A stretch of 64,000 nucleotides of DNA. Source: Octopus bimaculoides (lineage: Eukaryota). The notes beneath the pieces were generated by a model that ran no database searches, had not been told where the DNA came from, and worked only from the letters and a program-made list of their open reading frames with translations. Shown here piece after piece: positions 1-64,000 of this stretch. The number at the start of each line of letters is the position of its first letter. The first letter of the stretch is position 1. Made by a program: the position numbers and the translations under genes. The DNA is taken from contig NC_069001.1 of NCBI RefSeq assembly GCF_001194135.2, forward strand, positions 4,900,996 through 4,964,995, read 5' to 3'.

Positions 1-233
1 GGCACATAAAAGACACCATTTCGAGCGTGGCCGTTTTCGTGCGGGTGACACGTAAAAGCACCCACTACACTCTCTGAGTGGTTGGCGTTAGGAAGGGCAT
101 CCAGCTGTAGAAACTCTGCCAAATCAGACTGGAGCCTGGTGTTGCCATCCGGTTTCACCAGTCCTCAGTCAAATCGTCCAACCCATGCTAGCATGGAAAG
201 CGGACGTTAAACGATGATGATGATGATGATGAT

Positions 234-236
<3 letters not shown>
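1..236 (+). mobile_element. Dispersed SINE-like repeat family A, 3' part with (GAT)n tail
   Basis: GGAAGGGCATCCAGC...CCCATGCTAGCATGGAAAGCGGACGTTAAA; further copies at about 2100-2240, 2638-3000, 29590-29770, 41056-41240 and 62900-63080. Confidence 0.85.
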
Positions 237-264
<28 letters not shown>

Positions 265-1214
265 TCACACACATATATACATATATATATACGAAAATAT
301 ACATATACATACATACATAATATATATCTACATATACGTATTTATATACATATATATCCATATATACATTCATTTCATGCAAACATGTATATACATATGT
401 ATGGTGTATCTGGTATAAAATACAGATGATATATCTTATAGCCCCGATCCCAGGTGACTAATGATCAAAGACGATCCATCCGCGACCACCCTGGTTTTTA
501 TTCATGCATTACCTTCACCACCACCACCTCTGGTAACCATGACTCCGGTTTCGTTTTGTGATCACACTAAATGATCCACCAATTCCCACAACGTGGTCCT
601 TTCCAAATAGCTTTCGACCTTCTCCAACCCATTCTCAACCACCTTTTCTTTATCGCATACCCCCCCCCCCAACCGTCACCTTACCTTTCCAATGCATCAA
701 CTTACGAACACCATCATCTCTCCCCCCCCCCATGTGCTAACCATTCTGCCAGCTGTGATTAACAACCCTTTCTACTAAAAGCACAAGGCCTGAACTTTGT
801 GGGGAGGGAACTAATCGAATATATCAGCCCCAGCGTATCACTGGTACTTGATTTACTGATCCTGAAAGGATGAAAGGCAAAGACCACCNNNNNNNNNNNN
901 NNNNNNNNNNNNNNNNNNNNNNNNNNNNNNNNNNNNNNNNNNNNNNNNNNNNNNNNNNNNNNNNNNNNNNNNNNNNNNNNNNNNNNNNNNNNNNNNNNNN
1001 NNNNNNNNNNNNNNNNNNNNNNNNNNNNNNNNNNNNNNNNNNNNNNNNNNNNNNNNNNNNNNNNNNNNNNNNNNNNNNNNNNNNNNNNNNNNNNNNNNNN
1101 NNNNNNNNNCTTATTCTATCGTTCTCTTTTTGCCGAACCGCTAAGTTACGGGGACGTAAACATACCAGCATCGGTTGTCAAGCGATGGTGAGGGAGACAA
1201 ACAGGGACACACAA

Positions 1215-1249
<35 letters not shown>

Positions 1250-1815
1250 GATATATATACATATATACGAAGGGTTTCTTTCAGTTTCCATCTACCAAAT
1301 CCACTCACAAGCCTTTGGTCAGCCCGAGGCTATAGTGGAAGACACTTGCCCAAGGTGCCACATAGTGAGACTGAACCCGGAACCATGTGGTTGGTAAGCA
1401 AGCTACTTACCACACAGCCACTCCTGCACCTTAGCTGTTATCAATAATAATAATTCATATTTATTCAGCTCCCTAGCTTACATCGTGGGCTTCTATCTAT
1501 AATACAGCCATATTAAAAGCAGGGCAATTTTTTTTAAGTTTCAAACTAGAAAAAGCATGTCTTATATACGAGCAAATATAAATAGTTAATTATACAAAAT
1601 AAAACACATCAATTCTCCATAATATAACAATATTCTCTCAAGGTTTATTAATCTATTTACACAAAGAAATAGTTTTGCTGAATGACTTTGTTGATAGTAG
1701 CTGGTTCCAACTTGTTGTTTTTGTTGTCACTGTTGTTGTAGCATCATCATCATTGGTAGTAACAACCACAGAGATAAGAGCAAATAAGAGCCATTTTCAA
1801 GTCAGTTCAGCTGTT

Positions 1816-1893
1816 TTATTCTTCTTCATCATCAGGTGGTATCCCTAATTCTTCATCTGTCCACTTGGATGGAGTAGGGTAGGTAAAATGTCC
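1816..1893 (-). CDS. NDUFB2: NDUFB2 coding exon 3
   Basis: Acceptor ttcttccttccag; encodes GHFTYPTPSKWTDEELGIPPDDEEE then TAA. Confidence 0.97.
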   Translation of the reverse strand, partial: GHFTYPTPSKWTDEELGIPPDDEEE

Positions 1894-4800
1894 CTGGAAG
1901 GAAGAAGAAGGAAAGAAAGTGAGTCAGAAAGGCAACAGAGAAAGAGAGAGAGAGAGAGAGAGTAGGAGATATATGAAGATAATGAGAGAGGCATAAAGTA
2001 AAACAAAAAAAAAACAAATGTAAATGAAGTAAATAAAACAAGGAATTGATAGCAATATCTGACTGTGAGAATCTCTCGTATCAAATTCATCAACATCACC
2101 ATTTAATGTCCACTTTATCATGCTTGCATGGGTTAGACAGAATTTGCTGAGATGGATTTTCTACAGACTGGATGCCCTTCTCGTCACCAACCCTCACCTG
2201 TTCCCAATCAAGGTAAATATTTCCTCAAGGCCAGGCATGTTTCTTTTTTTTATGCACAAAAGGGAAATGAAAAATATTGCTTTCATTTATGTGATTATGC
2301 GTTTTTAGAATGACATTGTAGGGCAGGTGCGAGGGGCCAAGTCTGACCAGTTTTAACATAAAACAGGTAGAATATTATTTGTGCCGAATATGGCAAAAGG
2401 TTAAACCAGTAAGGTGTGACACAAGAGAAAAATCGAGCAGCTATTTCTAGCAGGTTAAGTGGCCATATAGATCAGGCATAAGAAATCTTTCTCATGGAGC
2501 GGGCTGCATGAAACATGGCTTATCATGAGATAGGCCACACTACTAGAAAAATACAAAATAATTTTTGTGCTGTTCAGAAAGCCCTACGGGGGACCCCATT
2601 TGCCCTTCACTGGTGCAGAGTGTCCCTCAATTCACATCATCATCATCATCATTATCATCATTTAACGTCTGCTTTCCATGCTAGCATGGGTTGGACGATT
2701 TGATTGAGGACTGGTGAAACCGGATGGCAACACCAGGCTCCAATCTGATTTGGCAGAGTTTCTACAGCTGGATGCCCTTCCTAACGCCAACCACTCCGAG
2801 AGTGTAGTGGATGCTTTTACGTGTCACCTGCACGAAGGCCAGTCAGGCGGTACTGGCAACAGCTACGCTCGAAATGGTGTATTTTATGTGCTACCCGCAC
2901 AAGAGCCAGTCCAGGGGCACTGGCAACGATCTCGCTCGAAAATCCTATGAAGGCCAGTCAGGCGGTACTGGCAACGGCCACGCTCAAAATGGTGCACACG
3001 AGATATTTAAGTCGGTGCTAACATACTTCATGCATGAGGACAGAATGATTTTAATTTTAATTAAGATTACACAACTTATGAGACTCGTGTACCTTTAGCA
3101 TAATCCTTAAGTATTCAGCTTACTCTGTCAATCGTAATGTTTAAGTTTTCATATTGTTGTGAAATAATCATGCATTGTCTCGTAGCTTCAAGATTCTAAT
3201 AATGTGGTTGTCTGTTTTTAGAATGGCATTGTAGGATAGGAGTGAAAGGTTGAACGTGGTCAGTTTGAATAAAGAACAGGTAGGACTTTTCAGTCTGAGA
3301 TGGCCAGTATTAAATGTCAAAGGGTTAATGAATGGTTGTGGTACAAGGGAGGAAACTGTGAAATTTAAATTTTTAAAAAATACCACATGAGGAATGGAGA
3401 AATAGAGTTTGGGAGAGTGTTTGATTTTTTTGGTAAGTACAGGGGCAACAGTAATTGATTCTAAATTAATTAAAAACTTAATGGGGGAATTCAGCAAGGA
3501 AGGGAGTCTGATCTCTGATAAGTACAGGACAGTCATAAGTTATATCCACAATATACCAAGTCGAAGTGTAACACTACATTTCCACCATATACCAAGTTGC
3601 CATGTAATACAATATTTCCACAATATACCATGTTTGTATAACACAGCACTACATTTCCACAATATACCAAGTTTAAAAAAAAAAATAAAACTACACTATA
3701 CAAAATCACTATATAACATTACATTTCTATAATACACTAAGTCGGTAACTTTACAATATATATAAATATACTGAGGTCTCTCGCTGTAAAGGGGCAACGT
3801 GACTAATTACATTTTAGAAGAGAGAAAGTAGGAGTCAGAGAGAAATGATGGTTGGAGGGAGAGTAGGTGATGACTGGCAGAGCTAAGCAGCAGAATAGCA
3901 ATGATGAAACAATAGACAAGAGAAGGACATGAGAGAGAGAGAGAGAGACGGAGAGATGGTGTTGGTAGATTGCAGGAGTGAAAGTGGGTGAAAGCATGAA
4001 ATGAAGATTAGAAGGATTCAATACTCACGACTATGTGGTCAAACTCGTGATACACCTTGTACATCATCCAATACCAGACTGTGAATCCCAAAACATTACA
4101 GAGTAAAATGGTGGCTTTGTTTGTAATTGGAGGTACATCTCGATACCGAAAACTGAATAAAAAATATAAAAAAGAAAATACATTTACATTATTATTATTA
4201 TTATTATTATCATTAATAATATTATTAAGACGGCAAATTGGCAGAATTGTTAGCATGCCAGACCAGACAAAATGCTTAGTAGTATTTTGTCCATCCTTAC
4301 ATTCTAAGTTCAAATTCTGCCAAGGTCGACTTTGTTTTTCATCCTTTTGGAGTCGATGAAATAAGTACCAGTTGAGCACTGGGGCAATGTAATCAACTAG
4401 TCCCCTCCCCCAAAATTTCAGACCTTGTGTCTTTAGTAGAAAGGATTATTACTGTTATTATTATGTGAGAGAGCTGAGCATGCCCTCAAAGTGACTCTAG
4501 GGTAAAATATACAAAGCCCATTATACCCATTATGACTACCCGTCTGATAAGGGTACACCAGGCACATGCATCACAACCATATGTGCATGACATGGTGATC
4601 TCATATCGAGATACACAGTGCATGACCTTGCAGGTGGGGCCCAGTTCGAATTTTATTCAGGTCGAGTAGCCCATACCACTCAGAAGGTCCCTGAATAAGA
4701 GTTGTTTAAGGATGTTGTACAAAACACCCATGTTTCCAGAGGTGAATTATTCAAACCCCAAAGAATTCCTCTCAGCACATGCCCCCACCTCCACCAATCG

Positions 4801-6622
4801 CTTGATAACCGATGTTGGTGTGTTTACGACTACCGTAACTTAGCAGTTTGGCAAAATTATTCAAACCCCAAAGAATTCCTCTCAGCACATGCCCCCACCT
4901 CCACCAATCGCTTGATAACCGATATTGGTGTGTTTACGACTCCCGTAACTTAGCAGTTCGGCAAAATAGACCGATAGAATAAATACTAGGTTTAAAAAGA
5001 ATAAGTTCTGAGGGTCGATTTCTTCGACTAAAACCCTTAAAGGCGGTGCTCCAGCATGGCCGCAGTCAAATGACTGAAACAAGTAAAAGAATAAACGAAA
5101 TATTTCTATACAAATAAAACTCACTCAACGAAGAACGATAAGCCGTGTTGTTGTGGAACTCATGCCTTTCTCATGGACATCAAAGATGCGAGCAAATAAG
5201 CTTTTCCTCTGGCTTAAAACCGAAGATTTCAACCGTCACATCATTCGTAAATTAAATAAATCAAATTTGATTAATTAAATTTCCAAGATACAGGACACTC
5301 GCTGAGGTGTGTCATGTTTTTTTTTTCTATACCTAAGGATGGATAGAAAAACAGGGACCCACGGGGCAACGCCGTTTCTAGTTTATTAACCTTCACCCCT
5401 AATTGCAAAGTTCCTACCACGTTTAGTTTATGTTCAGCCCTAGGTCAGATCAGACCTGACGCAGCAAATCTATAATGAAAGGCGATCCAACCGTGAACAA
5501 CCCTATCGTTTTTGTTATTCCTTGTTCTGTTTTTCTTTGTTTTAAAACACTGTAAGATGTAATTCAGAGCTGTTATTTCATTACAGATGCGAGCAAATAA
5601 TGAGATTTCCGACCTCTAAATGAATTCTTGTTTAGCATATATGCCAACGATTACCCGGGTTTTATAGCCAAATATTGTGACCTTCACATGGTTCGTAAAT
5701 TAAACAAATAAATCAATATAATTAATTAAATTTCCAAGGTAAAGGAGACAATCGCGAAGGTCTGTTCTATTTATTACACAACCTCTGCGTGGTTAGTAAA
5801 AGAGGGACCACCTGGACGAGGCCGTTTCTTATTTATTAATTAACCTTCATCACAAATTACCAAGCTCTCAGCACGTTTCTGTTTAATCCACGATCAAAGG
5901 CGTTCTAACCGTGACAAACCCACCGTTTTTGTAGTTTCCTTTCCTATTTCTTTTAATGAGGCACACGGTAAGATGTAATTCTAGGACAATATAGTTGCTA
6001 TTTCGTTATTTCATCCCAGATGCGAGCAAATGAGGAGCTTTTCAACTTCTAAAGTTATTATTTTGTTTAGAGTCCATGCTAACGATTGCTTTGGGGTTTA
6101 AATAATTACAGATTTTGATCATCGCACCGTTCGTACATTAATTAAATATATTAATTAATTTCCCACGATACAAGAAGCCGTCGTGAAGGACTTTGCTAGG
6201 TTCCAACCACGTTTAATAAGTTGTTTAGCCCGGGGTTAGACCTGACCAGAGCAGATCTGTGAACGAGGCGTTCCAGCCGTGACAAACCCACCGTTTTTGT
6301 TATTACTATCTTTTTTTGAATAACACGATGTATAATTTAATTCTAGGGGGGGGGGGAATAAAGGGATAGATCATCCAGGCAGAGATGATCGATCCCTTGT
6401 TTGTAGTAATTTAAAGGTCAAATAGGAGAACGAGCGATGAAGTTTAAATATAATAAATATTACCTGAACGAAGAAGACATTTAAACATATAAATGCAAAT
6501 TTAATATCGTATTTAATAATAACTCACCTTCCACCGCCTCCATACCTGACAGGTTGAGAGAGTTTGGTTGAACGAAGGCAGGTATTTCGAAGAGAACCGA
6601 GAAATCTAAGCGCGACAGACAT
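1816..6622 (-). CDS. NDUFB2: NADH dehydrogenase [ubiquinone] 1 beta subcomplex subunit 2 (AGGG subunit), 3 coding exons, 98 aa
   Basis: Exons 6622-6528, 4152-4029 and 1893-1816, all GT-AG with matching phases (2, 0). Translation: MSVALRFLGSLRNTCLRSTKLSQPVRYGGGGS-FRYRDVPPITNKATILLCNVLGFTVWYWMMYKVYHEFDHIV-GHFTYPTPSKWTDEELGIPPDDEEE*. The Arg-rich presequence, GGG motif, W-x-W TM segment and GHF-YP-PS-WTDEELGIPPDDE tail match NDUFB2. Confidence 0.96.
2638..3000 (-). mobile_element. Repeat family A copy with an internal duplication
   Basis: Reverse copy of 1-236; GAAGGCCAGTCAGGCGGTACTGGCAAC occurs twice. Confidence 0.85.
4029..4152 (-). CDS. NDUFB2: NDUFB2 coding exon 2
   Basis: Acceptor ttttttattcag, donor gtgagt; encodes FRYRDVPP...WYWMMYKVYHEFDHIV. 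Confidence 0.96.
4470..4770 (+). mobile_element. Dispersed repeat family E
   Basis: CCGTCTGATAAGGGTACACCAGGCACATGCATCAC...CTTGCAGGTG; reverse copies at about 37180-37585, 42800-43213 and 44931-45370. Confidence 0.8.
4745..4964. repeat. 110-bp direct tandem duplication (3 mismatches)
   Basis: TCAAACCCCAAAGAATTCC at 4751 and 4861. Confidence 0.95.
4855..5095 (+). mobile_element. SINE family C copy
   Basis: CGTAACTTAGCAGTTCGGCAAAA...GGTGCTCCAGCATGGCCGCAGTC...ACAAGTAAAAGAATAA; other copies at about 1110-1225, 7505-7635, 11225-11440, 47050-47260, 49000-49110, 51050-51245, 52380-52570 and 55750-55960. Confidence 0.85.
5184..6345. repeat. Diverged tandem triplication (401- and 433-bp periods) in NDUFB2 intron 1
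   Basis: AGATGCGAGCAAAT at 5184, 5585 and 6018, followed by collinear blocks (GTTCGTA, ATTAATT...TTTCC, CCGTGA...CCGTTTTTGT, GATGTA.TT). Confidence 0.85.
6528..6622 (-). CDS. NDUFB2: NDUFB2 coding exon 1 (mitochondrial presequence)
   Basis: ATG at 6622; ends GGA AG|GTGAGT (phase 2). Confidence 0.93.
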
Positions 6623-9600
6623 CGCTGCTTCCTTCTACAAACACACACGCACTCTCTGTCTTTATCTTTCCCCCTCTCTATCACTTTTAGTCTATCGCTC
6701 TATTTCTCTTTCTCCGCTCCAAGTCTCTTTACTCTTTCTCTCTCTTTGCTCGACACTCTATCCCTCTTACTTGTCTTCCTCCCTCTTTGTCTATTGCTCT
6801 ATCCCTCTCCCCTCTCTACTTGTCTATCGCTCTATTTCTCCCCTTCACTCTCTTCTTTCCCCCCTCTCTCTCTCTAATGTCCTTTCAGATTTTCACTCTC
6901 ACCAATTGCATTCTGGGATATTGATACAAGCGGCTTTCTACAATTTCTATTTCTTCAACTATTTCTGAAATGCCCTTTTTTAAATAATATTTCTCTAAAA
7001 CTATTTTTCTAAATAATTCTTATTTTTTTCATCGATTTTCCTCGTTAAATTCTCAAATTTGTAAAAATCCAAAATAAAATAATTACAATTAATATTCATT
7101 ACAACCGAGTTATCTCTCTTGAATTCCGGTGTTCAAAACTCGCTGGAGTCAACTTTTCATTCTTCCAGGGTCGATAAAATAAAATTGGTGTGATGTAATT
7201 TGTGATACAATTGACAGTATACTCGACCACAAAATGTATAGCTTTGAGACCATGTTTGAAAATACAATGAGATCTACCTACTGAAAGAAAAAACCTTTTT
7301 GATTGGAGTCGATACAGTTTTAATCTATTACAGTAGCGGATCAAATATCCAGTAAGCTTGGGACCGGCAATATCCCGGATTTCTGGATATTTTCCGGTTT
7401 TCTGGAGACTATACTTAAAATATGAAATAACCATGAAAAATAAAGAACTGTTTGTTTCGTATTTATTGATGCACTTAAAATATATCATGCTGTACTATGT
7501 TATCTTTTACATGTTCCAGTCATTTGGCTGCGGCCATGCTGGGGTTCCGCCCAGGGCTTTTAGTCGAACAAGTAAGCCTGGTACTTATTCTATCGGTCTA
7601 ATTTGCCGAACCGCTAGGTAACGGGAACGTAAACATTAAATTCCTGAGACCCCGCAAGCAGACGCGAGAGATTCCAGATAGTGGTCAAAGGGAGACAATC
7701 CCTTGCGCTTGACACACACACACACCCTCCTCCTTTCTATGCGTGCCCGTAAAAATTGCCACGGGGCCTTTTCTCCTGGCATTAAGGTCTGATGAGACGT
7801 GTGTAAATCTAAATTCTTTATATATACATATCTTAGAAGGTTTGGAGGTGATGTACAGGAATTATATATTAGAAAAAATAATTAAGGTACTCAGATATCT
7901 GGATGGTTGTACATTTACAGATTTTAATTAATATGTCACATGTTTTTTATAAATTAGCGCTTGCATCTATTCTTGCAGATTCTCCAGANNNNNNNNNNTT
8001 ATAAATTAGCGCTTGCATCTATTCTTGCAGATTCTCCAGATTTAATTTTTCTTGAGAGGATTTGTCTCTTTTTATAGTATTATTGAATGTTTAGGGGTGG
8101 AGAGAGAGATATATAGGATAGTAAAAGAGGGTGAGGAACGGGAGAGAAAAGTGAGAGAGTGCGTGCGTGTGTGTGTGTGTGTTTTTACACACTCAGACAC
8201 TTAAGCATTATATTATTGAGTCAGGCTAGATACAAGAGACCGTCTGGATTAAAACTAGCCTTTATTAATGAGCGGCAGGTACAAAATAGGCTTACGGAGA
8301 CCCAGCTTCATATATAAGACCAGCGTTAATTTGTTTAAACATAATTTCTGTAACAAGGCATTCAAACAAGTCGCTTCCAAAACAGTCGACCTAGTTATCT
8401 CCCCCTTGCCAACTAGTTTAGCGTCTATCGTTGCTATGTTTATGTTGTGCATTCGTCAACAAGTGCATGATACAAGATTATTGGATCTTCCCGCTTCCTC
8501 AATTACTCTTCCTGTTATTGTGGTTCCTCAGTGTTCGGTTTTAGAAGAGAGTAAGTATGTATTTGTGTGTATTATATGAGTTATATGTAGATGCGATCGT
8601 ATATTTCTTGAGCGCCAAAGCTGGCGAGAACACACACACATACATACATACATACATACATACATACATACATACATACATACAAACATACATATACATA
8701 TACATATACATATATGTACACACACATGCATATACGCATGCTTACATACATACATACATACATGCATACATACATACATACATACATACATACAAACGCA
8801 CACACATATATAATATGTGCAAATTATTATATATATATATATACATACATGTGTGTGTGTGCGCGCGCTGGGTTAAGTGAACGTTTCATTTTAGAATGGC
8901 AGGGAAAAAAATTACTCAACGAATAAAACAGACTTTCTGTATTTCTATATTTCTCTACTTTACTCGATGCTATCGGAGTTTATGCTGTCGAAAGGGAGAG
9001 AGTGTGTGTATGTACATGTAAGTGTATATGTGTATGTGTATATATATGTGTGTGTATGTATATATGTGTGTGTATGTATGTCTGTGTATATATGCATGCG
9101 TACGTGTATTGTGTATGCATGTGTTTATGTATGTGTGTGTGGGTGAACGTTACGCCATGTGCAGCAGGAAATCGATACGAAGCATGTATTTGAGATATTG
9201 ATATTGATAAACTGTTTGTCGAAGGCGTCGATCGATCTCTGACCTCGAGGGACGATTGAACTTGTCCAAGCATGTGCGGACATGAGGCATACCTGAGCAG
9301 AAAACTGACCATAACGGTGCCAGTCGTTAGTAGTAGCAGCAGCAATAGCAGCAGTAGTATGAGGAGGAGGAGAAAAAGGTGGACACGGAGGAAGGAGTTA
9401 TAAGTTAAGGGGGCCATGGAACACAAACGGTCATTGTTGTTGGTGGTGCTGGTGGTGGTGGTGGTGGTGAACTCAGGAGAACTCAAAGGAAAAATTTCCG
9501 ATAGAATGTAGGCTGGTTGTGGTGTGGACGACAAGGTGCGACACAGTGATCTATATATTCTTAGTTATACCATTCCTTTTTTCATCTCCAGGCTACGTTC

Positions 9601-9959
9601 TGAGTTCAAATTCCGCCGAGGTTGACTTTGCTCTCATCCTTTCGTGGTCGATAAATTAAGTACCAGTGAACCACTGGGGTTGATATAATCGACTAGTCCC
9701 CTTCCACCAAATTTGAGGCCATGTGCCTCTAGAAGAAAGGATTATTATTATTATTATTATTATTTGGGTGGCGAGCTGGCAGAATCGTTAGCATGCCGGG
9801 CAAAATACTTAGTGGAATTTCGCATGTTTGCACATTCTAGGTTCAAATCCCGCCGAGGTTGACTTTGCTTTTCGTCGCTTCGGGGGCCGATAAATTAAGT
9901 ACCAGTTTAATCGACTCCTCCCACCCCCAACTGCTACCCTTGTAGCAAAATTTGAAACC

Positions 9960-9993
<34 letters not shown>

Positions 9994-10205
9994 GGAGTGG
10001 GGAGAGGTCGTGTTGAAGAACAAAGAAAGGTAGTATGGGGGTGGTGATAATAATATCCAATTTTTAAATTAATTTTCGTTTCCAATTCAGGTCGATTCTA
10101 TTAAGACAACTTAAGCAGAAGTGTGAAAGAAAAGAAAAAGGAAGAAAAGGGCTGAAAAGAAATCTAAAATAAATAATTAAATAAATAAACGCAATTTTAA
10201 CGAAA

Positions 10206-17103
<6,898 letters not shown>

Positions 17104-17298
17104 TTCATTTTGGGTTGTTGTAGTGGTGGGCAGGGAAGTTCATTATTTTCCAGTGGATAGATTTATAACGAAGGGAATTTATTTGAATTAGTTACGTATT
17201 ATATTTTAAGTATACTTTTATCCTTCTCTCTCTTTTGTTGAATATAGAAAAATCTTATTGCATGCATATGTATACATGCATGTATGTGTGTGTCTGTA

Positions 17299-17356
<58 letters not shown>

Positions 17357-19950
17357 NNNNNNNNNNNNNNNNNNNNNNNNNNNNNNNNNNNNNNNNNNNN
17401 NNNNNNNNNNNNNNNNNNNNNNNNNNNNNNNNNNNNNNNNNNNNNNNNNNNNNNNNNNNNNNNNNNNNNNNNNNNNNNNNNNNNNNNNNNNNNNNNNNNN
17501 NNNNNNNNNNNNNNNNNNNNNNNNNNNNNNNNNNNNNNNNNNNNNNNNNNNNNNNNNNNNNNNNNNNNNNNNNNNNNNNNNNNNNNNNNNNNNNNNNNNN
17601 NNNNNNNNNNNNNNNNNNNNNNNNNNNNNNNNNNNNNNNNNNNNNNNNNNNNNNNNNNNNNNNNNNNNNNNNNNNNNNNNNNNNNNNNNNNNNNNNNNNN
17701 NNNNNNNNNNNNNNNNNNNNNNNNNNNNNNNNNNNNNNNNNNATATATATATATGTATGTATGTATAATTATCACTAATTATGACTGACAGTGCAAGTTA
17801 GCACCTACATTGCTAGAAATAAAAGTTAAAACTCTTTGAGACACAAAGAAACAGGTATCTATGCACTGACAGGGGAGATAAGCGCCCTCCACAGCATGCA
17901 AGATTACTATACTAGTCTAGTTTTACTTAAAATTAAAGCTCATCAGTGGTGATTATTCCATCACTGGATGGTTTGACTAAATTCCAACTGTCAGTATATA
18001 GTATTTACAATATGAATCAATGGCTGATTAAGCAAAATGGCAATGTAAAAATTATAAAATAATGAAGACAGCAATATGCAATATAAAACCAAAAAGGAAA
18101 AAATTCAATTGTCACTAATTATGACAGATGGGGCAGGGAATCACCTACATTGCTAGAAATAAGAGTTAAATCACTTAGAGATGCAAAGAAGCACATGTCT
18201 ATAAACATCAGGTGGTGATGAAACAATTGTAAACAATGTATTAAAATAATTTGCTAACTCCATTCTTTGCTATTTGTTATCATATATCTAATCATGTTTC
18301 ATATACATTCCAGTATGTTAACCAATTTCTCTACCTGACCTGTAATTGAAATTATTGTTTCTGGATAATAAAAATGATACCAGTATCTTCCTTCCTTTAT
18401 TTGTTTTATGTATATAGCACATGTGTATATTTTTGTATACATGCATTCATGTGTATATTTATGTATACATGTGTGTGTTGTAAGTGCTTAAAGTGTTATT
18501 TAGCAGAGGAATAAAGTCTCACTGTTATTTTAAAGTCTGTTTCTTGTGCTATTTTCATGAGTTAACATGTAGCACATGTTATATAATGGCATGCAAGATT
18601 CCGTAGTATACCAAGAGAGACTTTATAACCACCCCAGCTAAATAGCAAAGGTTACTTCAAGTTGATTAAGGTTTTGGTAGGGTAGACTCTGGCAGAGGGC
18701 AATGCTACCAGGGGCGATGTACCAGGGGTGATGTGATGTGAACTGGACACATACTAAGGCTGGATCAGCCCTGGGTGAATACTTCTAATTGTTGACTGCC
18801 CCAAAACAATAAGACCAAGAAACATTATTGGTTATGTATGTGTTCAAGTACATGGCAGGATGGTGATTAGAAAAACAAAGATGGTTTCTTATAGTTTCTG
18901 TCTTCTAAATCCACTTGCAAGGCTTTGGTTGACCCAGGGCTATAGTAGAAGACACTTGCCTGAGGTGCTGTACTGTAAGATTGAACACAAATCCATGGGA
19001 TTGAGAAGGAAATTTAGTCACCCTGCAGCCATGGCTGGGCCAACTGCCTGGGTATATACCATTGTGTAAATAAGAGTGCTTTGCAGTCATATGGTCCCAG
19101 GTTCAGTCCCACTGTCTGGCATCTCGAGCATGTGTTCTCTACTATTCTTTTCTACTCTAGGCACAAGGCCCGAAAATTTGGGGGAGGGGGCCAGTCGATT
19201 AGATCAATCCCAGTATGCAACTGGTATTTAATTTATTGATCCTGAAAGGATGAAAGGCAAAGTTGACCTCAGCAGAATTTGAACTCAGAACATAAAGACA
19301 GACAAAATACTGCTAAGCACTTGCCCCAGCGTGCTAACGGTTCTGCCAGCTCACTGCCTTCGTGGTCCCCACCAAACAATGCCTTGTGAGTGAATTTGGT
19401 TGACCAGGGGGCAAGAGTAGAACTCACATGCCCAAGGTACCATGTAGTGAGATTGAACCCTAACCTGTATAGCTACATAGCGAGCTTCTTAATCTCAGTC
19501 AAGCCTGGACTGAGCATAATTAAATAAATACACAAATAAACAAATAAATAAATAAAAACAGAAAAATAAAGCAGAAAATACGACCATAATTAATTTGATT
19601 TAGCAACCTTATTTTATTAATCCACACATCTGTGACAAAATGATTTAGCAAAGAAATAACATAACAATTAAATTCCATCTTCCTTTAATTTTCCTTAAGA
19701 TTTGTTTAAAGATGTTTCTTACTACAATATAGAATTCCTGATGTAATAACTATGAAAAGTACTAATTAAGTAAGAGTATGCAGTTAATTACAGTTAGTTA
19801 AATAAGAGTATGCAGTTTTTTGGGGTTTTTTTAATCAGTTATGGCATATCTATCATAATTTCTGTATTTGATGGCATAAAAGACGCATGGGCAATGTACT
19901 TCATTTTCAGCAGCTCATATTCAAGGCATGACATATTGGTTTGGAATAAG

Positions 19951-20036
19951 ATATTGGCAAGGTGTAGCATATTGGCAAGGCAATGCATATTGGCAAGGCA
20001 ATGCATATTGGCAAGGCAATGCATATTGGTAAGGTA
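19951..20036. repeat. 18-bp minisatellite (ATATTGGCAAGGCAATGC), about 4.7 copies
   Basis: Visible directly; lies in the inferred 3' UTR of terminal exon 1. Confidence 0.92.
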
Positions 20037-21189
20037 CAGGGCTAAGTCGTGGGACTGCAGCATGGTGGATTGTGAAGAGGCAGTGGAAGAGTTCAAATGA
20101 GCCGATAGAGGTCCTTACATTGGATCTGAGCAAAGGGACCCCAGAAGATGACTGATCAAGATCAACAAGCTCTATCAAGAGGGTAACTATATTGCATCCA
20201 TAGGGGTGATGTCCATCCATGACTGTGTAATTAGCTAATGAAGGAGTCATTATGACTCAGGCTCCCAATTCAGATATGAAAAATAGAATTTGGGTGGGAG
20301 GTGACAGAGGGAGTCACAAGAGTCCAAGCAAGCAGCACAACCGGTCAATGATGATATTGAAGAGAATGTATGCTGAAAGGACAAAATCAGCTCAAGGGAG
20401 GACCCAACTTCACAAACGAGACCCAGAGTGATATTTTGAACCCCTTTTTTATAATCTTTGGTAAAAAGAAAAAAAAAAAGAAAATGTGCATCTTATATGC
20501 CACATGGTATTTAGTAATAGTTATCAATCATTAGCTATCAATCATTAGTTATCAATCATTAGCTACCTATCATTATGTAATATCACTTATCTCTTACATG
20601 TTATCGAATAACTTATATACTGAGTGTGAACTCCTGTATTCTAAATGGCTTGAAATACTCATCCTGCCTAGGTTTTCTGTTGTCCTTTTTACTCTAATGT
20701 AATATATAAGTACAGATGTATATACATATATATATCTATGCATGTATATATATATATATATATATATANNNNNNNNNNNNNNNNNNNNNNNNNNNNNNNN
20801 NNNNNNNNNNNNNNNNNNNNNNNNNNNNNNNNNNNNNNNNNNNNNNNNNNNNNNNNNNNNNNNNNNNNNNNNNNNNNNNNNNNNNNNNNNNNNNNNNNNN
20901 NNNNNNNNNNNNNNNNNNNNNNNNNNNNNNNNNNNNNNNNNNNNNNNNNNNNNNNNNNNNNNNNNNNNNNNNNNNNNNNNNNNNNNNNNNNNNNNNNNNN
21001 NNNNNNNNNNNNNNNNNNNNNNNNNNNNNNNNNNNNNNNNNNNNNNNNNNNNNNNNNNNNNNNNNNNNNNNNNNNNNNNNNNNNCATGCACATGCACATG
21101 CATATATATATGTATGTATGTATGTATGCATGTATGTAATATGCATATTTATATAAATTTCATTTGGGCATGAATCATGGAATTTACTG

Positions 21190-21249
<60 letters not shown>

Positions 21250-21568
21250 CATACATACATACATACATACATGTATACATACATGTATACATACATGTAT
21301 ACATACATGCAAGATTTGTGTGGATTATATTTTGCAAAGACGCTGTAGTTTTGTGGGTTTTCATTCTTTTGTGGTTGGTGTTTCCTTTATTTCTTTCTTT
21401 CATATTTTTTCTCTTTTTGTTTTTGTGTTTTGTTTTTTTACAACCAAATTTTCACCGGAACCTTTCATGTATAAAACTTAACAATTCATCTTGCTCTCGA
21501 TTCATTGACTGGCAGGCAACGAGTGTCAGCAATGAGGTTTTGGGAGCAAGAGTGCCAGATGGTTTACT

Positions 21569-22416
21569 TTACAACTGTTCATAGCCTGCTGTAGGTTTAC
21601 GAAAACGGTAAAAGAGATAGACAAGAGCCAGAAGCAAAATTCCAATACCAATGCCTGCTGCAATTCCACCACCAAACGAAGCACCATCAAATGAGCTCTT
21701 TTCAGTCGAAGAGGGCGCTGCACTGCTTGTGACTGTACTGTGGTGGTCAGTGGTTTCATGACCCGGAGTAACTGTTGTGTAGTTTCCAGGAGTGGGTGTT
21801 GTGTAGTTTCCAGGAGTGGGTGTTGTGTGNNNNNNNNNNNNNNNNNNNNNNNNNNNNNNNNNNNNNNNNNNNNNNNNNNNNNNNNNNNNNNNNNNNNNNN
21901 NNNNNNNNNNNNNNNNNNNNNNNNNNNNNNNNNNNNNNNNNNNNNNNNNNNNNNNNNNNNNNNNNNNNNNNNNNNNNNNNNNNNNNNNNNNNNNNNNNNN
22001 NNNNNNNNNNNNGTAGTTTCCAGGAGTGGGTGTTGTGTAGTTTCCAGGAGTAACTGTTGTGTAGTTTCCAGGAGTGGGTGTTGTGTAGTTTCCAGGAGTG
22101 GGTGTTGTGTAGTTTCCAGGAGTAACTGTTGTGTAGTTTCCAGGAGTGGGTGTTGTGTAGTTTCCAGGAGTGGGTGTTGTGTGATTTCCAGGTGTAGTAG
22201 TCGAATGGTTACCTGGGGAACTTGTAGACTGTGTTGGATCATCAGTATGATTCCCATGGGCAGTAGGGGTAAGATCATGTGTGCTGGGTGTATATGTACT
22301 CTTGTGATCTGTGGTCTTTGTATGAACATCAGTTGTTGATATTAAATGTGTAGTGCTATGACTTGCAGTTGTGATTGGAGTAGACTGTTCGGTAGATATA
22401 CTAGTAGTACTTTTCT
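21569..22416 (-). CDS. CD164/porimin-like sialomucin terminal exon 1 (Thr/Ser stalk, TPGNYTTP repeats, TM, YEQL tail); contains a gap
   Basis: Acceptor gtataatttcag at 22417 (phase 1). Encodes KSTTSISTEQ...(TTPTPGNY)n...STEKSSFDGASFGGGIAAGIGIGILLLALVYLFYRFRKPTAGYEQL*. The FD-x-SF-GG motif before the TM and the terminal YxxL are CD164/porimin hallmarks. N gap 21830-22011 lies within the repeat, so the frame across it is assumed. Confidence 0.85.
21769..22190 (-). repeat. 24-bp coding minisatellite (plus unit GTGTAGTTTCCAGGAGTGGGTGTT) encoding TTPTPGNY/TTVTPGNY
   Basis: About 3 units left and 7 units plus one NHT variant right of an N gap; variant order is V,P,P periodic. Confidence 0.95.
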
Positions 22417-22699
22417 CTGAAATTATACAAGAAACAAATAAAGACTTGTTAAAACATAAGGAACAAAAAATATTTCCATAATTTTATGAAAATATTTAAT
22501 AGACATACCTTAAGTGTTTCATTAACTCTTTGCCTAGTGTAAAAAGGCAGGATGCACATGTAGAGGCAACACCACATGTCCACTTACTAGCCAATGCAGC
22601 ACAAAGGCTGTTGTATATGAGGCAAAGGTGATGTGAAAGGAACTTAGCAGGCAAACAGACATGCAATGATATGTGGATATGATAGAATATCCCTTCAGT

Positions 22700-22900
22700 A
22701 CCAGATCCAATGACCGTAAGTCTTCTTAAATACTTAAGAGAGGCAAAATATCACAGCCTCGGCTAGGCATGCATGGTCATTGAAGGAAAGAGCCATGAAT
22801 GTCAAGTGGAGAATGCTAGAGAGGTTCAAACCTTACTTTAATAGTTGCAGGAGGTGCAGTCTATGCCTAGCAGAAGAAAAAAAAAACTATAGTAAAGAAC
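22700..22900 (+). mobile_element. Penelope-like element fragment (GIY-YIG region C-terminus)
   Basis: Encodes HAWSLKERAMNVKWRMLERFKPYFNSCRRCSLCLAEEK, matching the PLE W-x-LK...W..L...PY....RC-x-LC-x-x-EK motif; degenerate. Confidence 0.7.
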
Positions 22901-23838
22901 TCTATTCACCTGAACACCTACTTAAACTGCAAATACAACGTCTTCTTTCCTTGCCCACATGAAAGGAAATATAGGATTAGTTACCTGCTGACTGCATCAT
23001 GAATATAATTGTTAGAACTTTCACCATAGATACCTCACATCACCACAGTTTGAGTGTTCAACACAATCATTACCACATCCAGCTTTACATGAAAACATGG
23101 TTTTAAGATGTGACACCCACCCCAGCCTCTCTTTCCACACACACACTTTGCACACATATCCACATCACACCACCCACACCCAAGCCACAACCCCCACTTT
23201 GCTGGCAGTCACCCTTCACACCATGAGGGTAATTCATCTTGTTTTTTTTTTTTTTGTACAAAGGGGCATAACTCTTGATGAATTTCCCTCTACCTTCTCG
23301 TGGTTTTTTTAAACATAGTACTCACAAATTGGATGTGATATTACTTGTCTCCAATAGCAGAGTACCATCACTAAATTTTCCCAAGCAACCTCTCTGATAA
23401 GCACCATCTTAGGTTATCACCTAACTCATGCATACAAAACCAATTGGAAAAAATAAGCTGGAATGCATCCTTAGTGAAGTACAATATAAATATGGACTTT
23501 TCTTTTACTTGTTTCAGCTATTGAACTATGGCCATGCTGGAGTACCACCTTGAAGGGCTTTTGTCTTTTTAGTCAAGCAAATCCCCTTCAGTATGTCTCT
23601 TTTAACATATATACATAAGTACAATGCACAGAAGTTCGTTTGGTAAGCACAAGGTTTCTGTTTCAGTCCCACAGCCTGGTAGCTCTGGCAAGTGTTTTCT
23701 TCTAGGACTCTCGACTAACCAATGCCATGTGAGTGAATTGCGTAGATGGGAACTGAGTGGAAACTCTGTGGAAGCGAACTAAAACCCTTCGAAAACAGTG
23801 CTACAGCATGTCCACAATCCACTGACTGTAAAAAGTAA

Positions 23839-23895
<57 letters not shown>

Positions 23896-23963
23896 GTATT
23901 ATAAAGATAGATAGATAGCGAGACATACATATGTGTGTGTATGTATATACATATATATATATT

Positions 23964-24038
<75 letters not shown>

Positions 24039-24862
24039 GTATGTATGTTTATCTGTGTATATGAGATGCTGGGATTAAATGAGCTTGAAATTTTGTCCAT
24101 ATTTCCAATTGTCCACAAGACATGCTACATATCAGCTGAAGACATTCCAGAAATTTACAGGCTTAAAACAATTGTATAAATACACGCATAAATAAAATAA
24201 AATGAAATAAAATAAAATAAAATAAAATAAAATAAAATAAAATAAAAGCAAATAAATAAGCGAAGAGAAAATATGACCACAATGATTGAGTTAATCAACC
24301 TTATTTTATTAATCTACACATCTGTGACATTATGTTTTGGGAAAGAAATGTTTGTGTTAGAATTGCTGTTCCAAAATATTTCTTATCACAATATATAGAC
24401 ATTTCTGACAAAATATTTATCGTTAGCTACTTTGCAATAATTAATACACACATAACAGTTGCCAGGAATGTTTAATATGCAAACAGTACATCTATCTACA
24501 CCACAAAACCTAGCAATAACTTTATATACATTCGGTAGTTTAAATTAGGTGCCCTTTCCTCAGCACCTAGCTATACTACTGTGTATGTGTGTGTGTGTGT
24601 ATATATATCAATTTAAATAAACAACCAAAAGAGCTACAATTAGTTTCATGGCGTATTTATATAAATGCACCTGTTCAGGTATCATAAAAGCATGAAACTA
24701 TAAATAGCTGTTTTGGTTGTGTATTTAAATTGATGTTTATCTCTCACTGGATGGAATACTATTTTTCTTTTGTTGATTCTACCTCTATTGGATCTTTAAA
24801 CTATCTATTATCTATATCTATCTATGTCTGTCTATCTATCTATTTATCTACCTATCCAGTAA

Positions 24863-24897
<35 letters not shown>

Positions 24898-25217
24898 NNN
24901 NNNNNNNNNNNNNNNNNNNNNNNNNNNNNNNNNNNNNNNNNNNNNNNNNNNNNNNNNNNNNNNNNNNNNNNNNNNNNNNNNNNNNNNNNNNNNNNNNNNN
25001 NNNNNNNNNNNNNNNNNNNNNNNNNNNNNNNNNNNNNNNNNNNNNNNNNNNNNNNNNNNNNNNNNNNNNNNNNNNNNNNNNNNNNNNNNNNNNNNNNNNN
25101 NNNNNNNNNNNNNNNNNNNNNNNNNNNNNNNNNNNNNNNNNNNNNNNNNNNNNNNNNNNNNNNNNNNNNNNNNNNNNNNNNNNNNNNNNNNNNNNNNTAT
25201 ATATATATATATATTGG

Positions 25218-25250
<33 letters not shown>

Positions 25251-25683
25251 ATATAAAATTAGTGAATTGTTTAGCAAATTTAAGTCCTTCAGGAAGAAGG
25301 GTTTTGATATAGAAAGGTAAAAATCTATGATGTCAGATTGTGTGAATCTATGTAATTGTACTTATGGTCATTCGTGTAGATATGGATATAAATTTTGTTG
25401 AAAAGCTAGGTATTTTCTTTTTTGATTTGATACATTGTTGACTTTTTTTGTTGTTTCTGTTTTTTTTTTCTTCTTTCCTTTTTTTTTTGTATGTGTTTTC
25501 CAATTTTCAAAAAAAAAACAAAAAAAAAACAGGGAAAATGTCACCGGAAAGTCTTCATCGCTTATCATTTAAACCATTCCTTTGTTTGAACACTGTCTAC
25601 TGAAAGAGAGAGCATTGCATAGCACCAATACCAATATCAAAAAGCGAATTCTTGTGAGGAGCGGATGACAGTCGAAATGTGTC

Positions 25684-26057
25684 TTAACATTCCTCATAGG
25701 CAGGATTAGGTTTGCGGCAGTAATAGAAGAGATAGAGGAGACAGAGAAGCAAAATTGCAATTCCAATACCAGCTGCAATTCCACCACCAAAGGAAGCACC
25801 ATCAAAGGTGCTCTTTTCAGTTGTAGAAGGTCCTACACTGGTTGAAACTGTGCTGTGCTGGTTGGTGGTCTTTTGACCAGGTGTTGTGATTGTATGGTTA
25901 CCAGGTGTGGTAGATGTCTCTGGACTACCTGTATGATTACCTGTAGTGTCTGTGTGGGGTGAAGACGTGTGAGGAATGGTAGTGGAGCTTGAGTGTCCTG
26001 TGCTCAGCTTCGTACTAGCTGATGAAGTTGCTTCAGTTGTAGCAGGAGTGGTGGGCT
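25684..26057 (-). CDS. CD164/porimin-like sialomucin terminal exon 2 (stalk, TM, YEEC tail)
   Basis: Acceptor gtgtaatttcag at 26058 (phase 1). Encodes PTTPATTEATSS...TTEKSTFDGASFGGGIAAGIGIAILLLCLLYLFYYCRKPNPAYEEC*; clear paralog of 21569-22416. Confidence 0.9.
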
Positions 26058-26453
26058 CTGAAATTACACACAAAGCAAAAAAAAAAAAAAAAAAAAAANN
26101 NNNNNNNNNNNNNNNNNNNNNNNNNNNNNNNNNNNNNNNNNNNNNNNNNNNNNNNNNNNNNNNNNNNNNNNNNNNNNNNNNNNNNNNNNNNNNNNNNNNN
26201 NNNNNNNNNNNNNNNNNNNNNNNNNNNNNNNNNNNNNNNNNNNNNNNNNNNNNNNNNNNNNNNNNNNNNNNNNNNNNNNNNNNNNNNNNNNNNNNNNNNN
26301 NNNNNNNNNNNNNNNNNNNNNNNNNNNNNNNNNNNNNNNNNNNNNNNNNNNNNNNNNNNNNNNNNNNNNNNNNNNNNNNNNNNNNNNNNNNNNNNNNNNN
26401 NNNNNNNNNNNNNNNNNNNNNNNNNNNNNNNNNNNNNNNNNNNNNNNNNNNNN

Positions 26454-26534
<81 letters not shown>

Positions 26535-26535
26535 T

Positions 26536-26566
<31 letters not shown>

Positions 26567-26572
26567 ACTTAC

Positions 26573-26592
26573 TTGGAATTGGATTTGGCTTT
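26573..26592 (-). CDS. Putative 20-nt microexon of the sialomucin gene (KPNPIP)
   Basis: ttatatgatag|AAAGCCAAATCCAATTCCAA|gtaagt; joins exon 26057 in frame only if the preceding exon ends in phase 2. Confidence 0.35.
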
Positions 26593-26649
26593 CTATCATA
26601 TAATAATATAACTAAGGTACTGCACTGTGGGACTGAACCCAAAACCGTA

Positions 26650-26724
26650 TAGATGGATAGATAGATAGATAGATAGACAGACAAACAGACAGATAGATAG
26701 ATAAATAGACAGATAGGTAGATAA

Positions 26725-26788
<64 letters not shown>

Positions 26789-26872
26789 ACAGACAGATAG
26801 ATAGATAAATAGACAGATAGGTAGATAAATAAATAGATAGATAGATAGATAGATAGATAAATAAATAGATAC
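26650..26872. repeat. Imperfect (GATA)n/(GACA)n tetranucleotide array
   Basis: Visible directly. Confidence 0.95.
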
Positions 26873-27521
26873 ATGATGGGTTTCTTTTAGTTTCTGTCTA
26901 CTAAATCCCCTTACAAGGCTTTAGCTGATTTGGGACTATACTCGAAGGTACCTCCCCAAGGAGCCACACTGTGGTGCTGAACTCAAGACAATATGATTGC
27001 CTAAGATACATATATATATATATGTATGTATTTATGCATGTATGGATGCATGTATGTATATGTTTATCAAACACGGATGGCAACACATGCGCACATAATG
27101 ATACACATCATAGAAGAGCAGAATGGAGTGAGTGGAGCAAGAGCACACACAAATACGAAAAGTGTCACTGAAGAGGTCACATATGTGTGATGGAAGATTT
27201 TCAGACAATGGACATGAGTTAAAAATAAGAACAGCAGTAAACGAGTGAAGAAGAAATATATAGTGTGTGTGTGTGACCATCCTGAAATACAATATCTATA
27301 TATATACATACATACATACATATATATATATGTATATATATAGCTGATGAAGGAAAATGTTCTCTATGTGGCTTGTGTGTTTTCTGTACTCTGCTTATTA
27401 TCATTTTCTTGTCTACGTTTTGTTTGCAATGTCCTGTACCCAGATATGCACCTATATATACAGGTAGACGTAGGTATGCACATACTTGTACGTATATATG
27501 CATATACTCATTTATTATTTG

Positions 27522-27553
<32 letters not shown>

Positions 27554-27909
27554 GTAATTTAAGATTAGGTAGGGTATATAATACCACTTGCTAAAATCAA
27601 AGTCATTGCTCCAAAAACCACCATAAAAATTGTGATATATATATATATATATATATATAATTGAAATTTACAGAAAACAAAAGATGAAGACAGGTGAGGA
27701 AACAACGAGTAGGTGTATTGGTTTGATACTCGGTAAGAATGGAAGAGTCTTTGATGTTTTGAACCAAAACTCTTCGGTAAAAAGGATTGACATGTTAAAA
27801 AAAAATGGAGAGTGAACAAAAACGAAACTAAGGGAAAATGATTTAATATATGTATATATTATATATATATATATATATATTATATATATGTATATATAAC
27901 ATACATACA

Positions 27910-27967
<58 letters not shown>

Positions 27968-27972
<5 letters not shown>

Positions 27973-28209
27973 ATTTTAAAGAGTTCCAACTATGTTTTTT
28001 ATGTTTTATTTATATTCTTGTAAAATTAATGTGGGATATAGAATATATAATATATAATATAAAAATAAATGGTAAAATGAAATGAAGTATTGAAATAACA
28101 ATTTTTTTAATATTATATATTATATATTCCATATTCTATATCCCACATTAATTTTACAAGAATATAAATAAAACATAAAAAACAGAGTTGGAATTCTTTT
28201 AAATAAAAT
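27968..28209. repeat. AT-rich fold-back element; solo arm at about 53098-53218
   Basis: AGAGTTCCAACT...AATGTGGGATATAGAATAT followed by its reverse complement. Confidence 0.85.
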
Positions 28210-28554
28210 AATATATTCCTCTATACACGATCATACAAAACCCATTTTTTGTATCTATTTTTTATTCACACACACACACACNNNNNNNNNNNNNNNNNNN
28301 NNNNNNNNNNNNNNNNNNNNNNNNNNNNNNNNNNNNNNNNNNNNNNNNNNNNNNNNNNNNNNNNNNNNNNNNNNNNNNNNNNNNNNNNNNNNNNNNNNNN
28401 NNNNNNNNNNNNNNNNNNNNNNNNNNNNNNNNNNNNNNNNNNNNNNNNNNNNNNNNNNNNNNNNNNNNNNNNNNNNNNNNNNNNNNNNNNNNNNNNNNNN
28501 NNNNNNNNNNNNNNNNNNNNNNNNNNNNNNNNNNNNNNNNNNNNNNNNNNNNNN

Positions 28555-28578
28555 ATTTGCCGACACAATGTGGTGTAC
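28555..28578 (-). CDS. Putative Cys-containing exon start running into an N gap (STPHCVGK...)
   Basis: catcttttatag|GT ACA CCA CAT TGT GTC GGC AAA, in frame with the phase-1 signal exon; the remainder is in gap 28282-28554. Confidence 0.4.
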
Positions 28579-28746
28579 CTATAAAAGATGATGTTTAAGC
28601 CCCATGGAAAACATCTTTTCCAGCTGGTATGATACATAATAGCTAATTATACAGTACATAGAAGCAAAACAACAAAATAATATATGAGAAAATTGTGTGT
28701 GTGTAAAAGAAACTGTATGTGTATGTGATGTGTGGTTAATACTTAC

Positions 28747-28831
28747 TGTTAGTATTACTTTGTCCATGGGCCAAATTGCATACCAAGGCCAAACATACCA
28801 CTGCTATCACAACTACACATTTCCCCAACAT
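28747..28831 (-). CDS. Signal-peptide first coding exon A of the sialomucin locus
   Basis: Encodes [28 protein letters not shown] then A|gtaagt (phase 1); classic n/h/c regions with likely AHG-Q cleavage; purine-rich leader. Confidence 0.85.
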
Positions 28832-29058
28832 TGTTTCCTTTTGATTCTTACTCTTTCTTCTTCTTCTTCTTTTCTTTTCTTTCCACCTGCTTGTCCTTCA
28901 CTCTATCTGTTTCAGCAAACTAGATCCGGTTCTGTTATTTTATGCTTCTTGTATATGTATATGTATATATATATATGTATATATATATATTTATATTTAT
29001 CTGTTTATATATTCACTCATGCACAAGGAGACACTAACTACCAGCGTGTATATATATA

Positions 29059-29104
<46 letters not shown>

Positions 29105-29769
29105 ATGCTTGTGTTGAATGATAGAAAGTTGTTAGCAATAAAACAGAGCTGTGTAGTTAGGAAGGTCTTGATAGCCAGACAGATCCTGTCTTCCTCTCAC
29201 ACTCTATATCATACACTTTGTAAGTAAGTACGCAATATGACTAATGAATTATGTGACTGATTAGAATTTTACTCTGTTTAAATCGTTTCACTGATAATGT
29301 TTCGAAATGCTTAGCATGTTCAAAGGTCAAACTTGTGTATTATCTCTGATACGAAAGAAACTCCTCGAGTTGGGTCTGAGACTCAGGACATACGGTGCAA
29401 ATAATTTAGACTTTTAACCCACTTCATGTCTGTTTTGTGTGTAGCATATGAATGAGTGTGTGTGTGTATAGATAGATATATATATATACACACATACATA
29501 CATATGTACATACATATATATATATATACAAATATATATATATATATGTATATGTATATATGCATACACACATGTATATATGTATCATCATCATCATCAT
29601 CATCATCATCACAATTTGACGTCCATTTTCGTTTTCCCTGATGGCATGTGTTGGACGGTTTGACAGGAGCTGGTTAGATAGATAACTGTATCAGACTTCA
29701 ATGTCTATTTTTGGCATTTTTTTAACTACTGGATGCCCTTCCTAACACCAGCCACCTTACAGAGTGGAC

Positions 29770-29800
<31 letters not shown>

Positions 29801-29805
29801 TTTAT

Positions 29806-29836
<31 letters not shown>

Positions 29837-29837
<1 letters not shown>

Positions 29838-30458
29838 CAGGTCATCCCATAAGTTATGTCCGAATTTTGAATAAAGAAGACAAGTAATCAAATGTTATAT
29901 TTAATTGAAATTTAATCATCAATGTGCTTCCCCTGATTATCTACGACTTCCTTCCATCTATTGACAAGCTTTTTAATCCCATCAATGTAAAACTCTTTTG
30001 GTTTCAAAGTGAAGAATTCTGAAATGTTAGTTTCGACCTTCTCCTGGCTCGCAAAAGTTATTTCCCCCAAGTGATTCTGTAAACTACAAAACAAATGGTA
30101 GTCTGAAGGAACAAGGTTGGGAGAATGAGGTGGATGAGGAATTTTTTCCCAACCAAGCTCTTCGATCTTCTGTGATGAGATCTTTGCAGTGTGTCATCAG
30201 GCATTGTCCTGATGAAACATCACTCCTTTTTGATTCACTAAAGCGGGTCTTTTTTCTTCAAAGCTTGGTTCAAACGCTCTAATTTCTGACAATAGACTTG
30301 AGCATTGATTGTTGCATTAGGTGGTAACAATTCAAAGTGAATTACTCCTTTGCAATCCCACCAGATAGAGAGAAGAACCTTTTTTTCCATGAAGTTCCCT
30401 TCTCGGTTGTGGTTGAGCTTTTTCCCTTTTACCAAGCTTTGTACTGTACTCTGCTGCA

Positions 30459-30508
<50 letters not shown>

Positions 30509-30600
30509 TGTGGTCTGATGTTGTTAGCACACATCTCGTCCTGATATAGGTTGTTTCTCACTATGAAATCGTCCACGATCTTATAGTGTATACACGATTC
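29837..30600 (-). mobile_element. Degenerate mariner (Mos1/Hsmar-like) transposase fragment with one terminal repeat
   Basis: Encodes KKVLLSIWWDCKGVIHFELLPPNATINAQVYCQKL and FYIDGIKKLVNRWKEVVDNQG; end TA-TCAGGTCATCCCATAAG; (TA)n inserted at about 30462-30506; stops and frameshifts. Confidence 0.85.
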
Positions 30601-31927
30601 CATTCTGGGCCCTTAGATTTATTTCACAGCAGCTGTTATAAAACGAACTCATTCTTTTTTATTCAAGATTTTAGTAGCATCGTGGATAACATGAAAGCTC
30701 TCTGTGAAGTAGAAGTCACATGATTTTAATCGGTTCTTAAATCTCTCTATCTTATTTAACGCAGTCTTTGTGATGATAGTGGTTGCTTTTTTCTGTCTTT
30801 CAGTTTTCAAATAGGCTTTGAAAATGTTGTCCTGTTTTCCAAGTGATGACCACAGAAAGTGATGACGTCAGTACCAATAACATTTGAAGGAATTCCCTCT
30901 AAGCCCAGCTCATCTTATTGCTCAAGTGACATCGTCCTAGAACTCAATGATTCTTTTTCCTTAGTATTTGATCTTCAGAGGGAAAAATTTAGTGATTACA
31001 TATTTGAATAATCTTGCATTGTGGTTTATGAGGGAATGAGAAAGAATTTTTGAGCAGCTTTAGCACACTTTAATGGTGTTTCTATTAAACAACTTGTAAA
31101 ATTTATGGTTGCTCGTGGTATGTCTTTTTTCCTATCAGGAGACAGACATACTTTATAACACTGGTATTTATGGCAATGTTGCATGGTCGATTATACGATA
31201 TAAAATATATTTTCTATGTTTTGATGATGGTTACTAACTGCCGTTGATGAACGCTTTATTAGGTTTTAGTAACCCACTGAAGTTATTGTGAAACTCGTTG
31301 CAAGTAGCTTCATTGGTGGATAATGCAGTTACCTTCTTGGTCAAGCTTGTCAGAACATGATAAGCATACATTCACACAATACATACACACACTCACATAC
31401 ATATGTATTAACGTGCGTGTCTGGTGCAATCACACACAAACACATATAAACCTACATACGTGTGTGTGAGTGTCTGTTTCCTTCTATTTATAAATTTATG
31501 TTTCTGCATGTACACATATAAATACACAAACACACACATACACACATTCGCATATAGGTATGTATATGTATTTACAGAGAACACTGAATGAGGCGGGAGA
31601 AAAAGTGCGGGGAAAGTGATACAGGGAAAGATATGAGGGCCAGTCATTTATGTAATTTACATAAATTACATGATAATGATATCTTAATCTTATCAGACTT
31701 GTGACAGCAATAACAAGGGTGTCACATGAGAAGTAAAACAATTTTAGGGAAATAGACGAAAACACACACATACACGCACAAACACGTATACACAAGCACA
31801 CACACAAACACACATGCACACACAAACACGTACACACAAACACGTACACATACACACTCACACATACAAACACAAACACATGCATGGCCATACACATATA
31901 CACACATAAACACACGTATGTAACATA

Positions 31928-32790
31928 CCCGCATATGCAGGGTGGGTGGAAAGTAACTAGGTGTAAGAAATTGCTTATAGAATTTTTACTGTCACTAAAG
32001 TCATGACAAATTCATTTTTAAGCAGACAGCACTAATGGGAATTTTGTATTTTCTTATTGTTTTATTTCTTATTCCTTATTTTCCAGATGGCCAGTCACTT
32101 GACTGTTCAAGAGCGTGCTAAGATAGCAGCACGCTATGAAGTGTGAGATTCCATAGTTTTGGTTCAGAGATGGTGGCATGCATTGAGAGGTAAGCATGCG
32201 ACACTACGCCAGAAGGCAATGAAAAGTTGTTATGCAAAGCTGATGGCCGTGGGCTCTGTGAACGATGCAAGAAAAAGTGACTGTCCAACCACATCCCGAA
32301 TGGTGGAGAATGTGGCAACAATGCAGAAAATGTTTAATCGCAGCCTGCAAAAATCAACACGTCAACAGCTCGTAAAAGTGGTCTAAGAAGACACACAATA
32401 CGTATGGCGTTGTATAACGCGCGGAATTTTCATTCGTGGAAACCCCATTACGTGAAGGAGCTAAAACCCGAAGACTGTGACCGCAGAAGTCCGGAACTCC
32501 AAGAAGTCCAGCCCTCACTCCATGTGATTTTTACCTGTGGGGTTACACAAAAGAGGAGGTGTACAAGACAAAACCTCGCACACTGGAGGACTTGGAGACA
32601 CGGATTCATGAGGTTCTCAATGATATCCCAGATAATGTCCTTCAGAAAGGTGTTCTTCATTCTATCCGTGGCTGTTTGAAGAAAATGGTTGATGCCACCG
32701 GTGTTTACGTTGAAATATGAAGATTTACTCTTTCATTTTCCCATGAAATAAAGAACATTTATCATTTGTTTCAATAAATTTGTAAAAGGA
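31928..32790 (+). mobile_element. Internally deleted Tc3/rosa-like (DUF4817-type HTH) ITm transposon relic
   Basis: CAGGGTGGGTGGAAAGT end; MASHLTVQERAKIAARYEV...VQRWW...SVNDARKS, WKPHYVKELKPEDCDRR, then frameshifted C-terminus CDFYLWGYTKEEVYKTKPRTLEDLETRIHEVL...VDATGVYVEI*. The DDE core is missing. Confidence 0.8.
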
Positions 32791-33833
32791 ATATGGATTT
32801 TATTTCCAATTTTTAATNNNNNNNNNNNNNNNNNNNNNNNNNNNNNNNNNNNNNNNNNNNNNNNNNNNNNNNNNNNNNNNNNNNNNNNNNNNNNNNNNNN
32901 NNNNNNNNNNNNNNNNNNNNNNNNNNNNNNNNNNNNNNNNNNNNNNNNNNNNNNNNNNNNNNNNNNNNNNNNNNNNNNNNNNNNNNNNNNNNNNNNNNNN
33001 NNNNNNNNNNNNNNNNNNNNNNNNNNNNNNNNNNNNNNNNNNNNNNNNNNNNNNNNNNNNNNNNNNNNNNNNNNNNNNNNNNNNNNNNNNNNNNNNNNNN
33101 NNNNNNNNNNNNNNNNNNNNNNNNNNNNNNNNNNNAACCTTCGACCCACACAATTTAAATTTAATTAAACAACAATATAACTATATCTGTACATTTCTTT
33201 TTAAAAAGTAATTGAAGAGTTGGCAGTATCGGTAGAGCACCAGACTGAACGATATGTGTTGTTTAGTGACGCCTCCTTCTGTTCAGAGTACAATTCCCGA
33301 CTGGCGTCCTTAAAGATAACGAATATTTCATCTCTTAACCCTTTACCCTCAAAAATATGAAGCTATCTGTCAATGTCAAAAATCACTACTACTACTACTA
33401 CTAATTGGTTCTCCGTCTGTTACGACGACGAGTGTGCCAGTTGATTCGATCAATAGAACGACCTGCTCTTGAAATTAACATGCAAGTGGCTGAGCACTCC
33501 ACGGACACGCATAACCTTTAACGTAGTTGTTAGGGAGATTCACCGTGACACAGGGTGTGACAAGGCTCGCTCCTTTGGTTTGTAGGTGCAATGCGTTTTC
33601 GCTAGCTGAGTGGACTGGAGCAATGGAGAAATAAAGTGTCTTGCACAAGGACACAACAGCGCGCCACCGGGTATCGAACTGTCGACCATACGTTCATGAG
33701 TCGAATACCCTGACCACTAAGCCTCGAACCTTTACTACTACTACTACTACTACTACTACTCCGTCTATTATTACCTTTGTCCTCAACAGCATTACTACTG
33801 CTACTACTACAGTTGCTGCAGCTACTACTACTA

Positions 33834-33864
<31 letters not shown>

Positions 33865-34338
33865 CAGAGCTGAAAAAAATCGTTAGCATATTGGACAAGA
33901 TGCTTGGCGGCATTTCTTCCTTCCGCCTCCTTATGTTTGTGTTCAAATTCCGCTGAGGTTTAATTTACCTTTCGTCCTCCTAGAAATATAATTACCGGCC
34001 AAGTACTGTGTTTGATGGTATCAGCTAATATACCCCTCCCCACTTTCGCCTCAATTGCTAGCCGTCTGTTCGTTTTTTTCTTTCCTTGTTTCTGTATACA
34101 TTCGCTGCTTTCTTCCAAGGAATCTAATGCTCTTAGCTTAGTTTTTCCTTGGGGCTGGCCAGATTGGAGCAATATTGAGAATAACCAGCCGAAATTGTAA
34201 GGATAATCTGGATCTTGACTGAAGAAAGAAAATTCCGAATGACCTGTCCGTGTTTTCTTTGTATCGTCTATCTGGATGTTTTGTCCCTTTCTTGTATCAC
34301 CTAACTGCCTTGATGTTTTGCGTTCTTGTCCCATTCTG

Positions 34339-34378
<40 letters not shown>

Positions 34379-34530
34379 CATGGGGTGTTTAGTTCACTGA
34401 TCTCAACCAATAGGTAAGCTGCGTAAGTGCTATAATTGGTCATCCTTTAGGCTCCAAGTTCTCAGCTGAGGCTGGCGCTAGGAATCTGTAATAGGCTCTT
34501 GAGTCAGTGGGTGTATATTAAAGGAAGATG

Positions 34531-34992
34531 AACAACAAAATCAAGACAGGAGGAGCCTCTCAGGTCATTTAGAGTATTTAATTAAAGTAAGGTGAATCAA
34601 AAGGAGAAGTAGAAGTAATTAATGTCTTACAGCTGTTTCTGAGATATCGCAGGTAATGGGTCAACACCCTCATACACTGAGCATTCCGTTATTAGAGACA
34701 AGGTGTGTATGCAGGAAAGTTCCAGAAAGATAATTCACCGTACATAGAAGAATATATAAATACTGTTTTATTCTTCTATCTACAATGAGTTCTCTGTCTG
34801 GAACTTCCCTGTATACACACCTTGTCTCTGATGATGGAATACCCAGTGTATGAGGGTGTCGAACCATTACCTGGGATATTCCAGAAACAGCTGTAAGGCA
34901 TTAATTACTTATACTTCTGCTTTTGATTTGTCCTGCTCTAATTAAATATTCTAAATGACCTGAGACGCTCCTCCTGCCTTGGTTTTGTTTTC
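34531..34992. mobile_element. Fold-back MITE, about 220-bp inverted arms with a very short spacer
   Basis: The left arm aligns end to end with the reverse complement of the right arm, with scattered mismatches. Confidence 0.85.
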
Positions 34993-35018
34993 CTTTACCT
35001 TTAATACGTATATATATA

Positions 35019-35790
35019 CGAGGGGCTACCCCAAAGAAACTGGAATTTTGCAATCGCCTTCAAAGTGTTCTCCATTTGAAGCAATGCATCGGTCCAGGTG
35101 CGTTTTCCATTATCCGAAGCGGTCCTGGAACTCTTGTGAAGTGATTCCTTTTAACGCCTCCATCATTTTTTTCAACATCTTCCACATCTTCAAATTCCGT
35201 AGCTCCAGCTTTCTTCACCAGTGATGACCTTTGAAAAAAGGTCCGGATCAACTTCCAACTTTTCTTTGAGTTCGTGACACGCATTCAGTCGTGACTGCTT
35301 TTGATCTTCCGGAAGCAATCGACACACACATTTTGCTGCAAACTTTTTTTTCATTCGCAATTCCTCCTCACTCAAAATTTGTTGCCAGGAGCTCCAGGAC
35401 TCACCAATCATATCAAAAAGCTCGTCAATTATTTGGTGGCTGTCCTTCAAGATCAGTTCATGAATTTTCATGATGTTTTCATTCATTCGGGAAGTTGACG
35501 GTCGTTCGGAACGAAGTTGATCTTCAAGGTGTTTGAAGCTTGTCAACTGTTTCCACCGCCGTTTAGAAGCACGCTGTTCCTTCATTTCAGCCATTACAAA
35601 AATTGATAAACAGACGAGAAGCACTACAAAACAAAGACGCACCATGTTGCAATACAGCCTAAGCCAACGCCGCTGGTTGGCAGACTGATGCCTGAGGGTC
35701 GCATCAAGTGGCTTCTAGAGGCGGAAGCCTGAACTAAAACGGGTTTGCCCTGCAGCGAACGCTTCCAGTTATTTTGGAGGTACCCCTTCG
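35019..35790 (-). mobile_element. Internally deleted mariner element with both TIRs and TA flanks
   Basis: TA|CGAGGGGCTACCCCAAAGAAACTGGAA ... TTCCAGTTATTTTGGAGGTACCCCTTCG|TA. Minus strand encodes SERPSTSRMNENIMKIHELILKD...LPEDQKQSRLNACHELKE...FSKVITGEESW. Confidence 0.88.
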
Positions 35791-35799
35791 TATATATGA

Positions 35800-35846
<47 letters not shown>

Positions 35847-35849
35847 TGT

Positions 35850-35887
<38 letters not shown>

Positions 35888-36825
35888 TCTTTTATTCTTT
35901 TACTGGTTTGAGTGTCCCCTCGTATATATATTCTTTTATTCTTTTACTTGTTTTAGAAATTTTGACAGTAGCCGTGCTGGAACACCGCCTTCAAGGGTTT
36001 AGTCGAATGAATCGGCCCTAGAATCATGAAGCTACAAAGATGTAAACAAACCGTCACCAGTTGTCAAAGTAGTGGTGAGGGACAAACATAAGCAGAAAGA
36101 CACACACACACACACACACATAATATGATGAGGCTTCTTTCGTTTTCCATCTACCGAATGCATTGACAAGGCAGTGATTGATCCGGGGCCATTGTAAAAG
36201 ATACTTGCTCAAGGTGCCGTGCAGCAGGACTGAACCTAAGACCTCGTAGTTGGGAAACAAACTTCTTAACCACACAGCCATCTATTCATCTATTAGTCTT
36301 TCTCTTCTCATACTTATTCGTACTTTGCTTTAAATATATATCGATATAATACTACTAATTTAGTATTAGATAAGTAAAAGAATGATTTGCAGGGACGCCT
36401 TCTGCAGGAGAAATAAACCGATTCAGGCTAATGCAAAGTTAATGCCCTTGGATAATTCTTCCGTCCAGTTATTATCGTTATTAGTAGTCTCTCACACAAA
36501 ATCAATATATACGAATCAATTTTATCGGATCTGACAGATATTGATACGGGTGTTTCACTGATGAGGGATAATAAGACCGAAACGTGTCCCTGTTTTATGT
36601 TAAAGCACAGATTTACTCATATTTGATAATTCTTTCTTTCTTTTTTTTTTCGAATTTCGAAGTTATGTCCCTTGTTTCTTCTTCTTCTTATTATTATTAT
36701 AAGGGAAAAGGAAGAGACCCCGTAAGACCTTTGACAACAGGTTGCTGTACGCTCTTACAGACTAACCTAAGTACAATCGAGAGTGCAGGGAAGTACAATG
36801 GAAATGATGATGACGATGATAATAA

Positions 36826-36866
<41 letters not shown>

Positions 36867-36948
36867 TTCTACTCTTTTAATTGTTTCAGTCATTTGNNNN
36901 NNNNNNNNNNNNNNNNNNNNNNNNNNNNNNNNNNNNNNNNNNNNNNNN

Positions 36949-36980
<32 letters not shown>

Positions 36981-37830
36981 GACGGGCTTCTTTCAGTTTC
37001 CATCTACCAAATCCACTCACAAGGCTTTGATCGGCTCGAGGCTATAGAAGAAGACATTGCCCAAGATGCCACGCAGTAGGACTGAACCCAGAACCACGTG
37101 GTTTGTAAGCAAGCTACTTACCACACAGCCACTCCTACGCCTAATGATAATAATAATAATAATTCTCTGATATAGATCCAGGAACTGGCTCTTATGGTTT
37201 CTGATCTTAACTGATTGGAAGTGTTATCATGTACATTGTTATGTTTTGGTATAAAAGATGGGCTACAGCAAATGTTCTGCTCAATACCACAGATTTGATT
37301 GTCAGTTATTTGACCTTAACCATTTGAGCATGTCCTTTATTGGCTGACGATATGTGCATCTCTGATCACGAGCGAGATGGGCTACTCGACCTGAAGAAAA
37401 TTCTAACTGGCCCCCACCTACAAGGCCATACGCTGTTTATCTTGATATGAGATCACCAAATCGCGTGCATATTGTGATGCATGTGCCTGGTATACCCCTA
37501 TCAGACGGGTGGACCTGATAGGCATACTGGGCTTCGTTATTTGTACCCTAGTATCACTTTGATGGCATGCACTGCTGTCGCACTCAATAATAATAATAAC
37601 GATGAAATCTTGGAAATAACTAATTTTTAAAAATATCTTAAATTTGAAAAGTGGTTATTATAAAGGACTTTGAATTGAAATAAATTATTGAACAAACTTC
37701 GGTGTTTTTGTGGTGTTACCTTTTTATTAATTTTTTTTTTTAGGGACAGGAGTTTACAAAAGGACCAGAAGAATCAGAGCATATATTGATATAAGCAGTC
37801 TTTGGGCTGTTCCATTGTTATATGATGTAC

Positions 37831-37932
37831 CTTTGCTAGTTGTGCTATATAATGGCTTCTTAGTAACATGTGGCGTCGATCTGTTAAAGTCTGGACTGTC
37901 GGATGACAACGTTGAGATGACGGTCGTAAAAT
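37831..37932 (-). CDS. Symmetric (phase 1-1) Ser/Thr-rich mucin exon, 102 nt
   Basis: atttattactgcag|AT TTT ACG...AGC AAA G|gtacat; encodes FTTVISTLSSDSPDFNRSTPHVTKKPLYSTTSK, with an NRS sequon. Confidence 0.65.
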
Positions 37933-38316
37933 CTGCAGTAATAAATTAAAAAAAATATATATATGTATATACATATGTATACATGTATATATATATATTC
38001 ACACATGTGTATGTGTCTGCACGGACGGTTATGTGGAGTTCGTAGGTATATAATGAACTACATGTCTCTATACATTCATGCGCGTGTGTCGTTTTGTATA
38101 AGTATTTTGATAAAGTAATGGGAGACACTAACAATACGCACGTCACATTTATGTCCCATATACTGCCACTAACATCAAATAACAGCCTTGTTCTGATTGA
38201 ATGTAGCAACACCAATAAATAAGAAATGTGATTGTTGATCGTAGCATTTCTCCCAAGAAACTCGCTCATGTAAAATATGTACATACATATAGATGTATAC
38301 ACATGTTCGTCTACCG

Positions 38317-39030
38317 CAGGGGTTCTTAACTATTTTTTTTTATCTATGGACCCCTTTGATAACTATTTTAGGATCTTTTTTAAAACGGAGGCCACATTTT
38401 TCATTAACGAAACACTTTGAAACTGGGAACACTGGTAGAATGTGTCATATAAAACATGTTTTTCTCTTAGACTTCTTTAAAAAAAAAGAAATCCATAAAT
38501 TATTCCATGTTAAAGTTGTCGTATTTCTGTAATTTCAACCAATCACTGACGTCCATTCAGCCGATATACATTAAGTGCCGACTACATAAACAAACGATTC
38601 TGAAACAATTAACCCTAACCCTAACCCTAACTCTAACCCTAGGGTTAGGGTTAAGGTTAGGGTTAGGGTTAAAGCAAATTTAAAATGAAAAAAGCAAATA
38701 AAACGAAGAATCGTTTGTTTATGTAGTCGGCACTTAATGTATATCGGCTGAATGGACGTCAGTGATTGGTTGAAATTATCGAAATAAGACAATTTTTTAC
38801 ATGAAATAAATTCGAATACAAAAATATTTTTCTGTTCTATAACACAAGATAGATAAGTATACGAAGTTTGAAAGTCTTTCGGTACCAAAAGCACTACGTA
38901 AAACATTAATGGAAAATGGGGCCCCCGTTTTAAAAAAGATCCCTATTTTATTCTGTTGGACCCCCATAGCCATTCAATGTTTAAAAACTAGCTTTATATA
39001 TTCTTCTTTCAAAATTCCTGTTTTATTTTT
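38317..39030. mobile_element. hAT-like MITE (CAGGGGTTCT end) interrupted by the 38371-38942 element
   Basis: CAGGGGTTCTTAACTATTTTTTTTATCTATGGACCCC is the reverse complement of the right end of the 63404-63725 element; its sequence resumes after the insertion. Confidence 0.7.
38371..38942. mobile_element. 572-bp non-autonomous TIR element with 8-bp TSD and an internal telomeric palindrome
   Basis: Ends GGATCTTTTTTAAAACGG... and ...CCGTTTTAAAAAAGATCC; CTATTTTA at 38363-38370 and 38943-38950; inner inverted arms about 38513-38600 and 38707-38795; (TAACCC)n|(GGGTTA)n core at 38609-38672. Confidence 0.88.
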
Positions 39031-39224
39031 CGCACATTTACTTGTGTAGAGAGAATACTCAATATATACTAACACACACTTTTGCCATTTTAGTTTCTCT
39101 ATTAACCGTCCTCGCGACTCCCTTCGTATCAACGACGGGCACCGCGAACTATACGATGTAAATCCCGAGTTACTCGTGGTCGGTGAACTTCTAATAAACA
39201 TGCGAAGGTGATTTATCAATTCAA

Positions 39225-39730
39225 AAATCGATACTCACGAAATAATCATGCTTTCTGATTTTTTAATGCTAAAAACCTTCCTGACGACTGTCTATGTAAT
39301 CCCGAAAAATATCGTAACCACTGGTCGAGCCGTCTGGCCGTAAAGAGGGAACAGACAGACGGACATAACGCCCATTATAATAAGATAGCAAATCTGCCCA
39401 TCGACGGTGGGAAATAAAGGGATAGCATCGCAATTCTAAACCCTCTAAATTCACGAAGTATACGGTGGGGTGGGGATATCCAGAGTTGATCTGCGTTGCA
39501 GGAATTTTAACAGAAACAAAAAAAAGATTAAAGGTAATTTATTAATACAAAACTCAATATCCACTAAATAATCATATTTTTTCTCATTTTTTTCGCTAAA
39601 AACCTTCCTGATTAGCATCTCCCTAGTCCCGAAGAGCATCGTGGCCATTGGTCCAGCCGTTTGATCGTGAAGAGGGAACAGACAGGCAAGCATACGAACA
39701 GACGGACATAACACACATTATAATAAGATT
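39225..39730 (+). mobile_element. Two tandem copies of a non-autonomous Helitron/Helentron-like repeat
   Basis: Both contain GCTAAAAACCTTCCTGA...AGCCGT...GAGGGAACAGACAG...ACGGACATAAC...ATTATAATAAGAT; classification from remembered signatures only. Confidence 0.5.
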
Positions 39731-40178
39731 CCATCTCCCCTAAGTTGGTTACTGCCGCTGGGTCCGGCAGAAGAAGCCCGCTTATTTTGCAAATAACTAA
39801 CATACGTCACGGTCATACAACCATCCACCGTACAGGAACGAAGTTCGCTTAGGGAGTGCAAAACCAGATCCAAAATTTTTATGAACAAATTCGATATTTT
39901 AAGATCTTAATAACAAAACAAGACCAGGTATAATAGTAATAATAATAATTATCATATTTGTACAACAATCAAATCAGATAAATTCAATAACGGAAAAGTA
40001 ATGTGTGTGTGTGTGTGTGGCCTGTGTGTTTTCTGTGCTCTATTTATGTTCTGTTTCTCATTTTGTCCACGTTTTTTTGTAACGTCCTGTACCCAGATAT
40101 GCATCTATATATACATGTAGATGTAGGTATGTACACACATGCACGTATATATGCATATACTCACATATTATTTGTATT

Positions 40179-40254
<76 letters not shown>

Positions 40255-43221
40255 ATTTATCAAATCTGACCCTGAGGAGATACAATATTCCATATTTTAT
40301 AACATACAGNNNNNNNNNNNNNNNNNNNNNNNNNNNNNNNNNNNNNNNNNNNNNNNNNNNNNNNNNNNNNNNNNNNNNNNNNNNNNNNNNNNNNNNNNNN
40401 NNNNNNNNNNNNNNNNNNNNNNNNNNNNNNNNNNNNNNNNNNNNNNNNNNNNNNNNNNNNNNNNNNNNNNNNNNNNNNNNNNNNNNNNNNNNNNNNNNNN
40501 NNNNNNNNNNNNNNNNNNNNNNNNNNNNNNNNNNNNNNNNNNNNNNNNNNNNNNNNNNNNNNNNNNNNNNNNNNNNNNNNNNNNNNNNNNNNNNNNNNNN
40601 NNNNNNNNNNNNNNNNNNNNNNNNNNNNNNNNNNNNNNNNNNNNNNNNNNNNNNNNNNNNNNNNNNNNNNNNNNNNNNNNNNNNNNNNNNNNNNNNNNNN
40701 NNNNNNNNNNNNNNNNNNNNNNNNNNNNNNNNNNNNNNNNNNNNNNNNNNNNNNNNNNNNNNNNNNNNNNNNNNNNNNNNNNNNNNNNNNNNNNNNNNNN
40801 NNNNNNNNNNNNNNNNNNNNNNNNNNNNNNNNNNNNNNNNNNNNNNNNNNNNNNNNNNNNNNNNNNNNNNNNNNNNNNNNNNNNNNNNNNNNNNNNNNNN
40901 NNNNNNNNNNNNNNNNNNNNNNNNNNNNNNNNNNNNNNNNNNNNNNNNNNNNNNNNNNNNNNNNNNNNNNNNNNNNNNNNNNNNNNNNNNNNNNNNNNNN
41001 NNNNNNNNNNNNNNNNNNNNNNNNNNNNNNTATATATATATATATATTTCTGATCATCATCATCATCATTTAACGTCCGTTGTCCATGCCGACATGGGTT
41101 GGACGGTTTGACCAGGGATGGTAAGCTGGAAGGCTGCACCAGGTTCCATACTGATTTGGCATGATTTCTATAGCCGGGTGCCTTTCCTAACGCCAACCAT
41201 TCTCAGAGTGTGATGGGTCCTTTTACGTGCCATTTGTGTGACACACATACACGTGTGCACTGACGTGCACGCAGATACACACACACACTCAATCACGCAC
41301 ACATACATGCACACACACGTACACGTGCGCACGCGGGCACACACACACACATACACACACGCACTCTCTCATACACATACACATACATGAGCACACATAC
41401 ATGCACACACATATACATGCGCACACATATACATATACACACATACCTGCGCACATTTGTACACATACACATGCACACACATACACATATATGCACACAC
41501 TTGCACACACATACATGTGCGCATTCAGTCAAACGCACACACACATACACACATATGCATACACAAGACGTGCTTCTGCACAGTTTCCATCAAATCCACT
41601 CAGACGGTATTGGTTGGCCCATTGTTATAGTTTGTAGGAGGAAACACTTGCGCAATAGAATTGAACCTGAAATCACATGGCAGCAAAAAGAGCTTCTTAA
41701 CCACACAACCATTAAAACCAATGGTCAAGAAAAAGATTTTAATCACATATTTTTTTCAGGATTTGTGTTGTCTGGGTTTCAACAACCAAGGTGTCCTTCA
41801 GGATTTTCAGAACGGAAGGGTGGATTTGGTTACTGTTTCTNNNNNNNNNNNNNNNNNNNNNNNNNNNNNNNNNNNNNNNNNNNNNNNNNNNNNNNNNNNN
41901 NNNNNNNNNNNNNNNNNNNNNNNNNNNNNNNNNNNNNNNNNNNNNNNNNNNNNNNNNNNNNNNNNNNNNNNNNNNNNNNNNNNNNNNNNNNNNNNNNNNN
42001 NNNNNNNNNNNNNNNNNNNNNNNNNNNNNNNNNNNNNNNNNNNNNNNNNNNNNNNNNNNNNNNNNNNNNNNNNNNNNNNNNNNNNNNNNNNNNNNNNNNN
42101 NNNNNNNNNNNNNNNNNNNNNNNNNNNNNNNNNNNNNNNNNNNNNNNNNNNNNNNNNNNNNNNNNNNNNNNNNNNNNNNNNNNNNNNNNNNNNNNNNNNN
42201 NNNNNNNNNNNNNNNNNNNNNNNNNNNNNNNNNNNNNNNNNNNNNNNNNNNNNNNNNNNNNNNNNNNNNNNNNNNNNNNNNNNNNNNNNNNNNNNNNNNN
42301 NNNNNNNNNNNNNNNNNNNNNNNNNNNNNNNNNNNNNNNNNNNNNNNNNNNNNNNNNNNNNNNNNNNNNNNNNNNNNNNNNNNNNNNNNNNNNNNNNNNN
42401 NNNNNNNNNNNNNNNNNNNNNNNNNNNNNNNNNNNNNNNNNNNNNNNNNNNNNNNNNNNNNNNNNNNNNNNNNNNNNNNNNNNNNNNNNNNNNNNNNNNN
42501 NNNNNNNNNNNNNNNNNNNNNNNNNNNNNNNNNNNNNNNNNNNNNNNNNNNNNNNNNNNNNNNNNNNNNNNNNNNNNNNNNNNNNNNNNNNNNNNNNNNN
42601 NNNNNNNNNNNNNNNNNNNNNNNNNNNNNNNNNNNNNNNNNNNNNNNNNNNNNNNNNNNNNNNNNNNNNNNNNNNNNNNNNNNNNNNNNNNNNNNNNNNN
42701 NNNNNNNNNNNNNNNNNNNNNNNNNNNNNNNNNNNNNNNNNNNNNNNNNNNNNNNNNNNNNNNNNNNNNNNNNNNNNNNNNNNNNNNNNNNNNNNNNNNA
42801 ATAATAAATGCCCGGATGCAGTACCAGGCAGTGGCTCTCATAGCTTCTCATCTTAACTGATTGGAAGTGTTATCATGTACATTGTTATCATGTACGTCAG
42901 ATTGATCTCCGATAAAAGTTTCTGGTGTGCAGAAATCTTTGGGGTTTGAATAATTCACCTCTGGAAGCATGGCTGTTTCGTTCATCATCCTTAAACAAGC
43001 CGTATTCAGGGGCCTTTTGAATAGGATGAGCCACTCCAACTGAAGATAATTCTAACTGGGCCTCACCTGCAAGGTCATGCACTATTTACGTTGATATACG
43101 ACCACCATGTCGCGCACATATGGTTGTGATGCATGTGCCTGGTGTACCCTTATCAGACGGGTAGTCATGATGGGTATACTGGGCTTTGTTTATTTGTATC
43201 CCAGTGTCACTTTCATCTCAT

Positions 43222-43390
43222 GCAATGCTTCCGCACTTCCTATCATAGTAGGTGCCTTAGGTATAATAAAAAAATATTCAGACAAATACATAACAAAAAC
43301 ACCAGGACTTACAAATATATATAACATACAGAAAATTGCACTACTGGGCACTGCACACATCCTATGCAAAATACTTTCAATACAGTAACC
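43222..43390 (+). mobile_element. 3' fragment of an RLE-type non-LTR retrotransposon (R4/Dong-like)
   Basis: Encodes PIIVGALGIIKK...IQKIALLGTAHILCKILSIQ*. Confidence 0.75.
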
Positions 43391-43604
43391 ATAAGAACAT
43401 CACAGCAAACCACAGCACATACCCAAGGCGCACAGAGCTGCGCTCAGTAGTGAAGTGAAAGCTCGTTATAAAAATAAAACTACTGAACAATAATAATAAT
43501 AATAATAAATTAAGTACCAGCTGTGCACTGGGGATCGATCTAATTGCCTGTCCCCTCCCTCAAAATTTCAGGCCTTGTGTTTAGAGTAGAAAAGATTATC
43601 TTAC

Positions 43605-43859
43605 TTGGAGTGTCTGTGCTGTGATGGCTTGGTCCTGTTGTTGTCTCTTGAGCTGGAGACTGTGTGTTGTGAGCAGTTTGTGTAGTGTGTCTACCAGATG
43701 AAGTTGTGTCATGAGACTGGCTGCTGGTTTTTACGTCTGTGCTCTGTGAACTATGATCTGTGACGATGGTTGTTTTGTCTGTTGTTAATTTCCTGGTATG
43801 TTGGCTTCCGGTGGATGTTACTTCAGACGACTTGTGCACGTGGACTTTTGTGATTCTTG
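43605..43859 (-). CDS. Symmetric (phase 1-1) Thr/Ser/His-rich mucin exon, 255 nt
   Basis: T-run...aaaactag|CA AGA ATC...ACT CCA A|gtaaga; encodes RITKVHVHKSSEVTSTGSQHT...TTGPSHHSTDTP, similar in composition to the terminal-exon stalks. Confidence 0.8.
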
Positions 43860-44225
43860 CTAGTTTTTGTAAAAAAAAAAAAAAAAAAATAATGATGAGT
43901 GAAAATTTTGTCAATATAGTTATAACAGTGAAAAACTTACGCTTATATAACCAAAATAAATATCTAAATAAATGAGTGAACATTTTTCGCATTATCAAGG
44001 AAATATTTTGTTGCATGCTGGGAGTGTCATTAGGCCAATAATAAACATATGCACAAGCTCCTTTCACTTTTATCATCATTATTATTATTGTTATTATTAT
44101 CATTATCATAACTGTTATAATTTGTTATTATTATTGTTGTTGTTATTATTATTATTATTATTATTATTTTCATTATTATTATTATTGTTATCATTGTTAT
44201 TATTATTGCTGTTGTTGTTATTATT

Positions 44226-44278
<53 letters not shown>

Positions 44279-44298
44279 TATTATTATTATTATTATTA

Positions 44299-44644
44299 TT
44301 TTATGTTTGACTTTTGTTTTGCATTTGTACAAGTTGGATCCAAGTCTCACCCAGAGACCTCAAGAGACAACAAGTTAGAAGTTCATGTAGGTGTTATGCC
44401 TAGGGTACCATATATTTGGATTTGTACAGTTTTGTTCAAGTGAATGTTTAAGAAACCATATTATTATTATTATTATTATCATCCTTGTCATAATAATAAT
44501 AATAATGATAATGATAATAATAATAGTAATAATAATAATAATAATAATGATAATAATAATAATAATAACTTGTTGTCTCTTGAGGTCTCTGGGTGAGACT
44601 TGGATCCAACTTGTACAAATGCAAAACAAAAGTCAAACATAAAA
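44299..44644. repeat. 79-bp exact inverted duplication with a 188-bp spacer, embedded in (ATT)n/(AAT)n
   Basis: 44299-44377 is the reverse complement of 44566-44644. Confidence 0.93.
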
Positions 44645-46198
44645 TAATAATAATAATAATTATAATAATAATAATAATGATAATAATAATAATAATGATA
44701 ATTTCAAATTTTTCCATAAGGGCAGCAATTTTAGGGGGAGGGTAAGTCGATTTCGTTGACCCCAGTGTTTCACTGGTACTTAACGTATCGACCTCGAAAG
44801 GATGAAAGGCAAAGTCAACCTTGGCGAAATTTGAACTCAGAACATAGTGACAAACAAAACACCACTAAGCATTTTGTCCAGCACGCTAACGTTTCTGCAA
44901 GTTCACCACCATAATAATAATAATAATAATAATAATAAATGCCTGGATGCAGTACCAGGCAGTGGCTCTCATAGCTTCTCATCTTAACTGATTGGAAGTG
45001 TTATCATGTACATTGTTATCATGTACGTCAGATTGATCTCCGATAAAAGTTTCTGGTGTGCAGAAATCTTTGGGGTTTGAATAATTCACCTCTGGAAGCA
45101 TGGCTGTTTCGTTCATCATCCTTAAACAAGCCTTATTCAGGGACCTTTTGAATAGGATGAGCCACTCCAACTGAAGATAATTCTAATTGAGCCTCACCTG
45201 CAAGGTCATGCACTATTTATCTTGATATAAGACCACCATGTCTCGCACATATGGTTGTGATGCATGTGCCTGGTGTACCCTTATCAGACGGGTAGTCATG
45301 ATGGGTATACTGGGCTTCGTATATTTGTATCCTAGTGTCACTTTGATGGCATGCACTGCTGTCGCACTCAATAATAATAATAATAATGATGAAGATGATG
45401 ATGATAATGGTTCCAAATTTTGGCACAAGTGCAACAATTTGGGGGCAGGAGGATGAGTTGGTTACATTGACCCTAGTATGCAACTGGTACTCACAAGGCT
45501 TTGGTTGGCCCGAGGCTATAGCAGAAGACACTTGCTCAAGGTGCCACGCAGTGGGACTGAACCCGGAACCATGTGGCTGGTAAGCAATCTACTTACCACA
45601 CAGCCACTAATAATAATAATAATAATAATAATAACAACAACAACGACATTGAAAAATACCTTAGGAATGAGAACCCAAGTTTGAAATTTCCCCAAGACAC
45701 CTGATGAAGGCTGGAGGGTGTATCAGCCAAAACGTTGTGTTAACAAACAAGATGAGGACAAATATCCGTCAAATGTAAATAATGTAACTTCAACAATATG
45801 AACAACAGTGATAACATCCTATATTCTATACCAATTGAATCCCATCAAATGCCATAATGTCACTGAGTGAAACAATGGGTAGTTTTTGGTTATCTTACCC
45901 CCCCCCCCCATTAAAAAATTGGGTTTATGACCCTATATTTTACGAGAAATATCGGTACTTTTTGTTATTTCCTTCAACGTCAACAATACATTGAAGTATT
46001 GAATCAGAAGGATCTAACTCCTTTAATCCAATCTCTTTGTCCGCCATATAAACTCGATGTTTTTTTTTTTAGTGGGGAGGTAACCCAATTTTTTAATGGC
46101 AATTTTTTAATGGGGGTGAGATAACCAAAAAATACCAAACAAAGATAGACAACAACAGCAATGTTAACAATACCAACAATTCAAATAACGACAAATAC

Positions 46199-46301
46199 CT
46201 TTTGGGTCTACAGTTTTTGATACAACTTTGGTGTTTGCAACACATACCAAAGCAAGCGTGATGGCTGCCACAAAAATTAACATTCTAGACATTTTTTCCA
46301 T
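46199..46301 (-). CDS. Signal-peptide first coding exon B of the sialomucin locus
   Basis: Encodes MEKMSRMLIFVAAITLALVCVANTKVVSKTVDPK then G|gtattt (phase 1); shares LALVC with exon A; in frame with the 43859 exon; A-rich leader. Confidence 0.8.
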
Positions 46302-46460
46302 GTTTGTTTTGTTGTTGTTGTTCTTGTTTCGTTAGCTCTTGTTTTGTTTTGTTTTGGTTTTTTTTTGCTGTTTTTTTCTTTGTTTTTGTTAAAAGTAAGT
46401 GGCACGCTTGCTAGTGGTGGCTCTTGATGGAAGTCTGCGCCAGAGCTAATTCTCGTACCG

Positions 46461-46470
46461 CTATTTATAG
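46461..46470 (-). promoter_or_regulatory. TATA box (TATAAATAG) upstream of signal exon B
   Basis: Plus-strand ctatttatag, about 160 nt upstream of ATG 46301 and followed by an A-rich leader; position only. Confidence 0.45.
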
Positions 46471-47634
46471 TGATCATGAATGATCAACACCACCGCCACC
46501 ACCACCATTGCCTTTGCCACCGTCACCACCACAGCTGTTGCTACTGCCACTACCACCACCACAGCTGCTGGTGCCACCACCACCTACTACTACTACTACT
46601 ACCAGTGCTACCTCCTTGGGTCCACCCACCCACCCCCACCAATTAATTTACTTATTTGTTTATCTAGTTATTTTGTCAATCCTTACTGAGTGTCGATGAT
46701 CAATCAATCAATCAATCAATCACATTATCNNNNNNNNNNNNNNNNNNNNNNNNNNNNNNNNNNNNNNNNNNNNNNNNNNNGAACAATGTTTGTTTATTTC
46801 TTTATCTTACATAATTTTTCTCTCTCTCTCTCTTCATTCTTTCACTTGTTTCAGCCATTGGGCCGTGGCCATGCTGGGGCACCACCATCACAGATTTCCC
46901 TTTACTTGTTTTAGGCCAGTTCCTTCTTGTATCAGTTTCGTTTCCTGAAACAGTCGCTAAGTTACAGACACTAACACACACGCACACACACACGCACACA
47001 CACACACATACACACACTCATTCACTCACACACACACACACACATTCTTTTATTCGTTTACTTGTTTCAGTCATTTGACTGCGGCCGAGCTGGAGCACCG
47101 CCTTAAAGGGTTTTCAGTCGAAGGAATTGACCACCAGGACTTATTCTTTGTAAGCCTACTACTTATTCAATCGGGTTCTTTTGCTGAACCGTTAAGTCAC
47201 AGGGACATAAACACACCAAAATCGGTTGTCTAGCAATGGTGGAGGTACAAACACACACACCCATAAATAAATGTTTTTGTTACATGTTGTTATTGTTTTT
47301 GCTGAATAAAATTTGTTGAAAAAATAGCCGCAATAATTATGCACCATCCCACTAGCATCATGTTAGTTACTGAAACGTGAGTTACGTTTAGAATTAAATA
47401 TTTCAAAAATATTTTCAAATTCGTCATTACTCTTTATTATTGTTATGCATTACACAATAATATGGATTTTAAAAATAATAATGAAACTTATTGTTGCGGC
47501 CTTGTTAGATTACGATTAAACTTAATGCAGCTTCCCAACTTCAAGAGATTCTTCACCTCTGGGTAAGACAGTTCGACTGGAACTGGTAAGCTGGAGAGCT
47601 GCACCAGGTTCCAGTCTGATTTGGCATGGTCTCT

Positions 47635-48115
47635 ACATTCTTGAGGTGGTCATGAAGCTCTGCAGTAATTTCGGAAGCTGTACTTTTGTGATCCTTTCTA
47701 ACAATTTGTGTAAGAGTCCGACGGTCTCTAACTGAAAGTTTTGGTTTTGTTCCAGAGTTTTGTTTCGACGAGGAGGTTTTTCCCTCCTTCTCAAAGGCTG
47801 TCGTTACTGTCATTCGAGACAGTACTTCTTGATACACCAAACATTTCGGCTGTTTTTTGTTACGCTAGCGCCTGCCATACGAGTACCAACAATTTGACCT
47901 CTTTGAAAGTCCGAAAGATCTGTCATTTTAATGAATTTTAATTACCTTTTTCTGATGATATCTGAAAAGAAACAGCAATTTTAGCAAAAACATATTAAGC
48001 AACACTAATAATAAATCAAAAAACATAAAAACAAACAAGTTTTGACGGTTTTATAGATATTACAAAATTATGATGCTATGATGCTAAGTGTTTCCATTAT
48101 TTTGGCCAACCACTG
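47635..48115 (-). mobile_element. Tc1-like transposon 5' fragment
   Basis: TA|CAGTGGTTGGCCAAAATAATGGAAACAC end; encodes TAFEKEGKTSSSKQNSGTKPKLSVRDRRTLTQIVRKDHKSTASEITAEL (Tc1 HTH); truncated by a SINE piece. Confidence 0.82.
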
Positions 48116-49303
48116 TATGTATACAGAAGCCTGAAATTTGGGGGAGGGGGCCAGTCACAACTGGTACTTAATTTATCGACCCCGAAAGGATGAAAGGCAA
48201 AGTCAACCCAGTCGGAATTTAAACTCAGAAAGTAAAGACGGACGAAATGCCGCTAAACATTTTGCCCGGCATGCTAACGATTGTGCCAGCCCACCGCCTC
48301 GGCAATTATTAATAATCATTTCTACTCTAGGCAAAAGGCCCGAAATTTTGGTGGATGGGACCAGTCGATTAGATCGACCCCAGTACGCAAGTGGTACTTA
48401 ATTTATTCACTTCGAAAGGATGAAAGGCAAAGCCGACCTTGGCGGAATTTGAACTCAGAACGCAAGGACAGACGAAACACCGCTAAGCATTCTGCCAACT
48501 CACCGCCTTAACAATTATTAATAATAATTTATACGAAAGCGGCGAGCTGGCAGAATCGGTAGCATGCCGAACGAAATGCTTAGCGGTATTTCGTCTGCCG
48601 CTACGTTCTGAGTTCAAATTTCGCCGACGTTGACTTTGCCTTAATTTTGGTTGTTAGCCATGTAAAAATAAGTTAATAATGAAATCAAATTGTGTATATT
48701 AATGAAGTATAAATAATATACAAAAGATATTACTAACCGATTAGTGATAAGAAGCATATTTTCAAAAAATCGATTTTATTCTAAACGTTATGAATACTTA
48801 TGAATATCGCTGTATATACATTGTTTTTGTATTTCGTTTGCAAGATTCTTGATGTGAAATTGTAAGTTGGAAACAAATCTTGTATCTTGTGAGGGTCATT
48901 ATTACCAAAGGCAACACCAAGGTCTTTTCAACGATTAGCCAGATATGATTTCTCAAATGAGAATATCTGAAATAAAATTAATTGCTCTCACAAACGAGAA
49001 TACTCTTTTACTTGTTACAGTCATTTGACTGCGGCCATGCTGGAGTACCGCCTTTAGTCGAGCAAATCGACCCCAGAACTTATTATTTGTAAGCCTAGTA
49101 CTTATTCCCAATGGCTTTTCTTTTTGCATTGGCACCTCCAATGAAGGAGTAGTCTCAACGATAACGGCGCGAAGCTATTATGATCGCTTGGACGTTGACT
49201 GGTGAAGAATTAGCTACGAATTTTCCGGGTGCTTGGTTTTGTCAAATTATCTGTGTTTTTGTTACATTTCCCGGTTCTTATGTTTTTTTAAAAAGATCCT
49301 TGG

Positions 49304-49355
<52 letters not shown>

Positions 49356-49460
49356 CATATANNNNNNNNNNNNNNNNNNNNNNNNNNNNNNNNNNNNNNN
49401 NNNNNNNNNNNNNNNNNNNNNNNNNNNNNNNNNNNNNNNNNNNNNNNNNNNNNNNNNNNN

Positions 49461-49543
<83 letters not shown>

Positions 49544-49804
49544 CGATTGGCATCCGTTAGTCTCGAAAGACTATGGATCTGCGTCTTGGATATATAACAA
49601 GGTATAATGATGAGTGTGTTGTTGCAGTATATATAGCCTATGTCATGATCTTACAGTAAAAGGAAGTTCAGTTTGACTCAGGGACAGACACACAGACAGA
49701 CCGCTGTGACCTTCACAGTTTGAACATTATTGCCTTACTTTATCTTACTGCTGCTGCTTTTGTCGTCGACAATAACGTCTTTCAAATGTTCTTTCAGAAT
49801 ATAA

Positions 49805-50080
49805 AACTATTTTCTTTCTTTTTCCTTTCTTTCTTTTTTTCTTTCTTTCTTCCTTCCTTCCTTTCTTTCTTTCTTCCTTCCTTCCTTTCTTTATTTCTTC
49901 CTTCCTTTCTTTCTTTCTTTCTTTCTCACTTCTTCTCTTCCCTTCTCTTCTCTCCTCTTTCTCCTTATCTCTCTCACCTCTCTATCCCTCTCTCTCGGGT
50001 CTCACCTTCTCTCTCTTCCTCTCCCTCCAATCCTCTCTCCCTCTCTCTCTCTCTCCCTCTCTCTCCGTCTCTCTCTCTCC
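49805..50080. repeat. Polypyrimidine tract, (TTTC)n/(TTCC)n/(TC)n
   Basis: Visible directly. Confidence 0.92.
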
Positions 50081-52156
50081 ACCCCATCAGGTCTTTAGAA
50101 ACAATTTCCAGACACTTCCAAACACCATTAATCGATTATTTTTTTTCAAACACGATTATTGATCAGATCAGATCAATAACAATCAATACTAACATTAATG
50201 ATATTAACCACGATGATGCTGGAGGTGGTGGTGGTGGTGATGACGATGATGACGATGACGATAATGATGACAGTGGTAATGATTAACAACAAATAAATAA
50301 TCAATCTGAGTACCATCACCTTCACCGCCATCGCTACCAGCATTCTCTCCACCACCACCACTACCNNNNNNNNNNNNNNNNNNNNNNNNNNNNNNNNNNN
50401 NNNNNNNNNNNNNNNNNNNNNNNNNNNNNNNNNNNNNNNNNNNNNNNNNNNNNNNNNNNNNNNNNNNNNNNNNNNNNNNNNNNNNNNNNNNNNNNNNNNN
50501 NNNNNNNNNNNNNNNNNNNNNNNNNNNNNNNNNNNNNNNNNNNNNNNNNNNNNNNNNNNNNNNNNNNNNNNNNNNNNNNNNNNNNNNNNNNNNNNNNNNN
50601 NNNNNNNNNNNNNNNNNNNNNNNNNNNNNNNNNNNNNNNNNNNNNNNNNNNNNNNNNNNNNNNNNNNNNNNNNNNNNNNNNNNNNNNNNNNNNNNNNNNN
50701 NNNNNNNNNNNNNNNNNNNNNNNNNNNNNNNNNNNNNNNNNNNNNNNNNNNNNNNNNNNNNNNACGTTAGCGCGCCGGGCGAAATGCTTAGCGGTATTTC
50801 GTCTGCTGTTACGTTCTGAGTTCAAATTCCGCCGAGGTCGACTTTGCCTTTCATCTTTTCGGGTCCGATAAATTAAGTACCAGTTATGAACTGGGGTCGA
50901 TATAATCGACTTAATCCGTTTGTCTGTCCTTGTTTGTCCCCTCTGTGTGTAGCCCCTTGTGGGCAATAAAGAAATAGGAAACTGAAAGAAGCCTGTCGTA
51001 TGCTTTTATATATGTATATATCTATGTGTGCGTTTTTGTGTCTGTGTTCGTCCCTCTATCATCGCTTGACAATCGGTTTTGGTATGTTTGCGACCCCGTA
51101 ACCAAGCGGTTCGGCAAAAGAAAAACGATGGAATAAGTACTAGGCTTACAAAGTCCTGGAGTCGATTTGTTCGACTAATACCTTTCACGGCAGTGCTCCA
51201 GCATGGTCGCAGTCAAATGACTGAAGCAAGTAAAAGAATAAAAGAATATGTACATATACATATATTATTGTGTCTGGGGAGAGTCATTCCCCCAGACACA
51301 TGCGCACAAACAAACAAAAAGAACCAATCTCTGATAACGGACAGAGTCAACGACTCTTGAAAAGGTTGCAGGACGCAACGAAAATTTTAGAAAAAATAAA
51401 TAAGCGCAGGAATGACTGTGTGGTAAGTAGCTTGCTTACCAACCACATAGTTTCCGTCTACTAAATTCAGTTACAAGGCATTGGTCGAATCAGGGCTTTA
51501 GAAGAAGACACTGGTCTGCGTTGTGGGACTGAACTCGAAACCTCATGATTGCAAAACAAACTCCTTAACCATACAGCCATGCCTACGCCATTATATTTAC
51601 ATAAATTACATCACAACTTAGTGAAAAATAACTTTGACAACCTTTTACTTTTGTTTCAATTGAAATATTCCGATATATTCCACATAAAATTTAGTTCGGT
51701 CATTACAGCTTTTGTCTTGGCTGTTTAACTCTTTATTTCTTTTATAAATCAATCTAATATCGAGAAATCATAGCTTCAAAGAAGTTGAAAGAAATTCAAT
51801 AGCATGGTTTTTGATATAAAATGTAATCCACTTGGTTAATGGCTTAATGGTTTCTCATGTTCTCTTAACGTAAAAAAAAACTGGTTTTGTGCACTGGTAA
51901 CCAGTTATTGAAAGGGAGATAATCATCTCCAGATAAATTTTGCCGCGATTAGAAGTTTGTATTTCAAATCAAAAAACAAGGAAGAAGATGCACAGAATAA
52001 ATGTTCAATTTTTTTGCTTACTCATTACAAAGATCTTAAAATGTCTAGTTAAAGGTATTTATGTATAGTATTATTTCATTCTTTTTAGAAATCATCAGCA
52101 TAACATAACCTACGAATTTATTAAGTAAACGTTTTACGAAGTGATACATTTCTTAC

Positions 52157-53330
52157 AGTATCGTGGTCTGTCGGTTGTCGGCTGGTCTTGTCTAGTGGTG
52201 ACTGGTTGAGTAAATGAATGAAAATATGTTTCTTGGGCTGCGTGAAGAAGTAACTGAACAACAAAATACATTCAAATAGATAACTTTACTCAAACATCAT
52301 TTTGTTTCACTGCATGGCACCTTGGGCAATTTCTTTTACTGAAGTCCCAGCAGATGACTGAAACGAGTAAAGATACATATTCTTTTATTCTTTTACTTGT
52401 TTCAGTTGACTGTGGCCATGCTGGAGCACTGCCTTAAAGGGGTTTTAATCGAAAAAAATCGACCTCAGCACGTTTTTAAAGCCTAATACTTACTCTGTTA
52501 GTCACGGGGATGTAAACACACCAACACCAGTTGTCAAGTGGTGACGAGAAGGACAAATAGACAGAAAGACACACACACATGCAAGTACCCATGAATTTAT
52601 TTAGAACAATTCCGATCACAACTATTACAACCACAACAGGTCACTTGACCATTTCACCAACATCCTACTGCTGTCATATCACTCCTGTATCTTTCTCTTC
52701 TTTGCTGCCTCCTCCCTCGGCTACTGCTGCTTAAACAATCAAAGCCAAGAACTCACGTCCCTCATATCAAATATTCTTTTAGATCTGCTACTACCTATTA
52801 CCGAAACTTCACAAGAGTAAAAGAGAGAGAGAGAGAGACAGAAAAAAGGAAAATGTCCCTTGTATTGGAAAACTATCGAAATATTTTTTAAAAAGATTTC
52901 ATTTAATTTTTCCACAATATAATTGTTTTTTCTTATTTTATTCTAAGTTGAAAAAGTCGCAAAAACTGAAACCGGTACTAAAATGTTCTTCATGGTAAAA
53001 TTATTTTAGCATTTTCTACCTTGTCTTATTTTCCTTATAAATACCAACTTGTGTGTTACTTTTCAACCTTCTACACACAAATGTATATATATATATATTA
53101 TTTAAAAGAGTTCCAACTCTGTCTGTTTTTTATGTTTTATTTATATTCTTATAAAATTAATGTGGGATATAGAATATGGAATATATAATATAAATAGTAA
53201 AATGAAATGAAGTATTAAATGTCTTATTGAATATATGAAATATTAAGTATTAAATATAGAGTATTAGATATATAAGGACTAGTATACTTTCCTGCCTCAT
53301 GGCATTCATCAAGGTCCCGCCTGACAGATG

Positions 53331-53361
<31 letters not shown>

Positions 53362-53648
53362 CAGTAATCCCACCACTATCACAGGTGTTGCGTTCCAAAG
53401 CCCCTTGCGATAGGTGAAAATCCGTGAAGTAGAAACAGTAGCGTATATATTTTAAAATTATTTTTGTAATTTGTACATATTTATTTTATCATAAATGCAA
53501 AACAGCATTACAGAGGAATTGACGTAAGCTTAAATAACAAACCGCGATAGGTGAACCGCGATATGGCGAGAGATTACTGTATATATAAAAATGAAAAGCA
53601 AAATCGACCATTTTGCCTGGCATATTAATAATTCTGGCAACCCATCAC

Positions 53649-53690
<42 letters not shown>

Positions 53691-53920
53691 CCTTTCTATT
53701 ATAGGAACAAAGCCTGGAATTTTGTGGACGAGGCTAGTCAATTACATTGCCCTGAGTGTTCAACCGCTTCTTATTTTGTTGCAGCCTTTCTCACTCTATT
53801 TTGTCTTTTTTTTTTCCTCTCCCACAGACATCAGTGTTTTCGGTTTCATGGTTTCTCACCTGTTGGCATCTTCAGATGCAAAACCTCGTTGTCCCTTGAC
53901 ACTTCTGGCTGAGACTTGAG
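52157..53920 (-). other. Three candidate small exons of an unidentified transcript (53920-53860, 52806-52757, 52253-52157)
   Basis: Each has an AG acceptor and a donor gtgaga, gtgagt or gtaaga. One phase-consistent reading: LKSQPEVSRDNEVLHLKMPT-VSVIGSSRSKRIFDMRD-LLLHAAQETYFHSFTQPVTTRQDQPTTDRPRY. No homology recognised. Confidence 0.35.
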
Positions 53921-53963
53921 CTGTAATTTGGATAAATTCAAGCAAAACCAAAGCACATAACAC

Positions 53964-53997
<34 letters not shown>

Positions 53998-55065
53998 CAA
54001 CAATATTTGCACCAATTTTGTTTTTATTAAACCAGTTTATAATAATAATAATGAAAATAATAATAATAATAATAATAATAAGGATGAGGATGGTGATGAT
54101 GACAAAAAATAATTATGAGGATGATATTTCACATTGGCACATGGCCACAAACTTGTATGGAGCAACAGGGAAGGGTGCAACCAAATGAAACAACACCCTG
54201 TACATGGATGGTACTTATTTTATTGACTCCAGGAAGGAGAGATGAAAGGGAAAGTTAGCCTAGTAGAAATTGAACTCATAACATTGAAATCTGAAATTAA
54301 ATTACTGACAGCTCTTTAGTTTGGTTAGTCTATTCTTCTTCAATAATTTTGATTTTGTAATGAAGGCCCAAAGCCTGAAATTTAGGGCTAGGATAGGACC
54401 AAATAATACTTACTTTCATTCTATTGACCCATGAGGGATAAGTCAGTCTTGGTGGGATGTAAACCCAGAAACTTAAAAGAGAAGTAATTAAATACCACAA
54501 GGCATTTATATCTGTTGCTCTACTGATTCTGGCTAATCACAGAGCCTTAATAGCATAGAGAGACTTACTAACATAGGTGCATGGTCAGACATTTTGTGGC
54601 AGAAATTATGGCCAATTATATTGGCCCCCACAAGTACTTGCAACATTATTTTATCAGCCTCCAGATGAATGAAAAATAAATTTAATATAGGTAACATTTG
54701 AACAAAAACCTGGACATAATGTCCTTAAAAGCTGATTATACTACTTGAGGTTGCTGTTCTTTTGAAGGCCCACAAGTAACAAAAACCATTTCACTGGTAA
54801 AACGCAGGTAATTTGAACAAGAAATGGGTAGTGTGTTGGATTAGGTCCAGTACAGTACAAGGTGATGGATGCTAAATGTATTGATTCCCTTTCCTCACTC
54901 CTGGAGATTGAAGGACAAAGTCTGGCCCTGGCACAATCTGAACTCTGAAGGTCGGAGGGTTTCAGCCAATTTGACATGTTTATTATTATTAATAATGATG
55001 AAGATGATGATAATGATAATGACAATTACAATTACAACATTGATAATAATAATAATAATAATGAC

Positions 55066-55116
<51 letters not shown>

Positions 55117-56414
55117 AATGACAGTGGTTTAATCTTAATAAGGATTTTTTTTTGAATAATAGAAAAAAAAAATAATAGTTCATATATACAGATATTGAGA
55201 GAAAAATTACAACATAATTATTTTAAATATAAGCGAGGTGAGGTAGAGGTGGCAGTGTTGGTGAGGGAGACAATCCTCTCTGTGGCCACCACCACCACCA
55301 CCACCAACAACAACAANNNNNNNNNNNNNNNNNNNNNNNNNNNNNNNNNNNNNNNNNNNNNNNNNNNNNNNNNNNNNNNNNNNNNNNNNNNNNNNNNNNN
55401 NNNNNNNNNNNNNNNNNNNNNNNNNNNNNNNNNNNNNNNNNNNNNNNNNNNNNNNNNNNNNNNNNNNNNNNNNNNNNNNNNNNNNNNNNNNNNNNNNNNN
55501 NNNNNNNNNNNNNNNNNNNNNNNNNNNNNNNNNNNNNNNNNNNNNNNNNNNNNNTCTTAGGATATCTTAACACAAGTGCAAAGGTGACATTTCTTTAGGA
55601 GGATGGGAAAAATAAAAGGTGTGATGTTGAGACGTTGATGCATTGACCAAGGACATTAATGACAAGAAAATAACTTCAACATTTCTATAAAAAAGGGGCT
55701 GGGAACCCAAACATCATTATCCTCTCTCTCAGGTCAAAACATAATATATATATTCTTTTATTCTTTTACTTGTTTCAGTCATTTGACTGTGGCCATGCTG
55801 GAGCACCACCTTGAAGGGTTTTAGTTGAACAAATCAACCCCAGGACTTATTTCTTCAGCCCAGAACTTATCCTTTTGGTCTTTTTTGATGAACCACTAAG
55901 TTATGGGGGATATAAACACACCAACATTGGTTGTCAAGCGGTGAGCAGGGAACAAAAACAGACACACAGATATATAAATATATATATACATATATATATA
56001 CGATGGGCTTCTTTCAGTTTCCATCGACCAAATCCACTCACAAAGGCTTCAGTCTGCCCGAAGCTATAATAGAAGACACTTGCCCAAGGTGCCACGCAGT
56101 GGGACTGAACCCGGAACCATGTGGTTGGGAAGCAAGTTTCTTACCACACAGCTACATCTGCACCTATATACATACATACATACATACATATACATATATG
56201 TGTGTGTGTGATGCTTTTCTTTGTTGCTTTTGGTCACAAATAAAGAGTTGTGGGTTCAAGTCCCATGCATATGGGAAAACCTACTTTTTTCTGCCGAGGG
56301 CTTATATGCCCCATTATTAGACTATTTTCTCTAGTCGTTGCGTGGTGATTGCTTATAAGCTTTAAGCTTACAAAAATACTATTATTATTATTTACAGAAT
56401 AAATACATACATAC

Positions 56415-56460
<46 letters not shown>

Positions 56461-56496
56461 CCCTATGTTTGTTTATGGGAACCATGAGTAAAAATC

Positions 56497-56660
56497 TTGA
56501 GAAGTACATGCAACAAATAGGGGCTGCAATAAAGGTGGAGCACTTGCAGAAAACAGCACTGCTTGGAACTGCTTGAATACTCCGGAAGGTACTCGAAAAA
56601 TAAGACGTTTTACCTTAGTTCACTGGTAGTGAACAGCTGACACCGTAGTACATCTCCAAC
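56497..56660 (+). mobile_element. 3' fragment of an RLE-type non-LTR retrotransposon (R4/Dong-like)
   Basis: Encodes LEKYMQQIGAAIKVEHLQKTALLGTA*ILRKVLEK*. Confidence 0.7.
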
Positions 56661-57169
56661 GTTAGAAGCTGTGCAAAGACAATAATAATAATAATCCTTT
56701 CTGTTATAGCAAAAAGCCTGATATATTGAGTGGAAGGGATTAATCGATAATATTGCCTGGTACTTATTTCGTCAATCCCAAAACAATGAAAAGTGAAGTC
56801 CACCTCAGTGGGATTTGAACTCAGAATATAAAGACAGATGAAATGCTGTAAGCATGTTTTGTCCAGCATGATAAGGCTTGCCCTATTAATAATAAAAATA
56901 AAACTAATGGTAATAGTAATGGTTTCAAATTTTGGCACAAGTCCAGCAGGTTTGGGGAAGTGGCTAAGTCGATTAAATTGACCCCTGTCCCTAACTGGTG
57001 CTACTTTTATTGACCCTGAAAAGGATGAAAGGCAAAGGGGACTCCAGCAGAGTTTGAACTCAAAACGTATGCATGGACGAAATGCTGTTAAGCATTTCAA
57101 CCGGTGAGCTAACGATTCTGCCAGCTTGCAATAGCAATAACAACAATAACAACAGTTCTATATTTAAGA

Positions 57170-57710
57170 GATGAGGAATTATTTACATTATTTACATTTG
57201 ATGGATATTTGTCCTCATCTTGTTTGTTGTTAACACAAAATTTCGGCTGATATACCCACCAGCCTTCATCAGGCATATAGCGTAGTGGTTAAGAGCATGG
57301 GCTACTAACCCCAAGATTCCGAGTTTGATTCCAGGCAGTGACCTGAATAAAAATAATAATAATAATAATAATAATAACATTGAAAAATACCTTAGGAATG
57401 AGAACGCAGGTTCGAAATTTCCCCAAGACACCTCATGAAAGCTGGAGGGTAAATCAGCCGGAATGTGTTAACAACAAACAAGATGAGGACAAATATCTGT
57501 CAAATGTAAATAATGTAAATAATGAACAATAACAACGTAGAACAACATTCACAATGGACAGACAGGTGTCCTCGCCTTGTTTGTTGTTAGCACAATGTTT
57601 TGGCTGATGTACTCTCCAGCCTTCATCAGGTGTCTTGGGGAAATTTCGAACCCACCTGATGAAGGCTGGAGAGTACATCAGCCGAAACGTGTTAACAACA
57701 AACAAGGTGG
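57170..57710. mobile_element. Cluster of retroelement tails (CCTGATGAAGGCTGG...CCGAAACG) in both orientations around a tRNA-like head
   Basis: Head GCGTAGTGGTTAAGAGC...GAGTTTGATTCCAGG at about 57279-57345; the same tail also occurs at about 45650-45790. Confidence 0.65.
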
Positions 57711-58491
57711 GGACACTTCTCTGTCCATTGCGAATATTTATTTCTTTATTACCCACAGGGGGGCTAAACATAGAGGGGACAAACAAGGACAGACAAAGGG
57801 CTTAAGTCGATTACATCGACCCCAGTGCATAACTGGTACTTATTTAATCGACCCCTGAAAGGATGACAAGCAAAGTCGCCCTCGGCGGAATTTGAACTCA
57901 GAACCTAATGGCAGACGAAATACTGCTAAGCATTTCGTCCGGTGTGCTAACGATTCTGCCAGCTCGCTGCCCATTATTGCACATAATTCTGCATTTCCCT
58001 AAAATATAGAGCAGAACAACATAGAAGTTTGGATATGTGGCAATATGGGAGTCTCATGACCCAACTCCTGATAATTTCTCTCTGGATATAGCATCACTAT
58101 GAGTGTATGGGCCATAGCAGCCCATAGTAGGGTTTTCATTCATTACAGTAGAGGTGACCACTCGGGAGGAATGGACAGAGGAAAGGGGACGGAAAGAGGG
58201 GAAGGGGAAGAGAGAAAATTTTGGAAGTGGAAAGAGAACAACAGAAATGACACACCATTCAATGCTCTGACCTACAGAAAAAGTCTCTCAACAGATATCA
58301 TCCTACACACATCTCGCATCTCGCGTTTGCCAGTGCTCCCACTAAGGTTTGTTGATCACGTTATACAAACTAGTCTTCGTACAATTATAATTGCAACATT
58401 ACAAAAAAAAAAAAAGATAATTAACATAATAATAATAATAATAATAATTATAATAATGATGATGATGATAATGATAATAACAATAATAATA

Positions 58492-58534
<43 letters not shown>

Positions 58535-58675
58535 TGATGATAATGATGATAATAATAAAGACAAAAGAAAGACAAAAACATTGTTTTTTGAAATGGTCAA
58601 CCATTTTGATATATANNNNNNNNNNNNNNNNNNNNNNNNNNNNNNNNNNNNNNNNNNNNNNNNNNNNNNNNNNNN

Positions 58676-58763
58676 GACCCCTAAGGGTGGATGTTACTGT
58701 TGCTTTTAGCCCCAGGAGAACATCTGGGGCTAAAAGCAACAGTAACATCCACCCTTAGGGGTC
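58676..58763. repeat. Perfect 40-bp inverted repeat with an 8-nt loop
   Basis: Arms 58676-58715 and 58724-58763 are exact reverse complements; abuts an N gap. Confidence 0.95.
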
Positions 58764-59370
58764 AGCCACATTTAAATGGCAAATATACTTCACTTTATCG
58801 TGCAGTTACTGTTAACACCTCGTTCAGAGATTTAACATTGTATATATATATTTATATTTATATTTATATTCACCAAAATTTTCTTCTTTTCTCTCTTTAC
58901 ATGTACCTTATATATATATATATATATATGCGTGTGTGTTTATATCTGTATATATGTGTATGTATACATATTTATGTGTGTATATATAGGTGTCTGTATA
59001 TATGTCTGTGTGCATATATATATATATATTTATATATGTATGTATGTATTGTCAGTTGAAGCCCATGTCAATGGCTACATATCATTCTGTTTACTTAAAG
59101 CATAACATAAACCTGCAACAGATGTCATTCTACTCAAATATTGACCATCTGATGAATTGTGAGGCTTTTCACTTGAGGAAACTACAAGTAGCCATTATCG
59201 TTAGTTTCCAACCAAATCAAAGTTCTTTACTTTTAAATTGTACAGTCTTATTTGTATCTTTCATTACTACCATCAACATGTGTGTGTATATTTTATATAT
59301 ATTATGTATATACACGGAACAATTCTCAAAGAGAAACTGGACCGAGACAAATTTGGTTGCCGAGTTAAAG

Positions 59371-59516
59371 CTATTTATAACAAACTATGGGCTCCCGATA
59401 GCTTCAGAATTTTACTCTATCACGTGACCTTATTAGGGGCCGTGATTGGTCAGTTTGCGTTCTGGCGGGAACGGTTCGAAGAAGTTGCCGATTCGAATAA
59501 TAATCAGTCACGTGAT
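59371..59516 (-). promoter_or_regulatory. CpG-enriched promoter-like module: two GTCACGTGAT E-boxes (CLEAR-type), CCAAT box and TATA box
   Basis: TCACGTGAC at 59420-59428, GTCACGTGAT at 59507-59516, ATTGG at 59445-59449 and ctatttataa at 59371-59380; order fits a minus-strand TSS near 59345. Confidence 0.6.
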
Positions 59517-60879
59517 GACAAGGAATGGGTTCTCTACTACGCTCGCATTTATTTATATTTAAATGAGAAGATTGTATGTAATGGCGATAGTAGTTTGTAT
59601 CTAATGGCGGGAGGTAGTTTCACTACATATATATAAATATATTGCATACATAATATGTGTGTCTGTATATATATGTACACATGTATATATGTGTATATAT
59701 GTATGTATGAGTGAATGTGTGTATATGAGTGTTTATACCATGTATATATTATGTATGTAATACATGTATATATATGTGTGTGTGTATATATATATATATA
59801 CATAAATATCTACATACACATATGTAGGTTATGTATACCATATATATATTATTCATATTTGTGTATATGAATGTGTACATATTTTATCTGTCTATTTATG
59901 TATACATACATATTTTTCAGCATATATGTGTGTGTATGCAGTTGTTTGTTTTTAGCTGACTCCACATTAACACATATCATATTGCATTGAAATGATAAAA
60001 GAGGATCAATGTGGTGGGCAGGGTTGAAGAGGAGTACAACAATGACCTGACCTGACCTGATATTACTTCACCTAATCTCACTTGATATAAGTAAAAAAAA
60101 AAACATTTACAAAGAAATTTAAAAAAAACAATGCTGAAACAGTTTTGATGTCATCAGAATTACAACAGGGAAATGGGAGGTTTTTCCTTCTATTCTATAA
60201 TTATCTTTTACTGGTCATGCTGGGGCACTGCTGTGGAGAATTTTGTAGTCAAATGAATCAAACCCATACTTCTACAGTTGCTTTTGCTGATATGCTAGTT
60301 TACCGGGATGTAAACACACCAACACCAGTTGTCATACACAAACACAAACACACACATATGTATATATATATATGATGGGCTTCTTTTGGTTTCCGTCCTC
60401 CAAATCCACTCACAAGACTTCAGCTGGCACAAAGCTATAACAGATGCTTGCTGAAGGTGCCATGCAGTGAGACTGACCCCGGAACTATGTGGTTGGGAAG
60501 CGTACGGCTTACCACACAGCCATGTAGTAATTTTCATTGTGATGACAATGATGACAATGATGATGACAGTGTCAATGAAGAAATCACTAATGAAACCTAG
60601 AGAAAACTTCTTCCTCGTTAAAAGAACACTAATCGTAATAAATATAGGCAAGGGGCCTGAAATTTTGGGGACAGGTGACTAGTCAATTACTTTGACCCCA
60701 GAGTTTCACTGGTACTTAATTTATCGAACCCAAAAGGATGAAAGGCAAAGTTGACCTCAGCAGAATTTGAACTCAGAACGTAAAGACGGACGAAATGCCG
60801 CTAAGCATTTTGCCCGGCGTGCTAACAGTTCTACCAGCTCACTGTCTTAATAATTGAAATAATAATGATAATAATAATA

Positions 60880-61232
60880 TGGAGGTATTGTTTTCAGTTG
60901 CATTTGTTTGTTTGTACATGGACAAGATATCTCAATGGATTTGGATGATTCTGAATGGATTCAGATGAAACTTTCAGGGATGTTTGACCTAGTGACTGGC
61001 ATGAACTGATTAGATTTTGGGATCGATCCAGTACCGGACAAGGATTCTGGACTATTTTTCCATTTTTTTCTACTTAATTTTTGAGAATGGTCAGGTTCAT
61101 TTTTAGTATTCTCGTTTGTGAGAGCAGTCGAGTTTATTTCAGATATTCTCATTTTAAAAACCATCTCTGGCTAATCGTTGAGAGGATGGTACTGTTGCCT
61201 TGGTGGAGGCTTGTGCTTGCTGGGTGCTCTTC
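60880..61232 (+). mobile_element. HINE/DINE-1-like (Helentron-derived) non-autonomous element; reverse fragment at about 48905-49005
   Basis: GGAGGT...GTTTGTTTGT...GATGAAACTTTCAGGG...CCTTGGTGGAGGCTTGTGCTTGCTGGGTGCTCTTC layout. Confidence 0.55.
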
Positions 61233-61974
61233 TTATATAACTATTACCATTTCCAATTTTGGCACAAGGCCAGCAATTTTGAGGGGAGAGAGTTAGCAGA
61301 TACCTTCAATACCTGTACATGACTGGTATTTTATTTTATTGACCCTAGAAGGCTAAAAGACAAAATTGGCCAGGTCAGGATTTGAACTTAAAATGTCAAG
61401 AGATGGGAGAAATAATAACCCTTTCTACTATAGGCACAAGGCCTGAAATTTTGTGAGGAAGGGGGCTAATTGATTACATCAACCTCAGTGTTTCACTGGT
61501 ACTTAATTTATCGACCCTGAAAGAATGAAAGGCAAAATTGACCTTGGTGGAATTTGAACTCAGAACATAACAATGGGTGGAAATACCGCTAAACATTTTG
61601 TCCAGTGTGCTGATTCTGACAGCTCACTGCCTTATATGGAAGGAATAATAATAATCGTTTCAAAAACATATGTGTATATATACGCTCATACAGATACACA
61701 CTCACATGCATACATACAAATGTATATATATTTTGTATATACACATATGTATTTATAGTTGCACGCAGCTTATGTCTGCACATATACTTCAACAACCTTT
61801 AACAGTGAGAAGCACTCTAACATGCATAGCAATCTAATAGACATAACCACACTGATGCGTGTATACATTTACTCAGGAAAACATGCAATTGGTTAGTGCT
61901 TGCATATCCTGTTAGTGTTCAAAGTGCATACGTCAGATACAAACGTATAACTGATATGAGCACTATTTATATAT

Positions 61975-62030
61975 ATATATATGTGTGTGTGTGTGCTCAT
62001 GTTGTCACATATATATATATGCACATGTGG

Positions 62031-62075
<45 letters not shown>

Positions 62076-62200
62076 CATATGTGTGTGTGTGTGCTCATGT
62101 TGTCACATATATATATATGCACATGTGGTCATATATATATATATATATACACACATACATATGTGTGTGTGTGTGTGTGTTCATGTTGTCACATATATAT
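61975..62200. repeat. Compound minisatellite, three copies of a (TG)n-CTCATGTTGTCAC-(AT)n-GCACATGTGGTC-(AT)n unit
   Basis: The unit recurs with variable microsatellite lengths; a partial copy lies at about 62357-62410. Confidence 0.88.
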
Positions 62201-63403
62201 CTATATTTTTTCTACTCCAGGCACAAGGCCTGAAATTTTTGGGGAGGGGGTCAGTCAATTAGACTGATCCCATTTTGCAACTGGTACTTAATTTATTGAC
62301 CCTGAAAGGAAAAGCTGACTTCGGTGGAATTTGAACTCAGAACGTAAAGACAGATGACATATATATATCTATATATTTATATATATATATGCACATGTGG
62401 TCTTATATATATATTCTTTTATTTGTTTCAGTCATTTGACTGCAGCCATGCTGGAGCACTGCTTTTAGTCAAACAAATTGACTACTTTTTATATGGCACC
62501 AGCAACAGCAAGGTCACCAAGTGACTTGCAGGTCAAAACCCCGACCCCTTCAATGGTGGGGAGTAGTATTGAGGGACAGAAAAGGTGTCTTCTATTAGAA
62601 GAGAGATATTGCTATCTTGGATGAAGAAGAAAGAGAGGAGAGAAAGATGGTGAAGATGTGACATAAATATACCATATTCTTGGCATACAAGTCAATGTAG
62701 CAGATGGAGAAAATGAAAGCAGGCCTCAGGGAGGCTGAGTTCCTTTTGTTTGTTGAGCCTCATGGAGGCAAAGTGGCTGAGTTTCTTTCGAGTGTTGGGC
62801 CTCACGGAGGTGATGACCAAGGCCTTTGGCATTATGTTGTGCTTGAGAAGAAGACCCATCAAGCAGAGGAAAATCGCAGTCATGGCAGATACCGGTGTGA
62901 CGCAAATGGCACCTGTGATGGTGGCATATAAAAGCATCCATTACACTATCGGAGTGGTTGGTGTTAGGAAGGGCATCCAGCCATACAAAACCATGCCAAA
63001 TCAGACTGGAGCCTGGCCAGCCCTGGTCAAACCTTCTGACCCATGCCAGCATGGACAACGGACATTAACTGATGATGATGTAATGTAAACATTCAAACGT
63101 CATCACATTTCCAAAATCCTGCTTTACATTTCAGATGGAATTTTCAGTCCTCCAAGGTTGTCTTGGCATATAAGTCGACCTACAGTTTTTTTTTTTTTTG
63201 CCGCTGTAAATTTTGGTTTGAAAAACTCAACTTTTAAGCTTGTATTATTTCAATTCTCTAATGAACAGCTAACAGGAGATACTGTACATGTTTTTCTACA
63301 TGTAGACATCAGGAAGGGCATCCAGCCATAGAAACCAAACCAAAAGCAGACTGGAGCCTGGTACATCTCCCTGGTTTAACAGTTCCAGTCAAACCGTCTA
63401 ACC

Positions 63404-63895
63404 CAGTGGTTCTCAACCAGGTTCCACGTGGCCCCTGAAGGTCCATATAAAACTTTTGGAGGTCCAGGCAAAAAATAGTAAATTGGGGATCCAGAATAGT
63501 ATTTTAAGGACCCCTGAGAAAATTTTGGTTTACATGTATGTATTGCAAGAAACAACCAGGTTTCTTTCTCTAACACTTTGCAAGTTAATGTGTGAAAAAC
63601 AAAACTGGAGGTTTGAAAGAAGTATCCATAACATTAGTTTTAAAACATTAAATGGCTATGGGGCTCCTACAGAATAAAATAGTAGTCAAAGGGGTCCATA
63701 GATAAAAAATGGTTGAGAACCCCTGCATTAGATGTATGTATTGGTGATGTATTGCAAGAAACAGCTGGGTTTCTTTCTCTAACATTTTACACAGTTCAAT
63801 CTACACAACAAGTTAATGTGTGAAAAACAAAAGAGGAATTTTGAAAGAAGTTTCTATGGAACTAGTTTTTAAACATTGAATGGCTGTTGGGGGTC
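63404..63895. mobile_element. hAT-like MITE with TIRs plus a duplicated internal fragment
   Basis: CAGTGGTTCTCAACC at 63404 and GGTTGAGAACCCCTG ending at 63725; internal segment repeated at about 63750-63895; no clean TSD. Confidence 0.7.
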
Positions 63896-64000
63896 CACCA
63901 GAATTGCTTGGAGACACATGTTCAGGCATCATATAAGCATGAAACTATCAGTAGCTCTTGCAGTTGTGTATTTAAATTGATGTTTATCTCTCACTGGATG

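What the first reader, a model, noticed from the sequence alone, without database searches (positions are those of the whole stretch)
21569..46470. Possible combinatorial sialomucin locus: two signal-peptide first exons, phase-1 cassette exons and two alternative TM/tail last exons
Seen: on the minus strand, signal exon B (46301-46199), mucin exons 43859-43605 and 37932-37831, signal exon A (28831-28747), and TM terminal exons at 26057 and 22416. Both signal exons end in phase 1, both mucin exons are phase 1-1, and both terminal exons start in phase 1, so any upstream-to-downstream join stays in frame. I found no TM exon between B and A and no signal exon between the two terminal exons. Known: CD164/endolyn and porimin are type I sialomucins with FD-x-SF-GG before the TM. 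Inference: one locus could mix two promoters, optional stalk exons and two tails to make a family of glycocalyx or lysosomal mucins, rather than being independent tandem genes.
Basis: partly seen in the sequence, partly recalled or inferred. Interest (0 to 1): 0.82.

Follow-up and report, generated by a model that had tools for sequence, protein, structure and literature searches.

The report
Octopus endolyn-like mucin gene, multiple anchors
This is one octopus gene locus of the CD164/endolyn sialomucin family; public RNA data show two start exons feeding three alternative membrane-anchor endings, an interesting but not unprecedented kind of alternative splicing.

Summary
All sit on the minus strand with AG/GT borders and phase 1. 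RNA from the same species confirms every border except one.

RNA contigs and reads show these joins:
- sigA (28747) to the TM1 exon (26057).
- sigB (46199) to muc1 (43859).
- muc1 (43605) to a 189-nt chitin-binding (CBM14-like) exon that is missing from the window and must lie in an assembly gap.
- That hidden exon to 37932, or to 26057.
- An internal 5' splice site inside the TM1 exon (25941, minor 25770) to the TM2 exon (22416).

The core idea therefore holds: one locus, two promoters, two transmembrane/tail endings, and joins across the units.

Three points need correction:
- "muc2" is not a cassette. Transcripts read through the proposed donor at 37831 and end near 37705, encoding a GPI-signal-like hydrophobic C-terminus. 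It is a third alternative terminal exon.
- TM2 was only ever reached through the first 117 nt (rarely 288 nt) of the TM1 exon, so joining is constrained rather than free.
- Unit B carries a cysteine-rich domain hidden in a gap.

The juxtamembrane, transmembrane and tail region matches Pfam MGC-24/CD164. Tail 2 ends in GYEQL, a canonical sorting motif. Tail 1 ends in AYEEC, which is not. A trafficking switch is inferred, not shown.

The parts
46199..46365 (-). First exon B. It comprises about 65 nt of 5'UTR plus the signal-peptide CDS 46301-46199 (MEKMSRMLIFVAAITLALVCVAN...) and ends in phase 1.
   Evidence: Sequence. The RNA join 46199->43859 is seen in contigs of X1 (805 nt), X10 (866 nt) and X9 (614 nt, depth 185). 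The transcript start is estimated from the 166-167 nt of contig upstream of muc1.
43605..43859 (-). Mucin exon 1 of unit B. It is 255 nt, phase 1-1 and Ser/Thr-rich.
   Evidence: Searches confirm both borders in RNA. It is 68% identical to the O. sinensis model.
41841..42799 (-). Assembly gap, the likeliest hiding place of a 189-nt phase 1-1 CBM14 (peritrophin-A)-like exon. The alternative hiding place is gap 40310-41030. The exon is seen only in RNA. It begins ...TGWCYCKNGT and ends ...WDQRNHTCIHA.
   Evidence: Loose ends at 43605 and 37937. X1 contig positions 424-607 have no counterpart in the window. tblastn with the O. sinensis domain finds no such exon in the sequenced DNA. The O. sinensis orthologue passes the Pfam CBM_14 cut-off.
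37705..37932 (-). The CDS runs 37932-37757 and ends ...STTSKGTSYNNGTAQRLLISIYALILLVLL. The stop is at 37756-37754 and AATAAA at 37728-37723. The C-terminus looks like a GPI-attachment signal.
   Evidence: Contigs of X1, X10 and X9 run through the 37831 GT and end at 37740, 37705 and 37720. Translation and poly(A) signal come.
28747..28978 (-). First exon A from an internal promoter. It comprises about 145 nt of 5'UTR plus the signal-peptide CDS 28831-28747 ([23 protein letters not shown]|QSNTN) and ends in phase 1.
   Evidence: X1 and X10 contigs start 232-236 nt upstream of the junction. Its expression is independent of unit B.
25228..26057 (-). Composite exon TM1. Read in full, it is a terminal exon encoding mucin stalk, FDGASFGGG, a TM segment and the tail YYCRKPNPAYEEC, with the stop at 25686-25684 and a 3'UTR of at least 455 nt. 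If an internal 5' splice site is used, it acts as an internal cassette. The sites are at 25941 (CAG|GTAATC, 117 nt) and 25770 (CTG|GTATTG, 288 nt), and both leave phase 1.
   Evidence: The acceptor is fed by sigA (19 and 13 reads plus contigs) and by the CBM14 exon (X9). The X9 contig graph branches at 25941-25970.
21370..22416 (-). Terminal exon TM2. It encodes a mucin stalk with a 24-nt tandem repeat (TPGNYTTP/V, 21773-22196, interrupted by gap 21830-22012), then FDGASFGGG, a TM segment and the tail YRFRKPTAGYEQL. The stop is at 21571-21569 and AATAAA at 21391.
   Evidence: The acceptor 22416 is joined only to 25941 and to 25770. For 25941: X22 14 reads, X23 4, X24 14, X9 depth 46.7, X29 depth 49.4. 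For 25770: 4 reads in X22.

Best explanation
This is a single complex locus of the CD164/endolyn (Pfam MGC-24) sialomucin family in an octopus, transcribed on the minus strand.

Two promoters give two signal-peptide first exons:
- Unit B comprises sigB, a mucin exon, and a CBM14-like cysteine-rich exon that lies in an assembly gap.
- Unit A is just sigA.

Three mutually exclusive 3' ends supply the membrane anchor:
1. A skipped-or-used terminal exon at 37932, whose hydrophobic end looks like a GPI signal.
2. The TM1 exon, with a transmembrane helix and a tail ending AYEEC.
3. The TM2 exon, with a transmembrane helix and a tail ending GYEQL.

The choice between TM1 and TM2 works like a composite terminal exon. 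If the transcript is cleaved and polyadenylated after TM1, the TM1 tail is made. If the internal 5' splice site at 25941 (rarely 25770) is used, only the first 117 (or 288) nt of that exon are kept as a stalk cassette and are spliced to TM2. All junctions are phase 1, so every observed join stays in frame.

Shown here: the exon joins, the independent expression of A and B, and the family match.

Inferred:
- The endings set where the protein goes. GYEQL is a canonical C-terminal G-Y-x-x-hydrophobic endocytic/lysosomal signal. AYEEC lacks the bulky last residue and should stay more at the cell surface. The GPI-like form should sit in the outer leaflet.
- The B head domain may bind chitin or a glycan.
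For: Exons, phases and splice consensus.

RNA joins:
- 28747->26057.
- 46199->43859 and 43605->hidden exon.
- Hidden exon->37932, with read-through to a poly(A) site.
- Hidden exon->26057 in X9, depth 38.8.
- 25941->22416 in five runs and 25770->22416 in one.

Expression of A and B is independent: X10 1149 against 14.8, X9 56.5 against 185.

No other first exon for TM2 is visible.

Cross-species support:
- O. sinensis XP_029649176.1 has the order sigB - CBM14 - muc1 - CBM14 - TM1 5' piece - TM2.
- The TM1 exon, its tail AYEEC and the CAG|GTAATC internal donor are conserved in another octopus contig.

Family evidence:
- Pfam MGC-24 scores 30.9 and 28.4 bits against a cut-off of 28.5.
- 11 of 12 relatives match MGC-24.
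- FDGASFGGG and a Tyr four to six residues from the C-terminus (at -4 in most relatives, giving Y-x-x-hydrophobic) are invariant across those relatives.

Literature on tails:
- Mutating Y or L of the CD164 YHTL motif retains the protein at the plasma membrane (PMC4510537).
- The C-terminal residue sets the surface/lysosome balance of the LAMP-2a/b/c splice forms (PMC2136218).
Against: - Short reads and short contigs do not phase promoter with tail. B->...->TM2 in this species is inferred from the O. sinensis model, and A->cassette->TM2 from read-depth balance in X22.
- The B->26057 join was seen as one 59-nt contig in one run. In X22 and X23 the listed loose ends at 26057 were all from sigA, and some lines were not shown.
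- Pfam scores sit at the gathering threshold and rest mostly on the juxtamembrane/TM segment.
- The GPI call is by eye (small residues NNG, short spacer, 14 hydrophobic residues to the end). No predictor was run.
- No localisation, glycosylation or chitin-binding data exist.
- A 1713-nt unspliced contig in X10 (22153 to about 23865, depth 125) is unexplained. It could be intron retention.
Confidence: 0.72

Rival explanations
1. There are two neighbouring genes rather than one. An upstream gene B encodes a GPI-like anchored CBM14 mucin and ends at about 37705. A downstream gene A runs from sigA to TM1 or TM2. The B->26057 transcripts would then be read-through (conjoined) by-products without a separate function.
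For: - B has its own terminal exon and poly(A) signal.
- A has its own promoter and is expressed independently.
- In X9 the B->GPI-exon join (depth 83.7) is about twice the B->26057 join (38.8).
- In X22 and X23 the listed partners of 26057 are sigA only.
Against: - The cross join makes up about a third of B output in X9, which is not a trace.
- It uses a clean phase-1 junction that keeps the frame.
- The O. sinensis RefSeq model joins the B exons to the TM2 ending in the same way.
- The resulting protein (mucin - Cys-rich domain - mucin - TM - YxxL) has the canonical CD164 layout (PMC4510537), and relatives P0003 and P0007 have CBM14 plus the same TM/tail in one protein.
Confidence: 0.2
2. 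These are ordinary independent tandem paralogs. Each signal exon would have its own TM exon, with the missing partners hidden in gaps, and no real sharing of exons.
For: - The TM1 and TM2 exons are clear duplicates, 79% identical over 188 nt.
- Many gaps could hide exons.
Against: - Every read or contig entering the TM2 acceptor comes from inside the TM1 exon.
- The CBM14 exon joins directly to 37932 or 26057.
- No signal-like exon lies in 22417-24897.
Confidence: 0.03
3. The cross-unit joins are artefacts of de Bruijn contig assembly or template switching between similar mucin sequences.
For: - The regions are low-complexity and repeated.
- The B->26057 evidence is a single short contig.
Against: - All joins fall exactly on AG/GT borders.
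- 25941->22416 is seen in raw reads of three runs and in contigs of two others.
- An independent annotation in another species shows the same joins.
Confidence: 0.03

Closest known systems
CD164 / endolyn / MGC-24 (vertebrate sialomucin; Pfam PF05283)
   Same: - Type I membrane mucin with a signal peptide.
[quoted passage not shown]
- F-D-x-x-S-F-x-G-G just before the TM helix.
- A short tail of about 13 residues with Y-x-x-hydrophobic at the very C-terminus (tail 2, GYEQL).
- Isoforms made by exon choice. Human CD164 skips exon 4 or 5 and has a non-membrane isoform (PMC1557671, PMC4510537).
   Different: - It has two promoters.
- It has a duplicated TM/tail exon used alternatively.
- It has a GPI-like third ending.
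- Its cysteine-rich module is CBM14/peritrophin-A-like and does not align to the N-terminal part of the MGC-24 profile.
- Tail 1 (AYEEC) lacks the hydrophobic last residue.
LAMP-2a/b/c
   Same: One gene with alternative last exons, each encoding a TM helix plus a short tail with G-Y-x-x-hydrophobic at the C-terminus. The last residue tunes the lysosome/surface distribution (PMC2136218).
   Different: - It is an unrelated luminal domain.
- The LAMP-2 alternative exons are simple alternatives, not a composite exon with internal 5' splice sites.
- LAMP-2 has no alternative promoter or GPI-like form.
Composite terminal exons such as immunoglobulin mu secreted/membrane switch, and TM-versus-GPI exon choice in NCAM (own knowledge, not checked here)
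   Same: - Competition between an internal 5' splice site and an upstream poly(A) site decides which C-terminus and anchor is made.
- Alternative exons give a lipid-anchored or a transmembrane form.
   Different: Here both outcomes of the composite exon are transmembrane forms with different tails, and the lipid-anchor-like ending belongs to a further upstream exon.
Octopus sinensis 'mucin-5AC-like isoform X2' XP_029649176.1
   Same: It is the orthologous locus. It has the same signal B, muc1, CBM14, TM1 5' piece and TM2 ending. Identity ranges from 64% to 81% by exon.
   Different: The model has a second CBM14 domain between the signal and muc1. That domain is absent from the window and from this species' transcripts. 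The database name is automatic, and the protein is not a gel-forming MUC5AC.

Membership tests
CD164/endolyn (Pfam MGC-24, PF05283) | Match to the family profile over the mucin II / juxtamembrane / TM / tail region | tested here: met
   - The TM2 exon fragment scores 30.9 bits and A-TM1 scores 28.4 bits against a cut-off of 28.5. Both are borderline.
- 11 of 12 aligned relatives match, best E 4.5e-8.
- FDGASFGGG is invariant in the alignment.
CD164/endolyn (Pfam MGC-24, PF05283) | Short cytoplasmic tail ending in Y-x-x-bulky hydrophobic | tested here: met
   Tail 2 ends GYEQL, and most relatives end YEVL, YNAM, YKTM or YNKM, while two (P0003, P0007) carry the Tyr one or two residues further in. 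Tail 1 ends AYEEC and does not meet this feature. That ending is conserved in a second octopus.
CD164/endolyn (Pfam MGC-24, PF05283) | [quoted passage not shown] | tested here: inconclusive
   - B isoforms have mucin, then a 63-residue Cys-rich exon, then mucin.
- Only the ends of that exon are seen in RNA.
- In O. sinensis the domain is CBM_14 and does not align with the MGC-24 profile N-terminus.
- A isoforms have no Cys-rich domain.
CD164/endolyn (Pfam MGC-24, PF05283) | Heavy O-/N-glycosylation with sialic acid; lysosomal/endosomal residence | not testable with these tools
   Only composition is available: 25-36% Ser+Thr and up to 13 N-x-S/T sites.
CBM14 / peritrophin-A chitin-binding domain (PF01607) | Six-cysteine domain matching the profile above the cut-off | tested here: inconclusive
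   - The O. sinensis orthologue scores 28.9 bits against a cut-off of 22.1.
- In this species the exon is in a gap. Only TGWCYCKNGT... and ...WDQRNHTCIHA are known.
GPI-anchored proteins | C-terminal signal: small omega residues, short polar spacer, hydrophobic stretch to the very end, no cytoplasmic residues | tested here: inconclusive
   ...YNNGTAQR-LLISIYALILLVLL-stop fits by eye. No GPI predictor was available, and a tail-less TM anchor is not excluded.
Composite terminal exon (works-like, not a protein family) | An internal 5' splice site upstream of the stop codon and poly(A) site, used in a fraction of transcripts | tested here: met
   - 25941->22416 and 25770->22416 joins.
- Full-length read-through to the TM1 3'UTR.
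- Depth drops downstream of 25941 in X22, X23 and X9.

The most novel reading that the evidence does not exclude
Promoter choice and three alternative anchors let one octopus locus display either a bare glycan stalk or a chitin-binding head. The display site could be a lipid-anchored surface form, a surface-retained TM form (AYEEC), or an endocytosed/lysosome-directed TM form (GYEQL). CBM14-bearing CD164-like proteins (P0002, P0003, P0007) would then be an undescribed family of membrane-bound chitin or glycan receptors in molluscs and perhaps other invertebrates.
Probability: 0.3. Interest if true: 0.6.

Novelty: new variant of a known kind. Interest (0 to 1): 0.45.

Why it matters
The locus shows a compact way of diversifying a cell-surface mucin in a cephalopod. 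A tandem duplication of the last exon became an alternative-tail system through an exonic 5' splice site, and an internal promoter and a lipid-anchor-like ending were layered on top.

If the tails sort differently, the locus is a natural experiment on the C-terminal Y-x-x-hydrophobic rule known from CD164 and LAMP-2.

It is also a practical warning. Gap-rich assemblies hide coding exons (here a whole domain), and automatic names such as 'mucin-5AC-like' mask CD164-family membership.

The finding does not open a long-standing question. Each mechanism involved is known elsewhere.

Tried and rejected
1. Laying reads on the whole 20-kb stretch failed. The first four attempts and a later retry hit a busy server. 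I therefore laid reads exon by exon and linked exons through loose ends and contig lengths.

2. tblastn hits of the O. sinensis CBM14 domain at 45062 and 42931 ('CTPETFIGDQSD') were rejected. They sit in two copies of an interspersed repeat, in a frame full of stops.

3. I tried to fetch the O. sinensis locus and its longer isoform X1. The protein is not on record for contig look-up, its cluster has one member, and searching with it found no X1.

4. I looked for a hidden signal exon for TM2 or a hidden TM exon for B in the sequenced DNA. None was found.

5. L001, the contig carrying P0001, turned out to be genomic or unspliced. It gives conservation of the acceptor, the internal donor and the tail, but no junction information.

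6. Literature searches for CD164 in octopus or for cephalopod peritrophin-mucins found nothing relevant.

7. The species was not determined, because run and organism names were coded. The nearest named protein is from Octopus sinensis.

Full report
**Observation**

The window has 36.8% G+C and 19 assembly gaps.

- sigB (46301-46199) and sigA (28831-28747) begin with ATG. They encode typical signal peptides and end one base into a codon.
- muc1 (43859-43605) is a Ser/Thr-rich phase 1-1 exon.
- The exons starting at 26057 and 22416 each encode a Ser/Thr/Pro-rich stalk, the motif FDGASFGGG, a hydrophobic helix and a short tail of about 13 residues. The tails end in AYEEC-stop and GYEQL-stop.

A six-frame scan finds only these two FD-x-SF-GG/TM exons in the 64 kb. 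No signal-peptide-like ATG exon with a phase-1 donor lies between them.

**Gaps**

Gap 21830-22012 lies inside the TM2 exon, within a 24-nt tandem repeat coding TPGNYTT(P/V). RNA contigs of two runs leave a repeat unit at 22119 and continue with exactly the sequence that follows the gap (...GTTACTCC|GGGTCATGAAACC...). This reads ...GNYTTVTPGHETTDHHS in frame. The reading frame is therefore continuous and only the repeat number is unknown.

The other gaps inside the finding fall in introns that are removed by observed joins, or at the end of the TM1 3'UTR. The exception is outside the finding's listed gaps. One of 41841-42799 or 40310-41030 must contain a real coding exon, described below.

**RNA evidence**

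Public RNA runs of the same species hold the exons. I therefore laid reads exon by exon and linked exons through the unmatched ends of reads and contigs.

1. sigA joins the 26057 acceptor.
   - This is supported by 19 and 13 raw reads in X22 and X23.
   - Contigs in X1 (1059 nt), X10 (804 nt, depth 1149) and X9 carry the 5'UTR, sigA, the whole TM1 exon and its 3'UTR.
2. sigB joins muc1 directly.
3. muc1 joins an exon that is not in the window.
   - Its first bases translate to TGWCYCKNGT and its last bases to WDQRNHTCIHA.
   - In the 805-nt X1 contig it occupies 184 nt plus 5 ambiguous bases. That makes 189 nt, so it is phase 1-1.
   - The contigs in three runs do not stop at the proposed donor 37831. 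They run on and end at 37740, 37720 and 37705.
   - The read-through frame gives ...STTSKGTSYNNGTAQRLLISIYALILLVLL-stop at 37756-37754, with AATAAA at 37728.
   - This exon is therefore an alternative 3'-terminal exon. Its end consists of small residues, a short polar spacer and 14 hydrophobic residues up to the stop, which looks like a GPI-attachment signal.
5. In X9 the hidden exon also joins the 26057 acceptor (59-nt contig, depth 38.8). This sits beside sigA->26057 (depth 56.5) and hidden exon->37932 (depth 83.7).
6. The TM2 acceptor 22416 is joined only to sites inside the TM1 exon.
   - The join to 25941 (CAG|GTAATC) is seen in X22 (14 reads), X23 (4), X24 (14), X9 (depth 46.7) and X29 (depth 49.4).
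   - The join to 25770 (CTG|GTATTG) is seen in 4 reads of X22.
   - Both internal donors leave phase 1, so the 117-nt or 288-nt piece acts as an in-frame cassette.
   - Depth in X22, X23 and X9 drops downstream of 25941, as expected.

No read or contig showed 28747->22416, hidden exon->22416, or any use of 37831.

**Independent promoters**

The ratio of A to B differs strongly between runs. In X10 it is 1149 against 14.8, in X9 56.5 against 185, and in X1 21.5 against 10.9. The A contigs of X1 and X10 begin within a few bases of each other, about 232-236 nt upstream of the junction. This fits a transcript start near 28978.

**Other species**

The only close named relative is Octopus sinensis XP_029649176.1, 'mucin-5AC-like isoform X2'. 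Its order is:

1. the sigB orthologue;
2. a CBM14 domain;
3. the muc1 orthologue;
4. a second CBM14 domain ending ...HTCIHAD;
5. 32 residues orthologous to the first 117 nt of the TM1 exon, ending ...PHTDTT exactly at the internal donor;
6. the TM2 exon orthologue ending DYEQL.

This is independent support for B-unit transcripts reaching TM2 through the TM1 cassette. The first CBM14 domain of that model is absent here. There is no gap between sigB and muc1, tblastn finds nothing real there, and the RNA joins sigB to muc1 directly.

A contig from another octopus (L001) carries the TM1 exon orthologue. It has the same acceptor, the same tail PNPAYEEC and the same CAG|GTAATC internal donor. The minor donor is not conserved.

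**Family**

Pfam MGC-24 (CD164) matches both TM exons at about the gathering score: 30.9 and 28.4 bits against 28.5.

An exhaustive search with the last 66 residues of the TM2 form found ten representatives. The clear relatives are small mucin-like type I proteins with an invariant FDGASFGGG before the helix. Most of them end in Y-x-x-hydrophobic at the extreme C-terminus: YEVL, YNAM, YKTM and YNKM. Two CBM14-bearing relatives, P0003 and P0007, instead end GYTQHT and GYDQHI. Eleven of twelve aligned members match MGC-24, and three also carry CBM14 domains (P0003).

The layout of the B-to-TM isoform is mucin, cysteine-rich domain, mucin, TM, short tail. This is the layout described for human CD164, which also makes isoforms by exon skipping (PMC1557671, PMC4510537). 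The cysteine-rich module here is CBM14-like and does not align with the MGC-24 profile. I therefore file the locus in the CD164 family on the basis of the C-terminal module only.

**Mechanism**

Shown:

- The locus has two first exons and three mutually exclusive endings.
- The middle ending is a composite exon that is either terminal or, through an exonic 5' splice site, internal.

Inferred:

- The endings set localisation. In CD164, mutating the Y or the L of YHTL retains the protein at the plasma membrane (PMC4510537).
- In LAMP-2, alternative last exons encode TM plus tail, and the C-terminal residue decides the lysosome/surface balance (PMC2136218).
- By that rule GYEQL should drive endocytosis and lysosomal delivery. 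AYEEC, conserved in two octopuses, should be a weak signal. The GPI-like form should be surface-bound without a cytoplasmic signal.
- The head domain may bind chitin. None of this was testable here.

**What remains open**

- Promoter-to-tail phasing needs long reads.
- The B->26057 join rests on one contig in this species plus the O. sinensis model.
- The TM1 poly(A) site is not in the sequenced DNA.
- A 1713-nt unspliced contig upstream of TM2 in X10 is unexplained.
- The hidden exon sequence is known only at its ends.

**Verdict**

Each mechanism has precedents: CD164 isoforms, LAMP-2 tails, composite terminal exons and TM/GPI switching. This is a new variant of known kinds and of moderate interest.

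Noticed in passing
window 10206-11282 and 13009-14124, + strand: Two long open reading frames (358 and 371 aa) look like exons of a neighbouring gene on the opposite strand. The first matches Pfam VWA_3 (28.1 bits). The second has no Pfam match.
   Followed up: partly
window 30241-30603 and 35193-35645, - strand: Mariner-type transposase remnants lie inside the long intron between the 37932 exon and sigA. The first matches Pfam Transposase_1 at 79 bits. The second is an N-terminal-like ORF with no Pfam hit.
   Followed up: partly
window 38610-38671: Five TAACCC units abut five TAGGGT units. This is a head-to-head pair of telomere-like hexamer runs in an intron.
   Followed up: no
window 44931-45368 and 42800-43237: A 438-bp direct duplicate at 96% identity flanks muc1. 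The second copy stops at the edge of gap 41841-42799. Older copies at about 86% identity elsewhere (4445-4768, 37376-37599) show it is an interspersed repeat. The young pair may mark a local duplication related to the one- versus two-CBM14 difference from O. sinensis.
   Followed up: partly
window 22153 to about 23865 (run X10): A 1713-nt unspliced RNA contig (depth 125) runs from the TM2 exon up into the intron. No in-frame ATG or signal peptide lies there. It may be intron retention or pre-mRNA.
   Followed up: partly
window 28854: A 3-nt insertion (TTC) relative to the assembly occurs in the sigA 5'UTR. It lies in a GAA/TTC repeat and is present in all three contig runs and in 5 of 15 reads of X22. 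It is a length polymorphism or an assembly error.
   Followed up: no
L002 (JGI sample 3300019054) and P0007: Transcript-like contigs from unidentified organisms encode a signal peptide, two or three CBM14 domains, a mucin stalk, SFDGASFGGG, a TM helix and a tail ending GYTQHT or GYDQHI. The CBM14 plus CD164-like-anchor architecture therefore exists outside Octopus.
   Followed up: partly
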